Origin: a virus
IMG/VR virus record: IMGVR_UViG_3300034683_000333
DNA length: 64,000 nt
Direction: 5' to 3' (one strand)
The position numbers and the translations under genes are program-made. How positions within the stretch are numbered: position 1 is the stretch's first letter; each line of letters opens with the position of its first letter. Positions 1 to 64,000 of this stretch are shown here, one piece after another. A model generated the notes under the pieces. That model was not told the origin of the DNA and searched no databases. It saw nothing but the letters and a program-made list of their open reading frames with translations.

Positions 1-472
1 TAAAGTTGCACAAAAACGAATAGATTGAATCAGAACTTTGAACACGATCATATCCAGGAATGAATCCGTGTTTCAAAATTTCACGGTAATTACCACAAAG
101 GTCTTTATCAAAATCATCAACAATAAATTTGTAAGTCAGTTTGATTGGCTGAATTTCATCACCATCGCCGAGAATAACATCACGCAATGTAAATCCAAGG
201 TGGACATGATTCTGCTTATTCCATCGCATCTACAAATCGTACAATACAGTGTCGATATAATACCAATAATCTTCTTCATTTATTTTGAGATCTTGCTTAA
301 TGGATTGAATACTTTTCTTCTTGGAATTGGGATCATACATAAAATCAAACACCGTGGAATCCAAGATGTGTTTGCTTTTTGTGGGGTTATCACCCGTTTC
401 AATCTCCCCGCCAAATTCACCAAATACGACATTATTGATGTAATACTCCTGACGATCTGCACGATTTCCCAT
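1..472 (-). CDS. hypothetical protein, runs off the window; in-frame TAG at 230-232 read through
   Basis: Strong SD (AAGGAGG) before ATG 472. After TAG the frame stays open to base 1 (..VLYDL*MRWNKQNHVHLGFTLRDVILGD..). Confidence 0.7.
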
Positions 473-512
473 AATTTAGTCCTCCTTGGAGTTGTTTATA
501 TTTTACTGGATA

Positions 513-2675
513 TTACCAACCATTCTTCTGAAAAACCTCGTTGATGTACTTGTTGGCGTACAAAATCTCCATACGCCCCGTTGACGTGACACACGAAACA
601 AGCAGTCGATTAAACAAAACTCCAAATGAATATCCAAAATATCCGTAAATCGAATTCGCATAAATTTTATAAAACAACTGATAAATATGATACTTTCTTT
701 TTTCTATCGGATCTGTCGCTTCGGCCTTTTTCTTTTTATACTCCGCACGAATTGTCAACAATCGCTCACACATCTTTGCAATAAATCCAGGCTTCTTATC
801 GTATATAATCCCTATATTAGCAATTGTGTATTTCCCAGAACGGAAAATACCACGATACACTTTGGAAGCGGATACATTTAAAAAACGATCTTTTACAAAA
901 TCATAGACAACGACACGTCGATCATCTCTTGGCTCATCGAAACCATTATAGAGATAATCGATGGTTTCTCGAATGGGAGTGATAAACCTGGCCGTCTCAA
1001 CACTGATGTTAAGACCATACATAATTGTCGGGTACATAGAGAAAAAATCAAGGTCGATGAGTTTTTCGGAAACACCAATAAAACTCTTATTGTAAGCACC
1101 ACCATAAGAACGAATTGAATGGATGTTGGGGGCGATCACTTTACGCACCCAATCCCATTCATCCTCACCTTCACTAAGTCGATTGTGACAAGATGTGGTC
1201 ACCTGGTGAGCATCCAGGAACTTTTTCCGTTGATCCTCCTTGATCTTCCCACGTCGAATCTGACCAAGCAAAGTCTGAATGCTATATACCTTCGTATCAC
1301 TTGAATCATCATCGGAATCATCGTTGTCACTGTTTGTATTATCTTCAGAAACATCATTTTCATCAAGAGATGTGATATGATTTTTCAAGAAATTGACAAT
1401 ATTCTTATAGAAATATATCTTCAAATCTTTCTTCTCCAAACCATAAAAATCTGCATTAACAGCCTTATATACTTCATTGAAATAATAGTTATAATAGTTT
1501 GTAAACTTTGAAGCAATAAACACAATACCATTAGCTTTACCAAATTTCATAAAATATGGTTCAAGTATGTTCTTTACATTAAAAACATGCAATACGGCAC
1601 CATTCTTATGAAACTCAAACATAACATCAATAAGATTAAGATTTTGATCCATCAAATAAATAAGAAAACAGTCAACGATATTATATGCAATATCAAGAAA
1701 TGTATCGCTTTCAATTTTATTTACACCAAGTACAGCATTTGCAATATAATCAAGCTTCATACTTGGCATATTTTTCGATACAATAAACTTATAAAGATTC
1801 ATGTAATCAATTGAAAACCCATGTGAAAATACATAACACTTTTCAAATCCATCAAACGTTGTATAATATTCAATTTTAATACTATTCTTTTCACACCTAT
1901 TGATAAGATATTGAAGGTCAAAGTTATTAACATTCCATCCAGTAACAATCGCAAATTGCCGCAAACACTTTAAAATATCAACCAACATCGAACTTTCTTC
2001 ATCGTAAACATTATAAACAATCCGAAGATCTTCAAAGTCACTGGAATTCACACGACCAGAAACGTGATTCTTAATTTTTTCCATAATCTCGTCATGAGAT
2101 GTGAACTCCACCCGATCACGGAGATAAAACACATTTGCCGTCTTCGTCTCGCAATCGAAGATTGTTGCCAAATCGATGGGATATTTTGCCTTCCCGGGAT
2201 CAGGAAACGAACCGTCATCGGGAAACATCTCGATATCGAACACACACACCCGTACATCATTTCGATCGGCAAGCGTCACGGGAAGTGTCTTGATGTGGTA
2301 TTCTGAACGAAACGTATTGTAGGTAAGATACCGAGTGGGATGAAATTCTGTATTGGCAACGGCAGAATATGATTTGACATCGCCAATGGTGGAAAGGTGC
2401 ATCGGATGGACTTCGATTTTTTCACATCGCTTTGCATACTGAAGATACAAAGCTTGAAATTTGTTGCTCTCTGTTTTCAGATTATCAATGCTATACCTAT
2501 ACACCGGGACCTTAATAGAAACCCGCTTTGAAACAACATGCTTCGTTTCCTTATTTACGAAATGCAAAACACATTGTTTTCCAACATAATAAGCATTTAG
2601 AAGAACATACCCCTTCTCTTCCCCACGCTTAATCAAATCCAAAATATCAGACAAGCTCATTTCTTGTTGCATCAA
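513..2675 (-). CDS. polB: family B DNA polymerase, N-terminal subunit (3'-5' exonuclease plus motifs A and B; motif C absent)
   Basis: ExoI FDIE, ExoII TGWNVNNFDLQY, motif A DLDFFSMYPTIM, motif B KIYANSIYGYFG. Ends at TAA before YGDTDS. Confidence 0.9.
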   Translation of the reverse strand: MMQQEMSLSDILDLIKRGEEKGYVLLNAYYVGKQCVLHFVNKETKHVVSKRVSIKVPVYRYSIDNLKTESNKFQALYLQYAKRCEKIEVHPMHLSTIGDVKSYSAVANTEFHPTRYLTYNTFRSEYHIKTLPVTLADRNDVRVCVFDIEMFPDDGSFPDPGKAKYPIDLATIFDCETKTANVFYLRDRVEFTSHDEIMEKIKNHVSGRVNSSDFEDLRIVYNVYDEESSMLVDILKCLRQFAIVTGWNVNNFDLQYLINRCEKNSIKIEYYTTFDGFEKCYVFSHGFSIDYMNLYKFIVSKNMPSMKLDYIANAVLGVNKIESDTFLDIAYNIVDCFLIYLMDQNLNLIDVMFEFHKNGAVLHVFNVKNILEPYFMKFGKANGIVFIASKFTNYYNYYFNEVYKAVNADFYGLEKKDLKIYFYKNIVNFLKNHITSLDENDVSEDNTNSDNDDSDDDSSDTKVYSIQTLLGQIRRGKIKEDQRKKFLDAHQVTTSCHNRLSEGEDEWDWVRKVIAPNIHSIRSYGGAYNKSFIGVSEKLIDLDFFSMYPTIMYGLNISVETARFITPIRETIDYLYNGFDEPRDDRRVVVYDFVKDRFLNVSASKVYRGIFRSGKYTIANIGIIYDKKPGFIAKMCERLLTIRAEYKKKKAEATDPIEKRKYHIYQLFYKIYANSIYGYFGYSFGVLFNRLLVSCVTSTGRMEILYANKYINEVFQKNGW

Positions 2676-2677
2676 GA

Positions 2678-3772
2678 TTATACTCCCGATATCGGAATGT
2701 TTTTGATATTCGTTGACACCACACTCTGATAATATCGCTTGACATTTGAATTTAAAATATTCCGAAACCGGATTAGCAACATCAACACCCCAAACGCCTT
2801 CTCCTTATCCCCATTATCGTACATCATATCGACGAACATGTCAAGACATTTTGCATAAGTAAAAATGTATTCCAAAATATCAAAATAGTATTCAGTACTT
2901 AAAAAATCATGTATGATATTTCTATATTTCAACCAAACACTGATTTCAATACCATTTAATACAACATAATGACTTGAGATATCTTTTATAATGAAGTCCA
3001 TAAAAGACTTATTATCTATTGATTGACGAATTTTATTTCCAATCACATACAATACAAATGATATAGTAGTTATTGTACCCAACGGAATTGTAAGCTTTTC
3101 ATTTTCCAGCTTCTTTATATATGGAATACCATAAACATCAATAAAAGACTTGAATTTATGAATATTATATTTACCAGACATTAACATTGAACGATAAGCT
3201 GTCGCCGTCTTGATAAATTCATCGAATTCATTAGAATTAGATAAAATCAAATTAGACAATGTGTCAAGTCTGTTATAGAAATTTACAAAACAACCCTAAG
3301 TATCGTAAAACCACTTGCTGGGTTTTGCATATGAAAAACCATTTTGACATTTACAAAGTGCGCTTAACTCCCTCGTCCTGACGATATTCAACACCATGGT
3401 CAACCTTGGGTTTCCCTTGAACAACAGAATTGTGTTGGATGAATCTTTAGACTCTGGAATCAAACCACTAAACAAATCACGATACCACGTCAAATTGTTA
3501 ACAAACCGATCCTCAATAATATCGAACACTTTTATTCTACGATCAAAATTAAACGACTTATATACACTATTTTTTTCATCATCAACAGTACAATAATTGC
3601 GTAAATAATAATAAATTGAATTTTTTAGACTACTTTCGTTTCCAGATGTGTAATGTTTTATGTTATTAAAAATAAAATCAAGGGCAGTTTCGAAACTGCC
3701 CATGTTACGCAAATAGTCAACTCCGACCGACTGAACAAAGGTCTCAATAATCGGTTTGTAGTTACACTTCAA
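2678..3772 (-). CDS. hypothetical protein (fusion of track ORFs 3296..3772 and 2678..3259 through TAG 3296-3298)
   Basis: Both ORFs share a frame; the 12-codon linker is open (KWFYDT*GCFVNFYNRLDTLSNL). Confidence 0.75.
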
Positions 3773-5000
3773 GTTCGCCTCCTATGTCCGAAAAGTCCGC
3801 AGATTCAGAAAAATCATTGAATCGGCAAAACGAAAAATACGGACACCACCCACACAACATCGTATCACCGGAAGGGTACTTAATGCTTTCCCGTGAAAAC
3901 AGAAGGTGCATCACCTTAAACATACCCGACATCAAGACCATCGGAACATAGTAGTAATTGTTCTCGTTCGAATCTTTAAGCGTTTTAGAATACAACAAAT
4001 TATATTGTTTCTGGAGCGACGTTCGATGCTTATCATAGAATTCGAAAAATGAAGTTATTCTATTAACATACGTATGCAAACGGTCAATGACGATATTGCG
4101 GTTCACCTGCTTTGGATTGACCCGAACCTTACCTTCTTTAACCACGAGAAGATATTTAGTAACCGGAACGTTCGGAAATCCGAGACTATAGTAGAACAAC
4201 TGCTGCCAGTTAAGGTAATTTGGATTTCCCAATTTATAGTCCAGGATATGAACATGGTCAGGATACTTTACCACAAGATCCGAAATACCAACAAATTTCA
4301 CACCATTGGAAATATTCAATTCAAAACGAAATTCAGGGACCAACTCAAAACCGTGGTGATTTCCACAAATTTTTGTGAGAAATCCACCGAGCATCCGAGT
4401 ACCTTCCCGAACACCGTTGTCAATGGCATAATAATCGGTAAAACAGTTCATCCTCGGAAGAAACGACCGAAGTAACTCCACATCCGAATAAACCAGATCA
4501 TAGCGAACAGAATACGATGGAAAGAAAACGGAGATGATTTCCTTTACCATCTCATTTGGGTTAGAATATTCGCTCGGTTCAAATATCTTGGCATAGCCAC
4601 GATGAACTTCATGAACAATATCAATAAATAGTTTTCGATCAAAAACTCCTGGTTCGGAGTTATTATTATAATTGATAATAACATCTTCGAGAAACTTATG
4701 AACAACCTTACCAGTAAAAATTTCCTCACTTATAGTAAAAAACCACTGACCAAGCACATAGGAAAGCGCATACTTCATAATACACTGATCGAATGTATTC
4801 ATCTCAGAATAACTTATTGATTTCTTGACCCGTTTTTTGAACACATTGCTAGGGTAAAGCGGTGTTAGATCCGCCACCCGGTAAAACGAGTCAACACCAG
4901 AAAGGCGCTCGGCGATTCTCGGCAATGTCCACCCTTTCCTAGAATCATTTCGTTCCGGTAGAACCAAGTCCCGAAGTTCTTGTGCTGTATTGATCATCAT
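3762..5000 (-). CDS. PD-(D/E)XK exonuclease, RecB/AddB/Cas4-like (true start probably just downstream of dut)
   Basis: SYSEMNTFDQC, GKVVHKFLE, E..GISDL..ILDYK, QLFYY and C-terminal CGWCPYFSFC Fe-S-type Cys motif. Confidence 0.8.
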   Translation of the reverse strand: MMINTAQELRDLVLPERNDSRKGWTLPRIAERLSGVDSFYRVADLTPLYPSNVFKKRVKKSISYSEMNTFDQCIMKYALSYVLGQWFFTISEEIFTGKVVHKFLEDVIINYNNNSEPGVFDRKLFIDIVHEVHRGYAKIFEPSEYSNPNEMVKEIISVFFPSYSVRYDLVYSDVELLRSFLPRMNCFTDYYAIDNGVREGTRMLGGFLTKICGNHHGFELVPEFRFELNISNGVKFVGISDLVVKYPDHVHILDYKLGNPNYLNWQQLFYYSLGFPNVPVTKYLLVVKEGKVRVNPKQVNRNIVIDRLHTYVNRITSFFEFYDKHRTSLQKQYNLLYSKTLKDSNENNYYYVPMVLMSGMFKVMHLLFSRESIKYPSGDTMLCGWCPYFSFCRFNDFSESADFSDIGGELEV

Positions 5001-5493
5001 ATTGACTCACATCCTCTGTTAGCACACTGAAATCTACCCGAATCATGGGAACAATTTCAGCCTGTGCGATTCGTTCCCCATGAGAAATCTTTACGGGAAT
5101 ATTACTCACATTCATCGCCAAAACAAACGTTTGTTCTGGATAGTCGTAATCAATAACACCCTCACAATTCGCCAGAATCAATCCATTTTTGAGTGCCATT
5201 CCAGACCGTGGGTGGATTCTCATGGAATGCCCAACCGGAATATGGAACTTCATCCCGGTGGGAATAAGCACCCTGTGGAACGGTTTAATGATAACAGATT
5301 CTTCCTCGATTTCAATAATTTCTTTTTCATTTTGTGGTGAATACCCCACAACCGTCTCAACCCTAAGATACGCTCGGAGATCAAAACAGCAACTTCCAAG
5401 TGTTGCATATCCAGGAATTTCAACATCTTCAAAAATCTTATAAATCCCAAGAGTCAAATTGTCAATACCCTTACAATTACAGATGGTTTTCAT
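4945..5493 (-). CDS. dut: dUTPase (trimeric)
   Basis: GSCCFDL, PRSGMA, GVIDYDY, RIAQAEI, RTSGLGSTG motifs. Confidence 0.95.
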   Translation of the reverse strand: MKTICNCKGIDNLTLGIYKIFEDVEIPGYATLGSCCFDLRAYLRVETVVGYSPQNEKEIIEIEEESVIIKPFHRVLIPTGMKFHIPVGHSMRIHPRSGMALKNGLILANCEGVIDYDYPEQTFVLAMNVSNIPVKISHGERIAQAEIVPMIRVDFSVLTEDVSQYDDQYSTRTSGLGSTGTK

Positions 5494-5508
5494 TATTAAA
5501 ATCTCCTT

Positions 5509-5775
5509 TCAATTGGATTCAGCAAGTACAAGACAATTTTCATCAACGTAATCACAGCAATACCATTTTCCATCCAAAAGAATAATTTGTGGGATATATT
5601 GAGATCCCTTCGCAACGCAATTTACCTGCTTGCAATCTTTATCCCAATTACACCTAAACTCATCTGTTTCAAATATATGACTCTCAAGTAGTGCTATCTG
5701 ACGCTTACGAACCAAACTCGAATTACATCTTTTACACGTCACTGAATCACCCCCTAACACCGTTTCTACGTCCAA
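5509..5775 (-). CDS. small Cys-rich hypothetical protein
   Basis: Fills the gap in a co-oriented operon; CKRC and further Cys. Confidence 0.5.
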   Translation of the reverse strand: MDVETVLGGDSVTCKRCNSSLVRKRQIALLESHIFETDEFRCNWDKDCKQVNCVAKGSQYIPQIILLDGKWYCCDYVDENCLVLAESN

Positions 5776-5834
5776 TTTTGTTAATGAACGACATCTAACA
5801 CACTAAAAGTTATCAAGATAAGCTTTATCTTTTT

Positions 5835-6845
5835 TCATCTCAAAACCTCACACTCGATTGTATCAATAAGTTTACCATATCTTTTAATTGAGTCAAGGGA
5901 AGGCATATTCGATTGCGTTTTTACCTTCAACCAACCTAAATATGACAATATTTTTAAAACATTTAAAAACTCATCGGAATTGCTACAAAACTCAAACTTG
6001 TATGCGCCACCCATAAATGCATACGATGATAGGATCACATCCCCCGCACCGACAACCGTTTGTCCCAGCGATTCGACATAATGGGGAACACCAACACAAA
6101 AACCGTGTCCGTGCGTAGAATATCCATACAACCCCCTCGACCCATTTGTAACAATAATGGAATCCAAATGCAATATTAACGAAAGATATTTCATTCGGTT
6201 ATAGATTTTACTGTCATTAACAGAATACATTTTACATAGTTTCGTAAATTCTTTCATGTTACACGTCAAATGGTTACACCACTCAATATATCTACGTATC
6301 ACACTTGGACGACAATTTACAACAACGCTATCGTAACATCCAGTTAGATCCGTTTTTATTCTGCTGATAAAATAATCAGATATGAATCCCTTTGCATAAT
6401 CTGGAATAACAAGCACATTATAATACGATCTACTCATATTTTGTTGCATCATGGTCAACAATTCATCGTACAAATAATCAGGATACCCATTAAACTCTGA
6501 AAAACATTTATCATAATCAATTCGTGTAATGTATCTTTTCGTATCTTGTTCAATAAAACGATCTTTTACTGGAATGCTTTGTTTTTCTATAAAATCCGCA
6601 ATAATAGCATTAAGTGTAAATTGTTTTGGAACACCATTAATTAAACTTGAATCATTTTTTGTCAATAATGAATAAAAATCAACTCGATTGGGGCAAAAAG
6701 TACCTAAAATATTCGCAACATTTGTTGATCCACCATATCTTGTTTCCATAGAACAAACATCAACAATTTGATTACTTGGCAATTCCAAATTGTCTCGAAA
6801 AACAATGCAGTCAAAAAATCGGTCTAAAATCACATCCCCAATCAC
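5835..6845 (-). CDS. hldE: PfkB-family kinase, HldE/RfaE domain I-like (heptose-7-phosphate kinase)
   Basis: IGDVILDRF, GGSTNVA, PDYAKG, VVGAGDV motifs typical of the RfaE kinase domain. Confidence 0.75.
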   Translation of the reverse strand: MIGDVILDRFFDCIVFRDNLELPSNQIVDVCSMETRYGGSTNVANILGTFCPNRVDFYSLLTKNDSSLINGVPKQFTLNAIIADFIEKQSIPVKDRFIEQDTKRYITRIDYDKCFSEFNGYPDYLYDELLTMMQQNMSRSYYNVLVIPDYAKGFISDYFISRIKTDLTGCYDSVVVNCRPSVIRRYIEWCNHLTCNMKEFTKLCKMYSVNDSKIYNRMKYLSLILHLDSIIVTNGSRGLYGYSTHGHGFCVGVPHYVESLGQTVVGAGDVILSSYAFMGGAYKFEFCSNSDEFLNVLKILSYLGWLKVKTQSNMPSLDSIKRYGKLIDTIECEVLR

Positions 6846-6896
6846 ATGGAACCTAACGTTACTAGGAACAGACTTCTAGATCATTGCATTCCTCCT

Positions 6897-6931
6897 AAAA
6901 AAAAAAAGAGAGATGGTGTTTCCCCCATCTC
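6897..6931 (-). terminator. intrinsic terminator after the SSB-like gene
   Basis: GAGATGG/CCATCTC stem followed by a long T run on the minus strand. Confidence 0.65.
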
Positions 6932-6935
6932 AAAC

Positions 6936-7706
6936 TCAAAACTCCACAGTAAATTCATCATTCGCAACAAAGTCAGACTCATCTGTTGCAAAATCAACGT
7001 CGTTAAATTCTTCATTCGACGCCCCACCAGTTACCTCGGGTTTGGCACTTGCTACTGCGCCAGCCCTACGGCTCGGAAGCTCATCGGCGGACTGATAGCC
7101 GTTTTTGAGCTGGTTTTGTGGAGCCAATCCGGGACCACTTGCCCGATAAACCATGCCCATGATCCGATGGATCAGGCAATTCTGGTGGTAGGACGCCAAA
7201 AAATTTTCCACATAATCGGCGATCATGTTCGCTTCGGCGTCCGTAACGGATACCGTGATCTGCCCACTGAATGTTACACGGAGATAATACTTTCCCTGAT
7301 AACACCCAGGCATGATATAGATCATCGTTCGCTTCTTGGGATTGCTGAACTTCTGCTCATCAGCAATCGACTTGTACTTGGCCGAAATTTCGTCATTATC
7401 GACCTTATTCTTCTTAAGTGCACCCAAAATCTGACACCACTTCCGCCAACGATAAGCGAACTCCCAAATGGTATTATACGCTGTGAAATAATAGGTATTC
7501 TCCCGCTTCCAATCGTAGGTGCGATTATCCCCCGAAGACCCCTCATTAACATGGGCAAACTGGATCACAAACACGGGGTTACTCTGATACCCCTTCGAAA
7601 AATAGCTCACCCCAACATACATCGCCGCCTTGGGACGATAAACACCAAAGCTGTTTTCGAAGTTAATAAAATTGTTGTTGTCGTTTTTTCCGTTTGTGTA
7701 CGCCAT
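6936..7706 (-). CDS. putative single-stranded DNA-binding protein
   Basis: Directly downstream of recA; aromatic-rich core, flexible linker, acidic tail ending in Phe (DESDFVANDEFTVEF). No family motif recognised. Confidence 0.45.
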   Translation of the reverse strand: MAYTNGKNDNNNFINFENSFGVYRPKAAMYVGVSYFSKGYQSNPVFVIQFAHVNEGSSGDNRTYDWKRENTYYFTAYNTIWEFAYRWRKWCQILGALKKNKVDNDEISAKYKSIADEQKFSNPKKRTMIYIMPGCYQGKYYLRVTFSGQITVSVTDAEANMIADYVENFLASYHQNCLIHRIMGMVYRASGPGLAPQNQLKNGYQSADELPSRRAGAVASAKPEVTGGASNEEFNDVDFATDESDFVANDEFTVEF

Positions 7707-7727
7707 GATTAACCCCCCTTTTTTTGT

Positions 7728-9029
7728 TTATCCGTTAAACCTAATGTAAGTCGGTAGAACATCCACCAACTTTTTCGTACCGTCAAAATAACATATTTTA
7801 ATATCGTTGTAAAGTCTTTTTATGAATTCAATGTAATCCGAATCAGAAAAAATGTGTTGCCTAAACATCATTACTGCACCACATTTCACCATAACCTTCC
7901 AAAACGGAATAGAATCGTTGGTTAAAAAGAAATTGTAAAGGTCAACAAGTGAATCGAACTTAAGTTCCTCCGACGAAGAAACATTTTCTTCCATAAAATC
8001 GTCCATATCCAGTGTTTCTTCTTTTTCGTTGCCATCAATTTCGGTGTATTTTATCACCAACGTTTTGGGAATAGATAGTTTATAAGGTCCACGTTTCTTT
8101 TCCAGAATACCCAGATCCTTAAGCATCATAATATTACTCAAAATCGCATCAAAGCCAGAAAACTGCGTCATCTCCAATCGAAAATCAACACCAACAAATG
8201 CATCCCGAGCCTTTTGAATCGTCCACAAAACACTTCTTGCCGCATCGGGCCGTTTTGTAAAAAATTTCGATTTACTAAGACTCTTACCATAAAGAGTCAA
8301 ATGACTCTTGTGCCGAAGAAAATTCCCACCGGGTGGTTCAGGTGGTGCAAACATATCCTGCTTTTCCCGATATTGATTAATCACAAAGAACGTCATCCCA
8401 AGAGACGAAAATTGAAGATCACGAAGCATACTCGAAACAGCACGTGCCGTATCACCACGACCAGTAACCATTTTGGGCGGTGTGGCGGCCACACTATCCC
8501 AAATGACAACAAGCTCCTTTTGAGGAAACTTTTTCTTTACGATATCCAAAATTGCAGGGATATCCTCAATTGTGTTGGGAATGATTGGCTTTTGAAATGG
8601 AAGAACGATTTTGATTCGCTTCAACCATTCCGTGGCAACGCCCTCTTCCGAATCAAGAAACAAGAAGATGTAACGATCTTGTTCCCCATTCAAAACAGAT
8701 TGCCTGAAGATAGAACTCGCAATTTGAAAAGAGAGCGTTGTTTTTCCACTCCCGGGAACCCCCCAAAGATAGGTCATTCGATTCTTTGGTATTCCACCAC
8801 AAAGAACCAAATCAAGATACGGATTTCCTGTTTTAAATAGATGCTTTTCCTCTCCGTCATCACTCAACGAGAGACTTGCAACATCTTTGTACATCGATTC
8901 CAATTCATTATTCATTTTTTCAAGAATAGAATTGAAATCAATCGTTCCAGAATCTTCATTGATCTCTTTCCGTTCGTTTTCAATAATCATTTGATCTTCC
9001 ATTACGGCCTCCCTTTTTCTTCTAGCCAT
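7728..9029 (-). CDS. uvsX: RecA/UvsX-like recombinase
   Basis: TGNPYLDLVLCGGIP, Walker A GVPGSGKT, FLDSEE, VIWDSVAA, FVINQYR. Confidence 0.92.
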   Translation of the reverse strand: MARRKREAVMEDQMIIENERKEINEDSGTIDFNSILEKMNNELESMYKDVASLSLSDDGEEKHLFKTGNPYLDLVLCGGIPKNRMTYLWGVPGSGKTTLSFQIASSIFRQSVLNGEQDRYIFLFLDSEEGVATEWLKRIKIVLPFQKPIIPNTIEDIPAILDIVKKKFPQKELVVIWDSVAATPPKMVTGRGDTARAVSSMLRDLQFSSLGMTFFVINQYREKQDMFAPPEPPGGNFLRHKSHLTLYGKSLSKSKFFTKRPDAARSVLWTIQKARDAFVGVDFRLEMTQFSGFDAILSNIMMLKDLGILEKKRGPYKLSIPKTLVIKYTEIDGNEKEETLDMDDFMEENVSSSEELKFDSLVDLYNFFLTNDSIPFWKVMVKCGAVMMFRQHIFSDSDYIEFIKRLYNDIKICYFDGTKKLVDVLPTYIRFNG

Positions 9030-9119
9030 TTAATCCTCCAGTAAAAAACTAATTAAAAAACAATAAAAACAAAGGAGAATCCTTTCGATGGGCAAAAAGA
9101 AACTCCCTCGTGTTGACAT

Positions 9120-9148
9120 AGATTAGCAGACTCTCATCGACGAGTCAA
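9120..9148 (-). promoter_or_regulatory. sigma70-type promoter upstream of recA
   Basis: TTGACT-17 nt-TAATCT with TG extension. Confidence 0.55.
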
Positions 9149-9210
9149 GTAAAAAATCAAAAAAGAAAAAGATTTGTCGCAAGCTCAAAAAATCAAAGAA
9201 AAAGTTTAAA

Positions 9211-9729
9211 TTAAGTATTAAATGATTTAACGATACGATTGATAACGTCAGTTGTTGAATATTTATGAATGTGCTCAATATAAACAACATCTGTAAATAA
9301 GCTACCAGTAACATCTTTTCCAACATATTCACTAGACTTAAATAGATATGTTGGTTTTATTACCTGAACTATTTTTTCAAGCTCGCTTTCTTCATTAAAC
9401 AAAAGAACATCATTAACATATATTATAGAAGATAACACATCATAACGATCTTGGCAAGTGTTAATAGGTCTACGATCACCTTTCAGTTTCTTAATTGAAG
9501 TGGAAGTGTTCAAGCAAACAACAAGATAGTCAACACGCAGATTTGCGTTCTTCAAAAAATTAACATGACCGGGATGTAAAATATCAAAACATCCATTTGT
9601 AATCCCAATCTTCTTACCACGTTCTTTTAGTAATTGAGAAACATTCATAATTCGCTTTAATGATTTCAATGAATCATTATATAACTTACAATTACCATCG
9701 GGATACAAATCACACGAACACCCAAACAT
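9211..9729 (-). CDS. rfaE2: HldE/RfaE domain II-like cytidylyltransferase-family enzyme (heptose-1-phosphate adenylyltransferase)
   Basis: TNGCFDILHPGHV, VVCLNT..SIKKLKG..RPIN, YSTT. Confidence 0.88.
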   Translation of the reverse strand: MFGCSCDLYPDGNCKLYNDSLKSLKRIMNVSQLLKERGKKIGITNGCFDILHPGHVNFLKNANLRVDYLVVCLNTSTSIKKLKGDRRPINTCQDRYDVLSSIIYVNDVLLFNEESELEKIVQVIKPTYLFKSSEYVGKDVTGSLFTDVVYIEHIHKYSTTDVINRIVKSFNT

Positions 9730-9735
9730 TAGACA

Positions 9736-10344
9736 TTACCTCCGGTTAGTTTTTTTAGATTCAGTAATATTTCTAAAATATGCTATATAAAAAGAATCCA
9801 ATATATCGGAAAGCGGAGACTTTAATTTATCACCACCACCATTAACATCATTATATATAGACAAAACATCGTCGTACCATTCATTTGAAACAATTATCTT
9901 AGATGAATCAACCATATCACAAAAGACTCTAAACAGTTCCTCCTTCTTGGCATTACCCTTATAAATTGCTTTTTTCACCATAGTTGGTGATACAACACAA
10001 AAAGTGTTCATCTGCCTCGTCAAAACCAGTTTTAAAATACCAACGAATTCACCTATCGAAAAAACTTTTCCAACAGCCCTAAAAGCATAATCTTCAATCA
10101 AAAGGTCATCATAATCATACCGTTCAATAAAATTTGAAAATGTTTTTACAACTTCATAATAGTATAAAATATCATTACCAATTGCTTTACGATCAATAAA
10201 TATCGGGGTTATTGTACCACGCTCACATCGATCTGCCATCCTTTGTGTCGGAACCACGACCCAGGATCTCGTTATGCCGTCTTCTGTCTATACGGTCATG
10301 GCCGTAGATGTGATTGAAGGATCAATTCCGATGTAGCACTTCAT
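9736..10344 (-). CDS. ruvC: RuvC-like Holliday junction resolvase; TAG at 10288-10290 (codon 19) read through
   Basis: SD GGAGGT plus ATG 10344 gives MKCYIGIDPSITSTAMTV*TEDG, in frame with IEDYAF, IGEFVGILK, VSPTMVKK, GNAKKEE, DILDSFYIA. Confidence 0.88.
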
Positions 10345-10381
10345 TGCAAAACCTCCGAATTTTTTGATTCATATATTTTAT

Positions 10382-10414
10382 AAAAAAGGCTCGACCGAAG
10401 CCGAGCCTCTTTTA
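10382..10414 (-). terminator. intrinsic terminator
   Basis: AGGCTCG/CGAGCCT stem with T run on the minus strand, immediately after TGA 10420. Confidence 0.65.
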
Positions 10415-10419
10415 GTTAA

Positions 10420-11118
10420 TCAAACCATAAGCTTCAAAAATTGCATTCTCATGTCGTCATCCCATTTGCGATCCTTTAGGCGGATCGGAAGCTTAACACC
10501 CATCGTCCGCAATATTTTCCAAACGTCGGTTTTTTTGTAAAACAAATATTTGGAAAGTTCAAAACATCCATCGGGTGTGAACAAGAACACCCTTTCCGTT
10601 CTTTTTTGCCAATCCTCGGAATCCACCATTTTGACAACCGCAAGGTTCGATTCCTTAACAACCTACGTGATATAGAATCCCTCGGGAATCGAACAATTGG
10701 TAAAATTTCTCAACCTTTTCTTAAAATTCCTATCTCTCCATACAACATACTTTTCAGGAAATGTATTTCTATAGGCCAAATCCCGATCATTTACATTACA
10801 TTCGGTTTTGGTCCAATCATTTCTTCTTATCTTTGCTTTATCTCTTTCAGCCACAATTCGAACATATTTTTTCTGTTTTTCAGTATACCAAGAAACAGTA
10901 AGATATGTGGTTTTAGCCAAATATTTATAGCTGTTTCCAACATGGCCTCCATCCGAATAGATGTAGCCATACTTATTTTCTTCAATCATGGGAATGTATT
11001 TAAACAGTACCCAACGTTCAATGAGACGACACCGATTACCACGTTCTACAGTGTCAAGAATCTACTCGATCTCATTCTTTACATTTTCTACATCAATGAA
11101 AATAAAACGCTTTTCCAT
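10420..11118 (-). CDS. hypothetical protein with two in-frame TAGs (11062-11064, 10663-10665)
   Basis: SD AGGGGG plus ATG 11118; one frame joins track ORFs 10663..10989 and 10420..10629 (KNEIE*ILDT; GFYIT*VVKE); ends TGA at a terminator. Confidence 0.8.
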
Positions 11119-11164
11119 GATTGCCCCCCTATGTTTGAGTCATCCAACCCTTATCGTTAGTTAT

Positions 11165-11193
11165 GATTTATCATAACTTGATAAGTATGTCAA
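11165..11193 (-). promoter_or_regulatory. sigma70-type promoter
   Basis: TTGACA-17 nt-TAAATC with TG extension. Confidence 0.55.
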
Positions 11194-11288
11194 GAAGATT
11201 TTTTAAATTTTGATTGGAAAATTAGATTTTCAAAGGGATGAAATGGAATTGATTAAGACTAACCAAAAAATCAAAGCTATTAAACAAT

Positions 11289-11324
11289 AAAAAACCCGGT
11301 CACTCTATCGAGGCCGGGTTTTTT
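11289..11324 (-). terminator. intrinsic terminator after mucR
   Basis: AAAAAACCCGG/CCGGGTTTTTT hairpin flanked by A/T runs. Confidence 0.75.
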
Positions 11325-11342
11325 GTAGGCGGTGGTAAAAAC

Positions 11343-11927
11343 CTAATCTTTCTTCTTTTCGTCCTTCGTATCCTTTTTTGTCTCCTTCGTTAAATCAACA
11401 GCAACGGCCTGCTTGCCAACGCTCGTCACCGCATCCACGACCGGTTCTGCACCACCAACGGCAACCTTATCTTCGCTTTTCCGTCTGCTAGCCTGATACT
11501 TCCGAAGATTTTCGGGAAGCCCACGCTCCTTGGCAAGCTTCGATCGGCGCTTGCTCACCTCAAGACACGAAAGGGGCTGGCGCTTTCCAAATCCCCACTT
11601 GGCTTTGTATTCCTTGGGGGTCAAACCGTGCTCACGAAGGTGTATGAATGTGAGTTGCTTAAATTCTTTACCACATTCGAGACAAATCACCTTGTCCTTC
11701 TGGATACTGTTCTCGGGTGAAATCTTTTCTTCCACTTCTTCAATTTGTGGGGCAAACAGTCGATCGATATCGAATTTTTCGATTTCGCCCTCATCCATCT
11801 TGTTAAGTTTCATGATCCCAAGGTAGGTTTTCCGAACTTCTTCCAAGATTTCCCTGGGAGACATGTTGGGATAATCCCGACGATCCTTAATGAGATTAAC
11901 AGCAAGTTCCATCATCTTGTTTTCCAT
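11343..11927 (-). CDS. mucR: Ros/MucR-family zinc-finger transcriptional regulator
   Basis: SIQKDKVICLECGKEFKQL..HLREHGLTPKEYKAKWG..QPL..SKRRSKLAKERGL; SD GGAGG before ATG 11927. Confidence 0.92.
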   Translation of the reverse strand: MENKMMELAVNLIKDRRDYPNMSPREILEEVRKTYLGIMKLNKMDEGEIEKFDIDRLFAPQIEEVEEKISPENSIQKDKVICLECGKEFKQLTFIHLREHGLTPKEYKAKWGFGKRQPLSCLEVSKRRSKLAKERGLPENLRKYQASRRKSEDKVAVGGAEPVVDAVTSVGKQAVAVDLTKETKKDTKDEKKKD

Positions 11928-12035
11928 GGTTACACCTCCCACATCTTATTTTGGCTTCTGAAGTTTAAAACTGACCACCACTCTACGGGAATAACAATAA
12001 ATCATCTTGATATAGCGATCAAGCATTTTTTTTCT

Positions 12036-13517
12036 TTATTTAACCTTATATGGTTTTAAGTCTTTAGACTCACTTGTAAAATACTTTAAACCCCTAAAAT
12101 GTGGTTCAATCCATATTGTCTTTCGCAGTGCCATCCTTGGTCCATGAGCTTGTCGCCTAAAATGACCCCGAACACTTACCAGCTTGTTCAACTTCCTACC
12201 AAAACCAGACCCGGAAGGCAAATTGGATATACGACGGACACCAGAACTAGGCTTAATATATATGTAATTGCGTACATAACTTCGGCGCTTTTCTAGTGAA
12301 CGCATCTTTTTCGGTTTCTTGGTTTGTAGGATTTGTTTTTCAAGCTCTGTATACTCTTTCCGATGCACAGCAAGTTCGGGGTAAAGATTTATGTAAAGAA
12401 CAGTAGACAATACTAAATTTAAAACATCCTTCGACATTCTCCTCCCAACACGAGCTTCAGCATCTCTGAGTGTATCACTAGGTTTCTGATTATCAGAAAT
12501 CCTAATATTGTAAAATTTATACATTTCTTCGTTTGTAGTGTACTCAATACCATAAAGCACGAGATGAAGATAATCTTCAAGACGACTCACCAACACGCCA
12601 CGAAACTCGTAATGTTCATCGGGTGTCACCCTGGATAAATCGTGACCAATCCAAAAAGGGTCATCTGGATCAAGCTCATCCACAACATCCATATTTACAT
12701 TTGTGTTCCCGTAATCCAATACCATGACCTCGTTTGGAAATGTAATGTATTTCCATTCCAGTTCACAATCGGTCGAAAATAAATACGGGAATAAAGACTC
12801 GTCGATTTTATAAATTCCACCTTTTAGTAACAATACAATTTCTGTATACAACGAAACAACCATATCACTTAAAACAACATTCGGACCGGCTAATCTAATG
12901 AACCCAAATACGCTATTTACGTACTCATAAGTTACTCGTTCAATTTTATCTTCAATTTTCAGTTCATTATTAAAAACTGCATCAACTATCTTATCCCGAT
13001 TAAGCTTCGGAAGCCTATCGTAAAAATATCGTGTAAACTGATATCCATGACAAACATCTTTTGTTGGCTTAAAACTCGCATACCATTGAAGAGATTCCAA
13101 ATACCTTCTATCAAATTCCTCAACCGAAGAAAATATTTCAATCCTAATACTTTCCTTAATAAAAGACATAAATGCAATATGAGTATTCCCAAACTTCTCA
13201 ATATATGGCTTAAAATAACCAGAACTAAACGTTATCGCACCGAATACCACTTTCCCATTATGACTATATAATTCTTGCATCAACAAACGTAGTACAACAT
13301 CATCCTCTTCTGGAAGATCAACAACATCTTCCATAATAATACCATAATGTAGATACGGTTCTTGGAGACGACCACGATGCCACATTCCCGTTCTTGGAAC
13401 AAATACATATATTTCACTGGGAGTATAAAGTTCAACATCCGGGAAATCATTATAAATTAAGACGGCGCAATAATCCTTAATCCCTATCATCCGAATATGT
13501 GAATTTTGAATGCTCAT
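12036..13517 (-). CDS. phage hypothetical protein with C-terminal VRGHFRRQ..IWIEP motif
   Basis: 493-codon ORF; the C-terminal motif recurs in uncharacterised phage proteins (recalled, not searched). Confidence 0.75.
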   Translation of the reverse strand: MSIQNSHIRMIGIKDYCAVLIYNDFPDVELYTPSEIYVFVPRTGMWHRGRLQEPYLHYGIIMEDVVDLPEEDDVVLRLLMQELYSHNGKVVFGAITFSSGYFKPYIEKFGNTHIAFMSFIKESIRIEIFSSVEEFDRRYLESLQWYASFKPTKDVCHGYQFTRYFYDRLPKLNRDKIVDAVFNNELKIEDKIERVTYEYVNSVFGFIRLAGPNVVLSDMVVSLYTEIVLLLKGGIYKIDESLFPYLFSTDCELEWKYITFPNEVMVLDYGNTNVNMDVVDELDPDDPFWIGHDLSRVTPDEHYEFRGVLVSRLEDYLHLVLYGIEYTTNEEMYKFYNIRISDNQKPSDTLRDAEARVGRRMSKDVLNLVLSTVLYINLYPELAVHRKEYTELEKQILQTKKPKKMRSLEKRRSYVRNYIYIKPSSGVRRISNLPSGSGFGRKLNKLVSVRGHFRRQAHGPRMALRKTIWIEPHFRGLKYFTSESKDLKPYKVK

Positions 13518-13537
13518 TCATTTTCCTTTCAAATAAG

Positions 13538-13798
13538 TTACATATACAAGGTAATATCCAATTGTTTTGATATAAATAAATAAACTAGTGTCGATACAAT
13601 CTTTTCCAACTCAACCTCTACACCCATTTCCTTCAATTTTCTGTCGATTTCTGTCCAAGTCTCATCATCCCAATCACTCATAACACCAACGATCTCACGT
13701 CTTGCACATTGAGTACACAACATTTCACCACCAAACGGAGATTCGAAAACAACATTCAAATCTCCACAATCACGACACCCGGTATTTTCCATACACAC
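13538..13798 (-). CDS. small Zn-ribbon hypothetical protein
   Basis: CRDC..CTQC pairs; co-oriented and overlapping the upstream gene. Confidence 0.6.
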   Translation of the reverse strand: MCMENTGCRDCGDLNVVFESPFGGEMLCTQCARREIVGVMSDWDDETWTEIDRKLKEMGVEVELEKIVSTLVYLFISKQLDITLYM

Positions 13799-14495
13799 AC
13801 CCCTTTAGATAAAAAAGTGGATCAGTATAATTTTTTGAAATTGGATTTTCAATCATTTTGATTACACGATTAATATTTTTCTCCATGTGACTAACAACCA
13901 AAATTTCATTTTTCGTATGTTGATTGTAATAACCAATGGAAAGATTTACATGGGGAACACCATAGTATCTAGTCAAATACAACACATCGGAAAATGTTCC
14001 TATGTGTCTATCATACCCAAAGCGCTCCACATATAGCATCACATCCCTAGAAATTCTGCCATAGAAAACATACTGATCACACGCCATCCGGTCAAGGGCA
14101 ATAAATAGCCTGTCTCTCCCAACCCAATGCCCCGATTCAACGAACGTCTTCATTCCCAATCCACCACATTCTTCGTAGTTGGTCAAAAGAACGCTCGGAC
14201 GCCATTTGCACTTCGAAAGAATCTGAAATATGGCATACACACCAGCTCGATCATCCGACCCAAGAATACCATTTTCATTTCGAACGACGCCATTTTTCCA
14301 CTTAAGATTAACAGGAACTCCAGGATCTCGCACCGTGTCCACATGAGCCACAATGCACATGGGAACCTCACCAATGGCATAGACAAATTGATCATCTAAC
14401 CGGATAACCGTTTTAAAATATTTTTCCAATTCTGCACCCGCATCACATAATAGTCGATAATTATCTTTTTTTATGATACTTTCCAGATCATACAT
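13770..14495 (-). CDS. M20/M28-family metallopeptidase
   Basis: VAHVDTV, LGSDDRAG, YEECGG, ALDR, FSDV, NLSIGYYNQHT. Confidence 0.85.
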   Translation of the reverse strand: MYDLESIIKKDNYRLLCDAGAELEKYFKTVIRLDDQFVYAIGEVPMCIVAHVDTVRDPGVPVNLKWKNGVVRNENGILGSDDRAGVYAIFQILSKCKWRPSVLLTNYEECGGLGMKTFVESGHWVGRDRLFIALDRMACDQYVFYGRISRDVMLYVERFGYDRHIGTFSDVLYLTRYYGVPHVNLSIGYYNQHTKNEILVVSHMEKNINRVIKMIENPISKNYTDPLFYLKGCVYGKYRVS

Positions 14496-14554
14496 TAAAT
14501 TAAGCCTCCCCCTACTAATTTTTCAAAATAAATTTTTAACACCGGAGACAAAAT

Positions 14555-17500
14555 ATGTTTTCACAAAACTCATCCATGAATCTTGATATCCTATCAAATA
14601 AAGACTTTGTAAAAGCATATAATACAATACTCCAGTCTCTCAATCAAGATACGCCAATTTTTTACCAAAATACTGACAAGTTCCAAATTACCATCAACCC
14701 CCAAGACTTTGACTTACTACAAGTCAACGAAAAACTATCACACGCCATCATACTACCATACGAAGTTAGTATTGTCAATAAATCTTTTATGAAAACAAAA
14801 GTATATCGATTGGTATCACGAAAACTTCCAAATACGATAAACTAGCACACGAACGCACAATTCCCATTCACCGTTGAAATTGACCAAACCAGGTCCTTTC
14901 TATTGTACGTGACTATTGATACACTTGATGATATTGATTGGTTAATCGATAACGATTTGGCATTTGTCGCTTATACAGATAACACCACCCTTTACGAAAT
15001 CGATTTTGCGATAAGAGTGCCTGACATTCGTGGAATTTCTTCATTTAGCCAGTTTGAAAACTACATCGAAGCAAAAGATTGGTACGAATCCGGTGTAACG
15101 GATTTCGACGAAATCATTAACCTTAGTATAGGAATCCATAAACAATCACAAGCAAGCCGCATCCTTAATCAAGCATTGATTGATTTTACAGATCGCTCAT
15201 CACAAGAATTCAATTCATTAATTCAGTCCATTTAGAATCCAGAAGACATCTCTGAACTCGAAAAATAGAGAGCAACCTTCAAACCCCATCTTCCTGGAGA
15301 TTTCATTTGGGCGCTCCTCACACTTGAAGACAACTATTCACTCAAATCAAAAATGAAGTTTAATATTCAAAGAATTTCATATATTTCTGGTATTTTAGAA
15401 AACAAAAAAAATTGCGGATATGATGAAGCATCACAAATGTTTGAAAATTAGAAGAATTCAGTTGAAGTCTATACCGGAACGGACATAACAGAACAACGAC
15501 AAAAACTCGATTTACTTACTATGCAGATCAGAATACCTTGGTTCGGCTCTGAATGGTGTATTTTTGACGTTATTACGACCATTCTAAATATCAATGGATA
15601 CCAAACTACTGTAACAGACAACCAAAGTCTAAAGGAATATGTGGGACAACACATTCGATCAAGCGGAATCAGCAACTTAACACCTTATATAGAAGATGTA
15701 AACATAAACTATGATATTAGCTCACAAATTAAGGAAAATACTTATACATTTACAACTTTGGTTCCTACTGGTTATGTACCTAAACCTGACAATACAACAC
15801 AATATGGTTACAAAATCATTCATGCAGATCATTCTATTTTGTTTAGTGATATTCTCGATACAACCGACTTTGAGATAAGCTTTATATATCATCGCCCAGT
15901 AAACATAACAAGTAGGAATTTTATTTTTCATGATTTCAAAGATTCTTTTATTCAGAAAATGTTAAGTTATGATTGGACATCTTATTTTGGTGGAAGCATC
16001 GACCCAAATATTCCCATTAACCTACTATCGACAGACTACACGATTGAACTCTAGAAAACCAATGAAAATGGTGACTTCACCTACGACAACACACAATGGG
16101 TGGTCAATAAAGTTACAACACTTCATCTTTCTGATGAAATTGTTGAATCTTTTAGAATAACGAACTTTGAAATTCTTGACGATGGAAGTGGTGACATCCT
16201 TCTAACACAAACAAATAATGTAACCGACATCGTTGCAATCCACAAAATTGACGTATTCAATGAAGGAAACACATATTTGCAACTTACTGAAGCGAAATGG
16301 TTTTTGCCTACAATATACCCATATCAAGAACAATTCAAAACAGCATTTCCATCATTCTTCGTTGGCCTCGACACCATAACAAACAACAAAGAATTTTATC
16401 AATCCATGATTAAACGAATCGACATTGTTTCAACTGGAACACTAACTCCTGGTGAAACGGGTTCAATTTTCGTTGTTGTCAGACTGAATAGAAACATATT
16501 AAGTCATTACCTATCACAATTTATTGAAATACCATATGCAATCAAGCTAACATTCAATGAAGATCTTCATTATTACATCACGTGGAGCACAAATGGCATT
16601 ATTTCAAAATACCTCGACTGGAAAGAAGGAAAACAAAAGTATCATCCCAAGAACATTATGTGGCAGTAGCCATTTTCCAATGAAATTCATAACGGTGATT
16701 TGCCACTGGCAATTCCAGATGATGATGTATATAAATACTTTCCACCTAATTTTAATTACTAGTTTTCCACCTACCACGAAGAATCAAGCGACCCAGTGAC
16801 ATATCCCAACGACTTTGTAAAAACACTGGCACGGATGAGCGAAGATCCTTCTACGAATCTACCAGCGCCCATCGTCAAACCTGGACAATACGGCATCGTC
16901 GCATACCCGATGATTCTTCCTATTCCAGAAGGTGAGACAAACATCGGGAGCATTTCTGATCTCATCACCCGGTGTCATACCGCACCACTCAACAAAACCA
17001 CCTATCGAATTCACTGGCTCTATTTCAACGAATTTTTTGATGACATCCTCTCAACATACAAAACGGCAAAAAAACTCGGCTTTAGTTGGATTCCAACGTC
17101 AGAAAATACACACTACGTAACAAATGGTCTTGACTATACTGAAAATAGAATAATTCCAAATACAGGAAGTATTCGACCAATCAATTTAGAATAGTTTACC
17201 AAAATCAACGCAAAAGTTACATTTATGTTTAATGAAACACTTAAAAATGTATTTGAATACAGCTTCCCACGCACCATTTCAACATATGAAACGCTAAGCG
17301 ATGTAGATAAATTTTTACAAGAACTTAAAGGTGAAAATGAAGAAATAATACCACCAAAAGAAGATAAACCAAAGAAGTTTTTGGATAAATTCCTTTACAA
17401 AGTAAAATTAGGTGAAATTGTAGGAAACAAACCAGGAACTATGATTGTTCAAACCGATTATATGAATCTTTTAACAATTCAGCGACACGACAATTTCACG

Positions 17501-19168
17501 ATCAAAACACACTCAATCGGCCCCGATTCACCAGACACGTATCAAATTTCAATAGTTGATCCGACACTTGGTAACGGGGAAATCATTATTCGCTTCTTAG
17601 GATCTGATTACACTTTTACTTTCGAATGGGAAAAAATTGATGAACGTTCCATCCTCGAAAACATTGGTAACGTTGTAATCGATCCAGATTACATCAACCT
17701 TAAATACATTCCCATTGACGAAACATATTCTGTTGCCATCTCCATTACAAATCCAAATCCGTTTCCATTGGATATCACGAGCTTACCCATGGCAAATGAT
17801 TCGATGTTGGTTGTTGAAATGGTTGAATTTCCAGAAAATGAATATCTTAATCTTCTTTATCATCATTGGAAAGTCCTAAATAAACCTTATAAACTTCAAC
17901 CCAATGAAACTGTAAAACTTGTTTTACGAATTATTCCACGTCGCATTGGGGTGAACTTTCATACATTATACTTAAAAATCGGTAATTCAATCCGAACTGT
18001 TGACATCGAATTTAACTCTTTTGTAAATAACAAACCATATTTTGTTCTAGATGAAGAAAGTAGAATTGTCGATTTTGGAGATGTACCCATCGGGAAAATT
18101 GAAGAAAAATCAATTATTATTAAAAATATCGGTGATGTTATTGGAAAAATAAATTCAGTTTACACTTTCGGAAATGATGCTCAACATTTCAAGCTTCTCG
18201 ATCCAAGAACTGGAGAAATTGCAGAACGTTTGTCATTTAATAAGATTGTAAAACCGAAAACATCCCTTCACGTACCGGTACGATTCTACAGCCAATCATA
18301 CGGTCTGAACACGTCGTATGCTCACATCGAAACCAATGAACCGGTTGTTGACCAGTGGCAAATTTTCGATGATTCGACCCAGCTATTCAGAAATGCACCA
18401 AAGTATCTGTCAACACTGTTACGTGCTCAAGTCGTTTTGGAAGACGACCCAGTTGATCTTGATACCTATATTTTCCTTGGTTATGTACATCCAACCAGAA
18501 GTCGTTTTAGAACATACGAATTAACACTCAATAACAAATCATCCGATAAGATCATTAGCATTTAGAAAATTGATAACTACATGAAAAACTATATTAAAAT
18601 AAAATACAGTCAAGAGCCTTTCTCACAGAAAACAAGCGTTTATATAACACTCAATCCAAGATCATATTCAGAAAACATATATTTTGATCAACTATTTGTC
18701 TGGTATTCCGTTTATGACAAGAAGACGCATAAACGTCGAATCGTATTGAAAAAAATACCCATTTCGTGGCAAGTTACCTCAGAAAACTATTATGAATTTG
18801 ACATCAATGCAAGTGAGCTTATTCTTGTCACAAAACCGTTTATCAAAACAATGAAAGTTTTGCATGTCACAAACTTTAGCAACGTCGATGCAACAATGGA
18901 GATAAGCTTTTTGAACGATTTTAGTGGACTTTACTCTATTGTACCCCATCTTATTGGACCTGTTCTTATACCAGAAGGAGTTCGATACACTTTCAGAATT
19001 CTTTTCGGTGGGGATCAACGATTTCTTGGAAAATATGACACAGGAATAAACATTCTATTCAATATTGGTGAATCAACAATATAGAAAACAATTGCATTGA
19101 AGGGACTCATTGGAGAAGAAAACATCATTAAAGCGTACAAGCGAAAAAATATCATCATAACAACCTAA
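14555..19168 (+). CDS. large 1537-aa putative virion/surface protein with ASH/choice-of-anchor-D Ig-like domains; 10 in-frame TAGs
   Basis: Seven track ORFs (14555, 14903, 15521, 16100, 16796, 17225, 18581) are all in one frame, separated only by TAG, with no TAA/TGA until 19166. VDFGDVPIGKIEEKSIIIKNIG..FKLL..VPVRF..HIETNEP is ASH-like. Confidence 0.88.
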
Positions 19169-19169
19169 C

Positions 19170-19203
19170 AAAAATGGGCGGTCTCACTGACCGCCCTTCT
19201 CAT
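19170..19203. terminator. bidirectional terminator between convergent genes
   Basis: GGGCGGTC/GACCGCCC hairpin right after TAA 19168. Confidence 0.65.
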
Positions 19204-20391
19204 TTAAACCATCTTGATGATTTTGCCAAATGGTGGCTTAAACCAATTATTTCTTATCGTGAGCATCCAAAGTACCGGGAACCTCGGAACCGATTGGGGA
19301 AACGTATTGCAATACCCATCGGTATAATAGAGACACACCTTGGGTAAAACACGTTCTCTTTGGAGAAGATTGAATCCAGGAACAAAACTCGTTCCACCAC
19401 CGCCACGATACGTGAGTTCAATTTTATCGTGAGGCTTCACGACGAAATAATCATGAACGGCGAAATCCACCGTAATAAAATGAATGGTAGCTTCAAATTT
19501 CGCCCGAATCTCTTCCAAATCACGGTTGATTTGAGAAATCATATCCCGTGAAATACTACCACTCGTGTCCACAATCACGGCAACATCCAGCGCTTCCTTT
19601 TGACGAGCCTTCCCAGGAAGGACAATGCCATGAGCACGAAGACGTTTTTTGGTCTTCTTCCACGACGTGGTTTTAGAAAGGCACGTCGTTAAAAACTGAT
19701 TCAAGATCTTCCTATAATCCACACTCGGATTGAAAACCTTGTCGAATTCTCGCAAAAAATGACCGGCTCTTGTTCCAGCCAACGTTCCACCAAGGCTTTG
19801 TCGAAGGCTTTCAACGGTAGAACGCCATTCAATTTCCTGTTCGTTTTCATTTTTTTCACCGACAGAATTCCGAAGTTCTTCTGGAACGGGAAGCGTCCCG
19901 GGGGAGTAGAGATCATCGGGAGCACCGCCACCACCCGAACCCGATTCGGCATTGGAACCGGAAGAACCATTTTGCTCGGCCTTATCTTCTTCCTGCAACA
20001 ACAATTCGTAAACTTCTTCGGCGCTCATTCCATGAAAACGACTGTCGAACAATGCACCCTTAACAAGCGAATGATTGGAAACCAAAATGCCATTCACAAC
20101 ATAATCTGCCGCCGTGTTCCATGTTTCTTTTTCACGGCTACCTATTCTCAGATGATGCAACATCGCACAATGCATCACCTCATGGGCAAACACAAACACT
20201 TGTTCTGGAACGCTTAATTCATCAAAAAAATCAGGATTGTAGGCCAAAAATTGACCATCCGTTGCCGCCGTCTTTATTTCACTAGTAGGGAAAATAACAA
20301 GCTTATTGAGAAGATTAGCAAAGAAAGGATCTACGAGAACGAATCTTGCCTTAATGTTTCTCAATCGTTCTTGTTCTTTCTTGTTGATCAT
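19204..20391 (-). CDS. DUF2201-type putative metallopeptidase plus VWA domain protein
   Basis: TAATDG, FVFAHEVMHCAMLH, WNTAADYVVN, VIVDTSGSIS, GGGGTSF, YYTDGY. Confidence 0.9.
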   Translation of the reverse strand: MINKKEQERLRNIKARFVLVDPFFANLLNKLVIFPTSEIKTAATDGQFLAYNPDFFDELSVPEQVFVFAHEVMHCAMLHHLRIGSREKETWNTAADYVVNGILVSNHSLVKGALFDSRFHGMSAEEVYELLLQEEDKAEQNGSSGSNAESGSGGGGAPDDLYSPGTLPVPEELRNSVGEKNENEQEIEWRSTVESLRQSLGGTLAGTRAGHFLREFDKVFNPSVDYRKILNQFLTTCLSKTTSWKKTKKRLRAHGIVLPGKARQKEALDVAVIVDTSGSISRDMISQINRDLEEIRAKFEATIHFITVDFAVHDYFVVKPHDKIELTYRGGGGTSFVPGFNLLQRERVLPKVCLYYTDGYCNTFPQSVPRFPVLWMLTIRNNWFKPPFGKIIKMV

Positions 20392-20420
20392 TTCACCCTC
20401 CGTTGCTTGTTTGTAATAAA

Positions 20421-20449
20421 TATATATCACAAAACAAGCAACAAGTCAA
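20421..20449 (-). promoter_or_regulatory. sigma70-type promoter
   Basis: TTGACT-17 nt-TATATA with TG extension. Confidence 0.7.
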
Positions 20450-20480
20450 TAAAAAAGGGGATGGTTGTGAACCATCCCCG
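20450..20480 (-). terminator. intrinsic terminator
   Basis: GGGGATGG/CCATCCCC stem with T run on the minus strand. Confidence 0.7.
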
Positions 20481-20487
20481 AAGGTTC

Positions 20488-21369
20488 TTAATTCATGTAC
20501 TTCTTAATTTTTTCGAGAATCTTCGCCGCATCTTCGGCGACCTTCTTCTTGGTGTCGGGATTTTCTTTGATTTCATCTACATTCACACCACCAAAGACAT
20601 CCCGAATTTCCGTGGCAAGACGATTAAGCTCGGGATCATCCGACACGTTAAGGGATTCCACAATTTCAACAATATCGTTTGCCGCCTCAAACATGCTCTT
20701 GCGAAACCTTTCGGCCTCGGGATCGGTCAAACGATCCTTGATCTTTTTCACCACATTCATCATGCGGATCACAAGATCCTTGCTGGCCGCCTCAAAACGC
20801 TTCTGAAGCAACTGTTCGAGGCGATTCCGCATCCTCTCCACTTCCTCACCACCAAGACTTACTCGAAAATCGGTGGTGGGAATGGGAAACACATCGATGG
20901 AAATTCCGAAATAGGATCGAATTTCGCTCTCGGAAGGATAGTCATTGGGGTTAAAAAGGTGACCCAATTCAACCCGGCTCTGCTCCACAAGATCGTTATA
21001 CTCATCAATAAACTTGTCCACCGCCTTTTCCCACTCGGAACGGGCCTTCTCGATTTTTTCCATGTATCGGAAATAATTCTTCGTCGGAAGAAGACGTTCC
21101 CCACGATCCCCCCAAGGAAGTGTGTTTTTCCGATGCATATTACGAAGCCTTTGTTCAAGCTTTTTAAGCTCGTTCAGCCTCTCCTTGGGAACCAGAAACT
21201 TCACATAGTTTCCACGGGTCTCCTTCACACCATAGGTCGAGGAAACGGCGTCATTTCCACGAACATCAGTGGTTTTTCCCACCCAACAGGAAATTGTGAG
21301 ATCAACCACCACGGCCTTTTCACAAATGTCATTCTTATTATCTTCAATCTTCATGGCGATAGCTTCCAT
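20488..21369 (-). CDS. DUF3150-like protein
   Basis: VDLTISCW, TLPWGDRGERLLP, LFNPNDYPS motifs; usual neighbour of MoxR/VWA modules (recalled). Confidence 0.65.
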   Translation of the reverse strand: MEAIAMKIEDNKNDICEKAVVVDLTISCWVGKTTDVRGNDAVSSTYGVKETRGNYVKFLVPKERLNELKKLEQRLRNMHRKNTLPWGDRGERLLPTKNYFRYMEKIEKARSEWEKAVDKFIDEYNDLVEQSRVELGHLFNPNDYPSESEIRSYFGISIDVFPIPTTDFRVSLGGEEVERMRNRLEQLLQKRFEAASKDLVIRMMNVVKKIKDRLTDPEAERFRKSMFEAANDIVEIVESLNVSDDPELNRLATEIRDVFGGVNVDEIKENPDTKKKVAEDAAKILEKIKKYMN

Positions 21370-21423
21370 TTCTTCTCCTCCTATGTTTAATTGTTTAATT
21401 CACCAACCCCTTATTGTGATTCT

Positions 21424-21452
21424 TTTATACCAGAATCATTGTTTAATGTCAA
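21424..21452 (-). promoter_or_regulatory. sigma70-type promoter
   Basis: TTGACA-17 nt-TATAAA. Confidence 0.75.
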
Positions 21453-21503
21453 GTGGAAAATCAATCATTAATCTTTTGATTTTCCACTTGATCAATCATT
21501 GTT

Positions 21504-22550
21504 TTAATTAAGATACTTTGCAAACTTTACAGCCCACAGCGCCATTTCACTCGTTTCAAGAAGGGCTGGCTTTACCTCTGCAATCATCCTAATGAATGCG
21601 ATTTCATATTCATCACCGAAACGTTCAACATACTTCTTGATCTTTCCGATATTCTCACCATTCACAACATTGATCAAAGAATTGCAAACAGCATGACGAA
21701 TATCATGTTCTTCTGGAACTGGAGTTCCTTCAGGATCATTCAAAATATCATCAATATCAGGAAACTTTTCAAACATCTTAATAAAATTCAAAAATTCAAT
21801 ACCAACACCGTCACCAACCGTTCCAATAATCAACTCGTCTCGAACAGAACCGGTAAAGGAATAAACAATATCACTTACATATTCCCATGTTCTGGGCGTT
21901 GCGAACGTAACCGCATCCGAATCGGGATTAAACTGGAAAAGATGGTGCCGTTGCTTGGAAACATAGGCAATCACATAGGGATGAATGTTGTTGTTTTCGG
22001 CCCACTTGATCCACGATTCCACGTCAACGTCAACGTTGATGTGGATGAACCGATTGGCGAGTGGAGCACTCAAATCGTAGGTATACGCACGATCTTCGCT
22101 TCTGTTTCCAGCCGCAACCACAACCCAACCATCGGGAAGTCGATAATTATCAATTTTGCGATCCAATGCAAGCTGAAGCGCAACCTTTTGGATATCGGGT
22201 TCGGCGGCGTTCAGCTCATCGAGAAAGAGAATACCACGACCATCGTGGGGAAGAATCGAAGGCTGAAACCACACCGTCTTTACAGACGAAACGGGAATGT
22301 ATTCATCCATGGAATTGAGATTGCGAAGGCGATCCTCTTCCACGACAGCAGGAAACGGAATGCCACGCATGTCCACCGTATCGTAGTAGATAAGGCGGAA
22401 ATCAATGAATCCGACACCAAGTTCATCGGCGACCTGCTTGATAAGCGTGCTCTTTCCGATACCAGGAGGCCCCCACATATACAAAGGACGACGAAATCCG
22501 TTTTCAAGCGATTTCTTAATGACCACCTTGATGTCCGAAATCTTCATCAC
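21504..22550 (-). CDS. MoxR/dynein-related AAA+ ATPase
   Basis: WGPPGIGKS, ILFLDELN, AAGNR, LANRF, TPRTW. Confidence 0.92.
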   Translation of the reverse strand: MMKISDIKVVIKKSLENGFRRPLYMWGPPGIGKSTLIKQVADELGVGFIDFRLIYYDTVDMRGIPFPAVVEEDRLRNLNSMDEYIPVSSVKTVWFQPSILPHDGRGILFLDELNAAEPDIQKVALQLALDRKIDNYRLPDGWVVVAAGNRSEDRAYTYDLSAPLANRFIHINVDVDVESWIKWAENNNIHPYVIAYVSKQRHHLFQFNPDSDAVTFATPRTWEYVSDIVYSFTGSVRDELIIGTVGDGVGIEFLNFIKMFEKFPDIDDILNDPEGTPVPEEHDIRHAVCNSLINVVNGENIGKIKKYVERFGDEYEIAFIRMIAEVKPALLETSEMALWAVKFAKYLN

Positions 22551-22596
22551 ACCCTCCTATGTTTTGGGTTAATCACCAACCCGTCCAGTTTCCGAA

Positions 22597-22625
22597 AATA
22601 TACTTTTTTTGAATCATTCTGTCAA
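22597..22625 (-). promoter_or_regulatory. sigma70-type promoter
   Basis: TTGACA-17 nt-TATATT. Confidence 0.7.
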
Positions 22626-22734
22626 CAACTTTTTTTCGTAACGTCTGTTTTTTTATTGCACATTGCTTCTAATCTTTTACAATGTCGTTAAGCTAACTAA
22701 TTTCTTATAAAATTCTATCAGCGAGTATTGAAGG

Positions 22735-24243
22735 ATGAAAATAAAAAAGCGAAAGAACAACCCAAAACTAATAAAAACACCACAATCGGTCATCCGCATA
22801 AATGATGGTAAAACTGAAGTTTATCGTCAACATTTTTACAAGTTAGCAAATAAACAAAAAAACATCAATCTTAATCGAATAGGATTAAACAAAGACGAAC
22901 GTTTGATAGTTGACACACTACTTGAACATTCCGATAAGGTATATCTTGTTGGTGGTGCTGTAAGAGATTTATTTCTCGGCAAAAAACCAAAGGATTTTGA
23001 TTTAGCAACTGATTTAAAACCAGAAGAAATCATAAAAATTTTTGGTGAAGACAAAGCAAAATTAACGGGAAATGTATTTCCAACAGTCCGAGTAAAAATA
23101 AATGATTCTGAGATTGAAGTAAGTACATTCAGAAAGGAAATTGGAGAACCAACCGGAGATAGAAAGCAATTTACCGTAAAATATGCCACAACAATCCAAG
23201 AAGACCTGGATAGAAGAGATCTTTCCATCAACGCCATTGCCATCAATTGCAAAACGGGGGAAATCGTCGATCCACACAATGGAATTTCAGATATTGAAAA
23301 CAAAGTTATTCGATTTGTAGGCGATCCACGTGATCGACTCCGGGAAGATCCTTTGCGGTTCTACCGGGCCATTCGATTTCGTCTTAAATTGGATGGAAAA
23401 TATGCACCCGAAACGATTTCGGCTCTTAAAGACCCATCAGTGGTCCAAATGGTAAAGGAAAATGTATCTAAAGAACGAATCCGAGAAGAGATTTTAAAGT
23501 CCATGAGCGCCACACAACGGGCGTCTGGATTTTTCAGGGATTTACATGCGTTCGGTATGTTGGAATACCTGTTCCCACCACTAGCCAAGTCCGTAAAACA
23601 CGACGGTGGTCCACACCACGGGGAAGATGTGTTCACCCATGCTATGTTGGTGGGAGACAATTTCACCCCACGAATCCCCAACGATCCCAATGAATCTCTG
23701 GCAAAACTGGCCGCTTACCTACACGACATTGGGAAACCAAGCACATACGACCCCGAAAACCGCTCCTTCTATAATCACGAAAAAATTGGAGTTTCTGTTG
23801 CAACTGAAATTCTAAAAAGCTTGAAATTCTCTACTAAAGAGATAGAATATGTATCGAAATTCATTCGCTACCACATGAACAAACCGACCACCCCAAAGGG
23901 CGCTCGAAAACTGATTCAACAATTCGGTGAAGAAGATTTGCCCAATCTCATCGAGCTTTTTCACGCAGACACAATCTCAAACTTGAACAAAACGCCGGAA
24001 GAGATTAAATTTAGTAAGGAAAAGATTGAAAATATACGGATTTTAATTGATGAGGTAAATTCAGAAAAAGATAAATTTTTGAAACCAATAATTACGGGCC
24101 ACACACTCATAAACGAACTCAAACTTAAACCCGGAAAAATTTTCAAGGAAATTCTCGATTTTGCAAACGAATTGACCTTGGAAGATCCAAATAGAACCAA
24201 AGAGGAAATACTTAACCAAATTAAGAGGAAATTTGATTTATGA
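22735..24243 (+). CDS. cca: CCA-adding tRNA nucleotidyltransferase with HD domain
   Basis: YLVGGAVRD..KDFDLAT, RRDLSINA, EDPLRFYRAIRF, ERIREE, LHDIGKP. Confidence 0.92.
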   Translation: MKIKKRKNNPKLIKTPQSVIRINDGKTEVYRQHFYKLANKQKNINLNRIGLNKDERLIVDTLLEHSDKVYLVGGAVRDLFLGKKPKDFDLATDLKPEEIIKIFGEDKAKLTGNVFPTVRVKINDSEIEVSTFRKEIGEPTGDRKQFTVKYATTIQEDLDRRDLSINAIAINCKTGEIVDPHNGISDIENKVIRFVGDPRDRLREDPLRFYRAIRFRLKLDGKYAPETISALKDPSVVQMVKENVSKERIREEILKSMSATQRASGFFRDLHAFGMLEYLFPPLAKSVKHDGGPHHGEDVFTHAMLVGDNFTPRIPNDPNESLAKLAAYLHDIGKPSTYDPENRSFYNHEKIGVSVATEILKSLKFSTKEIEYVSKFIRYHMNKPTTPKGARKLIQQFGEEDLPNLIELFHADTISNLNKTPEEIKFSKEKIENIRILIDEVNSEKDKFLKPIITGHTLINELKLKPGKIFKEILDFANELTLEDPNRTKEEILNQIKRKFDL

Positions 24244-24653
24244 AAGATAGCATAAACGAAAAAGCGAATCTTTTCATCAACATAGTAAAAAAAAGTAACG
24301 GTATGCTCCACGCTTGTGTGATACTGATGGATGACGATTTTTCGTTGTTAGATACCTATTCAAACCACAACATCAAAGAAGAGGTCCTGAAAAACACACT
24401 GAAATCAATGATCTTGACATATTTGCCAGAAAACCTAGCTATTAACATCATTTCATCTACACCGAATATTTATGAAATAGTTCCAGAAATAATTCCAACT
24501 GAAATCGTAAAAATAAATAATATATGTAACAAGGAAGATTTATTACATTACTACTCGCTTAGTGAAGATTACACACTAGCGAAAGACGAGAAAGAAAACT
24601 TTGAAAAACTCGTGAATCTTTGCGAAATGACAATAGAGTTCTACAAATCTTAA
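24240..24653 (+). CDS. hypothetical protein
   Basis: ATGA overlap with cca. Confidence 0.7.
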   Translation: MKDSINEKANLFINIVKKSNGMLHACVILMDDDFSLLDTYSNHNIKEEVLKNTLKSMILTYLPENLAINIISSTPNIYEIVPEIIPTEIVKINNICNKEDLLHYYSLSEDYTLAKDEKENFEKLVNLCEMTIEFYKS

Positions 24654-24666
24654 TTGGAGAGCCAAC

Positions 24667-25158
24667 ATGAAGTTTAACAAAAACTAGGCAAAAGAACGAT
24701 TTTACAAATTCAATCACAGCGGTGCGGCAACCGACATAAAACTCACATTATTCGAATGCCGCTCAATGAAAGAATTCTGGGAAACTCTCGAAGAAGGCTT
24801 CGGTCCAATCCGAGACGACGTTCTTTACGGGAAGGGAAAATTTTTTAGTAAAGAAGAAATTCATAAATTCAAGGAAGATCGAATTCTTACGGACTACACA
24901 CGAGAGGTTCACGACATCTTGCGGTTTCTCTCGACACCCGACGTATTTCGAACATTCGAAAAATTATATTTTCAGGAAACCGACAAACCCGACCTTTTCA
25001 CTAGAGAAAATAGTCGGAAATTTTATGAGATGGCATGGCGTCCCTTTATCAAAGACCTACATGCTATCGGGAATATCGAGAAGAATTGGAAAAAATACCT
25101 AACTAACTATGCGAAAAAACTAAATAAAACGAAGGTAAAAGTAAAACAGATCACTTAA
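24667..25158 (+). CDS. hypothetical protein; TAG at 24685-24687 (codon 7) read through
   Basis: SD GGAGAG plus ATG 24667 in frame with track ORF 24766 (MKFNKN*AKERFYKF). Confidence 0.7.
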
Positions 25159-25193
25159 TACGAAAAATTTTCACGAAAATCGTCATCTACCTG

Positions 25194-25222
25194 TTGCAAA
25201 TAAAGCGAACCTTTTTTATATT
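25194..25222 (+). promoter_or_regulatory. sigma70-type promoter for trpS
   Basis: TTGCAA-17 nt-TATATT. Confidence 0.55.
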
Positions 25223-25275
25223 AGGGGAAGTACCTTCTTGGAGCTATGTAGTAACACCAATCAACGAAAGGAGAC

Positions 25276-26502
25276 ATGCGATTGATGGAGAGTTTCACCC
25301 CCACCGACTATTCCGTTTCGATGGTTGGCTTTCGTCCAACGTCCAATTTGCACCTTGGGCACTATCTTTCCATTATCAAACCAATTTTAGAAAATCAGTT
25401 TAAAACAATAATTTTTTCGGCTGAACTACACACCCTTACTTCTTCACAACATCACCCCGGTCGTGCGTTGAAAGACGCACGAGAAACCACAATCCAATGT
25501 ATCACGACAATTTCTCGCTATGTCAACCTGGACCCTGAACATGTTGTTTTTATCAGCCAATATGAGATGAAAGACAAACACTATGAACTCCATAACATGA
25601 TTATCAACGCTGGAACCACACCGGCAATTCTATTCAGAAACCCAATTTACGTCAGTGCACTTAAGAATGAATTCATTGATTACCTAAACGATAAGCAGAC
25701 ATTAAACGAAGAAGAGATAAATTGCATCGTGGATGTTTTCTTTTCTCATTCCGATATCCTGATTGGTGGGCTAACGCCCTTGGGAACAAACTGTATCATC
25801 AACCAACTCGAAAAATGCAAAATTGATAAAAAGACAATCAATGAAATAATCCATCACGTAACCAAAATCTCTTATGGAAATCTGGGACTAGCCCATTATC
25901 CTCTTCTCATGGCGGCTGATGTGATCCTCTACGAACCCGACACACTCATTGTCGGTGACGACCAGAAACCCAACGTCCAAATAATCCACGAAATCATCGA
26001 TATGTTGACACATCGATGGAACATTGGCATCAAGCGATTTCGACCCGTTTATTCAGGCGACCGACCCCTTTGTGGATTCGACGGACGCAAAATGTCGAGT
26101 TCTCTAAATAATTATCTTCTACTCGATTGGTTCACGACCGCAAAAGATCTAGTTTACGAATATTACAATAGATTTATCACTTATCCGAGACGCCGAACTG
26201 AACCTGGAATCTTCCACGAGTGTCCATTAAGCACACACTGGATCGCCTTTGGAAACAAAGACCAGATTGAAGAAATTCAATCAGCTTGCGAAACAGCAAA
26301 AATTGGATGCCTAGATTGTAAACGTAAAATTGCGGAACACATGTTGGTCACATTGAAACCACGATTTAGGGCCATACCAAACGTCAAAAGTCTCATCGAA
26401 GAAGGAAGTTGGTGGGCCAAAAATCGAATTAAAAATTCGAGTATATTTTCAGATTGGAATTATTCAGAAACCTTCGATTCGCTAGATATTCTTACCTACT
26501 GA
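25276..26502 (+). CDS. trpS: divergent tryptophanyl-tRNA synthetase
   Basis: GFRPTSNLHLGHY (HIGH), AELHTLT, YPLLMAADVILY, VGDDQ, KMSSS, C-x21-C-x6-C-x2-C. Confidence 0.9.
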   Translation: MRLMESFTPTDYSVSMVGFRPTSNLHLGHYLSIIKPILENQFKTIIFSAELHTLTSSQHHPGRALKDARETTIQCITTISRYVNLDPEHVVFISQYEMKDKHYELHNMIINAGTTPAILFRNPIYVSALKNEFIDYLNDKQTLNEEEINCIVDVFFSHSDILIGGLTPLGTNCIINQLEKCKIDKKTINEIIHHVTKISYGNLGLAHYPLLMAADVILYEPDTLIVGDDQKPNVQIIHEIIDMLTHRWNIGIKRFRPVYSGDRPLCGFDGRKMSSSLNNYLLLDWFTTAKDLVYEYYNRFITYPRRRTEPGIFHECPLSTHWIAFGNKDQIEEIQSACETAKIGCLDCKRKIAEHMLVTLKPRFRAIPNVKSLIEEGSWWAKNRIKNSSIFSDWNYSETFDSLDILTY

Positions 26503-26984
26503 TTACCAACCAGCTTCCACATCCGAAAACACGAAAGGGGAACCGAAAAAAACGGTTCCCTTTTTGTATATTTAGTGTTTTTAAAAATGATATTTGACTG
26601 CTTAATTACATCCATCGTTGTAATCAAAAGCGTATTCAAACTGGAATTAAACATGACATACACTTCCGCTTTACAATGGCGTTTTCTAGCTGGCACATCA
26701 ACAGTTTCCTAACCTTGCCATTCTCCATATTTAGTCCACACATTTTTGACTTCCACTTCAACCGGAATATAACAATCATTTTCCTTATCATATAACATAA
26801 TATCAAAATCACGATATTGTTCTTCGTCTGGTACAATAACATCATATCGTTTGAATTGACAAAAAAATGACGCACCCACATTCTTTGCAGGTGCGTCAAA
26901 TTGTTCGTAATGAATTCTACTGAATTTCTTTTTTCCAACGGAGATTTCAGAACAAGAGGCGGATTCCATTCCCACTTTTCGCAC
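26496..26984 (-). CDS. PD-(D/E)XK-like phage nuclease; TAG at 26709-26711 read through
   Basis: DFDIML..VEVEVKNVW..WQG*ETVDVPARK; joins track ORFs 26709..26984 and 26496..26696 in frame. Confidence 0.72.
26534..26565 (+). terminator. intrinsic terminator after trpS
   Basis: GGGAACCG/CGGTTCCC stem followed by TTTTT. Confidence 0.65.
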
Positions 26985-27002
26985 TCACCTAAAAAATTTT
27001 AT

Positions 27003-27392
27003 TTACCAACCTACACGGCGGTTTAATTTTTCGTCTTCGTTTACATATATATTTTGCAGACGTTCCATTTCCACATGAACTACCGTATAGGATCGACTCC
27101 TAAGCTTTCCCAATCTAGGATTTTCATCCATTGAAAAAGCTCTTGCTTTGAAATTGGTATAATTCATAGAAGAAATAACACCAATCATATAGATAAGAAA
27201 AGTTTTACGATCTACAAACACACGATAACGATAATCATAATCACGATTTTCGATAATGTTTGATTTTTCAACACCGGCACATTCACAAAACCTTTCAATA
27301 TCCTCACGAACTCGTGCACGCACCAACACTTCATCATCATTATTGTGATTCACAACCACCGAAAAGAAACCATCCTCATTGAAAATCAACAT
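27003..27392 (-). CDS. conserved phage hypothetical protein
   Basis: GFFSVV..LVRAR..DYRYR..YTNFK pattern; SD upstream. Confidence 0.7.
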   Translation of the reverse strand: MLIFNEDGFFSVVVNHNNDDEVLVRARVREDIERFCECAGVEKSNIIENRDYDYRYRVFVDRKTFLIYMIGVISSMNYTNFKARAFSMDENPRLGKLRSRSYTVVHVEMERLQNIYVNEDEKLNRRVGW

Positions 27393-27393
27393 G

Positions 27394-28050
27394 CTAGCTC
27401 TCCTTTCTTGTTTGGGTTATTGTTGTATAACACACATTACCATTACTACTATTTTTCAAAGATGCGTAGAACATCATTCTTCCATACACAGACAACACTT
27501 TTTGCGGATATCTATTGGCATTACCACTGTAGTGCCTTAATGTTTTGATAACATCATAATCATACATTTTAAGGAGTTTGGTTAGTATATAATTACCAAC
27601 ACGGATGTTTTTCTCAATATCCAATAAATCTTTACGATTACGAATTCCAAATTGCTTTAATTCATCTTTCCAAACATCATAATAAATCTGGCATAAACCG
27701 AAAGCTCCAACACTACTATGAGCATTTGGATTAAAATGACTCTCAACATACATAATTGATATTAGAAGAATTGGATAATCACTAACTTTATACGCTACAT
27801 CAACAACTTTGTCAATATATTTTTCACGTTCATGCCCTATATATTGTATAATATGATCTTTTACTAATTTTTTATTTACACCGGTATTTTGAGAAGGTAG
27901 TAAAAAATGCGGCGGAAAATAATCAATAATAATTCCCTCATTGTTGGTTTCCTCTTCTTCTATGTTGGGTTTGTTTACTATATATTTATCAGATACAAAA
28001 AAACCAATCATCAAACCGACACAAAATGCTACGTATGAAATGTACTTCAT
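27394..28050 (-). CDS. SLT-family lytic transglycosylase with N-terminal membrane anchor
   Basis: IMYVESHFNPNAHSSVGAFGLCQI, NIRVG, hydrophobic N-terminus (SAR-endolysin-like). Confidence 0.85.
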   Translation of the reverse strand: MKYISYVAFCVGLMIGFFVSDKYIVNKPNIEEEETNNEGIIIDYFPPHFLLPSQNTGVNKKLVKDHIIQYIGHEREKYIDKVVDVAYKVSDYPILLISIMYVESHFNPNAHSSVGAFGLCQIYYDVWKDELKQFGIRNRKDLLDIEKNIRVGNYILTKLLKMYDYDVIKTLRHYSGNANRYPQKVLSVYGRMMFYASLKNSSNGNVCYTTITQTRKES

Positions 28051-28496
28051 GTAACCTCCTCAAATTCGAGTATTCGATACCGCACACCACATTCATCAAA
28101 CATCAATCGACTGATTTCCCAACTCGACTTCCATTTTTCATTTGACCAATCGGCGCAAAACACGATTTCTTTAATGCCACTTTGAATAATCGCCTTTGCA
28201 CATTCATTACATGGTGGTAACGGCCAGATATACATCGTGCAATCATCCAACGGCGTTCCACACCTTGCGGCATTACATATGGCGTTTACCTCGGCATGAA
28301 CAACAAGATTATATTTGGTTTGTCGATCATTATAGCGCTCAGGCAGATCATTCACACCACGAGCAAATCCATTCCACCCGGTCGATCGAATCTCCCGATC
28401 CGGCCCAACAATAATAGATCCAACTTTACACGACGGATCTTTCGATTTCATCGATACTGCTTTTGCAACTTCGAGAAAGTATGTATCCCAATCCAT
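28047..28496 (-). CDS. dCMP deaminase
   Basis: SKDPSCKVG, TGWNG, HAEVNAI, PCNECAKAIIQSGI. Confidence 0.93.
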   Translation of the reverse strand: MDWDTYFLEVAKAVSMKSKDPSCKVGSIIVGPDREIRSTGWNGFARGVNDLPERYNDRQTKYNLVVHAEVNAICNAARCGTPLDDCTMYIWPLPPCNECAKAIIQSGIKEIVFCADWSNEKWKSSWEISRLMFDECGVRYRILEFEEVT

Positions 28497-28499
28497 ACA

Positions 28500-29372
28500 T
28501 TAAAACCTCCAAATAACTTTTTTAACTGCATTTACACAATACTTTGATTTGTTACTATACCAAATATCAACATATATACTACAATATTTAACCAACGCCT
28601 CACTATGTAACTTATAATCTATCTTAGATTTGTCCCACCACTTATGAAACTGCTTAGAGTTATACTGTGCCAATTTACCAGCATGTCGATAGTTAAATTT
28701 CTCTCCATCCCACCAAACATCAAAATACTCTGAGCAATACTTAGGTAAATATCCAGAATCTTTTTTCCAATTGAATTTATCTGGATTCCACCATTTGTCA
28801 AAATGTGCGTTACAATATTCAGCTAAATAAGATGAACCACGCTTCCAATCAAACCTTTCTGAGTCCCACCAATCATCAAAATTATCGGCACAACACTTAG
28901 CCAAATAAATCGAATCACGACTCCAATGAAATTTATTTGGATTCCACCACTTCCGAAATTCTTTGTAACAATACATTGCCAAGTACTTGGAACAATTATT
29001 CCAATTGTATCGATTTTCATCCCACCATATATCAAAATATTCAAAACAATATTGAGCTAAATAGCTCGATCCCTGTATCCAATTAAATTTATCAGGATTC
29101 CACCATTTTAAAAAGTCGTTACGACAAAACTTTGCCAAAGCCCACGAAAAGTTATTAAAATTATACTTGTTTTCGTCCCACCACACATCAAAATAACCGT
29201 AACAATACTGAGCTAAAAACCCAGAATGTTCTTTCCAATTGAATTTATCAGCATCCCACCAAAGCAAAAACTTGTCAAAGTGAAGAATAACTAGTCTTCC
29301 AGAATCTTCTTTCCAATTAAACGTTTCGGGATTCCAATTATTGAAATCAATACTAAGGGTCATTTTTCTCAC
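28500..29372 (-). CDS. Trp-rich ~26-aa tandem repeat protein (paralogue 1)
   Basis: Repeated LAxYCxxxFDxWWDxxKFNW units. Confidence 0.85.
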   Translation of the reverse strand: MRKMTLSIDFNNWNPETFNWKEDSGRLVILHFDKFLLWWDADKFNWKEHSGFLAQYCYGYFDVWWDENKYNFNNFSWALAKFCRNDFLKWWNPDKFNWIQGSSYLAQYCFEYFDIWWDENRYNWNNCSKYLAMYCYKEFRKWWNPNKFHWSRDSIYLAKCCADNFDDWWDSERFDWKRGSSYLAEYCNAHFDKWWNPDKFNWKKDSGYLPKYCSEYFDVWWDGEKFNYRHAGKLAQYNSKQFHKWWDKSKIDYKLHSEALVKYCSIYVDIWYSNKSKYCVNAVKKVIWRF

Positions 29373-29815
29373 TCATCCGTCTTGGGATGAATTCCATAAG
29401 AGTCAAACACAAAATCCACTGCTTCGGGCGGATACTCTGGAGCTATGGCCTCAACAAAGGCCGAAACTTCCTTCTCTGTAGGATTCCCACGAAGAATTTG
29501 ATCCCAATTGGAACCCTAACCAAACAGACCAAGCTCGCTGAAAATGATCTTGGCATGTTTCTGAAGACCTGGATCATCTGGTTTTACCTTCAGAAGGTAG
29601 CGCAAAAGCATGGTATAATGCATACGCTCCCAAGGACGGGCTGAATAGAGAAGAGACAAAGACTCTTCACGAGCCTCCCTACCCTTTTTCGTCAAACCAA
29701 GAGAAGGTGGTAAAATGGTATATGTTATTTGGGTGGGAGTTTGCCACAATTGAATTTCACCATCCCTCGTTCTTGCAACCAAATTAACACTCATTGCACC
29801 CTCCTTTGTTATCAC
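29369..29815 (-). CDS. hypothetical protein; TAG at 29516-29518 read through
   Basis: Readthrough adds 48 residues (LFG*GSNWDQILRG..) and ends at a TGA overlapping the next gene start. Confidence 0.72.
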
Positions 29816-29822
29816 GAAACAT

Positions 29823-29851
29823 AAAATATCATATAATTAAGAACTCGTCAA
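29823..29851 (-). promoter_or_regulatory. sigma70-type promoter
   Basis: TTGACG-17 nt-TATTTT with TG extension. Confidence 0.55.
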
Positions 29852-29904
29852 GTTCTTTTTTATCATGAACAACAATGATCAATTCCCAATCTTAATGTTC
29901 ATAA

Positions 29905-30609
29905 TTATTTCAAAGCAATGTACTTTGCTACAGCTTCCCTACAATACTTCGATTTACTCGAATACCACACGTCAAAGTATTCATAACAATGTTTTACTAA
30001 TAATTGAGCATGTTCTTTATAGTTAATTTTAGATCTGTCCCACCATTTAGTGAAATGGTTAGAACAATATGTAATTAAACTATCAATAGCGTGCCAATTA
30101 AATAGCTTTGGATTCCACCACTTATCAAAATTGTCAAAAGCGTACTCTGCCAATGCCCATGAACAATTTATCCAATCATATCTTTTCTCACACCACCATT
30201 TATCGAAGTGATTGTAACAGTATTTCGCTAATGCCCAAGAATTAACCCAATTAAATCTTTCGGCATCCCACCAGATGTCAAAATGATCGGAACAATATTC
30301 AGCCAAAAGAACAGAATACCATCTTTCAAGTTCAAATTTCTCAGCATCCCACCATTTTTCAAAATGCTGGTAGCAATACTCAGGTAAAAATCTGGCATCA
30401 TTTTTCCAATTAAACTTTTCAGTGTCCCACCAAATATCGAAATGATTATAACAATATTTAACAAGATACCATGAATACTCCCAGTTATACAGATTCGCAT
30501 CCCACCACTTATCAAAACAATGGGAATAATACCTAGCTAAAATCCGAGAATTCTTCTCCCAATCAAACTCTTCTGGGTTCCAATCATTAAAATCAATATA
30601 CATAATCAT
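29905..30609 (-). CDS. Trp-rich repeat protein (paralogue 2)
   Basis: Same repeat unit and C-terminal cap. Confidence 0.85.
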   Translation of the reverse strand: MIMYIDFNDWNPEEFDWEKNSRILARYYSHCFDKWWDANLYNWEYSWYLVKYCYNHFDIWWDTEKFNWKNDARFLPEYCYQHFEKWWDAEKFELERWYSVLLAEYCSDHFDIWWDAERFNWVNSWALAKYCYNHFDKWWCEKRYDWINCSWALAEYAFDNFDKWWNPKLFNWHAIDSLITYCSNHFTKWWDRSKINYKEHAQLLVKHCYEYFDVWYSSKSKYCREAVAKYIALK

Positions 30610-31385
30610 TCCTCAGTAACATACATTTTCAAAGCTTCTCTGCAATGGGTGGATCTATCCGAGTACCAAACGTCAACGTATTTGTAGCAATACTTCATCA
30701 ACAATTTTGCATGTTCCGTATAACTGATTTTAGATTTGTCCCACCACTTTGGAAAATGATCTGGGCAATACTTTATAATCTCAGACATTTTACTACGTGT
30801 AAATCTCTTAGCGTCCCACCATTTATCGAAATGATTAGAACAATATTGAATCAAAGACCGGGAATCTTTTTTAAAATTAAACTTTTCCGGGTTCCACCAC
30901 TTGTCAAAATTCTCGCAACAAAACTGAGCCAAAAACCCCGAAAACGATTTCCAATTATACCTTTCGGCATTCCACCAATCATCAAACCGATGGGAACAAA
31001 ACTGCGCCAACACCCATGAACCACTTTTATAATTGAATCTTTCCGCATCCCACCAAATATCAAAATCTTCACAACAATAACAAACAAGTATCGCTCCGTG
31101 TCTAGTCCAATTGAACTTCTCCGGGTCCCACCATTTTTTGATGTGTTTCTTACAATATTGAGCCAACACACCGGAACACCTATTCCAGTTGAATTTCTCC
31201 GGGTCCCACCAAGTATCAAAGTACTCATAACAATACTGAGCTAAATTAAAAGAACCAGACCTCCAATTGAATTTCTCAGAATTCCACCACTTATCAATTA
31301 AATTAGGATAATTTTGAGCTAAAAACCAAGACCTACTCTTCCAATCGAAAATCTCTGGACTCCAATTGTCGAAATCAATTCTCAT
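30606..31385 (-). CDS. Trp-rich repeat protein (paralogue 3)
   Basis: Same repeat unit and C-terminal cap. Confidence 0.85.
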   Translation of the reverse strand: MRIDFDNWSPEIFDWKSRSWFLAQNYPNLIDKWWNSEKFNWRSGSFNLAQYCYEYFDTWWDPEKFNWNRCSGVLAQYCKKHIKKWWDPEKFNWTRHGAILVCYCCEDFDIWWDAERFNYKSGSWVLAQFCSHRFDDWWNAERYNWKSFSGFLAQFCCENFDKWWNPEKFNFKKDSRSLIQYCSNHFDKWWDAKRFTRSKMSEIIKYCPDHFPKWWDKSKISYTEHAKLLMKYCYKYVDVWYSDRSTHCREALKMYVTEE

Positions 31386-31387
31386 GT

Positions 31388-32242
31388 TTATCCCTCGATG
31401 ATCATCTTTTCAAGGGCTTCCCTACAATACTTTGAGCGACGAGTATACCATTTATCAAAATGCTCATTACAGCATCTCGCTAAGAGACGAGCATGTTCCT
31501 TATACCTAATCCTCGATTTATCCCACCACTTGTCAAAATGTTCAGAGCAATATTTAATCAGATATTCAGTATCTTCAATAGTGAGTGTTCTTGGATCATA
31601 CCACTTATCAAAATGTTTGGAACAATATTTAGCTAAATTCTTCACTGAATAGCCATAGATAATGTATTGTGGATTCCACCATTCATCGAAATAATCTGGA
31701 CACCCCAAAGCCAAAAATCTAACATGACTATCGTTTATCCTTTTAGGGTCCCACCAATGATAAAAATACTCAGAACAATACAAAATCAAATCAACATAAT
31801 CACTATCATAATTATATTTATCCTTGTCCCACCATTTAAGAAATTTACCAGAACAAAACCGAGCGAGTTTCCCGGATGCCTTTTTCCAATTGAACTTCTC
31901 CGGGTCCCACCAGATATCAAAATAACCAAAACAATATTCCGCCAACAAACTCGATCCATTTACCCAACAAAAATTCTCCACATCCCACCATTTATGAAAA
32001 TGTTCGTGACAAAATCTGGCAATATGGCCCGACCATGACTTCCAGTTAAATTTATCTGGATTCCACCAGATATCAAAATGATGAGAACAATACTCTATCA
32101 ACTCCAAATAGCCGTCATCATAATTAAAACGATCCCGGTCCCACCATATTTCAAACTTGTCCGGGTAAAACTTTGCCAACTGCCACGAAATATATTTGTA
32201 ATTAACCCGATTCGGATTCCATTCTTTAAAATTAAACGCCAT
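31388..32242 (-). CDS. Trp-rich repeat protein (paralogue 4)
   Basis: Same repeat; SD GGAGGG before ATG 32242. Confidence 0.85.
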   Translation of the reverse strand: MAFNFKEWNPNRVNYKYISWQLAKFYPDKFEIWWDRDRFNYDDGYLELIEYCSHHFDIWWNPDKFNWKSWSGHIARFCHEHFHKWWDVENFCWVNGSSLLAEYCFGYFDIWWDPEKFNWKKASGKLARFCSGKFLKWWDKDKYNYDSDYVDLILYCSEYFYHWWDPKRINDSHVRFLALGCPDYFDEWWNPQYIIYGYSVKNLAKYCSKHFDKWYDPRTLTIEDTEYLIKYCSEHFDKWWDKSRIRYKEHARLLARCCNEHFDKWYTRRSKYCREALEKMIIEG

Positions 32243-32272
32243 AAACACCCTCCGACAAATACATTTAAACAC

Positions 32273-32301
32273 ATATTATCAAAATCAATCAATTCTGTCA
32301 A
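32273..32301 (-). promoter_or_regulatory. sigma70-type promoter driving the repeat-protein cluster
   Basis: TTGACA-17 nt-TAATAT with TG extension. Confidence 0.7.
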
Positions 32302-32390
32302 TATAAAATACACATAATGACAATAGAAAAAAAAACGCCGAGGCATTTCCCCAGCGCTTCTAGTACAATACAGACATATATTAGTATAGA

Positions 32391-34877
32391 TCAACTACAC
32401 TTAGCATATCCGCAACCCAAACACTGAATACACCCATCGTGTTCGATCAATTGCTCTCCACAATTGGGACAAATAACATCGGAACTCACTTGTTGTTGCA
32501 CAAGAAACCTATACTTTTTAAGCGCTCGACTGAGCATTTTGGGATACGAACTGATAGACGAACCGCATTTACTTAACTGCTGGCAGATAAAATCAATGGG
32601 GACTCCGTGGCGAAGATTAGAACTAACCAACCTTGTGATAGCCTGAATTTCATCGTTTGAAACTTCAGAATCGTTCAAACATACCAATTCATTACCATCT
32701 TCATCACAGAAGTAATAGAGCTTTTTCCTATTCTTCCGAATTTTTTTCACATAACCAGTAGATGGAAGCTTTTTACCATCAATATCAACAATGAAAATTT
32801 CATACGGCTTTTCGTTGTAAAGCCCGACAACCACATTGTGACGAAGTAAATAGTGCACCTCCGCTGGCAATTCCACCGGCCTTCTCGGAGCAAAAACGAA
32901 TCGAAGATCATCCGGGCGTGTCGGCTCAATCATTGTGACTGAACCAGATGTTCGTTCCCGATGGGGAAACTCCATGAATAGAATGCCCTCACGGGACCCA
33001 TCACGAAAAACGCTGACGGCTTTCACACCAAGCCTATGCGCCTCGGCATATAGACTTTCAATGGTATTCACGTCAGTATCCGAAGGAAGATTAAACGTCA
33101 CAGAAATGGCACCATCCACGTATCGTTGAACAGTACTGATCAGTCGGAGCTTCACAAACGGATCAACATTGTAAACACTCTTAAGACGACTGATATCAAG
33201 ATATTTTTCAATAACTTTAACGTAGCGTTCGCCGATTGATCCGTCATTGTCTAGAACAGAACCAGGAAATTGTGAAATCAATTCATAATCTATAGAATCT
33301 TTTGGAATACGATCCAAAAGGATATTTTTCACAGTATTTGGAACAACAAAATAATAATCCCACTTCCCTTTATTAACAGCACGAGTGCGACGCCAATAAT
33401 ACCAACCAATCGCTGGCTCAATGCCAGAAGACAACACATCATCACCAAATGTCATTGAAATTGAACCCGTTGGAGCAATCGAAAGCAAAGCACCATTTCT
33501 AATACCAATGGCATAATAATCACGTTCGATGTCTGGATGCATGGAAAACACATCCCTAAGATAGGGTGTTATATGAGCAGAGAGTTGACCATTACTTCGG
33601 AGATTATCCCAGGCCCTACACGAACCACGTTCCCTTGCAAGACGAATCGTTGCACGAAACAGATAATAACGAAACCACTTGAAAAATTCATCTAATGCTC
33701 GAACAGCTTCATCGCTATCATAAATAATGTTTTGATCAAACAACCATCGATGAATATTTGTTACACCAATTCCAACTTCACGCAAATCTTTGATAATTTC
33801 CATTTGTTCTTTCAATGGAGATTTATATTCATGTTCGATTTCATAGGAAATTACATTATCCATAAACCTAACAACGCTATAACAAATATTTTCGAGATAG
33901 TTTTTCATTTTATCGATTTGATTTATATGCGGAACCTTAGCCATATTAAGACTCAACAAGCCACAAATGCTATAAGGCGGTAATGGTTTTTCGGAACAAG
34001 CATTCGTTGAAATAATCTTATATTCAAGTGCCTCTTGGATGCTATTTTTTTTCATAAGATCAATAAATTGGACACCAGGTTCACCAGTTTTCCAAGCATG
34101 TTCGGAAATCTTTGATAAAAGATCACGTGCACGAACAATCTTCTCCTTGGATTCGCCAGTCTCTTCATTGACGAACCTGCAAACGAACGTACCATCTGCC
34201 TCCACAGCCTTCATAAAATCATCGGTAATCTGAACACTAATATTGGCATTATTGATCTCGTTGAGATCGTCCTTGCACGAAATGAATTCTTCAATATCGG
34301 GATGATCTACACGAAGAGAAAAAAGCATTGCAGGACGACGCCCCAATTGACCAACAGAATCCCCAATATGATTGAATAGACGCATCCAGTGGACCGGACC
34401 CTGACTCACCTCTGCGCTATTTCGAATGTTCATCCCACGGGCACGAAGTTTTGAAAAATCCACACCAAGTCCTTGGCGATGGGCGGCGGCCTTGGAGCAC
34501 GAGTACAACGACTTAAAAATATCCTCTAGTGAATCGCCCTCAATGGGAATCGTCGTGCAGTTGAACAGACTCACCTTTCGATCATTGCTAAGCATCCCGG
34601 ACATGATGCTACCGCCAGGCCGCCATTTATCGGAAAGCAACTCGCTTTTCCAGCGCTCAATCCAAAAATCTGCATCATTTTCTTCCCGAACACTAGCAAC
34701 ATTAGCGCACATTTTATGAAAAAATTCAGCAATATCAATTTCTTCTGGAGAAGATGTTCTATCATTTGCAGGAACATACTTATTAATGAAAATATCAATT
34801 TTCATCTGATCATGATTAAAAAACTCGGCAACGGAAATTCCATGGGCAGTTGTGGCATCAATCGCAAGATTCGACAT
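32391..34877 (-). CDS. nrdJ: class II (adenosylcobalamin-dependent) ribonucleotide reductase
   Basis: RPGGSI, LFNC, GEPGVQF, TNACSE, SIAPTGSIS, SGIEP, AISVTFNLP, C-terminal TSCPD-like region and Zn ribbon. Confidence 0.92.
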   Translation of the reverse strand: MSNLAIDATTAHGISVAEFFNHDQMKIDIFINKYVPANDRTSSPEEIDIAEFFHKMCANVASVREENDADFWIERWKSELLSDKWRPGGSIMSGMLSNDRKVSLFNCTTIPIEGDSLEDIFKSLYSCSKAAAHRQGLGVDFSKLRARGMNIRNSAEVSQGPVHWMRLFNHIGDSVGQLGRRPAMLFSLRVDHPDIEEFISCKDDLNEINNANISVQITDDFMKAVEADGTFVCRFVNEETGESKEKIVRARDLLSKISEHAWKTGEPGVQFIDLMKKNSIQEALEYKIISTNACSEKPLPPYSICGLLSLNMAKVPHINQIDKMKNYLENICYSVVRFMDNVISYEIEHEYKSPLKEQMEIIKDLREVGIGVTNIHRWLFDQNIIYDSDEAVRALDEFFKWFRYYLFRATIRLARERGSCRAWDNLRSNGQLSAHITPYLRDVFSMHPDIERDYYAIGIRNGALLSIAPTGSISMTFGDDVLSSGIEPAIGWYYWRRTRAVNKGKWDYYFVVPNTVKNILLDRIPKDSIDYELISQFPGSVLDNDGSIGERYVKVIEKYLDISRLKSVYNVDPFVKLRLISTVQRYVDGAISVTFNLPSDTDVNTIESLYAEAHRLGVKAVSVFRDGSREGILFMEFPHRERTSGSVTMIEPTRPDDLRFVFAPRRPVELPAEVHYLLRHNVVVGLYNEKPYEIFIVDIDGKKLPSTGYVKKIRKNRKKLYYFCDEDGNELVCLNDSEVSNDEIQAITRLVSSNLRHGVPIDFICQQLSKCGSSISSYPKMLSRALKKYRFLVQQQVSSDVICPNCGEQLIEHDGCIQCLGCGYAKCS

Positions 34878-34880
34878 CGT

Positions 34881-35171
34881 TTAGTTACCCCCTTCATTTT
34901 TTCGATCAACAAAACTTGCCTAACAACACCTACAAATCCATCTCATTGAATCAAGATTGCGAAAATCATCCTCACCACAAAACACACACCCAGTTCCATC
35001 CACCCTCGTATTCCACCAATCAATACACCCCTTCTCACTTGGTGAGGGTGGCCCTTGCAAATGACAATTCAGACAACATACTGAAATCTGAAACTACGTG
35101 GATACTACACAAGTCAAATCACTAGAATCACACAAAGGACAATTTAGTAATGTAATGCTACTATCAGTCAT
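34881..35171 (-). CDS. Lar-like (restriction alleviation) double Zn-ribbon protein; TAGs at 35094-35096 and 34920-34922
   Basis: Missing from the ORF track. MTDSSITLLNCPLC..T*FQISVCCLNCHLQGP..IDWWNTR..CVFC..CRCC*ASF fills the sbcC-nrdJ gap exactly. Confidence 0.72.
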
Positions 35172-36768
35172 TTTTATCAACCAAATTTATTAACGTCATA
35201 TTTTCGTTATAAGTACTTCTAATATGTTCAACAATTGCTTCGTTATTTGAAGTAATAATGAATTGTAGAGCTTCAAACAAACTATTTTCAAATAAACCAT
35301 CAATTACTTTAATGCTTCGGTACGGATCAAACACATCAAAGAATTCGTCTAACACAATTGTTTTAAATTGCATGTTGCGTGTAAGATGCAATGACAACAT
35401 CATCGTCAAGGCAACAATACGCTTCTTACTCGTGCTCAATCCGCTATAATAGATACCATCAAACACGGGTTCATCGTATTTACCAAGATTTAATTCAATA
35501 TCAATATGTTCATCAGTCAACAACGAATAAATTTCAGTATATAGCTGTTCAAATTGAGCAATTGTATACTTTTGATATCGTTCAATGTTTTCTTTATCGA
35601 ACACTTTATCATAAATTTTCTTGAATCTAAGGAATTGCGTTTCTGTTTCACGCAGTTCACGCTTCTTATCATCAAGAAGACGTTCCAGTGTCTCAATTTC
35701 ACCCGTTCGTTTGGATAATTGGCTACTCAATTGCTTCGATTCTTGGATTAGTTCCCAAAGACGTTTTCGAATCGCTTCATACTTTTGATTTGCATCGGAA
35801 AGTTTTTTCGACAATTCTCCAATCTTCTCCCTACATTCATTGATAACGGACTCATTGGAACGAATCCCGTTTTCGATGATCGAGGCATCCCCATCAAACG
35901 GACGACCGCACGTAAAACAAGTCCCCGTTTCCTTGAATTTAAGATATTTTTTGATTTCTGTTTCGTGTTGTTTCGCTCGCCCCCTAAGAGACGTAATTTC
36001 ATTATTGAGAGACGAGATTGCTTTATTTGCCGCTTCCTCGTAACCACGCCCCTTTTCAATGCGTTTTTCGAGTTCTTCCAACTGTTTTTTTAGTTCAGCT
36101 TGTTCCTCGTCAGATAACGAATCACGTTTAACCTGTATAATTTTTTGTTCAATAGAAACAAGATCCTTGTTCAACAACTGAATACTAGCTTCAAAATCAG
36201 AATAAACACTACGAAAAACCTTTATTACATTATCAAAACTCATCTTCAGCATGTTCAATATAGCACCCTTTTCCTGCATAACGTTCTTCATGGGATTGAA
36301 CACGCTGATGAGATCAAAGAATTCCAAATCACAATTGAGAGATTTTAGAGCATCCTTAAGTTTTAGATGCTTTACTCCAGAAAGATCAACAAGATCGGGA
36401 ATAAGATGTGCATTGTCTGGACTACCATCTCCATTAAGTAACGCAACAACAATATTCTGTTTAAATTTAGAGTGGTTGACATACCTTTTCAACCCAAGTT
36501 GTCCACCCTGATCCAAATTCAATACAACCGATGCAAACACATCACCGTCTGGAATATTCACGTTTACAACGTCTTGGAGTTTACGAAATCGGATTCGTTT
36601 TTGGAAAATGTATTTCAGGGTATCAACAGCCAAAACGCTTTTACCAGACTCGTTTCGCCCGGTAATGACATTGATTCTCGAAAGTTCGTAATCACGAACC
36701 CCATCGAAAATCATAAAATTAGAAACTGACAATTTCCTAATATTCATCAAACACCTCCAAAAAGCCAA
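35164..36768 (-). CDS. SbcC/Rad50/gp46-like SMC ATPase
   Basis: ITGRNESGKS, coiled coils, CFTC hook, LSTS signature, IVLDEFFD. Confidence 0.9.
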   Translation of the reverse strand: MAFWRCLMNIRKLSVSNFMIFDGVRDYELSRINVITGRNESGKSVLAVDTLKYIFQKRIRFRKLQDVVNVNIPDGDVFASVVLNLDQGGQLGLKRYVNHSKFKQNIVVALLNGDGSPDNAHLIPDLVDLSGVKHLKLKDALKSLNCDLEFFDLISVFNPMKNVMQEKGAILNMLKMSFDNVIKVFRSVYSDFEASIQLLNKDLVSIEQKIIQVKRDSLSDEEQAELKKQLEELEKRIEKGRGYEEAANKAISSLNNEITSLRGRAKQHETEIKKYLKFKETGTCFTCGRPFDGDASIIENGIRSNESVINECREKIGELSKKLSDANQKYEAIRKRLWELIQESKQLSSQLSKRTGEIETLERLLDDKKRELRETETQFLRFKKIYDKVFDKENIERYQKYTIAQFEQLYTEIYSLLTDEHIDIELNLGKYDEPVFDGIYYSGLSTSKKRIVALTMMLSLHLTRNMQFKTIVLDEFFDVFDPYRSIKVIDGLFENSLFEALQFIITSNNEAIVEHIRSTYNENMTLINLVDKND

Positions 36769-37149
36769 TTATTCAATGGCTTTAATCTTTAGAGTATGCG
36801 AACCACTCCTCTTGGGCGACTTGAGCTTAACCAGTTTGTTCTTGTCTGTCAAGGATTTTTTAATTATCGCTTCATCCGACTCTTCTTCATCTAGAAGTTC
36901 CATAATAATACTATGATAATTTCTTAGAACACTCATTTCATCCTTAAATATGTGTGGAAAAGTATGTAGCAAATAATTTGATTCTTCTAAAATTCTATTC
37001 CTCATTATATCATCAATTCTACCTGTAGCAATCATTGGATCTGATACAGGCAAAAGATATTTGACAATATAATTTTGCCATATGTGTTTAAACAACACAA
37101 ACAGCTTTCGACTTATCGAAAGAGTTTTACTTACCATAGCCATCTCCAT
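36769..37149 (-). CDS. hypothetical protein
   Basis: Co-oriented operon member. Confidence 0.65.
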   Translation of the reverse strand: MEMAMVSKTLSISRKLFVLFKHIWQNYIVKYLLPVSDPMIATGRIDDIMRNRILEESNYLLHTFPHIFKDEMSVLRNYHSIIMELLDEEESDEAIIKKSLTDKNKLVKLKSPKRSGSHTLKIKAIE

Positions 37150-37160
37150 GCAATAAACTA

Positions 37161-37598
37161 TTATTGAACAATTGAAAATGGATGAAACACATTTACAAGA
37201 TGCGAATCAGGTAGCTCGGTAAAAATATAGTTTTTCTTCGCAATAATCCACATAAGCCACTTAAATTGTTTCATCGTGACCGTCGATGGGTCCACGTCAA
37301 TACCAAGAAATTCCAACACGTCTTGGATAAGATTGTGCTCACTTGATTGTAGAAGATCGGCCATGGTCGCATTGGGACTATCCGCAATCACTTTGCGCCA
37401 TTTTTCTTGTAATGGTGCAAAATCCAGTGCGTCCTTGATTGCAAAATCCCCAATGGCGTAGGTCTCTTGGCCTAAAATGACATACTCAACACCACTTCCA
37501 AGCTCGCTTTGAATGAGATTCAGTTTTTCACGCTCTTCATTTGTCAATTCATCGACGTTTACTTTCTGAACAATTGGCATTTTCACATCTCCTTTCAT
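37161..37598 (-). CDS. hypothetical protein
   Basis: SD AAAGGAG; co-oriented. Confidence 0.7.
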   Translation of the reverse strand: MKGDVKMPIVQKVNVDELTNEEREKLNLIQSELGSGVEYVILGQETYAIGDFAIKDALDFAPLQEKWRKVIADSPNATMADLLQSSEHNLIQDVLEFLGIDVDPSTVTMKQFKWLMWIIAKKNYIFTELPDSHLVNVFHPFSIVQ

Positions 37599-37684
37599 TT
37601 TTTACGTTTTCTATTTACACCAACCTGGTGTATTACTCACGCTCCTCAACCAGTGAAAAAATTTTTGTAAAACTTATTGAAATC

Positions 37685-38305
37685 CTACTCCTCACAAACT
37701 TTTAAATCAAGAACAGGATCAATCAAATAAACATCATCTTCGTGAGTCATCTTTAACTCACCATGAATAAAAACAGGTGGATTTTCCTTAAAATTCGGAA
37801 CTTGTCGGTAATGATTTTTCATCATATAAACACACAATCGCCAATAAAGTTCCGTCATCGCCAAAACCTTCACATATTGGCGTTGCCTCACCTCACCACC
37901 AACGGCAAAATCCCCAATGATTGTATATTTTACATCAAGAAATTCGTTGGGAACCAAACTAAAATCATAAAATAGATAAAACTGTCTTACATGTTCCATC
38001 ATTGGTGCATTACCAAACAACAACTGACGCACACGCCACTTACTACGCCCATGAAGATCGTGAATCAGGTTCCATTCACCAATCAATGGAGACGACACAT
38101 CAAATCGTGCAATCCGATGATAAAACTCAGGTCTAAATGGATTCGTCCGATGCAACCACCGGGTTCCCTCGATCAGTTCCTTGCGTGAATAGGGATGATA
38201 ATTCACGATACGAAAATTATGAACCGTCGAAGTAAAATCATATACAAAGGTTGCATCACTTGGTATTACCTGCAATGAAGGTAAATCATCATATATTTTT
38301 ATCAT
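37685..38305 (-). CDS. hypothetical protein (ends at TAG; readthrough would add 13 residues)
   Basis: 206-codon ORF with ATGA overlap upstream. Confidence 0.7.
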   Translation of the reverse strand: MIKIYDDLPSLQVIPSDATFVYDFTSTVHNFRIVNYHPYSRKELIEGTRWLHRTNPFRPEFYHRIARFDVSSPLIGEWNLIHDLHGRSKWRVRQLLFGNAPMMEHVRQFYLFYDFSLVPNEFLDVKYTIIGDFAVGGEVRQRQYVKVLAMTELYWRLCVYMMKNHYRQVPNFKENPPVFIHGELKMTHEDDVYLIDPVLDLKVCEE

Positions 38306-38934
38306 AATTTTTTTGCTGTAACATAATCGTATTCAAGTAAAAGTGGAAATGGCTTTAGATCATTATTCACAATAACTAATGAATTTTTTGGCTTATCTGC
38401 AACATTTATTGACAAATTATAGATATCCAGATATACACCATCTTTAATTGCATCGTTTACGTCTATATCAATTTCCTTAATTTCATAGTGTTCTTCAGGA
38501 ATAACAGTATAATGTTTATTGCCAATCCTAAACAGCAAACAGTCGTAGACGTTGTACTCGCTAAATAACTTAATAACATCAGCATAATCAAGTTTTTTAG
38601 TTTTTAGTTGATCTTTAACATCCATCATTTCCTTGACTTGGGAAATGTACTTTATGAACTCATCTTCTTCATTTACATTTTCAATAACAACTTCAGATGC
38701 CGCCTCATTTCCAGCCAATACACCAAAATCAAACAAAAATTTATTAAAATTAAATGTAAGAATTAATTTTCTTCCCCACCGATTTATCCATATCACATAC
38801 TTCGAAAAAGACCCAAAAATGCTCTCGTATATGGCGACATCCTGTTTGGACGTAGTATCCAACACCAACGACTTATAGCGATCCATCCCGTGCTTAAGAC
38901 CAGAAAATGATCCAAGTACTCGCAATGCAATCAT
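38302..38934 (-). CDS. hypothetical protein
   Basis: SD GGAGG; follows the portal gene. Confidence 0.7.
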   Translation of the reverse strand: MIALRVLGSFSGLKHGMDRYKSLVLDTTSKQDVAIYESIFGSFSKYVIWINRWGRKLILTFNFNKFLFDFGVLAGNEAASEVVIENVNEEDEFIKYISQVKEMMDVKDQLKTKKLDYADVIKLFSEYNVYDCLLFRIGNKHYTVIPEEHYEIKEIDIDVNDAIKDGVYLDIYNLSINVADKPKNSLVIVNNDLKPFPLLLEYDYVTAKKL

Positions 38935-38949
38935 TCCAAAATTCCTCCA

Positions 38950-41298
38950 TCATTCATCAATAGTAAAGCCAAACTTCATTCTTCGACCAACAACGTCCCC
39001 AATCCGTTTCCAATCTAGAAATTGTCTGGAACTATTGAAATCTTCAAGAACACCGCTTGCATCCGTTTCACCCTCACTTTCATTTCCAATGCTCTCGGCA
39101 GGAACCGACGATGAAGCATCTTCCTCCAACATAAACTCTTCGGACACAATCGCCATAATCTCTTCCTGTAGAGCATTAAGATTCGTCTCCTCATTTACCA
39201 GGATTTCATCGGGATCATACTCTGGATAAGCGTGTTTCAAAATCCATCTTGGATTGAGTTGTGTTCCAGTCGTGAAGAGAGTTATGATGTTTGAGATTTT
39301 TAGTTGACGAATGTTTTCTGTTTTTTCTCTGTCAAAAAGATATTCATCAATAAGATTTTCTATATGAACTGTAATTTTATCAAATTCCGGTTTCACGGAA
39401 CGGCGATATCCTCTATAAGAAATCGACACATCCGCCAAAATACTATGTAGATAAAACTGCACACAACACTTAATCTCTCCAACGGCTGAATTCAATCTAG
39501 ACGAAAACATAAGATTTCCGAATTGCACAACTTCCCGTGGGAGTTGCTTTAGACTCAACAATGACGAGCCACTGGATGACATCCACCGGGGAAATCGAAA
39601 TGTAGACATAATCTTATCAATTAGCATCGTATGAAGTGTTTCGTATTTTTGATCGGGGACATCGAGGCGCACATTTTCAATCCTAGAATCACGACTCAAC
39701 TTCGGTACATAACTCACAGCCATGCCCACATTTTTCAAAATATTCATCGCCGTGTTTTCGATATTATCTTCACCGGGTGACATTACATTTGAGTCCAAAA
39801 CAAGCTTGCTTTCAATGTTGTTGATAATCATGTTCATCACTGACAATGAGTCAAGAACGTTTTTATCTTCTTCGTTTGTTTGATAATCCATATCAAATAC
39901 AGGAATTTGAAGAATATTTACAGCCTTACTTTTGAGAATATCATTCATTACAATAAGAATTTCCAACAAATCCAGCAAATATAAGTACCATGATGCTTTA
40001 ACGATATTTGGAACGGGCATCATAACCGTTGGATCAAGTGAAAATAGATAACAGTAGTGAGTCTTATTAAGAATCTTTATTTCATCATCCTTAGTACGAA
40101 CGGCGAAAATAAACTCATTGTTTTGTGGATTTGTGGGTTTATAGAGCTTGATTTGTGTTGGATCATAAACATGAATAGTGTGTGTCTTTTTATCAATCGT
40201 GACAACAGAATATCCATAAAGATCAGCAATCTTTACGGCATATTTCATTTTTTTGATCACCGAAGCGCCCACACGATCACGAATAATCTCCTGTACTTCG
40301 CTGATAAGATGATTGAGTTGTGATTCCACATCCTTATAGATTTCATCGTAAAGTTCCACTTTAAGATCGTTCAAATGAACATCTGAATCGAAAACAGGAC
40401 GGAAAGATGTCGAACTCAACTCTTGTTCGAGTAAGCCAAGACCTGGAACCCCCTCATCACTTCCCGTCGTATCCATGGGTTCACTTGTCGATGTTGAATC
40501 TTCCGAATAGGAAAAATCACTGAATAGACTATCAACACTTGTATCATCAAGTTTTTCAGATTCTTCCTTTAACTTCTTTTCGTATTCTTTTTGTTTTTTC
40601 TCCTGCTGTTTTCTAACTCGATCTTTGAAAAGCTTCACGAAGAACTTATATATAAAATCATCATTGAATTCAATATCGACATCAATTTTATTTTTGAGAA
40701 TACACATATCAGAAAAAACAGTAAACATTTCGATAATATCTGGAAATCTTTTTGTATAATACTGAACAAGTGAACTTACATTATACTGATATTCAACAAA
40801 TTCATACCCTTTGATATCGGGATGATCCATCTTCTTTTCTGCAAATTGATTCTTTTGAAATTTAATTTCTCCAAAAATGTACTTCCCTTTACCATCGAGA
40901 GAGGCTTCCTTGGAAATTCTTGCGCTATCCATGGATGCTATGTTCGGTGTTGGTGACACAAAACTAACTGGAACCTTCGACACATAATTCTTAATAACTT
41001 CAGAATATGTGTTGTATGATCGAATAATAGACTTCGAAATCGTAGTTACAAAAGACTCTTCTCCCCCTCTACTACCCAAAACGTTTGCCATAGCAACGCT
41101 AATGAGCCGTGGATCGACATCCAAAAGAGACTTCATTTCATCGGTGACATCTTGTACAATTTTCTTTTTAGTATTAACGTCATCCGTTTTGGTTTTTCTT
41201 GTGTCTTTTTTTGTTTTAGGCGAGGTGGAAGAGGTTGATTTTGTCTTCTTTACCGCCTCACGTTTCGTTTCCGTCGTATCCTTTTTTCTAGTTGCCAT
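38950..41298 (-). CDS. putative portal protein (T4 gp20-like) with long charged N-terminus
   Basis: YG..VYDPTQIK, KASWYLYLLDLLEILI..ILQIP, KIMSTFRFPRW resemble gp20 blocks (recalled pattern). Confidence 0.6.
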   Translation of the reverse strand: MATRKKDTTETKREAVKKTKSTSSTSPKTKKDTRKTKTDDVNTKKKIVQDVTDEMKSLLDVDPRLISVAMANVLGSRGGEESFVTTISKSIIRSYNTYSEVIKNYVSKVPVSFVSPTPNIASMDSARISKEASLDGKGKYIFGEIKFQKNQFAEKKMDHPDIKGYEFVEYQYNVSSLVQYYTKRFPDIIEMFTVFSDMCILKNKIDVDIEFNDDFIYKFFVKLFKDRVRKQQEKKQKEYEKKLKEESEKLDDTSVDSLFSDFSYSEDSTSTSEPMDTTGSDEGVPGLGLLEQELSSTSFRPVFDSDVHLNDLKVELYDEIYKDVESQLNHLISEVQEIIRDRVGASVIKKMKYAVKIADLYGYSVVTIDKKTHTIHVYDPTQIKLYKPTNPQNNEFIFAVRTKDDEIKILNKTHYCYLFSLDPTVMMPVPNIVKASWYLYLLDLLEILIVMNDILKSKAVNILQIPVFDMDYQTNEEDKNVLDSLSVMNMIINNIESKLVLDSNVMSPGEDNIENTAMNILKNVGMAVSYVPKLSRDSRIENVRLDVPDQKYETLHTMLIDKIMSTFRFPRWMSSSGSSLLSLKQLPREVVQFGNLMFSSRLNSAVGEIKCCVQFYLHSILADVSISYRGYRRSVKPEFDKITVHIENLIDEYLFDREKTENIRQLKISNIITLFTTGTQLNPRWILKHAYPEYDPDEILVNEETNLNALQEEIMAIVSEEFMLEEDASSSVPAESIGNESEGETDASGVLEDFNSSRQFLDWKRIGDVVGRRMKFGFTIDE

Positions 41299-41352
41299 AT
41301 TGAAAACATCTCCTATTTGGATTTTTTATATGCATATTATGTGTTTATTTTA

Positions 41353-42216
41353 TCACACAATGAACAACCAGAAGAATCGTTTCTTAAGTTCACTATCGAA
41401 TAAACGCTTGTATTTTTTACTCGTGTTTTGAAGGTTCTTTACCACATTATTGTATCCATTGGCGACCGTGGGAATGGCCTATTGCAAGGCTCCGATCACG
41501 GTACTCCCTTGGGTAAACGAAATGGAAATCTCACCACCAAACGACACCGAACTTACACCGGAATTCAAAAGATTCGTCTGATCCGTGTTCCGTAGTGAAT
41601 TGAGAACCGTCCCAAGAAACTCGTCCAATACCCCCATAGTGCTCATGTCAAGCCCGTTAATCATCCAATCGGTGATTTTCCACATGGAATACGCCTTTAG
41701 TGCCTTGAAATCACTTGGCATGATCAGACTGCTACCAGGATCATCATAATTAAATTGTAAATTATTCATGACGAGAAAAACCAGAATGTATCTATCATCT
41801 GGATTTAATTCATAAAAGTATGTATTGCGTTCCCCATCAAACAAAACAACGGGGTTGATTGTATAGCTATTAGACTTGTGGGAAAACCACATAATTTGTT
41901 GAACCAACTCGATGTTTGAAATGTAGACAACACCTTCTTGAGGAATTTCAGATACATACTTCATGATTTGTTGAATATTGCGATCCTGCTTAATCAGAAA
42001 AACATGTGTCAAAAAAGTCGTGCTATCATATCCTGTCAAGTCCAGTAACGGGTAAAATCGTTGTTTGTAGTTGATTGCGACCGTTCTAGCATGTGGATAA
42101 TCCCTGTTGAAAGACGGAAGCACATACAAACGCATCAGATTTTCAAATTCTGATCTCGAAATTGTAACACGAGTCTCAAATAAAATCTGGTCATAAAGAT
42201 CGTTAAGATTAAACAT
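41353..42216 (-). CDS. putative neck/head-completion protein; TAG at 41479-41481 read through
   Basis: Next to the portal. Readthrough adds 42 codons (GALQ*AIPTVANGYNNVVKNLQ..) up to TGA 41353. Confidence 0.55.
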
Positions 42217-42242
42217 CTTTTTCTCTCCCCGTAATGGGCGTT

Positions 42243-43001
42243 TTACAAATTAGTAGAGTTCAAAAACTCTCGTGCATACACAAGGAGATCATCGGAATAT
42301 TGTGTTGTTAATATATTCTCAAATCCGTATTGTCTTAAAATATTTACAAATGTATCGGATCGTACAAACGTAATGTGGTTGACATCTTTCAGGTGATACC
42401 AATTTTCATCTTTAGCCATGTCCACATTAGGGCCATATATCAAGACATCAATGTTACCGTAGTTATTGTAATAACTACAACACTTTAAAACTTCTAATAT
42501 ATCTTCAAATGATAAATGTTCCAAAAAATGAACAAAAGTAAAAAGATATGTTCCATCGGGTGTTATATTTGAAAAGATGTACTCAGAAATTGAACTATCC
42601 AGCAAATCAACGGAAACAAACTGAAGTTCATCTATGTAATCAAACACTTCACTAAATTTATTTATATTGCCCTCATATTCCGTAGCGCTCAGGTCAAATA
42701 CAACGATGGAAGACGTATCAATAATAAATGATTCAAGTTTTGGAAATCCACCACCAAACGCAAATACCTTTTGATAATTTACAAATGTAAAATCACGTTT
42801 ATTTAGTGTTTCTTTCAATTTTTCGTAGTGCTTTTTATCATTATTCAAAGAACGCACACTTTGTGTGCTATAATTTTTTTCACTTGATGACTTGGGGACT
42901 TCTTTTTTGACAATCGTTCTACAATTGGAACAGATCAAGAATTCTTTCCTGATTTTCCATTCCAAAAAATGTTTATCACACAATGGACATTTGGTCATCA
43001 T
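42243..43001 (-). CDS. class I SAM-dependent methyltransferase-like protein with N-terminal Zn ribbon
   Basis: CPLC..CSNC, VFAFGGG (motif I variant), VHFLEHL, YGPN, HITF; SD AGGAGG before ATG 43001. Confidence 0.65.
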   Translation of the reverse strand: MMTKCPLCDKHFLEWKIRKEFLICSNCRTIVKKEVPKSSSEKNYSTQSVRSLNNDKKHYEKLKETLNKRDFTFVNYQKVFAFGGGFPKLESFIIDTSSIVVFDLSATEYEGNINKFSEVFDYIDELQFVSVDLLDSSISEYIFSNITPDGTYLFTFVHFLEHLSFEDILEVLKCCSYYNNYGNIDVLIYGPNVDMAKDENWYHLKDVNHITFVRSDTFVNILRQYGFENILTTQYSDDLLVYAREFLNSTNL

Positions 43002-43061
43002 TTGGCTAATCCTCCTTTTTGCTCTTCGGCGGCGGCGGGGTGTCCCTAACCAATCAATCAT

Positions 43062-43596
43062 GAACTTTAAGTAAATTATTACAAACCATTTTCTTTTATA
43101 CTCAAAACAGATTTATTTTATAAACTATGGTAAACTATCTTCTAATAGAAAACTATTATGAACTATAGTAAAAAAGAAAATAAACTTCTTTCCCCCCCCT
43201 CGTGTTATATGTAGGCAACTTAGATATTCAATAATTTTAATTACTTATCCAGCCTCGGTGGCGATTTTCCGAAAGAAACCCACAAAGGTGATAGAAATTG
43301 AAGAAAATCAATTGGTTAACTACAAGATGTGGGGGTTCGAATGGTACATAGAATCCAGGAAATTCAAACACTTAGTCTGAAATGGAAGTTCACTGAAACT
43401 CGATTTTGTAAGTACTTGAAAAAACTAGGGTGTGTTTCCGATTTTCGGGGATTTTGCCATGAAACGGATGGTAGAAAAATCAACCACTTAGCTTTTTAAA
43501 ACTGGGACATGAAAGATCCACACTTTAAATGAAAAATCAACAACTTAGAAATCGTTTTCAGCTCCCCCCCCCCCCACAGGGTCTTCGTCCCTGGAC
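43062..43596. repeat. non-coding divergent control region with AAAATCAAnnACTTAG repeats, an AT-rich AACTAT cluster and two poly-C tracts
   Basis: Motif copies near 43303, 43360, 43409 (reverse), 43475, 43532; poly-C at about 43191 and 43563. Confidence 0.6.
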
Positions 43597-43625
43597 TTGA
43601 CATTTATCGACCCATGAGATACAAT
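43597..43625 (+). promoter_or_regulatory. near-consensus sigma70 promoter
   Basis: TTGACA-17 nt-TACAAT. Confidence 0.8.
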
Positions 43626-43685
43626 GCTCTACCAAAGTCCGAGTTTTGTTGTGTAAGAATGCCAATAATTATTCAAGGAGTTGGT

Positions 43686-44306
43686 ATGAATCCAACCATC
43701 GATTTCGCTTCAATTGCAAAATCCATCCATGGGAGTCTGAACTTGGGGAGACCAAAAAAAACGAGAGGAACTTCACCATCGAAGAAAAATAAAGGACAAT
43801 TGAAAAAGAGCAATAAAACAAAAAAGTTCATTGAAAAAGCAGAAGAGGATGTTAAACCAAAAACAAATGGCAAAAAGGCGAGAAGACTGAAATCATCAGA
43901 AAAGAAATCCACTCGAAAGATAAAACGGAAAACACCAAAAGAACAAGAAAATCAAAATATTCCAACAAACACGATTGATTCTAGTGATGAAGTGCTTGAC
44001 ACCACCATCGGGGATGTGCAAAATGTAAAATATACGCAAAGTGAGGGCCACACCGTCGGCATCTATTCATCTGTTTTGAGTGATTTGAAGGATGTTCCCG
44101 ATGGTGAGGAAAAATATATATGGTGTAAAAAAGCTGGGTATAGAATCTACATCAATTCATGTTCTTATAGAGTAACCCCAGCATGTAAAAAGAAGAAGTG
44201 TGAATTTTATAAGTACGGATCAAAGATCAAAAAGGATTATAATCTAACAAAAATCAAATCAAATGGAGGTGAAAAGAATGGTAAAATGGAGGAATCAGAA
44301 GATTGA
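43686..44306 (+). CDS. Lys-rich protein with C-terminal Cys cluster
   Basis: SD AAGGAG before ATG 43686; WCKK..SC..ACKKKKC. Confidence 0.7.
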   Translation: MNPTIDFASIAKSIHGSLNLGRPKKTRGTSPSKKNKGQLKKSNKTKKFIEKAEEDVKPKTNGKKARRLKSSEKKSTRKIKRKTPKEQENQNIPTNTIDSSDEVLDTTIGDVQNVKYTQSEGHTVGIYSSVLSDLKDVPDGEEKYIWCKKAGYRIYINSCSYRVTPACKKKKCEFYKYGSKIKKDYNLTKIKSNGGEKNGKMEESED

Positions 44307-45294
44307 ACCCATCGGTATTTGTCCTTCGAGTGAAACTGATTTGCTAACACATATTGAAAAATGCGGTCGTCATTGTTATTTGAGTCACGACAAGATGAAT
44401 GAAACAAGCCATTTGAAGTTTTTTGAAATGTTGTGTAAAAATGGTCATTTGAGTGTTTTTGGTCATTCAAATATTGTGTTTAATATTAGCAATATTTCAC
44501 CGGCACTTTTTGAAGCTGTTCGACGGATGTTAAACACAAATGCTCGTGACGTATATAAGTTTATCTTTACTAATTTTATTGTAAGCTTTGGTCAATTGGC
44601 TTCTTATTTTAGATTTGTAATCAATGATGTTAATATTATTGTTTCTGGTAATATCAGAGCATGGGTTGAGTATCTAAATAGAGCATCAAATCGTTGTTTT
44701 TGTTATGTTGATTTGTGTGAAGCATTTGCAAAGTATTATCCCTTTGTATGGGAAAACATCAATAAATATATCCGCAATGAAAATTTCCTTTCGAATTATA
44801 TTGAGACAATTCCAACGCTGATTCCAAACTTCGATAAGAGTGGAATCGCATCCATAACCCCGGTAGATGAAGAAACACAAGCACATCGCTATTCTGATTA
44901 TGATATTCCCCAGTATACCTTTTTTGTCGTAACCAACCGTGGAATATCCCACGAGATTGTCCGCCATACGACGTTTACGTTCAGCCAGGAAAGCACTCGA
45001 TATGTGAATTATAGGAATCGTGGCGTTGAGTTCATTGAAGACGACGTGATTTCCGAAAACGAAGAGGTTGAGAAACTTCTTGAGAATACTGTGGAGGTTT
45101 ATGATTGCATTAAGAGCGCTCCTCAGTGGGCAAGAAATATTCTTCCCCATGCACTAAAAACACAATTGACAATGACGGGGCGGAAAAGCGCTTATGATCA
45201 TTTCATCAAAGTGAGATCATCTTCGGGTGCTCATCCGCAAGTCCGGGAATTGGCATTTGAATTGAAGAAATTTTTTGATAAGGGGGTTATTTGA
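44278..45294 (+). CDS. thyX: FAD-dependent thymidylate synthase
   Basis: GHLSVF, RGISHEIVRH..SQESTRY, ARNILP, AHPQVR. Confidence 0.93.
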   Translation: MVKWRNQKIEPIGICPSSETDLLTHIEKCGRHCYLSHDKMNETSHLKFFEMLCKNGHLSVFGHSNIVFNISNISPALFEAVRRMLNTNARDVYKFIFTNFIVSFGQLASYFRFVINDVNIIVSGNIRAWVEYLNRASNRCFCYVDLCEAFAKYYPFVWENINKYIRNENFLSNYIETIPTLIPNFDKSGIASITPVDEETQAHRYSDYDIPQYTFFVVTNRGISHEIVRHTTFTFSQESTRYVNYRNRGVEFIEDDVISENEEVEKLLENTVEVYDCIKSAPQWARNILPHALKTQLTMTGRKSAYDHFIKVRSSSGAHPQVRELAFELKKFFDKGVI

Positions 45295-46592
45295 TTATGG
45301 TTTTGCGTAAGCATATTAAGAAATTCTTTAAGATTCGGTCATCCAGGCCGTTGTTTAACGTTGATGGGACGGAATCATGTATTGTTGAAATGGGAAAGTA
45401 CATGAACCTTAAGAGGATGGTGTTTCGATATATCGGCGATGACAACAAAATTCTGAGCTATTTTGAGTCGCTTTCTGATATGAAAGCATACCTAAAGGGG
45501 GATAAACGATTAAAAAATTCACGTGGAATTAAGAATCTACTTTGGTTTCCACAACATTATGGAATTGGGACAGAGACGACAAAAAAGCGTCTACGATCGA
45601 TTCATGCACTTGTTGTGGATGTGGATTCCAAGGTTTGTGAGACAAAGGAAGAGTTTGTCGAATTGTCTCAAAAACTGTTGGGCGAAAACGGAGATGATTC
45701 CGTCTGGGAAACGATTGGGTTGCCCAAGCCAACGTTCGTGGTATTTTCCGGGAGTGGATTGCATCTCTATTGGGCGCTTTCTAAGCCATTGAAGCTCTAT
45801 ATGGACAAAACCTTGTTTGGAAGAGCCGAAAAGGTACATAACTTATTTATTGAACGGTTGAGCACCTATTACGGCGGACAGTTGGATACCATCCCCATTA
45901 CACAAGGATTTCGTGTCCCTGGGTCGATCTCAAAGACTGGAAAGAAGGTGCTTACCTATAAAATTCATGGTGGATTCCATGGTACCCTGGAGGAAATTGA
46001 GTCAGTTGTTTATGGAAGTTCATCGTTGTTCCAAAATGGTGGTGAGACTGAAGATGAATTTGATTCCGATTCTGAATTGAATCTTACGGCGGCATCGGAG
46101 GCTGTTGAGATCGAATCGACGAATTTCGATTCTCCGAAGACTTCCACGGAACGTGTGAGGAGATATCGTAGGAAACACGGATATAGGAATTCACGGTATC
46201 TTCCGATTGCCAAGTCCGAAATTCGTGGCATGGATCAACGAACGTACATTTCTGGTATTTTTAAGGTTCTCGATTCAAACATTGAAGAGAGGAATAAAAG
46301 CCGATTTGTCGGAAAGGTCATTTCTCTTGTTGCTAAGGATGGCTTGATTCCTGTTGGCACACGAAATATGAGACTTTTTGCTGTAACAATTTCCATGGTA
46401 AAAGCTAAAGCCTCTGAAACACTTATTATGGATGTTATTCACTCAATCAATACATTGCTTTGTGATTCTCCGTTGTCTGTTTCTGAAATTCGACGAATGA
46501 TTAAGAGTGCTGGAAAGTATGTTAAAATGACATGGGATAAGATGAAGAAATTCATCTTTTTTGGGTCGAAAAATGAGCTTGCATTTGCTTGA
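45291..46592 (+). CDS. archaeo-eukaryotic-type primase (AEP) with PriCT-like C-terminus
   Basis: VVDVD, SGSGLHLYW, FRVPGS, GTRNMRLF..PLSVSEI. Confidence 0.78.
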   Translation: MIMVLRKHIKKFFKIRSSRPLFNVDGTESCIVEMGKYMNLKRMVFRYIGDDNKILSYFESLSDMKAYLKGDKRLKNSRGIKNLLWFPQHYGIGTETTKKRLRSIHALVVDVDSKVCETKEEFVELSQKLLGENGDDSVWETIGLPKPTFVVFSGSGLHLYWALSKPLKLYMDKTLFGRAEKVHNLFIERLSTYYGGQLDTIPITQGFRVPGSISKTGKKVLTYKIHGGFHGTLEEIESVVYGSSSLFQNGGETEDEFDSDSELNLTAASEAVEIESTNFDSPKTSTERVRRYRRKHGYRNSRYLPIAKSEIRGMDQRTYISGIFKVLDSNIEERNKSRFVGKVISLVAKDGLIPVGTRNMRLFAVTISMVKAKASETLIMDVIHSINTLLCDSPLSVSEIRRMIKSAGKYVKMTWDKMKKFIFFGSKNELAFA

Positions 46593-48483
46593 TCGTCGTG
46601 ATATAAGAGTTGTGTGTGCGTTCGCTGGAATGACTAAAAAATGTCATGATTGTAGTCATGCCGTTGAGCATGTTCCGCATGTTTTGTATCCTCATCGTGT
46701 GTGCACAATGCCGTCTATTTGTGATGGCTTTGGTTACAAGAAAATTGTAAATTGCATTCTTGTAGGAGATGAATTTTCCCCAAGAGGATTGTTCATGGAA
46801 TACGTCAAGGTTGGCCCCATCGTCAACATCAACAAGAGCGTCATGGGAAACATCGACGGGGTGTTTCTCAAGATGGAATACGGAACTGATATTTCATCGA
46901 GCCTCTACGGTGTGATCAAGGCGTTCGGAGGACGATGGGATAAGGCCAACCGGGTCTATAGAATTTACGGTCCAACCTGGCCCTACTTTTTGGAACTTGT
47001 TCGCCGTGAAATGAAGCGGTTTGAGAGCGGGGTTCTTCTTGTCGATCCCTATGTTCGGGAAGTGGCTCACCATGGTATGAAGCACCTTGTCTACGAGTAT
47101 CGGCGTTCGGGGAAGACGGAATCTGATCTCGATGTTCCACATCCCAAGGGTCTCGTTCTTTATGGTCACCAAAAGGCCGTTGTGGAGATCTTCAACGAGC
47201 GGGGTCACAATCTGATTCTGGCCGATGAGATGGGCACCGGAAAGACGATCAGTGCAACATCCATTATCAATTATAATGGATACAAAAAGGTGCTCATTGT
47301 TTGTCCTGATTCCTTAAAAAATAATTGGCTGAATGAACTGAAGAAGTGGTTGGTTCATCGTCGTCGAATTGCTGTTCAGATGGCATCCAAACCGTTTCAA
47401 ACGGGTGATATCGTTATTATTAATTTTGATCTTCTGAGTAAGTTTGAAGAAGATCTTTCGGCGATTTCGTTCGATTTTCTTATTGTTGACGAAGCCCACA
47501 ACCTTAAAAGCACGCAATCCAAGCGATTCAAAACGCTTTCCAAATTTGCCAAAAAGATCCCCCACAAACTTCTTATGACCGGAACTCCGATTCTCAATCG
47601 TCCGATTGAGGTTTACGCCCTTGTTCGGCTTTTGGGTTTCCGTGATTTTGGAAATAAAAATGATTTTGGTTATCGGTATTGTGATGCCAAATTGCTCAGT
47701 TTTAACAATCGAAAAGTGTTGGATTTGAGCGGTTCTTCAAACGAACGGGAATTGGCGTTTAAGCTCAAATCAACGGTGCTCATGCGTCGCACACAAGCAG
47801 ACATCTTTGATGAGATTATTGACGTAAATCGGTATGTGGTTCCGATCATGGAGCTGGATGAAAGCAGTTTGGAGCTTTTGCGTGAGTACGAGAAGGTTTT
47901 GGATGAGGTAAAGCGCCACGGTGGGAATGGTCGTGGGATTTCGGAGTATTCCAAATTTGCCAACAATGTTAGTCCTGTAAATCAGCTTTACATCGATACC
48001 GTTGCAAAAATCCGCAAGGCCGTCGGTTTTGCCAAACTTCCATTTACAATTCAGTTTTTGTCAAAGCTTCTTACTAAACATGAGAAAGTCGTTGTTTTCG
48101 GTCATCATCGTGAGATTTTGGAAGCTATTGTCGATCATTTTGGGAAAGATTCGTGTGTGCTTGTTTATGGCGGCATGAATGCCGATGTAAAACAAGAAGC
48201 TGTTGATCGCTTCAACAATGATCCTTCGGTCAAACTTTTTGTTGGATCGATTACTGTTGGGGGCGTTGGATTTACGCTTACCACGGCAAACGTCGTCGTT
48301 TTCTGCGAACTTGATTGGGTTCCATCAAATATTGCCCAATGTGAAGCGAGATGTGTTCGAATTGGTCAAACACGTAGCGTTGATGTGTACTATTTAGTTG
48401 CGGAGGAACATTCAATTGATATGAACATGATTCATAAAATTGAACAAAAGAAGAAGAACATTAAGAAAGTGGTCAACTTTTAA
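46561..48483 (+). CDS. SNF2/HARP-like helicase (true start may be about 46795)
   Basis: HQK, LADEMGTGKT, VDEAH, LMTGTPILNR, MRR, GFTL, QCEARCVRIGQ. Confidence 0.92.
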   Translation: MGRKMSLHLLDRRDIRVVCAFAGMTKKCHDCSHAVEHVPHVLYPHRVCTMPSICDGFGYKKIVNCILVGDEFSPRGLFMEYVKVGPIVNINKSVMGNIDGVFLKMEYGTDISSSLYGVIKAFGGRWDKANRVYRIYGPTWPYFLELVRREMKRFESGVLLVDPYVREVAHHGMKHLVYEYRRSGKTESDLDVPHPKGLVLYGHQKAVVEIFNERGHNLILADEMGTGKTISATSIINYNGYKKVLIVCPDSLKNNWLNELKKWLVHRRRIAVQMASKPFQTGDIVIINFDLLSKFEEDLSAISFDFLIVDEAHNLKSTQSKRFKTLSKFAKKIPHKLLMTGTPILNRPIEVYALVRLLGFRDFGNKNDFGYRYCDAKLLSFNNRKVLDLSGSSNERELAFKLKSTVLMRRTQADIFDEIIDVNRYVVPIMELDESSLELLREYEKVLDEVKRHGGNGRGISEYSKFANNVSPVNQLYIDTVAKIRKAVGFAKLPFTIQFLSKLLTKHEKVVVFGHHREILEAIVDHFGKDSCVLVYGGMNADVKQEAVDRFNNDPSVKLFVGSITVGGVGFTLTTANVVVFCELDWVPSNIAQCEARCVRIGQTRSVDVYYLVAEEHSIDMNMIHKIEQKKKNIKKVVNF

Positions 48484-48619
48484 AATCTTTATTAGGGGGA
48501 TGGTTATGGATTATACCATCTTTGTAATCAACTTATGTATTTTTATCTCTTTGTTGATTTTGGTTAAAATTTAGAAGTAAAGCTGTTTTTTAATCCTAAA
48601 AAAAAAAAGGAGTCTCGTC

Positions 48620-49009
48620 ATGATCGTTTACGCATTTGTTGACGGAGCGGTTGACAATGAGAATGATGGTGCGTTTGGTTATGTAATCATGAGTGAACAC
48701 GGAAAATGTATTCAAGGATACGATGAAATTTCTTTTTATAAAACCAAGGAAGAAGTGACGTATGCTTCTATAATTGAAGCTTGTCGAATTATTTCCAACA
48801 ATTTTGGTTCAAAAGATGTTGATTTACAACTATTGATTCCGTCTAAGAGTGTTTATGCTCAATTGAATGGCGACACTATTAAAGATGGTGCTCAATTGGT
48901 TATGTATTATACTGCAAAAGATTTGTTGTCAAAGTTCAATTCATGGAATACTTATATTATGCCAGTTGATTTGAGTTTGGAAACACAGGAACTTGCTCAA
49001 AATATATAA
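48620..49009 (+). CDS. RNase HI-like fold protein (degenerate active site)
   Basis: YAFVDGA..GAFGYVI, VYAQLNG; later catalytic acids are not all conserved. Confidence 0.6.
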   Translation: MIVYAFVDGAVDNENDGAFGYVIMSEHGKCIQGYDEISFYKTKEEVTYASIIEACRIISNNFGSKDVDLQLLIPSKSVYAQLNGDTIKDGAQLVMYYTAKDLLSKFNSWNTYIMPVDLSLETQELAQNI

Positions 49010-49017
49010 ATTTTGAT

Positions 49018-49094
49018 GCTCCTGTAGCTCAGTAGGTTAGAGCAGACCCCTTATAAGGGTCAGGTTGGTGGTTCAAATCCACCCAGGAGCACCA
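49018..49094 (+). tRNA. trnI: tRNA-Ile, anticodon UAU (reads AUA), CCA encoded
   Basis: Acceptor GCTCCTG/CAGGAGC, D stem GCTC/GAGC, anticodon stem GACCC/GGGTC with loop CTTATAA, TTC T-loop, ACCA end. Confidence 0.93.
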
Positions 49095-49096
49095 AG

Positions 49097-49135
49097 AAAA
49101 AAAAACCCGGACAGGTTAATGTCCGGGTTTGTTGT
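49097..49135. terminator. bidirectional terminator
   Basis: AAAACCCGGAC/GTCCGGGTTT hairpin between convergent units. Confidence 0.7.
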
Positions 49136-49153
49136 TTAACTCATTGAACCGCA

Positions 49154-49918
49154 TTAGGTACAGTTGATTTCAAAACTATTTACGGCATCGGTGATGCTAT
49201 CGAATTCGCCGGTGAATACAACGATCCGTTCCTGACGGACGACACCGCTTTGGAAATCCATGGCAAGAGAAAGTCGGGTCTGGTAGGTGTTGGAGGTTCC
49301 GACACAGCCACCAAGGGCAATACGATCGGTTGAGTCGGTCGGAACGATCGTTCCACGGACTGATAGGTCAAAGGTATGGAAATCATTAATGGGTGCGTTG
49401 TAGTCGAAGGAATCGACGATCCAGCGATCTACACGATTTACCCATCCAACGAATTCATCTAGCACTCCCGTAAAATCTGCGATGGCATCGGCGATGATCG
49501 TTGTATCCTGCATAAAGGCGGTTCCGTCGCCGTAGCCGGATACACTCAGGGTGATTTCAAGGGCCTTTACACCAGGTTGGCAGGTCGAGTCGGCAACCTT
49601 GAGAAGTGGTTCGTCGTCAGGAAGCAGGTCGATGGTGGTACAAGGGTTTCGTGCTTCGAGAACAGGTTGATATGGCACTTCGGTAACAGTCACCGAGACT
49701 CGTTGCACACAATCTCCACCAGATCGGGGCTTAATGATGTTTTCGTTGATTTCCTGGAGCTTACAAAGTGCGTCACTAATCTGTTTTGTTTCACGGCATT
49801 GCTTGTCAATTCGGTTGATGTAGAGCTTGTAATCCGTTCCGCAATCAAACGTTCTGGTGTCGAATGTAGGGCTTACAACGGTAAAACCGCTGGATGAGCC
49901 ACCAAATCTAATAGCCAT
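49154..49918 (-). CDS. putative tail tube/virion structural protein
   Basis: Strong SD AAGGAGG, Thr/Asp/Val beta-rich composition, host-like codons; no decisive motif. Confidence 0.4.
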   Translation of the reverse strand: MAIRFGGSSSGFTVVSPTFDTRTFDCGTDYKLYINRIDKQCRETKQISDALCKLQEINENIIKPRSGGDCVQRVSVTVTEVPYQPVLEARNPCTTIDLLPDDEPLLKVADSTCQPGVKALEITLSVSGYGDGTAFMQDTTIIADAIADFTGVLDEFVGWVNRVDRWIVDSFDYNAPINDFHTFDLSVRGTIVPTDSTDRIALGGCVGTSNTYQTRLSLAMDFQSGVVRQERIVVFTGEFDSITDAVNSFEINCT

Positions 49919-50025
49919 TTTTATTTCCTCCTTGTGGATAGTGTTCTTGTTGTTAAACAACTAATTATGTGTGAGTACAAATATTATGACTCACTGTTAA
50001 ATTAGTTATCTATGGAGATTGTCCA

Positions 50026-50751
50026 ATGGGCATTTCGATATCCAATTTACAGAAACCTAGTAACAATTTGTGGATTTACGATTATTCGTATGACAATACA
50101 TATAAAGATCCGATCGATAATCAGTTTTTTGATATTGTAAAATATGAGTCAAACTATTATCTTCTTCAGAAGGAAAACAAGATTGTTTTTTAGGATTGTG
50201 ATTTTAGATCTTCTTCTATTTATACTGATCTATTGGAACCAAGCTTTCCTTGCCTAAAGGAGATGCAGATCAACATTGTTGATGCATTCAAGTTTAGTCA
50301 ACGTTATTATCTTCATGAAAGGGGTGACTATACATTTTTTAGTTATAATATTTATCAAGACGCTATTCAGATAAACATTTCGTTTAGTGGATTACTTAAT
50401 GGGTGTGAAATTGAAACTCCAGAGTATTCACTTATCTATGATTTCTTAATGTCTTATTTATCAAATTTCCTTGACGATACTGTAATTGGATATTACGATA
50501 AAATAAATAATGGTGAATTATTTGAATTGATGTTTCCAAATCTTAATGTACCCATTATTGGAGATCCTTTTGGGAAATGGTCATTAACATATAAAGTGAA
50601 TGTCATTCCAAAAACGTTTCGTCATAAAATAGAAACAGACTATGTTCAAGATTTAACATTGACAATGGCGGTAGATGGTGCTATGCTTATTGGAAATGGA
50701 GGAGCTTCGCAGAAGTTTCCCCATGTCATCGATTTGGGTGTTATTGTTTAA
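50026..50751 (+). CDS. hypothetical (possible tail-completion) protein; TAG at 50191-50193 read through
   Basis: SD GGAG plus ATG 50026 in frame with track ORF 50233 (KIVF*DCDFR). Confidence 0.7.
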
Positions 50752-50765
50752 CTTTTTTTAATTGT

Positions 50766-52385
50766 ATGGGGGTACATATGCTCGATTCAATTCTCAAAAC
50801 ATATTCCGTTGGTGACAATCTTTTTGAAATGCTTTTGAAGTTTGTGTTTATTTATGATGATAAGTCTTGTGCAATATCATCCGATATTTTTAGAAAACAT
50901 CTTAATAGGTTTACAGTCGAGAATATTGAAGATCCTAAATTTGATACCAAGTTTCCCTGGGATGATCTTTATTATTCGGCATACCAATTTCGTTGCAATA
51001 TCAATGATTATGAAAAGACTATTTCACACCACATTGTGTTTCCTTATAATCGAAATGCAGTCTATAATTTGATTAGGTTTATCTGGAAACATAAGACTCT
51101 CAAAGCACGGATTCAACAGGTCAATGTATATGTTGCAAATGATGAATTGTTCATCAATAATGAAAAATTTGCTGATTATGTCAAAGAACTTTCAAATAAT
51201 TTGGTCACAGATTTGAAGGGAAAAAATCCACTTTTTGATCTTAATGACCTGGAAGTTATTCTTCAGTTTTTTCGTCAATTGTATGTTTGTTACAATCTCC
51301 TCAGAATAAACAATCTGGTAGTCGAATCATTCGGTGATTCCATTATGAATCCCGAAAAGGCTGGCGAATCGTTTAACTCGGTTATGGCCGAAGTTGAATC
51401 ACTAAAGGTTAAAAATAGCCTTGTCCTTGATTTTGATGAGCTTTGCATTGATGAAAACACGCTAGATAATAACATTCGTCTCATTGAATATCCAATTTAT
51501 CCGATTAGCATCTTTCAAAAGCAGAAATTGTTTCAGGGAAAGCGTATCTATATGTTTGTCGGTCCTTCCGGCATTGGAAAATCCATGTTGTTATCCAATA
51601 TCGCCGGTGAATATCTGGTGGATTATAAGAAAAAACATTTCGAAGAAACGGAACTGATATTCTATTTTACGTTTGAAAACCTTGTGGAAGAAACGGCGGC
51701 AAGAATTTTTTCAAACGCCTATTTTCGCCTTGGTTGTCAAAACACGATCGACGATGTTCTTAAACAGAATGTGGGTGAAGTCGATCGAGAGGTTCTGAGG
51801 AATCGTATTCAGGAGATCGGACGAAAATTGGTAGTGGTCTATCTCAATCCGGGTCTCTATGGGTCCAATACGCTACGTGGGATCATTCAGCACAAGTGCG
51901 AGGTTTTGAATGGCCGTCCGTTTGTGGTTCTGGTGGACTTCGTGGACAAGATGAGAAGCGACACACGGCAGACGGCCAATTATGCCGAGCATTTGGAACT
52001 TGGTCAGATCATTGACCAACTCAAGGCGATGGCGGCTGATCTCGATTGTCCGGTAATTACGGTGAGTCATCTCAACTCGGAAGGGTGTAAGATCGCCAAG
52101 GAAGACATTCGGCGTCTTAATTCTTCCAATGTTGGTAAAAGTCTTCGAAAATACGAAAATTCAGATGTTGTAGCATTTATGGACGTGGAGGATTCTGGAC
52201 TTGACCAATTTTCTATTATGACATTCTATTTTTCAAAACATCGATATTGTCAAGTGGATCGCTCACCCGTTATCCAGAGAAAATACATGCCACAATACGC
52301 ATATATTGGTGCTCTAACAAAGGATGATAAGGAACTCATGGATTCGGCGGAATCGTCTTCTGATTTCGATGTCGATATGTGGTAA
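50766..52385 (+). CDS. dnaB: replicative DnaB/gp41-like helicase
   Basis: GPSGIGKS, FTFEN, LVDFVDKM, LKAMA..PVITVSHLN, SDVV. Confidence 0.9.
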   Translation: MGVHMLDSILKTYSVGDNLFEMLLKFVFIYDDKSCAISSDIFRKHLNRFTVENIEDPKFDTKFPWDDLYYSAYQFRCNINDYEKTISHHIVFPYNRNAVYNLIRFIWKHKTLKARIQQVNVYVANDELFINNEKFADYVKELSNNLVTDLKGKNPLFDLNDLEVILQFFRQLYVCYNLLRINNLVVESFGDSIMNPEKAGESFNSVMAEVESLKVKNSLVLDFDELCIDENTLDNNIRLIEYPIYPISIFQKQKLFQGKRIYMFVGPSGIGKSMLLSNIAGEYLVDYKKKHFEETELIFYFTFENLVEETAARIFSNAYFRLGCQNTIDDVLKQNVGEVDREVLRNRIQEIGRKLVVVYLNPGLYGSNTLRGIIQHKCEVLNGRPFVVLVDFVDKMRSDTRQTANYAEHLELGQIIDQLKAMAADLDCPVITVSHLNSEGCKIAKEDIRRLNSSNVGKSLRKYENSDVVAFMDVEDSGLDQFSIMTFYFSKHRYCQVDRSPVIQRKYMPQYAYIGALTKDDKELMDSAESSSDFDVDMW

Positions 52386-52449
52386 AATATATACATGATG
52401 AATGGTAGTTCTATTCACAACCACAAACTTCAGTTTAAAGGAGGATGAA

Positions 52450-53337
52450 ATGGGTGCAAGAGTACGAAAGGCTTGTGTAAATTGGGTCATTCCACCGAAG
52501 CAGGCGGCAACTGCATCACCTGAAAATCGTGTTATCTCAATTTCAAGACACAGGTTGGAAAATCAATTGACTGGTGTTTCAAAATCCCTTAAGGATGGCG
52601 GTGTTCAATTCAGCCATGATGATTTCAATCTCAATCTACCAGATATAAACGTTGCTGAAGAGTTGAGTCGCAACGGCACATTTTTCTTATCCAGGTTCGT
52701 GAATGGGAGTGCTCTATGTAACGTTTACATGGCAAAAGATTTCCAAACGGGTCAACCTATGCCATTTGTAACCATGACGAGCAAGGATAAGCGGTATTTT
52801 CTTTTGATTTCCAACAAAAACAAAAAAGATTATGAAATCTACAACGACCGTGGTTATTATATTGGATATGTTCCGTACAATGTCGAAGGGTTTAAGTTTG
52901 TAACGCTCGGTCAATTGGCGGAAGACAGTTAGCTTCCCATTTATGTGAAGTCTGGTAAGATCGTGTTTAATCGGGAAAATGAGAGTTTGTGGTACGACGC
53001 ACTGAACTATTATCTGTTTAGTGATAAGTCCAACGAAATCATTGATTACCGACGACTTTACAAGATTGAGACGGAAGATTATAGTTTCATCGTCAAATAC
53101 TCCAACATTTTCTTTGACAGACAAGGCGAGTTTTTGATTCGACGCAGTTATTTAACCGAGGACGGTAAACTCAATGTTACCAGGCTTCGCAATCTCAAGG
53201 AATATGAGGATAGATCTGATGGGGTTGGTGGTTTTCTATATGTCAACAACACGTTTCAAATAAATGTGTTGTATAGGGAAAAGAAAACTGATGTGCGTAA
53301 AGCAGTTGGTTATAGCTACGTTAAGGTTTTGGTATAA
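52450..53337 (+). CDS. hypothetical protein; TAG at 52930-52932 read through
   Basis: Track ORFs 52402..52932 and 52945..53337 are in frame (AEDS*LPIYVKSG); SD AAGGAGG before ATG 52450. Confidence 0.75.
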
Positions 53338-54007
53338 GATAAAGTATTTTGTCGTGCGACGATTTGATGCTTGTCGTGAAATCGTCGCACGACGATTTCT
53401 TATTCCACGTTTTGGTACATATTATAAAAAAAGATTTATTCGAAAAGTAGCGTGGAGGTTGTCTAAAGAATTAACTAAAAACAAATGTGGGTATTGTATT
53501 ATTGTTCATTATTATAATTCGAAACTTCTAAACAATTATAAAAATATTTTTGAGCATTTGGGTGTTCCATCGGAAGATCTTGAGTGTGGTTTTGTTCGTT
53601 CGGTGAAACCTTTTTATCCAGGAGAACCAGCTTATATTGTTTACATTAACGAGAACAACGTTGATTATCTTATTACCTTCATTCATGAAATTGGTCATAT
53701 TATTTTAAATAACGAGCGTTGTTTACGTAAGTATCTTCATGGAGTTGAATATGAAGATACTTATAATTATGTGAATAAGTTTGATAGGCATTATACATAT
53801 AAACGAAAGTGCAATGAATATTATGCTGATGTTGCTGGATTTAATTTTGTTAAAAGTTATGTTTCAAAATTTTATGAAATGTTTATTTTTCATGATATGG
53901 TAAAGATGCAACAAATAATCCAATACAGGGAACAAGATATTTTATTTTTGGAGGAAATTCATGAGAACTATGAGCGACCTAGAGACTGCAATCTCAATGG
54001 GTTATAG
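53264..54007 (+). CDS. HEXXH zincin-like metallopeptidase
   Basis: FIHEIGHII followed by EYYAD. Confidence 0.6.
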   Translation: MCCIGKRKLMCVKQLVIATLRFWYKIKYFVVRRFDACREIVARRFLIPRFGTYYKKRFIRKVAWRLSKELTKNKCGYCIIVHYYNSKLLNNYKNIFEHLGVPSEDLECGFVRSVKPFYPGEPAYIVYINENNVDYLITFIHEIGHIILNNERCLRKYLHGVEYEDTYNYVNKFDRHYTYKRKCNEYYADVAGFNFVKSYVSKFYEMFIFHDMVKMQQIIQYREQDILFLEEIHENYERPRDCNLNGL

Positions 54008-54179
54008 ATGTCGCATTTATTACATGTGCCGAGAGTGCAACAATTTTTGCTTCACACAGGATGTTGATAGCCACGAGAGCGTGATTTCGAGTATGCTAAA
54101 AGGCTGTCCACTTTGTTCTTCGACGGAAGGTGTTGAAATTCTCGTTTAGGAAACGTTAGATAACACAGAGGATCATTGA
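53961..54179 (+). CDS. small Zn-ribbon protein (TAG 54147-54149 probably read through)
   Basis: CREC..CPLC; readthrough ends at a TGA overlapping the next start. Confidence 0.55.
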
Positions 54180-54880
54180 TGAGGCTTGATTATCCGACAT
54201 TTCCCAGGCTTATCGGATTTGCTGGTAAAATGGGATCTGGTAAGACAACAGTTTCTCATTGGGTTGTTAACTACCTAAATTCAGTTCTTGATCAGAACTA
54301 CAGAGTCGAAAGCTTTGCCACCCCGTTACGCAACGTCGTTTCTTCGATTATTGGTATTGATATAAAAACATACAAACATAATACTGTTCCAGTAAGCGAT
54401 TATATTAGAAATGAATTTTATTATCGAGTAATCCAACATATTGATAAGAACAATTTTAGTGTACCAGTTGAAAAGATAATAGATTTTAAGAGAAAAATGA
54501 ATAATGTTAATGTATACAATGATATGTATAGACTTCTGTTGCAGTTTGTTGGTACGGATGTGTACCGCCATTGTGTTGATATGGATTATTGGGTGAAAGA
54601 AACGGCTAAGCTAACAGATTCCAAGCAAGTTGTTTTTGATGACGTGAGATTTAAGAATGAAACATTTTTCATAAAGTCCAATGGTGGAGTTGTTGTTTAT
54701 CTTATAACTAACGATAGTAATGAAACATTCAACCCATCCCACGAAAGTGAAAATAACATTACACAAAGTGATTGTGATTTTATTTTTTTCAACGAGAAAT
54801 GCAATGATCCAGACGTTGTAAAAATTGTAACTCGTTCGTTTGTGAAGACCCTAATCGACTATCTTATCGAAGCTTCGTAA
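54176..54880 (+). CDS. deoxynucleoside monophosphate kinase
   Basis: GFAGKMGSGKTT, SFATPL, RLLLQFVGTD, DDVRFKNE. Confidence 0.88.
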   Translation: MMRLDYPTFPRLIGFAGKMGSGKTTVSHWVVNYLNSVLDQNYRVESFATPLRNVVSSIIGIDIKTYKHNTVPVSDYIRNEFYYRVIQHIDKNNFSVPVEKIIDFKRKMNNVNVYNDMYRLLLQFVGTDVYRHCVDMDYWVKETAKLTDSKQVVFDDVRFKNETFFIKSNGGVVVYLITNDSNETFNPSHESENNITQSDCDFIFFNEKCNDPDVVKIVTRSFVKTLIDYLIEAS

Positions 54881-54949
54881 AATATATACAAATTGAGTCC
54901 GAGTTGAAAAATTCAACTCATTAACAACAAAAAATAAGGAGGATTGCAA

Positions 54950-55156
54950 ATGGAAGGTTTCGCACAGGTTGAAAGGAATGATGTTAACGGTCTCTATGAT
55001 GAAATCCACAAGGTGATGGATGATCTACGCCTGGAGATGGACAAGTTCGTCGAAAAGCACAATAAGGCGGCTGGCAGGCGAAGCCGAAAGGCCACACTGA
55101 CCCTGGAAAAGTTATTCAAACAGTGGAGAAAGGCTACCGTCGAGGCATCGAAGTAA
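54950..55156 (+). CDS. histone H1-like protein, Hc1 family
   Basis: NKAAGRRSRKATLTLEKLFKQWRK; SD AAGGAGG. Confidence 0.85.
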   Translation: MEGFAQVERNDVNGLYDEIHKVMDDLRLEMDKFVEKHNKAAGRRSRKATLTLEKLFKQWRKATVEASK

Positions 55157-55193
55157 ATACATTATATTTATCTTACATTTTGATGATTGAATG

Positions 55194-55223
55194 TGGGGAG
55201 ATAGTACATCTCCCCATTTTTTA
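55194..55223 (+). terminator. intrinsic terminator after Hc1
   Basis: TGGGGAGAT/ATCTCCCCA plus T run. Confidence 0.75.
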
Positions 55224-55248
55224 TGGTCAACTAATTCATTGAAACACC

Positions 55249-55602
55249 TTGGGGGGTAAACAAATCATGAAAAATAAGTTAAAAGTTCTTATCTTTTGTG
55301 ATCCAAGCGTTACAGTTATTAACGAGTCAATAGGAAACATATTAAAAAGTATGTCGTTAAAATATAAAATGGATATGAATCAGTTTGTGGTTATTTGTCC
55401 AAATAATGTTGAAAGGTTGCGTGGTTACTTGAAAGATCGGGGTTTGGTCATTAAAGCATACAATCCCAACATGCTACAATCTGTTATAAAATTTGCAAAT
55501 TATTGTATTTTCTATAAATCAGACAATGTGAAGGAAGTCGTTGATCAAGCACGAAGTAGTGCTGAAAAACTAAAGATCCCGTTTGCGGTGGAGATAGTCT
55601 AA
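55249..55602 (+). CDS. hypothetical protein
   Basis: Open frame, TAATG coupling to the next gene. Confidence 0.6.
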   Translation: MGGKQIMKNKLKVLIFCDPSVTVINESIGNILKSMSLKYKMDMNQFVVICPNNVERLRGYLKDRGLVIKAYNPNMLQSVIKFANYCIFYKSDNVKEVVDQARSSAEKLKIPFAVEIV

Positions 55603-56237
55603 TGGCAAAAAAGTACATTCGTAAAGGTCCAGGTCGTCGTATTCGTGATCCTTATGGCGTTGAACGTGTCGATGAGAAAGGCGTGAAACGTCTCTATTAT
55701 TATTCTAGAAACACGGTCAGGAATGTGTTTTCAAGGTTTGTGAGAACGGACTACGATGGTGAAATCCACCTTGAAAAAAATCGAGAACTCATAAACAATT
55801 TTTATGATCGAATTGAGGACTACCACAAGACGAAGGACCCTAAAAAACTCGAATTTCTTACCGAAAATATTTCTCATGTATTGACGAACAAGCGTGATCC
55901 AAAATGGATCATGTCATCCAAAATTTTGGTTGTCGCATCGGATGATTTTTACCGAAACATTTCAAATGGTCTGAAGAAGCTCCTTAAAACCATGGAGGAT
56001 GTCCATCTCGTTAAGGTGGACGATGATGCACTGAAGCAGATTCCACCTCACCAGCGTGTGGACTATTTGAATCGTTTAGTGGATGAATCCTTTAAAAAGA
56101 ACATAGATAAACTGAAGAGTGGAAAGTGGATCGTCTTAACAGATGTTTGGACGGCTGTTATTGTAAAGCCTTGGGTTGAGGAAATGAAAATGCGTGATAT
56201 TGATGTTGAAGCCGTTTATCTATTTTCGTCTAACTGA
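55602..56237 (+). CDS. hypothetical protein
   Basis: 211-codon ORF. Confidence 0.7.
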   Translation: MAKKYIRKGPGRRIRDPYGVERVDEKGVKRLYYYSRNTVRNVFSRFVRTDYDGEIHLEKNRELINNFYDRIEDYHKTKDPKKLEFLTENISHVLTNKRDPKWIMSSKILVVASDDFYRNISNGLKKLLKTMEDVHLVKVDDDALKQIPPHQRVDYLNRLVDESFKKNIDKLKSGKWIVLTDVWTAVIVKPWVEEMKMRDIDVEAVYLFSSN

Positions 56238-56244
56238 TATATCA

Positions 56245-56661
56245 TTAATCAAGATATTTATATTCTAGAAATACGATTGAGCCGAGGTATTTGACAGCCA
56301 AGTAATAACCTAGTGCAATGACATTACGCATTCTTTTTATCTATTTATACTTGCTTTTCTGGTTAATGATCAACAAAAGATTTGTGTGGAAAACTTTGTC
56401 AGAAAGTTTTTTGTCATCGAAATCTTCGGCAAAAAACCACATGAAATCGTGGACACGACAAGCGTCGGTGACACAAAGACCAAGAATCTTGTCGGGTATA
56501 AATTTATCACCCAATTTGTTGGGACCACATCCACCGGCGATTTGGTTAATTTCGTCTTCAGAAAGTCTATTCTACAGTTCCGGTAGCAAAAGTTTTACGT
56601 CACCGACGTATTTACTATTGTAATTTACAAGATCAATTTTCCAATTTTGTAATTTTCCCAT
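56245..56661 (-). CDS. phospholipase A2-like (CG..HD) protein; TAGs at 56572-56574 and 56341-56343
   Basis: Missing from the ORF track. SD AGAGGA plus ATG 56661; GGCGP..IPDKILGL..DACRVHD..DKVF..GYYLAVKYLG. Confidence 0.75.
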
Positions 56662-56731
56662 TGGCTAATTGTCCTCTATGGTTTTTTTGAATTAGTGCAC
56701 TAATTTTTTTGTAAAACATTAAACTTCGTTT

Positions 56732-57433
56732 TTGTTTCAACAAGGAGAGGATATGGATATTACGACTGTATATGGACACCTAACTAAATATTTAATGTCA
56801 ATTGAGAATAACGGGCTAAATCCAATAACGTTGGTAGATATACAATTCGTCAACGATAATGAATTGTCGTCAAATTCATTGTATTTCGAATTGATAAATA
56901 CATTACCACTCACCATCATTGGAAATACAACATTAGATGTTTTGTATCATGTGTATTCATTATCAACGATAGATTTTACAACAGATGCAACTTTTCTTTT
57001 TACATTCAACGTATACGATGCAACAGATCTTACAACTATTGTAGATACCACTGTCGATACATATACATTTCAAGTGATCAATGAGTCGTTTTTTGCGGAC
57101 GATTCATTAAATAAGCGTAGAAGATCCAAGCTTCATCGACATTTTTTGCGATTGCCGGTTAATGGAGATACAACAATTTTTTCATTGGGGGAAAATAATA
57201 CCATTTCCTTATTGCCATTTAGTTCCCAAATGGAGTATAATAAGTTCCTACTTCGGTATGTTGATCAGTTCGCCGTGTTGATGAACAGCGTATCGGGTAG
57301 TATGATTCTGCTTAGTAGATCCTATTATGATAATAATGATTTGACTCTTAAGTATATCGTGCCTGCATCAGAAATTGATAGCGTTGTGGGGTTTGTATAT
57401 GATTACGCCTACCTATTCTTCTCGGAAATTTAA
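56732..57433 (+). CDS. hypothetical (possibly virion) protein
   Basis: SD AGGAGAGG before ATG about 56752. Confidence 0.65.
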   Translation: MFQQGEDMDITTVYGHLTKYLMSIENNGLNPITLVDIQFVNDNELSSNSLYFELINTLPLTIIGNTTLDVLYHVYSLSTIDFTTDATFLFTFNVYDATDLTTIVDTTVDTYTFQVINESFFADDSLNKRRRSKLHRHFLRLPVNGDTTIFSLGENNTISLLPFSSQMEYNKFLLRYVDQFAVLMNSVSGSMILLSRSYYDNNDLTLKYIVPASEIDSVVGFVYDYAYLFFSEI

Positions 57434-57437
57434 CAAA

Positions 57438-57935
57438 ATGCATCTCGTTGATTCTGAAAAAATTGAACTTATCACGACTCCTGTTGTTAATGAGTTTGAA
57501 ATTTGTTGGTGGTATGATTTTGGAAAAAACATGATTGAATTTTGTGATTCTCAAAATGGAATTGGTTTGGCGGCTCCCCAGGTCGGAGTGTACAAGCGGA
57601 TTTTTGTTATGTGTACGAACGGGGTTTGGAAGGTGGTGATGAATCCTGCGATTCTTTCAACATCCGATCGAAAAGTGCGAGGTATTGAGGGGTGTCTTTC
57701 GTACCCAGGAAGGCTTTTCTTTGTGGATCGTTTTGATTGCGTTCATGTTGGGTATACGACTAAGGTGAATCATCTGGTGGAGTGGGTTGAAGAACGGCTT
57801 GATGGAATGGATGCCATTGTGTTTCAACACGAATACGATCATCTTTTTGGATTGACAGTTTCCCTTGTTGGGCGGGAGATTAAATCTCCCGCTGATGGGT
57901 CGTTTAATTCTCTTGGGCTTTTAGCTGTTTCTTGA
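57438..57935 (+). CDS. def: peptide deformylase
   Basis: GIGLAAPQVG, EGCLS, QHEYDHL. Confidence 0.95.
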   Translation: MHLVDSEKIELITTPVVNEFEICWWYDFGKNMIEFCDSQNGIGLAAPQVGVYKRIFVMCTNGVWKVVMNPAILSTSDRKVRGIEGCLSYPGRLFFVDRFDCVHVGYTTKVNHLVEWVEERLDGMDAIVFQHEYDHLFGLTVSLVGREIKSPADGSFNSLGLLAVS

Positions 57936-58389
57936 GAACTTCCAAAGCATTTCTTTGATGTTCAATGTGGGTTTTTAGCAGTTTCAGATCACAGGCATCG
58001 ATGGTTGTTGGTACAAACATGGCGTCGAGTGCGTTTGCGGCCACCACCAGTTCCGTTGAAGCGGCTGTAACAGCATTCACATGGGCCTGGAGAACGGTGA
58101 AGAAATCGCTATAGGTAAGTTGGTCATCCACGAGCAGAAGTTCCAGCGAGTTGAGAAAGGTTTCCACCTTTTCAACGGTTAGAACGTTCTTTTTTACGGC
58201 CTGAATGGTTACAATTTGCATGATGGAGTCCACCAACATCGGGTTTTCGAGCTTGGTGTAGATCAGGCTGTTTTCACAACCTTCTGGAATTGTGTTTTCC
58301 CGCATCTTACACCCGGTGGGCACCAATGCGAGCGCAATACAAGCGATCAACAGTAATATAACACTCATTTTTGACAGTTTGTAAAACAT
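57904..58389 (-). CDS. lipoprotein
   Basis: Basic N-terminus, hydrophobic stretch, lipobox-like PTGC. Confidence 0.7.
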   Translation of the reverse strand: MFYKLSKMSVILLLIACIALALVPTGCKMRENTIPEGCENSLIYTKLENPMLVDSIMQIVTIQAVKKNVLTVEKVETFLNSLELLLVDDQLTYSDFFTVLQAHVNAVTAASTELVVAANALDAMFVPTTIDACDLKLLKTHIEHQRNALEVLKKQLKAQEN

Positions 58390-58567
58390 TTTTTTAATCC
58401 TCCTTTTTATTTGTTTTTATTTCTGATTTTTTAATCTGAAGGTACTCATTTCCAGTTTCTTCATCTTTTATTTTTGTTACATATCCAGGTACTTTGTTTT
58501 TTCTAATATAATGCAATAAAAACCTAATTTTCCAAAGTTCTCTACTCATATAATTAGTCTTACATTT

Positions 58568-58948
58568 TTATATTTCGATAACATCAATGTAAGGATAACT
58601 GGATATGCTGTAGTAAACACGTTTAATCCCAACGTGGGAGATATAATTCATACACCACAAACATGGTTTGGCCTTTAGAAACCTTCCATTTTTGTTAACT
58701 CTTACCACAACCATTTCACATCCATTAAGATCGTGTCGTGCATTTAGAATGGCATCCGCTTCGGCATGAATCGAGGTGTCCCATTTTTTCTACTTTGGGT
58801 GGAGTTTTCTTCTCCAGGAAGTTGTCTTGTTGAACCCATTACTGATGATCCGTTTACCCTTAAAAATGACGGCACCCAACTTATGACGATGATTAGATTT
58901 TTGAGATTCACGAACGGCCATTTCAATTTTGGTTTGGTGCTTACTCAA
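58568..58948 (-). CDS. second Zn-dependent nucleotide deaminase (CDA fold); TAG at 58790-58792 read through; start uncertain
   Basis: HKLGAVIFKG..NGFN..HPK*KKWDTSIHAEADAI..VVVRVNKNG..AKPCLWC; HAE and PCxxC lie downstream of the TAG. Confidence 0.85.
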
Positions 58949-58967
58949 AAACGCACGAATTGTGTCA

Positions 58968-59213
58968 TTACAACTAAGAGAAGAGTCGGTCCCAGAAGCT
59001 TTCCCATTCATCGATGAAATCCTCACTATTTTTTTCTGCCCTTTCGATAGCAACTTCGATTGCCTTTTTTGTGAAAAGAGCTTTTCTGATCGTTCCATTT
59101 TCTTCTTCAATGATTACTGGGACATATTCTTTTGCCGATCCGAACTTACGAAGCTTGTTCGGTATGATTTGCTTTAATGTTATAAAACTTTTAACATCAA
59201 TCTCCTTTTTCAT
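58968..59213 (-). CDS. hypothetical protein (TAG 58974-58976, TAA two codons later)
   Basis: SD AGGAG; ..WDRLFS*L-TAA. Confidence 0.6.
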
Positions 59214-59225
59214 CGTTATTCTCCT

Positions 59226-59840
59226 TTACCATCTTTTCCAGGCTTTTACCCAAGACCTTCTAAGAGGATATATTTTCTAGAATATATAACGGTTCAGTTT
59301 AGTAATATCCTATTTCTCGTCTTCATCCTCTTTATCTTTGTTCTAGGCTCTTGCACTATCTTTTATTATCTTTTGAAACTTTTTTTGTTTAATAAATTCA
59401 AAAATATCTGCTTCAATAGTTTTTTCATTGATTTTTTCAATGTTTTTTTGAATGTTTGGTGTAAATAAATTATAGAACATCAAAACAATAGGTATTTTGT
59501 AGTATAATGTATTGTTAGATATATCACCAAAATAAGTCGTGCTGTCCTCAAATGTCAATAGTTTTGTTACAATGTCTGCTGAACTCATATCCATAAAAAA
59601 CGATACATATTCATTTGTAAACACATTTTCATTTTCCAGTTTTTCATTTGGGTGTTGCTCTTTCTAATCAATATATTTCATGAGTATATTGTCTAATATT
59701 GTATACAGCTTTTCATATTCATTAAAAAATTGTTCTAATGATGAAGATTTGTTTATAATATTCTTCATACGTGTTGTAAGTTCTTTACTTCCATTTGTTG
59801 CGGATAGCAACCGGATAATCGCCTTTGTTTCTTTTTGCAT
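59226..59840 (-). CDS. hypothetical protein with four in-frame TAGs (59664, 59343, 59310, 59277)
   Basis: SD GAGG plus ATG 59840; a single frame fills the whole gap to TAA 59226. Confidence 0.78.
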
Positions 59841-59843
59841 TGT

Positions 59844-60227
59844 TCAATCCCTCATATAGGTAGCTGGATTTTTAATAATTGAAATTATTCGATTTTTATC
59901 TGATATGTTAAATATTTTAGAAATGTGCTCAACTACGATTCTCGATGTCAACATGTTATATACACTTTCTCCAATCGAGTATGGGTTGCTACTGTAGATG
60001 GATTGCGAGTAGATAGCGATTTTGTCCGGTTCTAGGTAAAGTTTTAGAACTTCTTCTTCCACAAACAACAACAATTCCAGGATATCAGTTTTATCATTCA
60101 TTTTCAATAGGTGTTCCTTGATTTCACTCGCAAAACGCATTCCATTTATATTAAATAGTGTGTTTTCTATTGTAGTATCAATTTTATCCATTGTCGTTTT
60201 CTCCAAGTCCAGAAACAACGTGTTCAA
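59844..60227 (-). CDS. hypothetical protein
   Basis: Co-oriented operon member. Confidence 0.65.
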   Translation of the reverse strand: MNTLFLDLEKTTMDKIDTTIENTLFNINGMRFASEIKEHLLKMNDKTDILELLLFVEEEVLKLYLEPDKIAIYSQSIYSSNPYSIGESVYNMLTSRIVVEHISKIFNISDKNRIISIIKNPATYMRD

Positions 60228-61980
60228 ATTCCTTGTAGATTTTATATTTTATTTTATTTGTAACTGATTTGATGTTTCGCATAACGGAATCGTCTTGTCG
60301 ATGGATCTTGTGGATTGGGGATTCGTATGTAAACGTCTTGGCCTTGGATACCAAAGTGGGAATCTCCCTTTTCAACTCTTTCATTGTGACTTTTTCAATT
60401 GTATCTTCTTCAATTAGATTTTTTGCAATGGATTTGAGCCTTCCAATGTCTTTAATTTTTCCATTTCGCACACCCTCCTTTATTACATCCAATCGAAATT
60501 GAATATCTGGTACTATTTTACTATTGGAGATCATTTGTGTATGAGTGTTTGTTATATTTAACACATTTTGTTCAACTTTCTGAGGATCTACAAGCATCTG
60601 TTTGGAATCCATATATTGCAGTAGTTTTTTTATAAAAGTCAAATCACGTTCATCTTGACCATAAACCTTCCAGTGATCGAAGTTTGTAATCTTCTCATCA
60701 TCGAGAAGAGTTAGAAATATTCTAGCTGTTTTCTTATATAGACCATTTTTGGGTCGTTCATTTCCGATGTAAACAATAAAATCTCCAATCTCGTCGAGGT
60801 AGTATGTTTGTGGTATGTTGATGTTGTGTTCATTGACGTTTACGTTTCCATCCTTGGTAAGTGCAATACACGTATCCAGATAACCATCATGGCTGGCTGA
60901 CAAAAAATCAAGTGGATTCACACTTACATACACAAGACGTTTATGTTTTGTCTTTCTCGGGTCTACAATGTCCCACAAAATCAACGAAAATGTGTGAATT
61001 GTTTTGTGGATAGCGTCGTTTTCATCAAGGTCGGTATAAAAGATTGGAATACATCCATGTTTTCCAATGTAATCCAGAGTTGGAAGGACTTTGCCCTTGG
61101 GGAGCTTGGAAAGAATCGAAACAACCGGGTGTTCCTCGCCAAATTGGGTTTTTATGTTGCCTAGCCACTTACTCGGATCACTACTGATGTTCCATCCATT
61201 GGAGATGAAAAATTCCTGGATTTCATTGATATGTGTGCGTTTTATTGGTTGGATTAATCCAGAGTCGGCAAAGCGTTTGTTAAATAGTGTTCTCAACAGA
61301 AGAATCGGTCCAATTTTGGACGTAAATTGTTTTTTCGTCGTTTTTTGTTCACGTATAAACAAAACAAGATTTTTGAAGAAATCTGGTTCAAAAGATGTAA
61401 AATCTGCAAATAATTCTTTCAATTTGTCGTTTCGTTTGGATATGCTTTGTCTAAACTGCTTAAACATCTTTTCATTGATGATTTGAGCAATTTCATCACC
61501 GGATTCGTTATAAGATGTTTCCTACCAAAAACGAAATACAAAATTGTTGATTCGTTCAATTTTTGAATCGATGGTATTTTTAAATATGCGTTCCAACTCC
61601 ACTGACCTATTATATAGATTTGAAACATAGTTATCCGAAACAATTTTTTTATAGAATGTTGTCGAATCTTTTATGTATTCTCCCCATCCGGTTTCATTTA
61701 TGGATTCTATACATTGTGTTAGAAGTCCCGTTCCATTTAATGCCGGTTCATCACAGAAATGACGTTTTCCCATTTTGTAAAGTTTCAAAATTCCTTGTTC
61801 TACCTTTTCGACGTTGTTCTCTTCTAATGCTTCGGATACTTCCTTTACAGCATTTTGCATATCACCCCAATGAGGGATACTTTTTTCCGGGTCAATTGGA
61901 ACAATTTTCTGATAACCGGAAACAAATTTACCTTCACGTAGGTGAGGTCTAAAATATATATTCTTCAAGATCTTTGCCAT
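60184..61980 (-). CDS. hypothetical 598-aa protein; TAG at 61522-61524 read through
   Basis: Track ORFs 61522..61980 and 60184..61467 are in frame (VFRFW*ETSYNESG). Confidence 0.78.
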
Positions 61981-62076
61981 AAGACACCTTTCGTTTGAAT
62001 AGGGTGTTTTGTAAATTAGTTTGGATGCTCAATATTTATTTTTTAAGAACTATATATTCTAAAAAGGGGGTATAGA

Positions 62077-63594
62077 ATGAAGGTTGTTAAGTTCAAAAAG
62101 TCGTTTTAGGTTTCGGATGCAAAGGGAAAGAATCTCAAAATTGCAAATAATGGGTACTATGTGTTTTCAGATTTTGTGTTGAAACAGTTTATTGATAGTG
62201 TAAAAGTTAATCCAACCGAACTGTTAGAATATGTTAACGAGTTGGATCGGGAATATCCATTGATGAGGTTTGATAAACCCGATTCACAAATTAAACCCAA
62301 TCGAGCGCTGATGATTGTTCGAACGGGTGGAATTGGTGATCTTATTGCTTTGAGTCACATTCCGACGTTGTGTAAAACAATTTACAATAATGTTTATGGT
62401 CAAAACTTGAAAACATTTTTTGTTACCGATGCCCGCTACAGTGCGGTTTTTACCTACTACGATGAGTATGTAAAGCCCATTTATTATTTCAGGACACCTG
62501 TGAACAAGGCTTTCAAGGAGATGGGAATCTTTGAGAAAAGCAGTGTTCGGTCGATGTTTTTTGAGGGGGTTATTGAGGAGAGTGAAGAAAATTGGTTCGA
62601 TTTGCAGTGGGAGCGCATGGGAATCGATAAATTTCAACATCTTGATAAACTCCCCGACGAAATAAAAATTAAGCGACCGAATTTGGTGGATAGAAGGGAA
62701 GCCATATCCCGATCGCTAGATCAGTTGCGATTTGAAAAATCCGATGTTCCGAGGCAACTATTGGGACTTAAAGAGGATGGATATCGTTTGGTTCTTATCA
62801 ATCACCGTGCAAGTGCATGGATCAGAACATTCAATCCATCGGATGTCGTTGAAACACTACGTGATTATTTGAAGGAGAATGGTGTTGAAAAGGTCAAGTT
62901 CATCGTGTTTCCTAGAAACTTTACAAAGAGCGATGAAGAGTATTTTAAAAATCCACTGGATGACGTTGTGTGTTTAAAGACTGAAAATCTTCATGAGTTT
63001 TTCTTTACAATTGCTATTTCTGATTATGTTATTTCATCCGATACGGCTGCGCATCACTTCAGAGAAGGCATTCGAGCACCAGGTATGGGAATCTATTCTT
63101 CATTTCCAATGGAAATGCGTTGTAAATATTACAAGTATACAGTTGCGGAGAATATTTTATTTGATGGTTGTGAATTTGTTTGTGATCGGTCAAATTATGT
63201 CGGGTGTGTAAGCCATTTCAAAAATCCTTACGAGGTATGTCCATGGATTGCAAAACGTTATTCTGAATATCTCAAGAGCGAACATCATCACAAGCGTGGA
63301 AATCGCATTCCAAATAAAACATGGTTGAGTGAATTGGAAGATTTTGTGAAAAATGTTGGCTATGACACACTTCAGGAGGAACACATTTTCCAATATGCCC
63401 CATGTTGCGATTCTCGTTGGAATGAACGGTTCAGGGATCGTTTGATAGAGCTTTATGAAAAACACGATCTCGCCGGAATTTTGAAAGACGTGGGAGGAGC
63501 AGAATTCACCGTCGTGGGTTCACAAACAAAACCACTAAGTAAAACCAAAAAGAAGACTAGTGGAAAACGGGGTCGTCCACGTAAAAAGAAATAA
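62077..63594 (+). CDS. glycosyltransferase family 9 (ADP-heptose heptosyltransferase-like); TAG at 62107-62109 (codon 11)
   Basis: IVRTGGIGDLI, LINHRAS..R, VISSDTAAHH..APGMGIYS; SD AAGGGGG plus ATG 62077. Confidence 0.8.
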
Positions 63595-63637
63595 ACAACC
63601 ATCGATGTATGGGGGGGTCTGGAAGCCCCCCAATCCT

Positions 63638-63826
63638 TTATTTTTTCATGATAATTCTGTTTTTATCGGTGGGCTTATCGTTTTCCACGATTTTAATTGT
63701 TTTATCGGCTATTGTTTTACACAATTTACAAATCCATACTGATTTACCATCAATGGTTATGGTTTCAAAGTATTTGAAGTTGTTGCACTTTTTACAGTGA
63801 AAGATTAAAGTCGGAAATTTCATCAT
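63638..63826 (-). CDS. small Zn-ribbon protein
   Basis: HCKKC..ICKLC; ATGA overlap with iscB. Confidence 0.55.
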   Translation of the reverse strand: MMKFPTLIFHCKKCNNFKYFETITIDGKSVWICKLCKTIADKTIKIVENDKPTDKNRIIMKK

Positions 63827-64000
63827 AAGCCAGTGCAGGAGACTCCATCTTCTTTAAGATGGAGAGGAATGCGCTGTTCCCTCCTTTCTAATATTAGTGT
63901 TTTTGCTTTTTCTAAAAGTTTTAGGTTTGACCACTTAACTGATGAGTGAATTTTTTCTCCACTTAATGAACGCATATCAAAGTATCCAGAGATTCTTAAC
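63823..64000 (-). mobile_element. iscB: 3' end of an IscB-like (IS200/IS605 OMEGA) endonuclease gene, truncated by the window edge
   Basis: ..SGYFDMRSLSGEKIHSSVKWSNLKLLEKAKTLILERR.. matches the IscB C-terminus as recalled; hairpin CTCCATCT/AGATGGAG at about 63843-63864 resembles an IS200/605 right end. Confidence 0.7.

Follow-up and report, generated by a model that had tools for sequence, protein, structure and literature searches.

The 64,000-nucleotide window analysed here, a stretch of the IMG/VR virus record IMGVR_UViG_3300034683_000333, contains many in-frame TAG codons, which raises the question of whether these triplets are stops, signs of decay or sense codons and, if sense, which residue they specify and through what machinery.

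TAG within the reading frames of the window

The original prediction held that amber recoding is pervasive in this DNA and concealed by standard-code ORF calling, and it placed in-frame TAGs at about 34 positions. All 34 listed positions are TAG (as are 20 of the 20 listed singly, on one strand or the other). For about 27 of the 34, the frame is clearly coding on both flanks; the remaining seven or so have weak support. The weak or undecidable sites are 3296, 24685, 34920, 35094, 54147, 58974, 59310, and 59277, among them both sites that had already been described as weaker, short extensions (54147 and 58974). Approximately eight further TAGs, absent from the earlier list, lie near gene ends: 11343, 26496, 27394, 37685, and 54005 are C-terminal, while 3782, 5803, and 6876 are N-terminal and depend on start choice.

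Re-calling genes with TAG as sense, a check proposed at the outset, raised greedy ORF coverage from 0.851 to 0.925 in the genome overall, from 0.901 to 0.925 in the window, and from 0.799 to 0.924 outside it. No comparable gain in greedy ORF coverage was obtained with TGA (0.867) or TAA (0.881) as sense, so the statement that no TAA or TGA is crossed stands. Codon usage was also scored in 40-codon windows (in-frame +5.3, off-frame -13.0), and the score exceeded zero on both flanks of the TAGs at 230, 10663, 11062, 26709, 29516, 41479, 50191, 52930, 56341, 56572, 58790, 59664, 59343, and 61522.

The longest frame with in-frame TAGs is a 1537-codon plus-strand gene of unknown function with an Ig-like domain (14555..19168). 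It contains ten TAGs (14843, 15233, 15266, 15449, 16052, 16667, 16760, 17192, 18563, and 19082) and is split into at least eight ORFs under the standard code. From the TAA and TGA frequency, such a frame would stay open by chance with a probability of about e^-67, and full-length homologs (P0124, P0125, and locus L012) span all ten TAGs. In two enzymes a TAG falls between catalytic elements. The minus-strand RuvC-like resolvase (9736..10344) has TAG 10288 as codon 19, after the catalytic 'IGIDPS' N-terminus that its standard-code ORF lacks, and readthrough recovers this RuvC 'GIDPS' N-terminus. The minus-strand cytidine/dCMP deaminase (58568..59110) has TAG 58790 as codon 107, which leaves its N-terminal strand on one side and the zinc motifs HAE and PCxxC on the other, so that a complete enzyme requires readthrough.

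Other genes are interrupted once. These include the C-terminal portion (308 codons) of a split family-B DNA polymerase, which runs past the window start (2..472, minus; TAG 230, scoring +11.3 upstream and +9.1 downstream), and, with flank scores in brackets, a 148-codon gene between Trp-rich paralogs (29369..29815, minus; TAG 29516, +8.4/+11.7), a 287-codon gene (41353..42216, minus; TAG 41479, +4.0/+5.9), and a 241-codon gene 5' of a DnaB-like helicase (50026..50751, plus; TAG 50191, +12.4/+6.2). Two standard-code ORFs are joined into a 311-codon gene (52402..53337, plus; TAG 52930, +10.5/+10.7), into a 598-codon gene (60184..61980, minus; TAG 61522, +3.6/+5.8) and, more weakly, across TAG 3296 (2678..3772, minus; +1.6/+2.4). 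In a 505-codon plus-strand gene (62077..63594) TAG 62107 is codon 11, and the N-terminal residues preceding it align with those of two relatives (L010 and L011).

Three minus-strand genes carry two TAGs each. For the 232-codon phrog_4637 gene (10420..11118; TAGs 11062 and 10663) and a 138-codon gene (56245..56661; TAGs 56572 and 56341), the score favours the TAG-bearing frame over rival TAG-free plus ORFs: +0.151 per codon against negative values in the first case, and +0.121 against -0.176 for ORF 56318-56623 in the second. The third is a 174-codon gene (26460..26984; TAGs 26709 and 26496), in which both positions are also TAG in relative L009 and the tail past the second is unconserved. Support is poorer for a 163-codon ORF directly 5' of a tryptophanyl-tRNA synthetase gene (24667..25158, plus; TAG 24685 as codon 7, a weak N-terminal extension), a 99-codon candidate of doubtful coding status (34881..35180, minus; TAGs 35094 and 34920, score about 0), and two short ORFs, one with a nine-codon extension (53961..54179, plus; TAG 54147) and one in which a single codon separates the TAG from TAA, leaving stop and sense indistinguishable (58968..59213, minus; TAG 58974). 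A 204-codon minus-strand orphan (59226..59840) has four TAGs (59664, 59343, 59310, and 59277), and a search for its homologs found none.

Could the interruptions instead be assembly or sequencing errors, pseudogenes, or separately translated fragments? Apart from the broken appearance of the genes when read in the standard code, nothing speaks for this, and it is scarcely credible. Identity is 100% across 21.2 kb to an independent assembly (SRR11566985, Logan) and 99.985% across 13.5 kb to a JGI contig, which excludes the assembly error that could have undone the original prediction. Frames are broken only by TAG, never by TAA or TGA; TAG positions are kept among relatives at 38-51% protein identity; and the resolvase and deaminase motifs are split across a TAG. 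Pervasive amber recoding, masked by standard-code ORF calling, is real.

The residue specified by TAG

Residues facing TAG were tallied, in the manner of Codetta, in five diverged relatives that also carry TAG (L007, L009, L010, L011, and L012). Tryptophan accounts for 27 of the 77 TAG-aligned residues, phenylalanine for 15, tyrosine for 7, lysine for 3, and glutamine for 2, giving log-likelihoods of -193.7 for tryptophan, -250.7 for tyrosine, -251.6 for phenylalanine, and -364.9 for glutamine. The 77 observations are not independent, as L010, L011, and L012 are mutually related; tryptophan ranked first with each relative alone, and likewise in the 31 observations from the window's own genes (W -86.7, H -102.6, Q -133.3). 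TAG columns (W.35, F.18, Y.10) are composed much like TGG columns (W.47, F.11, Y.09), and relatives often show TAG where this phage has TGG. In the 1537-codon gene, relatives have tryptophan at codons 97 and 299, tryptophan or TAG at 880, TAG or tyrosine at 500, and phenylalanine at 1337. A separate HMMER search with a 12-TAG protein found, in the closest fragments, tryptophan at three sites and tyrosine at three more; called fragments of relatives end exactly at this phage's TAGs.

The original prediction had supposed that the residue differs from the glutamine of code 15, and the alignment columns bear this out: on their evidence, without peptide or aminoacylation data, we infer that TAG is tryptophan and not glutamine. 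We found no published description of TAG as tryptophan in a phage.

Phenylalanine and tyrosine together make up 22 of the 77 residues, nearly as many as tryptophan, and an aromatic residue other than tryptophan is excluded only statistically. That TAG is tyrosine or phenylalanine, or is ambiguous among aromatics, remains conceivable, these being the next most frequent partners, and a phage TyrRS:tRNA(CUA) pair has been reported to insert tyrosine in vitro (PMC12636597). We nevertheless regard it as improbable. The log-likelihoods fall 57 (Y) and 58 (F) units below that of tryptophan, phenylalanine and tyrosine columns of these alignments almost never contain tryptophan, and TGG columns share the F/Y spill-over of TAG columns. 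In bacteria, tRNA-Tyr carries a long variable arm, unlike the phage tRNA described below with its short variable loop, and the genes scanned include a TrpRS but neither a TyrRS nor a PheRS.

A phage tRNA(CUA) and tryptophanyl-tRNA synthetase

The CUA tRNA that the original prediction suggested seeking is present elsewhere in the genome, about 5 kb outside the window start (ARAGORN). It is a canonical 77-nt tRNA with C1:G72, U73, and a short variable loop, scoring 72.8 bits on the Rfam tRNA model with every stem standard, and the phage-database entries that match it best carry a tRNA-Trp annotation (E 4e-10). No tRNA(CUA) was seen in the relatives' flanks that were examined. The search for an RF2 homologue, also proposed, gave none: the 126.5-kb record yielded neither RF2, nor another release factor, nor a function directed against RF1, and at a CheckV completeness of 64% it lacks about a third of the genome.

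Two further readings meet the tRNA evidence here. Pyrrolysine rests only on the ARAGORN label 'tRNA-Pyl', a consequence of the anticodon; the cloverleaf is canonical on the general tRNA model, TAG columns are aromatic and not lysine-like (K 3/77), and TrpRS is the only aminoacyl-tRNA synthetase found, so that this reading can hardly be entertained. Code 15, in which TAG is glutamine and host GlnRS charges the suppressor tRNA, as in crAss-like, Lak, and other gut phages, can point to the source pipeline having called L010 with TAG as Q and to U35 of the CUA anticodon, which favours GlnRS in E. coli. It is very improbable given the rarity of glutamine and its log-likelihood in the tally above, a tRNA with C1:G72 and U73 that is closest to tRNA-Trp genes, and a dedicated variant TrpRS.

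That enzyme (25276..26502, plus) is a divergent Fe-S-type TrpRS, identified by its class-I motifs and TrpRS homologs, and all of its named homologs are TrpRS. It retains HLGH, GDDQ, and KMSSS together with the Fe-S motif C-x21-C-x6-C-x2-C. Its gene has no TAG and six TGG codons; with six Trp codons, this absence alone is not significant. Of the positions with at least 85% conservation across 94 canonical TrpRSs, nineteen are altered in at least three of the four nearest sequences, and these changes lie essentially in P0002, P0003, and P0004, all on TAG-recoded contigs; the clade-specific changes of the window TrpRS at near-invariant positions beside the anticodon site are shared by no TrpRSs except those of two further TAG-recoded relatives. 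The nearest cellular TrpRS, on a bacterial chromosome fragment (P0005), keeps 17 of the 19, every named one included. The best PDB match is the Thermotoga maritima Fe-S TrpRS (2G36, E 1e-22; PMC2954223, PMC4027196), with which the four cluster cysteines align and the class-I motifs are shared. Two of the 19 positions fall at the Fe-S/anticodon site, corresponding to its D221 and H242, where the phage has tyrosine and, in the conserved R-FeS-H motif, tryptophan; the phage enzyme also differs in having C-x21-C and not x22, a loop at R224 shorter by two residues, and about 80 residues inserted in the Rossmann/CP1 part. Fe-S-cluster TrpRSs have been reported from anaerobes (PMC2954223); this is no more than a hint of a host lineage that is anaerobic, and the sole pointer bearing on the original prediction's suggestion that the likely host differs from those of gut phages. 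A CCA-adding tRNA nucleotidyltransferase (22735..24243, plus; 502 codons, no TAG and no TGG), which adjoins the big gene in L010, L011, and L012 too, is likely an accessory for tRNA maturation or repair.

We infer, without aminoacylation data, that the phage TrpRS charges tRNA(CUA) with tryptophan. A typical bacterial TrpRS would not be expected to do so, since in E. coli the identity of tRNA-Trp depends on the CCA anticodon together with G73, and variants with CUA fall to GlnRS, which mischarges tRNA-Trp(CUA) in that species (PMC2965240). The tRNA's C1:G72 and U73 and the altered synthetase look like a co-adapted private pair, whose enzyme side would comprise the D-to-Y and H-to-W changes and shortened R224 loop, adjacent to the cluster where the anticodon site is modelled, as well as changes in the helix following GDDQ. 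The two genes lie about 30 kb apart and share no operon.

Inferred timing of the code and its precedents

TAG makes up 0.21% of codons in the window, with its replication genes, versus 0.69% elsewhere in the genome, and TAG/(TAG+TGG) is 0.12 versus 0.30 (Fisher p=3.9e-9), which fits early/late partitioning. We also infer that the code acts in time: TAG is avoided in the genes for the TrpRS and the CCA-adding enzyme and in most of those for replication, whose products could be made while host RF1 terminates there, and TAG-rich genes, mostly beyond the window, would become translatable after the pair is expressed. A compatible possibility, held only tentatively, is that TAG stops some early genes through host RF1 before the pair builds up and means tryptophan elsewhere or later. 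Six to nine window TAGs lie within 20 codons of the final TAA or TGA (2.9 expected), against 9 outside the window (8.6 expected), and genome-wide seven lie within five codons (3.3 expected, p=0.054); TAG 27394 stands one base ahead of the next gene's ATG, and in 26460-26984 L009 keeps the second TAG position but not the tail past it. The excess is small, however, and comes in part from doubtful ORFs, a conserved tryptophan ahead of a variable tail would fit L009 equally well, and no context signal was identified.

Overall, we consider it likely that the window is the half devoted to replication and nucleotide metabolism of an uncultured, large tailed phage whose TAG codons mean tryptophan, supplied by a private TrpRS/tRNA(CUA) pair under a timed code, with charging and timing inferred. 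The known precedent for TAG as tryptophan is found in Balanophora plastids, whose code is NCBI table 32. In them, UAG is likewise read through a tRNA-Trp with a CUA anticodon (Su et al. 2019, cited in 10.64898/2026.01.09.698701), but in an organelle with a tiny AT-rich genome that has lost plastid RF1 and imports a nuclear tRNA charged by ordinary cytosolic TrpRS, whereas here a virus in a standard-code cell has its own synthetase. Among phages, Jade phages carry a code-change module of TrpRS, RF1, and tRNA(UCA) that turns TGA into tryptophan (Borges et al., 10.1101/2021.08.26.457843), and the AP1/HF2 phage TrpRS:tRNA-Trp(UCA) pairs were shown to insert tryptophan at UGA (PMC12636597). As in those systems, a phage TrpRS and suppressor tRNA would turn a stop into tryptophan (the pairing being inferred here), and the machinery genes are written in the standard code; here, by contrast, the codon is TAG and the anticodon CUA, no release factor was found in the record, the two genes do not form one operon, and the discriminator is U73 rather than G73 or A73.

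Code 15 phages, which include crAss-like, Lak, Garnet, Topaz, Agate, and other phages (10.1101/2021.08.26.457843) and have proteomic validation (PMC9523058), likewise have many genes with in-frame TAG, a phage-borne tRNA(CUA), fragmented standard-code calls, and a recoded codon that is rarer in replication and code-change genes than elsewhere. They come mostly from gut samples, whereas here there is merely the hint from the Fe-S TrpRS, and their TAG aligns with glutamine and is thought to be served by host GlnRS, as against tryptophan and the phage's own variant TrpRS. Standard gene callers split or mistranslate the genes of this phage; and while in the recoded phages described so far TAG is glutamine, here the alignments indicate that it is tryptophan.

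In-frame TAG codons across the phage genome

The window corresponds, in reverse complement, to bases 1-64000 of one 126,535-bp virus record, which is 64% complete (CheckV) and from which it differs by one mismatch; proteins identical to those of this phage were found on contigs as long as 195 kb. The sole base unlike the genome record is at window 27073 (A vs G). Another contig of this phage, from JGI, shows two differences from the window over 13.5 kb, and assemblies made independently from other samples match at 99.985-100% identity over 13.5-21 kb. The TAG codons are therefore not assembly errors, and pseudogenes were also rejected as their source.

The original prediction listed about 34 in-frame TAGs in the window, and a TAG is present at every one of these positions. 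Re-calling genes with TAG as a sense codon raised non-overlapping ORF coverage from 0.851 to 0.925 overall, from 0.901 to 0.925 within the window and, for the remaining half of the record, from 0.799 to 0.924, yielding 174 in-frame TAGs spread over 55 of 126 ORFs. TAA and TGA remain stops, as had been proposed: treating TGA or TAA as sense gave a coverage of only 0.867 or 0.881, respectively, compared to 0.925 for TAG. The genome thus meets the criterion for a stop-codon-recoded phage with TAG reassigned, namely recovery of coding density with TAG only. Within the window, the frame at 14555-19168 (+) stays open for 1537 codons that include ten TAGs but neither TAA nor TGA, for which the chance probability is approximately e^-67.

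Individual sites were evaluated with a codon-usage score trained on 22 long TAG-free genes and applied in 40-codon windows (in-frame +5.3 vs off-frame -13.0). Scores were above zero on both sides of the TAGs at 230, 10663, 11062, 26709, 29516, 41479, 50191, 52930, 56341, 56572, 58790, 59664, 59343 and 61522, and at 10.4-11.1 kb and 56.2-56.7 kb the TAG-bearing minus-strand frames outscored rival TAG-free plus-strand ORFs. The sites at 10288, 58790 and 62107 were accepted as sense because protein-family features continue across them: a RuvC 'IGIDPS' N-terminus lies upstream of 10288, the TAG at 58790 falls between the N-terminal strand and the HAE and PCxxC zinc motifs of a deaminase (58568-59110), and the ten residues preceding 62107 align with relatives. 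Most of the predicted sites are therefore supported, and the weak ones are 3296, 24685, 34920, 35094, 54147, 58974 and the last two of the four in the 59226-59840 ORF, an orphan for which no homologs were found.

The residue encoded by TAG

To determine which residue TAG encodes, the phage genes were aligned at the DNA level with those of diverged relatives that carry in-frame TAGs of their own: four loci from deep protein searches (L007, L009, L010 and L011) and one from JGI (L012). The protein searches recovered two unfragmented homologs of the 1537-aa product of 14555-19168 and three diverged relatives of the tryptophanyl-tRNA synthetase (TrpRS), and the four loci are taken from the contigs that encode them. 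Across 77 positions with TAG in either partner, the opposing residue was Trp at 27, Phe at 15, Tyr at seven, Glu at five, Lys at three and Gln at two. When candidate residues were scored using substitution frequencies measured on the same alignments, Trp had the best log-likelihood (-193.7), followed by Tyr (-250.7), Phe (-251.6) and Gln (-364.9). Trp also ranked first in every subset, including L010, L011 and L007 each taken alone and the window genes alone (n = 31), and the profile of TAG columns is like that of ordinary TGG columns. The suspicion that the residue is not that of genetic code 15 is thus borne out, as Gln, the code 15 assignment, is opposite TAG at two of 77 positions and scores far below Trp.

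Single genes could also be followed across relatives. In the gene for the 1537-aa protein, relatives have Trp at codons 97 and 299, Trp or TAG at 880, TAG at 500 and Phe at 1337, and the TAG at 26709 is likewise TAG in L009, in an alignment that is 51% identical. A whole-library HMMER search with a protein that has 12 TAGs and is encoded elsewhere in the genome, beyond the window, returned nearest fragments with Trp at three sites and Tyr at three, and these fragments end exactly at TAGs of the window phage. Gln does appear at TAG sites in P0124, one of the homologs of the 1537-aa protein; that locus translates only with TAG read as Gln, so these residues are themselves TAG codons and were dropped as evidence. 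The source gene calls for L010 used TAG as Gln, and its TAG codons appear as Gln.

Other approaches contributed little. Hardly any of the TAG-rich proteins matched a PHROGs or Pfam family, and therefore no profile-based inference of the residue was possible. Amino-acid content relative to TAG density across genes was uninformative, within-genome paralogs and internal repeats supplied only one TAG-aligned residue, the TAG contexts of a Kelch-like protein, judged by eye, were not decisive, and the TAG site of the RuvC-like protein lies outside the aligned part of its PDB alignment. IMG/VR scans with the 1537-aa protein, the family-B DNA polymerase (PolB), the TrpRS and an alignment designated A2 detected no relatives. 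The JGI scan gave one short contig (L012), a genome-contig scan only a distant match (L013, 26%), and extension along the L010 and L011 contigs (L015 and L016) three more positions, which were uninformative. Taken together, the Trp-like columns and the retention of TAA and TGA as stops meet the expectation for TAG encoding Trp, an assignment inferred from sequence alignments that corresponds to NCBI table 32, the plastid code of Balanophora.

A tRNA(CUA) and a remodeled tryptophanyl-tRNA synthetase

A search for a CUA tRNA elsewhere in the genome, suggested with the original prediction, was successful: a 77-nt tRNA with this anticodon lies at genome 69063-69139 (G000:C1; ARAGORN, Rfam 72.8 bits), approximately 5 kb past the window start. 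It has a canonical cloverleaf with C1:G72 and U73, and its best database matches are annotated as tRNA-Trp. Pyrrolysine as the TAG residue was rejected given this canonical cloverleaf and the occurrence of Lys at only three of 77 positions. The anticodon is not the UGA-reading UCA of the Jade and AP1 type; this phage resembles those systems in having a phage TrpRS with catalytic motifs but differs in that its tRNA carries CUA.

The tRNA adjoins a TnpB-like gene (OrfB_IS605 and Cas12f-like TNB domains) on the plus strand at genome 67735-68976 (L001:4735-5976), which ends approximately 90 nt upstream. A TnpB-like paralog is present at genome 96811-97881, and L009 has a TnpB-like gene at 3465-4655. 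ARAGORN also called a 'tmRNA' at L009:3177-3532 (-), which covers the 3' end of the L009 TnpB-like gene and the stretch just downstream; a transposon guide-RNA region is the more likely identity.

Every named homolog of the ORF at 25276-26502 is a TrpRS, and among protein families it matches TrpRS best (E 1e-30), albeit below the NCBIfam curated cut-offs. The catalytic motifs HLGH, GDDQ and KMSSS are intact. At residue 313 (P0002), the protein has C-x21-C-x6-C-x2-C, compared to the C-x22-C-x6-C-x2-C of the T. maritima type; we counted this motif as present, and of the 94 canonical TrpRSs closest to the phage enzyme, 77 have it. The four cysteines of the Fe-S cluster that T. maritima TrpRS carries in its anticodon-binding domain are thus kept, but its R-FeS-H motif (R224, H242) is not met: Trp occupies the H242 position in P0002 and in two TrpRSs from TAG-recoded contigs (P0003 and P0004), and the R224 loop is two residues shorter, although Arg residues are still there.

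Relative to the 94 canonical TrpRSs, the window enzyme and those of L009 and L007 have common substitutions at sites where the other enzymes are 85-100% conserved. At the anticodon site these are D to Y and H to W, aligned with T. maritima D221 and H242, two residues that sit beside the Fe-S cluster where the first cytosine of the anticodon has been modeled (PMC2954223, PMC4027196). Changes in the catalytic half common to the three phage TrpRSs are E to Q, R to H/N and K to V/I/M. The nearest cellular TrpRS (P0005), encoded on an ordinary bacterial chromosome fragment, has the canonical residue at all of these positions. The clade-specific anticodon-site changes therefore co-occur with TAG recoding in three lineages. 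That the phage TrpRS charges the tRNA(CUA) with Trp is an inference with indirect support only, and charging has not been demonstrated.

The E. coli TrpRS recognizes its tRNA by G73 together with the CCA anticodon, and a tRNA-Trp given a CUA anticodon becomes a substrate of GlnRS (PMC2965240); because of this, a rebuilt synthetase combined with an unusual acceptor end would be a coherent solution. In such a scheme, the Fe-S TrpRS reshaped at its anticodon pocket would pair with tRNA-Trp(CUA), whose C1:G72 and U73 acceptor end neither the host TrpRS nor the host GlnRS should accept, and the pair would establish TAG as a Trp codon in a cell that itself uses the standard code. With moderate confidence, we propose that a phage lineage of probably anaerobic environmental bacteria evolved a natural private TrpRS:tRNA-Trp(CUA) pair that installs this code. 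The anticipated release factor 2 homologue did not materialize, and no release-factor domain of any kind was found in the 126.5-kb record, from which, at 64% completeness, a third of the genome is missing.

TAG distribution and relation to known recodings

TAG accounts for 0.21% of codons in the window compared to 0.69% in the rest of the record, and TAG/(TAG+TGG) is 0.12 compared to 0.30 (p=3.9e-9). The window encodes a split PolB, a PD-(D/E)XK exonuclease, a UvsX-like recombinase, a RuvC-like resolvase, SNF2 and DnaB-like helicases, a ribonucleotide reductase, ThyX and two deaminases, along with an SbcC-like protein, an SLT lysozyme domain, a Ros/MucR regulator, a CCA-adding enzyme, the TrpRS and tRNA-Ile(UAU); most remaining window proteins have no Pfam or PHROG family match. 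The TrpRS, CCA-adding enzyme, N-terminal part of PolB, ribonucleotide reductase and helicases are TAG-free. The recoded codon is thus depleted in the presumed early genes and the code-change machinery and enriched elsewhere, with expression timing inferred. This distribution agrees with a published model that has recoding postpone the translation of later genes (Borges et al., 10.1101/2021.08.26.457843).

Several window loci have features of their own. In the PolB block at 2-2675 (-), a 720-aa N-terminal part runs to a stop codon other than TAG at 513, and a 308-aa C-terminal part begins 40 nt after it in another frame; 'LGDGDE' in the latter is possibly a degenerate YGDTDS motif, and the break may reflect either a genuinely split gene or a frameshift. 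The CCA-adding enzyme (22735-24243, +) has neither TGG nor TAG among its 502 codons and therefore contains no tryptophan at all; it adjoins the large TAG-rich gene in L010, L011 and L012 too. Between these two genes in the window lies a minus-strand block (19204-22550) of a DUF2201 metallopeptidase/VWA-like protein, an unknown ORF and an AAA ATPase, all three without TAG. The sole tRNA within the window, tRNA-Ile(UAU) (49018-49094, +; Rfam 75.1 bits), presumably adds capacity for reading AUA codons in a genome of 37% GC.

Four tandem Trp-rich paralogs (28500-32272, -; 290, 234, 259 and 294 aa; 40-47% identical), without a Pfam family match, use TGG for all 107 of their Trp codons and TAG for none (p=6e-10 given the window TAG share). 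Early expression is one possibility, but this strict usage is unexplained. The proteins consist of approximately 26-residue repeats, 'FDKWWDPEKFNW...LA.YC', and are approximately 10% Trp.

TAGs at 11343, 26496, 27394, 37685, 54005 and 58974 lie 1-20 codons before the final TAA or TGA, and the first five were absent from the original prediction. Such near-terminal TAGs are in mild excess in the window (6-9 observed vs 2.9 expected), and in L009 the tail beyond the conserved TAG of the 26460-26984 gene is not conserved. They may be former or still-used terminators with back-up stops; given these two observations, termination at TAG in some early genes is not excluded and is left open.

Reported phage recodings are TAG to Gln and TGA to Trp or Gly. 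Where the phage code differs from that of the host, Borges et al. (10.1101/2021.08.26.457843) saw only TAG to Gln and TGA to Trp, described modules of TrpRS, RF1 and tRNA(UCA) for TGA, and argued that assignments mirror the tolerance of the host GlnRS and TrpRS. A 2025 preprint that screened 162 phage tRNA(CUA)s reported Gln, Tyr and Ala, with TrpRS pairs for UGA only (PMC12636597). Literature phrase searches for TAG or UAG to Trp found only Balanophora plastids, which have the same assignment; this phage reached it by a different route. The strategy is thus known, but here it has a different assignment and a dedicated remodeled synthetase, and we did not find this viral code in the searchable literature.

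Prodigal-gv, Pharokka-gv and code-15 calling, as used for L010, would either fragment such genomes or place Gln at each TAG, corrupting protein families and structure predictions. If true, our reading would provide a natural Trp-inserting amber suppressor pair, a complement to the newly characterized UGA-reading phage pairs. A phage with TAG=Trp would break the host-tolerance rule of Borges et al. by means of its own synthetase with a rebuilt anticodon pocket, and would mean that UAG=Trp has arisen a second time, independently of Balanophora plastids.

Follow-up and report, generated by a model that had tools for sequence, protein, structure and literature searches.

Several phages are known to read a stop codon as sense. 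In the described cases of amber recoding, in crAss-like, Lak, Phassvirus and other phages, TAG is read as glutamine (NCBI table 15), in-frame TAG is concentrated in structural and late genes, and a phage tRNA-CUA is present; these phages mostly rely on host GlnRS, and 28 of 29 phage tRNA-CUA gave Gln in E. coli extract (Seki et al., PMC12636597). A second kind, the ‘code-change module’ of the Jade phages and the AP1 and HF2 pairs, combines a phage tryptophanyl-tRNA synthetase (TrpRS) with a tRNA-Trp(UCA) that recodes TGA to Trp (Borges et al., bioRxiv 10.1101/2021.08.26.457843; Seki et al., PMC12636597). Borges et al. state that only TAG->Gln and TGA->Trp were seen in phages that differ from their host's code. 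The assignment TAG = Trp is known from the Balanophoraceae plastid (NCBI table 32), a plant organelle with an extremely AT-rich genome in which the whole genome changed code and TAA and TGA remain stops.

The subsurface phage analysed here (IMG/VR record IMGVR_UViG_3300034683_000333) appears, from comparative evidence, to use TAG as a second tryptophan codon. As in the plastid, TAG is read as Trp while TAA and TGA remain stops, but here a virus carries the code change into a cell and uses it on part of its genes. No earlier report of this assignment in phages or bacteria was found in the searchable literature. ‘Window’ below refers to the stretch of 64,000 nucleotides that was analysed, out of a record of 126.5 kb.

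Results

Reading TAG through restores long open reading frames. Over the whole record a greedy ORF set went from 184 ORFs covering 86% to 126 ORFs covering 93%, and long ORFs were interrupted only by TAG, including one of 1537 aa within the window and, outside it, ORFs of 2511 aa (27 TAG) and 1598 aa (20 TAG). The window contained 23 ORFs with at least one in-frame TAG, and 40 TAGs, although a few of these are doubtful: a TAG at codon 3–12 may lie upstream of the true start, and two ORFs on opposite strands, 10441-11166(+) and 10420-11118(-), compete for the same DNA, the former being poor-looking. A 598-aa ORF joined across a single TAG aligned with a paralogue outside the window (596 aa, 4 TAG) along residues 3-578, across the TAG (E=6e-13). 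Features are listed in Table 1.

Table 1. Features of the window and the amber tRNA. Positions are those of the window unless stated; (a) marks the TAG of each of the ten peptide contexts cited in the preliminary description.
Feature	Position	Strand	Length	In-frame TAG	Observations
RuvC-like resolvase	9736..10344	-	202 aa	10288-10290 (a)	Pfam RuvC 5.9e-05 on residues 64-136; TAG outside the matched part
Outlier ORF	10420..11118	-	232 aa	11062-11064 (a), 10663-10665	CAG and GAG in strain L024
ORF, probably a virion or large structural protein	14555..19168	+	1537 aa	10, starting at 14843, 15233, 15266, 15449, 16052, 16667, 16760, 17192, 18563, 19082	Weak Ig-like domain hit; 18 TGG
CCA-adding enzyme / tRNA nucleotidyltransferase	22735..24243	+	502 aa	0	Pfam PolyA_pol 3e-35, HD, tRNA_NucTran2_2; no TGG
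ORF between CCA enzyme and TrpRS	24667..25158	+	163 aa	24685-24687 (codon 7)	TGG in strain L024
Divergent TrpRS	25276..26502	+	408 aa	0	Pfam tRNA-synt_1b, E=1.8e-27; 6 TGG
ORF (‘WQG[TAG]ETVDVPARK’)	26460..26984	-	174 aa	2, including 26709-26711 (a)	No Pfam or PDB match
tRNA-Ile (UAU)	49018..49094	+			ARAGORN
ORF (‘IVF[TAG]DCD’)	50026..50751	+	241 aa	50191-50193 (a)	
ORF (‘PEL[TAG]NRLS’, ‘SKYK[TAG]IKRMR’)	56245..56661	-	138 aa	56572-56574 (a), 56341-56343 (a)	No Pfam family
dCMP/cytidine deaminase-like ORF	58568..59110	-	180 aa	58790-58792 (a)	Pfam dCMP_cyt_deam_1 1.8e-13; TAG in a variable loop of the PDB alignments
ORF	59226..59840	-	204 aa	4, including 59664-59666 (a), 59343-59345 (a), 59277-59279 (a)	
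ORF joined across one TAG	60184..61980	-	598 aa	1 (codon 153)	Paralogue outside the window
tRNA-CUA	genome 69063-69139				About 5.1 kb beyond the window's first base; ARAGORN, Rfam RF00005 at 72.8 bits

The preliminary description had proposed, from sequence context and assumed family consensus, that TAG encodes tryptophan or another aromatic residue. All ten of the peptide contexts it cited exist at in-frame TAGs, and its interpretation is supported, but its own evidence was weaker than supposed. The family consensus it assumed for a ‘nuclease’ (26460..26984) and a ‘PLA2-like’ protein (56245..56661) was not confirmed, and most of the homologue positions on which it relied could not be tested. 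Its argument that adding TAG to TGG brings the 1537-aa protein to a normal Trp content (1.82%) does not discriminate between residues, and the idea that TGG is depleted is wrong: TAG-rich genes already have 1.8-2.5% TGG, and adding TAG brings Trp to 2.8-3.7%.

The meaning of TAG was inferred instead from codon-level comparison with relatives. An exhaustive HMMER search and word searches recovered orthologue fragments at 45-81% identity from three diverged, TAG-recoded relatives in metagenomes (contigs L012/L013, L017 and L019; about 58% aa identity), which place TAG at different sites. Of 126 TAG-versus-sense codon pairs, 61 were TGG, 16 Tyr, 11 Phe and 2 Gln, against a background of 1.6% Trp (binomial P of 4e-74). 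Under a likelihood using the substitution matrix of the same alignments (8875 pairs), Trp was best, with Tyr at -130, Phe at -197 and Gln at -335 lnL units. In well-aligned stretches 27 of 36 partners were Trp, equal to the 74% Trp among the sense-codon partners of TGG sites. Conversely, 21% of TGG codons in this phage were TAG in a relative, compared with 0.4% of Gln codons (1 of 249) and 1.3% of Tyr codons. TGG and TAG switched at 33.7% of conserved sites, within the range for true two-fold synonymous pairs (27-44%), and 13 TAG-TAG pairs were conserved in the alignments with L012/L013 and L017. It should be noted, however, that TAG sites were less conserved than TGG sites (41 of 78 against 140 of 163 stay TGG or TAG, Fisher P = 6e-8).

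In the 1537-aa ORF, compared with L019 at 61% aa identity, the TAG at 16667 aligned with TGG, 16052 with TAT, 17192 with TAG, 18563 with GTT and 19082 with ACT, while L019 had TAG opposite TGG of this phage at 15974, 16097, 16583, 16619, 16661, 17627, 17867 and 18701. One TAG, in the sequence HT[TAG]PE, fell on the invariant Trp of the AdoMetDC motif HTWPE in PDB 2iii, 1vr7 and 1tlu, and this TAG is conserved in the relative. In a 99.65%-identical strain (L024), the TAG at 24685 is TGG, and the 163-aa ORF that contains it is called whole under the standard code. In contrast, the two TAGs of the ORF at 10420..11118 correspond to CAG (Gln) and GAG (Glu) in that strain; all 6 differences in this ORF are non-synonymous.

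The candidate decoding machinery comprises a tRNA with anticodon CUA, a TrpRS-like enzyme and, beside the latter, in the same + strand block, a CCA-adding enzyme. The tRNA-CUA has an unusual acceptor end (C1:G72 and U73) and is unchanged in strain L005. ARAGORN labels it tRNA-Pyl, a label that follows the anticodon only: the molecule is a canonical cloverleaf with a 9-nt D-loop containing GG, a 5-nt variable loop and a UUCGAAU T-loop, matching the Rfam tRNA model end to end, rather than the compact form expected of tRNA-Pyl, with a short D-loop lacking G18G19, a 3-nt variable loop and an atypical T-loop. Its anticodon arm matches a tRNA-Lys(UUU) in a MAG tRNA array, so the tRNA body gives no Trp signal. 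The only other tRNA found in the contig was the tRNA-Ile (UAU).

The TrpRS (Pfam PF00579) is divergent. All its best NCBIfam models are trpS, tyrS models being far weaker, but it scores below the curated cut-offs (97.9 against 176.75 bits for TIGR00233), and there is an insertion of about 70 aa between residues 123 and 193. The best PDB hits are bacterial TrpRS, with 2g36 at E=1e-22. The class I signatures are present as HLGH and KMSSS, as are the four Cys of 2g36, and aelHtlT, YPLLMAADVILY and VGDDQ align with 2g36, 2el7 and 3m5w; if the B. stearothermophilus TrpRS is a guide to which residues line the Trp pocket (His of xDxHAxT, Met and Asp of YPxLMAADIL, and GxDQ), the pocket is intact.

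TAG use followed gene class: it made up 0.19% of codons in the window (replication) half and 0.94% in the late block. The tabulated replication and nucleotide-metabolism genes (PolB, RNR, RecA-like, SNF2), the TrpRS and the CCA-adding enzyme contained no TAG, whereas the large late structural genes write about one Trp in three as TAG.

Discussion

The best explanation is that in this phage lineage TAG is a sense codon meaning tryptophan, so that TGG and TAG form a two-codon Trp family (probability roughly 0.85), although the amino acid is inferred from evolution only. Decoding would use the phage tRNA-CUA, and it is inferred, but not shown, that this is charged by the phage's own TrpRS. In a host that reads TAG as stop, the late proteins could therefore be completed only once the phage's amber-Trp system is running. 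The contig is about 64% complete by CheckV, so other code-change genes may exist unseen.

As in the TGA-recoding modules, the phage encodes its own TrpRS and a suppressor tRNA, both written in standard code, late or lytic genes carry the recoded stop, and Trp is the inferred residue. Here, however, the anticodon is CUA rather than UCA, and the TrpRS would therefore have to accept U35 instead of C35, rather than a changed wobble base. The acceptor end is C1:G72/U73, where AP1 has G73 and HF2 has A73. The TrpRS and tRNA lie about 30 kb apart and do not form an operon; the neighbours of the TrpRS are the CCA-adding enzyme and two ORFs without a family, and no release-factor gene was seen, albeit without a specific genome-wide search. 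Like the glutamine-recoding phages, this phage concentrates in-frame TAG in structural and late genes, encodes a tRNA-CUA and presumably infects a host using the standard code, but the residue is Trp and it carries a TrpRS.

A further possibility, perhaps only slightly more likely than not, is that the TrpRS and tRNA(CUA) form a natural, self-contained amber-suppressing pair, in which the C1:G72/U73 acceptor end would keep host synthetases off and the TrpRS would have been re-tuned to a CUA anticodon. This would be the first genetic code in a phage or bacterial system in which TAG means Trp, used as a timer that makes late-gene translation depend on the phage's own translation parts.

It is possible, though unlikely, that TAG is Trp but the tRNA-CUA is charged by the host's TrpRS or another host enzyme, the phage TrpRS serving another purpose, such as boosting Trp-tRNA supply late in infection. 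The distance between TrpRS and tRNA would be consistent with this, Borges et al. found that most recoded phages lack a synthetase and proposed that host enzymes are used, and the late genes are sufficiently Trp-rich that more TrpRS activity could be useful in itself. However, bacterial TrpRS, judging from the E. coli enzyme, would be expected to depend on the CCA anticodon and G73, neither of which this tRNA has, and amber tRNAs are typically taken by GlnRS. A dedicated enzyme therefore explains Trp at TAG more simply, and phage TrpRS:tRNA-UCA pairs that work this way are known.

It is more doubtful that TAG has a mixed or context-dependent meaning, being mostly Trp but also a leaky stop or another residue, especially in early genes before the suppressor accumulates. 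The lower conservation of TAG sites and the CAG and GAG of the outlier, an early-region ORF, would fit, and several TAGs lie within a few codons of the ORF end (for example the SLT gene, at codon 219 of 224). Against this, the number of TAGs near ORF ends is, by rough estimate, about what chance gives, the partner spectrum of TAG (Trp, then Tyr, then Phe) mirrors that of TGG, switching with TGG runs at the synonymous rate, and the outlier ORF looks fast-evolving as a whole.

That TAG encodes Tyr or Phe is very unlikely: although these are the next most common partners, and TAT and TAC are single-base neighbours of TAG, Tyr sites in the same alignments keep Tyr in 69% of cases and show Trp in 3%, while TAG sites show Trp in 48% and Tyr in 13%, the latter matching the 12% Trp-to-Tyr rate of TGG sites, and the synthetase has the TrpRS motifs AAD and aelHtlT, not those of TyrRS. 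Glutamine, despite being the prior from all described amber-recoded phages and one TAG/CAG polymorphism, is refuted at the level of comparative evidence, and the U73 and C1:G72 of the tRNA would also suit GlnRS poorly if, as is usual, it prefers G73 and a weak 1:72 pair.

Genomic context

The window is the reverse complement of bases 1-64000 of a single 126,535-bp virus record, with one base differing between the two copies (window 27073), and has a G+C content of 36.6%. CheckV rated the record 64% complete, and identical proteins were found on contigs of up to 195 kb elsewhere. Sequencing runs containing the sequence are labelled subsurface and oil-field metagenomes. The window holds replication and nucleotide-metabolism genes (family B DNA polymerase, ribonucleotide reductase, a RecA-like protein, SNF2 helicase, an SbcC-like ATPase, a PD-(D/E)XK nuclease, deaminases and an SLT lysozyme), whereas the large structural genes lie mostly in the other half of the record.

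Coordinates of the features discussed. Positions are those of the window, or of the whole record where marked ‘genome’; L004 is a stretch of this genome, and L029 is a locus from other assemblies that continue past the contig end
Feature	Coordinates	Strand	Length	In-frame TAG
1537-aa ORF	14555-19168		1537 aa	10
598-aa ORF	60184-61980		598 aa	
Small ORF with TAG/CAG and TAG/GAG differences	10420-11118	-		2
TrpRS-like synthetase	25276-26502		408 aa	0
Family B DNA polymerase ORF	513-2675	-		
ORF running off the window start	2-472	-		
Protein with precomputed PF26125 annotation	12036-13517	-	493 aa	
Four tandem paralogous ORFs	28500-32272	-	290, 234, 259 and 294 aa	0
tRNA-CUA	genome 69063-69139			
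AdoMetDC-like ORF	L004:4707-5141 (genome 121107-121541)			
Segment absent in a sibling strain, just before the tRNA-CUA	genome 67465-69036			
Second segment absent in a sibling strain	genome 95733-98244			
Region compared with the replaced module of relatives	genome 98245-121000			
Continuation in other assemblies	L029:1-3074 (beyond genome base 126535)			

TAG is read through

Under the standard code the 1537-aa frame falls into fragments, but with TAG read through it is a single ORF. Over the whole record there are 174 in-frame TAG, including 27 in a 2511-aa ORF, 20 in a 1598-aa ORF and 12 in a 769-aa ORF, and a greedy ORF set improved from 184 ORFs covering 86% to 126 ORFs covering 93%. The 598-aa ORF aligned with its 596-aa paralogue right across its TAG, although paralogues were too diverged to be informative about the residue inserted. 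All ten peptide contexts cited in a preliminary description of the window, which had proposed that TAG encodes tryptophan, are present.

Family, structure and composition evidence

Almost none of the TAG-bearing genes has a Pfam or PHROG family, and a profile-based tally therefore has nearly no columns. The exception is the AdoMetDC-like ORF, in which HT[TAG]PE aligns with the invariant HTWPE of three solved AdoMetDC structures. This ORF has CS where solved enzymes have the self-cleaving ES motif, and its start overlaps the predicted start of the 1598-aa ORF on the other strand, so that the latter probably starts further downstream. PDB searches were uninformative for the deaminase, RuvC, the putative nuclease and the ORF after PolB: the deaminase TAG lies in a variable loop, and the RuvC match does not reach the TAG.

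Evidence internal to the genome was likewise of little help. TGG is not depleted in TAG-rich genes, in which the addition of TAG brings Trp content to 2.8-3.7%, and the argument of the preliminary description, that counting TAG as Trp gives a normal Trp content, therefore carries no weight. A naive-Bayes test on flanking residues ranked Trp last, but it was confounded by gene composition and by Trp clustering, and had no resolving power within the late genes alone; we give it no weight. The repeat pair KQ[TAG]FSKLNMN / KQWFSKLNMN was sought, but is not in the genome.

Diverged relatives are themselves TAG-recoded

No close relatives were found in IMG/VR, GenBank phages or a first metagenome scan. 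These comprised searches of viral contigs with a TAG-rich protein and with the TrpRS, a tblastn search of the 2511-aa protein against 50,697 phage records, and a metagenome pattern scan with the same protein; a word search with a TAG-free structural protein recovered only itself. A pattern scan for similar amber tRNAs found three unrelated phage contigs, none with a TrpRS, one of which (G001) shares only replication genes. Near-identical strains (L005 and L006) showed no change at any TAG, and the oil-field runs yielded only low-depth fragments, 99% identical or more, with no difference at a TAG.

An exhaustive HMMER search with 1200 residues of the 2511-aa protein, with TAG entered as Ala so as not to favour Trp, recovered five non-identical fragments at 33-70% identity, and word searches with the 1598-aa protein and with the window's 1537-aa protein found further fragments at 66-81%. 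Of the contigs carrying these fragments, L012/L013 and L017 are co-occurring strain variants from the same two JGI samples, 99.8% identical to this phage over one stretch, but carrying a replaced tail or large-structural-protein module at only about 57% aa identity, which looks like a mosaic host-range module swap. L019, from an ENA/Logan assembly, is a more distant relative, 61% identical across the C-terminal two thirds of the window's 1537-aa gene. All three are themselves TAG-recoded, with many TAG at different codons; the 2513-aa orthologue, for example, has 18 TAG where ours has 27.

Codon comparison supports tryptophan

Orthologous ORFs were aligned with TAG masked as X, and the codons in each column were read, giving 8875 sense-sense pairs at 58% aa identity and 126 TAG-versus-sense pairs. 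The partners of TAG were Trp (61), Tyr (16), Phe (11), Ser (6), Leu, Val and Gly (4 each) and Gln (2); as Trp makes up 1.6% of these alignments, the binomial P is 4e-74. The partner spectrum of TAG copies that of TGG (74% Trp, 12% Tyr, 4.5% Phe), and in well-aligned stretches 27 of 36 TAG partners were Trp. Of our TGG codons, 21% are TAG in a relative, compared with 1.3% of Tyr codons and 0.4% of Gln codons. Among sites that stay TGG or TAG, the two codons differ in 33.7% of cases, against 27-44% for true two-fold synonymous pairs, and TGG and TAG therefore behave as one synonymous family. In the alignments with L012/L013 and L017, 13 TAG are conserved as TAG, including the HT[TAG]PE codon.

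Within the window's 1537-aa gene, TAG 16667 faces TGG, 16052 faces TAT, 17192 faces TAG, 18563 faces GTT and 19082 faces ACT, while L019 has TAG opposite eight of our TGG codons. In a 99.65%-identical strain (L024), the TAG at 24685 is TGG.

Although this reading is inferred from sequence comparison rather than from protein, with the substitution frequencies measured in the same alignments Trp was the best assignment. TAG sites are less conserved than TGG sites (41 of 78 against 140 of 163, P = 6e-8), which fits a young codon sitting at less constrained Trp positions, but would also fit some ambiguity in decoding. Moreover, in the small ORF at 10420-11118(-) the two TAG are CAG and GAG in strain L024, although all six differences in that ORF are non-synonymous, so that the gene as a whole appears to be evolving fast or decaying. 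Of the other single-residue readings, Tyr was 130 lnL units worse than Trp, Phe 197 and Gln 335.

A candidate decoding system

The record encodes two tRNAs, Ile(UAU) in the window and the tRNA-CUA. The latter scored 72.8 bits against Rfam's tRNA model, and is a normal cloverleaf with loop CU-CUA-AA, but has C1:G72 and U73, whereas bacterial TrpRS and GlnRS appear to prefer G73 and GlnRS probably favours a weak 1:72 pair. Its designation as ‘Pyl’ by ARAGORN reflects only the anticodon. The only genome hit to the anticodon arm was a tRNA-Lys(UUU) in a MAG tRNA array.

The window also encodes a class I synthetase whose best matches are all TrpRS. It has HLGH and KMSSS, the TrpRS-type pocket motifs, an insertion of about 70 aa, and four cysteines that align with those of Thermotoga maritima TrpRS 2g36; the latter enzyme may bind a 4Fe-4S cluster near the anticodon-binding domain, which would fit an anaerobic subsurface host. 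However, the phage enzyme scores below NCBIfam's cut-off, and its only phage match was a 27%-identical trpS in Microcystis phage MaAM05. A CCA-adding enzyme, which likewise contains no TAG, lies just upstream. Published phage TrpRS:tRNA-UCA pairs do the same job for TGA, and by analogy the simplest model is that the phage TrpRS charges the CUA tRNA with Trp, although this step is inferred. TAG is five times more frequent in the late block than in the window half, consistent with the published idea that recoding delays late-gene translation until the phage's own parts are made.

Relation to described recodings

Phage recoding has been described as TAG to Gln and TGA to Trp or Gly, and Borges et al. 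(bioRxiv 10.1101/2021.08.26.457843) state that only TAG to Gln and TGA to Trp occur where phage and host codes differ, a published argument being that host GlnRS and TrpRS are easily hijacked. Of 29 phage tRNA-CUA tested, 28 gave Gln in E. coli extract (PMC12636597). In the literature searched, TAG to Trp appeared only for Balanophora plastids, and no phage case was found. What we describe is thus a known strategy, and a known type of synthetase-tRNA module, applied to a codon-residue pair not described for phages or bacteria in that literature. A TAG-to-Trp phage breaks the rule of two recodings and implies a dedicated synthetase-tRNA solution. It also bears on annotation, since pipelines that try only tables 4, 11, 15 and 25 will mistranslate such genomes, putting Gln at every recoded Trp, while Pfam-based code callers have almost nothing to align here, because few TAG-bearing genes have a family. 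A natural TrpRS/tRNA-CUA pair with an odd acceptor stem is, in addition, a candidate orthogonal amber pair, and would be the counterpart of the recently exploited phage AP1 TrpRS/tRNA-UCA pair (PMC12636597).

Other features of the genome

The two segments absent in sibling strains (L005 and L012) each carry one of a pair of paralogous ORFs (413 aa and 356 aa, 26% identical), so they may be mobile genes. Other assemblies continue past the contig end with an HNH endonuclease (RRXRR/HNH) and a DUF488 gene, and the record is therefore a fragment of a larger genome. The family B DNA polymerase ORF ends after profile position 202 of 453, and the next ORF (308 aa, one TAG) may be the rest of the enzyme, so the gene may be split or interrupted; the distant relative G001 also matches in two pieces. 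For the 493-aa protein, precomputed annotation on identical contigs lists PF26125 (AcrVA2-like), although our own Pfam scan gave no family at E <= 0.001. The four tandem paralogous ORFs are 37-47% identical to each other, and the one scanned against Pfam (28500-29372) matched no family.

Follow-up and report, generated by a model that had tools for sequence, protein, structure and literature searches.

How a phage could come to read TAG as tryptophan, and whether the divergent tryptophanyl-tRNA synthetase (TrpRS) that it encodes serves this reading, are the questions raised by the locus described here. Stop-codon recoding is established in phages, and weak points already known in host GlnRS and TrpRS can serve TAG-to-Gln and TGA-to-Trp changes; a C35-to-U35 change severely impairs recognition by TrpRS and opens the tRNA to glutaminylation, and it is owing to this problem that the only other record of TAG-to-Trp comes from a single lineage of plant plastids. 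Within the literature searched a TAG-as-Trp code is undescribed for phages, in which only TAG-to-Gln and TGA-to-Trp have been observed (Borges et al., 10.1101/2021.08.26.457843). We analysed a window of 64,000 nucleotides (the whole stretch of DNA under study) from the virus record IMGVR_UViG_3300034683_000333, a phage record of 126.5 kb that is ~64% complete, and we consider it likely, on the sequence evidence set out below, that this is a phage in which TAG means Trp and in which the phage's own divergent TrpRS charges its own tRNA(CUA). A preliminary description of the locus, made from the sequence alone, is thereby supported overall: tRNA(CUA) is present, TAG reads as Trp, the anticodon domain is divergent and the clade of the enzyme is found in TAG-recoded contigs. 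Two outcomes that would have refuted it, a genome without a tRNA(CUA) and a TAG that is not Trp, were checked, and neither was found.

In particular, we have established that TAG and TGG are interchangeable sense codons here, and that TAG stands for Trp and not for Gln. Reading TAG as sense raises coding coverage from 75% to 89% and the mean ORF from 248 to 366 aa, compared with a coverage of 79–80% when TGA or TAA is read as sense; the 1537-aa frame at 14555..19168 (+), for example, is open only with its 10 TAGs as sense. TGA is a normal stop, as had been stated, for coding density was not improved when it was read as sense. The 171 in-frame TAGs amount to 0.72% of late-half codons, compared with 0.21% in the early half. 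The meaning of the codon emerges from L012, a member of the same phage lineage whose allele of a 2511-aa gene is 59% identical: there the TAGs of this phage face TGG 15 times, TAG 12 times, TAT/TAC five times and TTT twice, in agreement with the Trp assignment made earlier, and CAG and CAA are absent among the 29 sense codons opposite them. In the reverse direction, the TAGs of L012 lie opposite a W of this phage in 8 of 16 cases. With substitution frequencies taken from the same L012 alignments, W is the likeliest meaning of TAG, its lead over the next-best Y across 44 sites being 57.5 ln units; Q falls outside the top eight. The genome's own paralogs and internal repeats yielded only five aligned TAG positions and were uninformative, and since Pfam and PHROGs recognized nearly no families in the TAG-rich genes, profile-based codon inference was impossible. 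A TAG on the conserved Trp of Kelch blades was also considered and discarded, the one blade pair aligned by hand having its TAG at no conserved position.

The gene for the divergent bacterial-type TrpRS, which carries an Fe-S motif, lies at 25276..26502 (+), where it encodes 408 aa from the ATG at 25276; its ORF ends in TGA and, as had been noted, contains no in-frame TAG. The start had been put at 25194, which is not the start of a CDS: a promoter-like site has its first hexamer there, and an unrelated frame of 69 aa its TTG. A Shine–Dalgarno sequence, AGGAGA (25269..25274, +), lies 10 nt ahead of the ATG at 25285 and 1 nt ahead of that at 25276, and since this spacing suits the former, an enzyme of 405 aa, the same length as database entry P0001, is the likelier product. 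The gene had further been credited with its own promoter and terminator, of which only the second stands. A strong bidirectional intrinsic terminator (26531..26567, +), with a 15-bp stem and a T-run, separates the TrpRS gene from the convergent gene at 26460..26984, and terminator-like sites number 11 as opposed to 4.3 in shuffles. The promoter is unsupported, because the site TTGCAA-17-TATATT (25194..25222, +) matches at 9/12 positions, which is not above chance, and promoter-like sites are about as numerous as in shuffles (15 and 13.1, respectively). The heptamer ACTAATT, a late-promoter candidate, was not enriched (17 and 16 copies versus ~26 expected per strand) and is absent upstream of both the tRNA(CUA) gene and the TrpRS gene.

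Judged by its motifs, the product of 25276..26502 is a bacterial-type TrpRS in which the catalytic and the Trp-pocket motifs are intact. The ORF matches Pfam PF00579 (tRNA-synt_1b) with an E value of 1.8e-27 and 96.8 bits (cut-off 21.1), its best solved-structure relatives are all TrpRS, and the predicted fold (pLDDT 86.6) has a TM score of 0.84, normalised by target length, to Thermotoga maritima TrpRS (2g36), with all top listed Foldseek matches again being TrpRS. In an alignment with 120 homologs, the retention of the Trp pocket claimed previously is evident, D215 (in YPLLMAAD) and Q230 (in VGDDQ) being shared by 120/120 and H52 (in SAELHT) by 118/120. Both class Ic signatures are present, LHLGH for HIGH and KMSSS for KMSKS; in the latter the second Lys, found in 117/120 homologs and in the other clade members, is replaced by Ser. 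Searches of GenBank phages and IMG/VR brought up nothing closely related to the enzyme or to the genome. The clade to which the enzyme belongs comprises eight representatives at 27–49% identity, and the three of these placed in the tree form a group with 100/100 support on a long branch. A TrpRS-like protein that is no longer a synthetase but, say, a paralog with a role in regulation, tRNA binding or Trp sensing, linked to the recoding by coincidence, might account for that very long branch, for KMSSS in place of KMSKS and for a TIGR00233 score of 97.9 bits against a cut-off of 176.75, the other NCBIfam trpS models scoring further below theirs. We consider this very improbable, since HIGH, the pocket Asp and Gln, the K-M-S core and the four cluster Cys are conserved in the clade despite such low identity, which argues for purifying selection on catalysis, and the full-length TrpRS fold is confidently predicted; the sub-threshold equivalog scores indicate that the enzyme has diverged too far for automatic naming.

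The large insertion previously remarked upon in this enzyme is present: 85 aa separate NPxY from YP, compared with 19–22 aa in 113/120 homologs, so that ~64 aa are extra. It occupies the connective region (25642..25875, +; residues ~123–200), where five confident helices are predicted. The phage clade and the TrpRS of Aquificota have it in common, at the same site, and since these bacterial enzymes share it the insertion alone is no evidence of retuning. The insertion site suggests a possible Aquificota origin of the phage enzyme, but the two do not group together in a tree from which the insertion was left out.

The changes that set the clade apart are found in the anticodon-binding domain, where the preliminary description had already noted one. 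This region (26179..26322, +) carries a clade signature that includes T302-Y303-P304-R305, C316, W322, C338, C345 and C348. The replacement of A-V-T-D by F-I-T-Y is confirmed, the Asp of 114/120 homologs being Tyr (Y303) in the phage enzyme, and at T302-Y303-P304-R305 there is also a 2-aa loop deletion. The earlier reading had overlooked what is more telling, namely the Fe-S motif and the loss of the adjacent His. The cluster motif C316-x21-C338-x6-C345-x2-C348 agrees Cys for Cys with 2g36 and with the published [4Fe-4S] TrpRS motif C-x(21-24)-C-x6-C-x2-C (PMC2954223). The R-FeS-H triad described for T. maritima TrpRS (R224, H242; PMC4027196) is incomplete, its Arg being kept (R305) and its His, which contacts the cluster and is present in 101/120 homologs, replaced by W322; across the phage clade this position holds W, F, Y, A or L. 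The 'TDP' Asp is missing in 8/8 clade representatives (Y in seven, I in one), and both residues are retained by the insertion-bearing bacterial TrpRS. T. maritima TrpRS, which is the best match in sequence and fold and shares the four-Cys motif and the Trp pocket (PMC2954223, PMC4027196), differs from the phage clade in that the latter replaces His242 and 'TDP' Asp221, has the 2-aa deletion in the Arg224 loop and carries the helical connective-region insertion. The residues changed in the clade flank the predicted [4Fe-4S] cluster, for which a part in reading the anticodon has been proposed; the share of the Asp and the His in this reading is a proposal too, deduced from a homology model and from theoretical work.

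The tRNA(CUA) that had been expected elsewhere in the genome was located by aragorn and Rfam at G000:C1:69063-69139, ~5.1 kb outside the window; it is the one tRNA(CUA) encoded in the genome, in which no phage tRNA-Trp(CCA) was found. Its acceptor pairs C1-G72 to C4-G69 are all C-G and its discriminator is U73, and among 73 further phage tRNA(CUA) genes, sampled from IMG/VR without constraint, none combines C1-G72 with U73. When the bacterial Trp identity elements (G73, C34/C35/A36, A1-U72, G2-C71, G3-C70, G4-C69 and G5-C68; PMC9976931) were checked, as had been advised, only C34, A36 and G5-C68 were present. Nor does the molecule match canonical bacterial tRNA-Trp (G73, A1-U72 or G1-C72, G-C at pairs 2–4, CCA); the tRNA-Trp of Aquificota has GGGG...CCCC and G73. 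By identity rules that are those of model bacteria and may not be those of the host, the phage tRNA(CUA) is without the main elements for bacterial TrpRS and without several for GlnRS. Its derivation from tRNA-Trp was entertained and is unproven: core identity is 0.78–0.81 to tRNA-Trp, 0.80–0.83 to tRNA-Lys and 0.81 to tRNA-Met, and the anticodon arm is that of Hydrogenobacter tRNA-Lys(CUU) save nucleotide 36. Since the tRNA body is equally near to tRNA-Lys or tRNA-Met and to tRNA-Trp, ancestry gives no pointer to Trp.

Considering enzyme and tRNA together, the phage TrpRS probably charges tRNA(CUA). One could suppose instead that it serves to boost supply, raising the level of Trp-tRNA(CCA), with the suppressor charged by host TrpRS or another host enzyme. 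The infection does seem Trp-hungry, for four tandem genes at 28500-32272, 2–6 kb downstream of TrpRS, contain 9–11% Trp, all encoded by TGG, and late genes are TGG-rich (1.67% TGG plus 0.72% TAG); ordinary TrpRS genes, moreover, also occur in phages without this recoding. Such a supply role is nevertheless improbable in our judgement, as it offers no reason for the clade-wide loss of the Asp and His with the Trp pocket kept, when 19 other phage TrpRS retain TD or TN, and as the suppressor is without G73 and C35, major determinants for bacterial TrpRS (PMC9976931). Additionally, all five clade members with genomic context (this phage, L010, L007, L179 and L181) come from TAG-recoded phage contigs, recoding in the relatives being called from alignments to this phage's proteins, within which TAG occurs in frame and TAA and TGA never do. 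Of phage records that carry other tRNA(CUA) genes, only 2/49 and 0/5 had any PF00579 gene. Scanning of the relatives for tRNA(CUA) gave none in L007/L022 (26 of 87.5 kb), L010, L179 and L181, and since these fragments are short or partial, co-inheritance of enzyme and tRNA is known from one genome. Longer sequences with clade enzymes include a 195-kb contig, whose enzyme is identical to this one, and JAHZTS010000267.1, of 87.5 kb.

A stricter form of the pairing, with the dedicated enzyme and natural orthogonal pair of the preliminary description, would have TrpRS and tRNA(CUA) mutually orthogonal, the Fe-S anticodon reader having been retuned from CCA to CUA and acceptor recognition to C1-G72/U73. 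This we put forward tentatively, as a possibility that we do not favour outright; equally tentative is its corollary that the enzyme might charge the suppressor only and that host TrpRS, GlnRS and LysRS might ignore the phage tRNA(CUA). The enzyme may also charge host tRNA-Trp(CCA). The conserved Asp-to-Tyr replacement, found in 7/8 members, suggests a selected new contact and speaks, though not directly, against a relaxed, dual-use TrpRS whose discrimination of both position 35 and the acceptor end would be lost, and which would charge tRNA-Trp(CCA) and tRNA(CUA) alike. We regard dual use as somewhat unlikely, even though the variability of the His position in the clade looks more like a contact lost than a new specific contact gained, TGG decoding relies on host tRNA given that the phage has no tRNA-Trp(CCA), and a high demand for Trp would profit from the charging of both tRNAs. 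An enzyme of this kind would be needed for recoding but would be neither dedicated nor orthogonal; it overlaps the explanation that we prefer, and only exclusivity separates the two.

The explanation that we prefer, a phage TrpRS charging a phage tRNA(CUA) in a TAG-as-Trp code, has its nearest parallel in the TGA-recoded 'Jade' phages, in which a stop codon likewise becomes Trp by means of a suppressor tRNA and a TrpRS written in standard code, and in which it is again the late, structural and lysis genes that are rich in recoded codons (10.1101/2021.08.26.457843). The 'Jade' module differs in using TGA, a UCA-type suppressor and an RF1 gene, the three genes being adjacent and upstream of the lysis cassette. 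Here we find TAG, a tRNA(CUA) with C1-G72/U73 and no release-factor gene (no PF00472 match in the ~64%-complete record); a tRNA(CUA) and a TAG-free TrpRS gene are present, with ~30 kb between them, so that they share no operon and do not form one module. In code-15 (TAG=Gln) phages, e.g. crAss-like phages, amber recoding of late genes and a phage tRNA(CUA) are found as well (PMC9523058, PMC11210395), but in the present phage no Gln codon stands opposite TAG and Gln ranks very low by likelihood. The Balanophora plastid also reads UAG as Trp via a tRNA with a CUA anticodon (Su et al. 2019, cited in 10.64898/2026.01.09.698701), in a eukaryotic organelle where, as far as described in that citing work, loss of pRF1 enables the reassignment and there is no dedicated synthetase (10.64898/2026.01.09.698701). 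E. coli Su7 and engineered orthogonal TrpRS/tRNA(CUA) pairs are likewise meant to insert Trp with CUA-anticodon tRNAs, and suffer from lost recognition of C35 by TrpRS and from mischarging by GlnRS (PMC2965240); those are laboratory constructs or mutants, whereas the present pair is a natural candidate, with an acceptor stem (pairs 1–4 C-G, U73) outside the Trp and Gln identity sets. The lineage appears to have solved the C35 problem with a divergent TrpRS of its own and a tRNA acceptor stem that avoids host identity sets. If this is true, it would amount to a new phage genetic code, in which current gene callers would mistranslate TAG as Gln, to a natural experiment on rewiring anticodon recognition in a class Ic synthetase and on the proposed role of the Fe-S cluster, and to an amber-suppressing pair that is a candidate for use in genetic-code expansion. 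Should mutual orthogonality also hold, the phage would possess a 21st sense codon that is private to it and can be switched over time, and a bacterial-type amber pair would lie ready for synthetic biology.

Finally, as to mechanism, we suggest that the TAG-free TrpRS gene would be translated by unmodified host machinery, that the enzyme would then aminoacylate the phage tRNA(CUA) with Trp, and that Trp-tRNA(CUA) would let TAG-containing genes be completed, the recoding being used mainly in large late or structural genes. A TAG-free gene for a CCA-adding enzyme (tRNA nucleotidyltransferase with an HD domain; 22735..24243, +) lies upstream of TrpRS and near it, and its product may help keep the 3' end of tRNA(CUA) intact. 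Between these genes are two small genes with no assigned function (24240..25158, +), at 24240-24653 and 24667-25158. The latter has one TAG, at codon 7, and a homolog of the former adjoins TrpRS in the relative L010.

We show that with TAG as a sense codon greedy ORFs cover 89% of the genome instead of 75%, and the mean ORF grows from 248 to 366 aa; with TGA or TAA as sense, coverage reaches 79–80%. The virus record is a single sequence of 126,535 bp (36.6% GC, CheckV completeness ~64%), and the window corresponds to G000:C1:1–64000 read on the opposite strand, with a single-base mismatch at window 27073. In-frame TAGs (171) are clustered in the very large genes of the other half of the genome, beyond the window (one gene of 2511 aa has 27, another of 1598 aa has 20); the replication and nucleotide-metabolism half is almost without TAG. 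Since family profiles for the TAG-rich genes proved of no use for reading codon identity, relatives of these genes were sought instead. A search for shorter proteins found P0122, 57% identical to the 2511-aa product, on contig L012, which belongs to the same phage lineage as ours (flanking genes 98–99% identical, big-gene allele 59%). In a codon-by-codon alignment with L012, our TAGs face TGG (15), TAG (12), TAT/TAC (5), TTT (2) and six other codons once each, and never CAG or CAA; eight of 16 L012 TAGs lie opposite our Trp. Ranking amino acids by likelihood, with substitution frequencies drawn from the L012 alignments themselves, placed Trp 57.5 natural-log units ahead of the next candidate, Tyr, over 44 informative sites, and left Gln outside the best eight. 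Considering that TAG faces TGG and that Trp has this lead, TAG is synonymous with TGG in this phage lineage, which bears out the tryptophan reading of the preliminary description. The two alleles of the 27-TAG gene (L011:915–8447 and L012:4085–11605), lying in such closely matching surroundings, look like a cassette exchange, and the product is probably a tail or host-range protein.

The genome carries two tRNAs: a tRNA-Ile with anticodon UAU, the only one within the window (49018–49094, +), and the amber-suppressor tRNA(CUA), which had been predicted outside the window and indeed lies at C1:69063–69139, 5,063–5,139 nt past the window start and ~30 kb from the tryptophanyl-tRNA synthetase (TrpRS) gene. 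It folds as a regular cloverleaf, its CCA end is encoded, and its acceptor has C-G at pairs 1 to 4, then G5-C68, with discriminator U73. Most of the published Trp identity elements are lacking: of the bacterial set, namely G73 (major), C34/C35/A36, A1-U72, G2-C71, G3-C70, G4-C69 and G5-C68 (PMC9976931), only C34, A36 and G5-C68 are present, with U73 in place of G73. Aquificota tRNA-Trp genes that we extracted have GGGG...CCCC and G73. Derivation of the tRNA body from tRNA-Trp was dropped because Lys and Met tRNAs were equally close when it was ranked against a full Hydrogenobacter genome set and a partial Hydrogenothermaceae-like set. Since the C1-G72 plus U73 combination occurs in none of 73 tRNA(CUA) genes from an unconstrained IMG/VR phage sample but a metagenome scan forcing G70–G72/U73 returned ~6 distinct CCC...GGG-U73 amber tRNAs, this acceptor end is rare yet recurrent. 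Those on JGI metagenome contigs L210–L218 (32–50% GC, several with phage-like tRNA arrays, no proteins in common with our phage) differ outside the acceptor end and may represent a wider class of candidate amber suppressors.

The TrpRS ORF (25276..26502, +; 408 aa, TGA stop) is real, but the start formerly given, 25194, marks a promoter-like site (its first hexamer) and not the beginning of the CDS; AGGAGA at 25269–25274 favours the ATG at 25285 (405 aa), as called in P0001, the identical database protein. The gene is free of TAG and has a strong terminator (26531–26567), both as first described; a promoter of its own could not be upheld, the site matching at 9/12 positions and such sites being no commoner than in shuffled sequence. 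The protein matches PF00579 (E 1.8e-27); its scores are far under the cut-offs of all NCBIfam trpS equivalog models, which marks it as divergent within the family. Its solved-structure relatives are all TrpRS, the best being the Thermotoga maritima [4Fe-4S] enzyme (TmTrpRS, 2g36); its confident AlphaFold2 model (pLDDT 86.6, pTM 0.82) has bacterial TrpRS as top structural matches (TM 0.84 to 2g36, target-length normalised). Alignment with 19, later 119, homologs located LHLGH and KMSSS and confirmed the Trp-pocket motifs reported earlier (the His of SAELHT; YPLLMAAD, Asp in 120/120; VGDDQ, Gln in 120/120), the change of T-D to T-Y (Asp in 114/120, Tyr in the window enzyme) and the large insertion, with 85 residues from the NPxY to the YP motif against 19–22 in 113/120 homologs, ~64 aa extra. 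The insertion is modelled as five well-ordered helices (residues ~123–200) and is not specific to phage: bacterial P0004, P0014 and others, assigned to Aquificota by a scan of species genomes, have it at the same site. A maximum-likelihood tree with the insertion removed did not join the phage enzymes to these.

A word-based search gave P0002 (48% identity) and P0003 (29%) as the only special relatives, and an exhaustive HMMER search added P0127–P0131, making a clade of eight representatives. All eight have the insertion (81–85 aa between its flanking motifs) and a TDPxRxRxxDPG loop two residues shorter. None has the Asp (seven have Tyr, one has Ile) or the cluster-contacting His of TmTrpRS (replaced by Trp, Phe, Tyr, Ala or Leu), and each still has an entire catalytic core, the Arg and all four cysteines of the cluster. 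Since this core is conserved over 27–49% identity, a TrpRS-like protein with a non-catalytic role is unlikely. Both Asp and His are retained in insertion-bearing bacterial TrpRS, and 19 other phage TrpRS from IMG/VR, which are of the type without cluster cysteines, still have TD or TN. The three clade members in the tree are monophyletic (support 100/100; stem ~2.3 substitutions per site). Because TmTrpRS–tRNA models, built from the human complex and not from a bacterial TrpRS–tRNA structure, put the cluster at the anticodon, where with R224 and H242 it is proposed to read C34 (PMC2954223, PMC4027196), the clade signature may lie at the presumed site of anticodon discrimination. That the enzyme merely boosts Trp-tRNA supply would suit a Trp-rich late proteome and four neighbouring tandem paralogs (28500–32272, −; 234–294 aa) containing 9–11% Trp, all TGG and no TAG, but would not explain why the whole clade has lost near-invariant residues of the anticodon domain, and we consider it improbable. 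These paralogs consist of ~ten repeats of 26–27 aa (F-D-x-W-W-D-x-x-K-F-N-W...L-A-x-Y-C), match no Pfam family and have uncharacterised phage proteins as language-model look-alikes.

Genomic context was available for five clade members (ours, L010, L007/L022, L179 and L181), in every case phage-like and with genes in common with our phage. Within tblastn alignments to our proteins, in-frame stops in the relatives are TAG only (1, 5, 7 and 6, and 29 in L012), never TAA or TGA. Among phage records with other tRNA(CUA), 0/5 and 2/49 have a PF00579-family gene, both positives being jumbo phages >420 kb. No tRNA(CUA) was found in the relatives, whose fragments are short or read only in part, so the enzyme–tRNA co-occurrence rests on one genome. 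On sequence comparison, the TrpRS is intact but retuned-looking and confined to TAG-recoded phages. The decoding genes are free of TAG; we suggest that TrpRS would be made under the host's standard code and would charge tRNA(CUA), which would permit translation of late genes bearing TAG, with the adjacent CCA-adding enzyme (22735–24243) plausibly supporting tRNA 3'-end integrity. This scheme agrees with the early/late model that has been put forward for other phages with recoding. A variant differing solely in exclusivity, the enzyme charging both CCA and CUA tRNAs, has some chance of being correct, though we think it the less likely case. In several early genes a TAG lies a few codons ahead of the following TAA/TGA (e.g. 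window 27394–27396, 37646–38305 and 10441–11166); for these TAG may still be a stop before suppressor accumulates, so that the codon would have two meanings in the course of infection.

Recoded phages that bring both a suppressor tRNA and a synthetase are a known kind of system. TAG-to-Gln and TGA-to-Trp are reported phage recodings (10.1101/2021.08.26.457843; PMC11210395), with no others among the searchable literature, and UAG-to-Trp is described from Balanophora plastids and termed exceptionally rare (10.64898/2026.01.09.698701). The codon assignment, tRNA identity set and enzyme clade appear to be new to that literature.

A gene cluster at 19204–22550 (−), immediately upstream of the CCA-adding enzyme, encodes a DUF2201 metallopeptidase/VWA-like protein, an unknown 293-aa protein and an AAA+ (MoxR-like) ATPase. 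The 5-kb contig L010, which has the closest TrpRS relative (48% identity), also carries a full-length tmRNA (3177–3532, −; Rfam 191.8 bits) that overlaps the 3' end of a TnpB/Cas12f-like gene and adjoins a dCMP deaminase homologous to ours.
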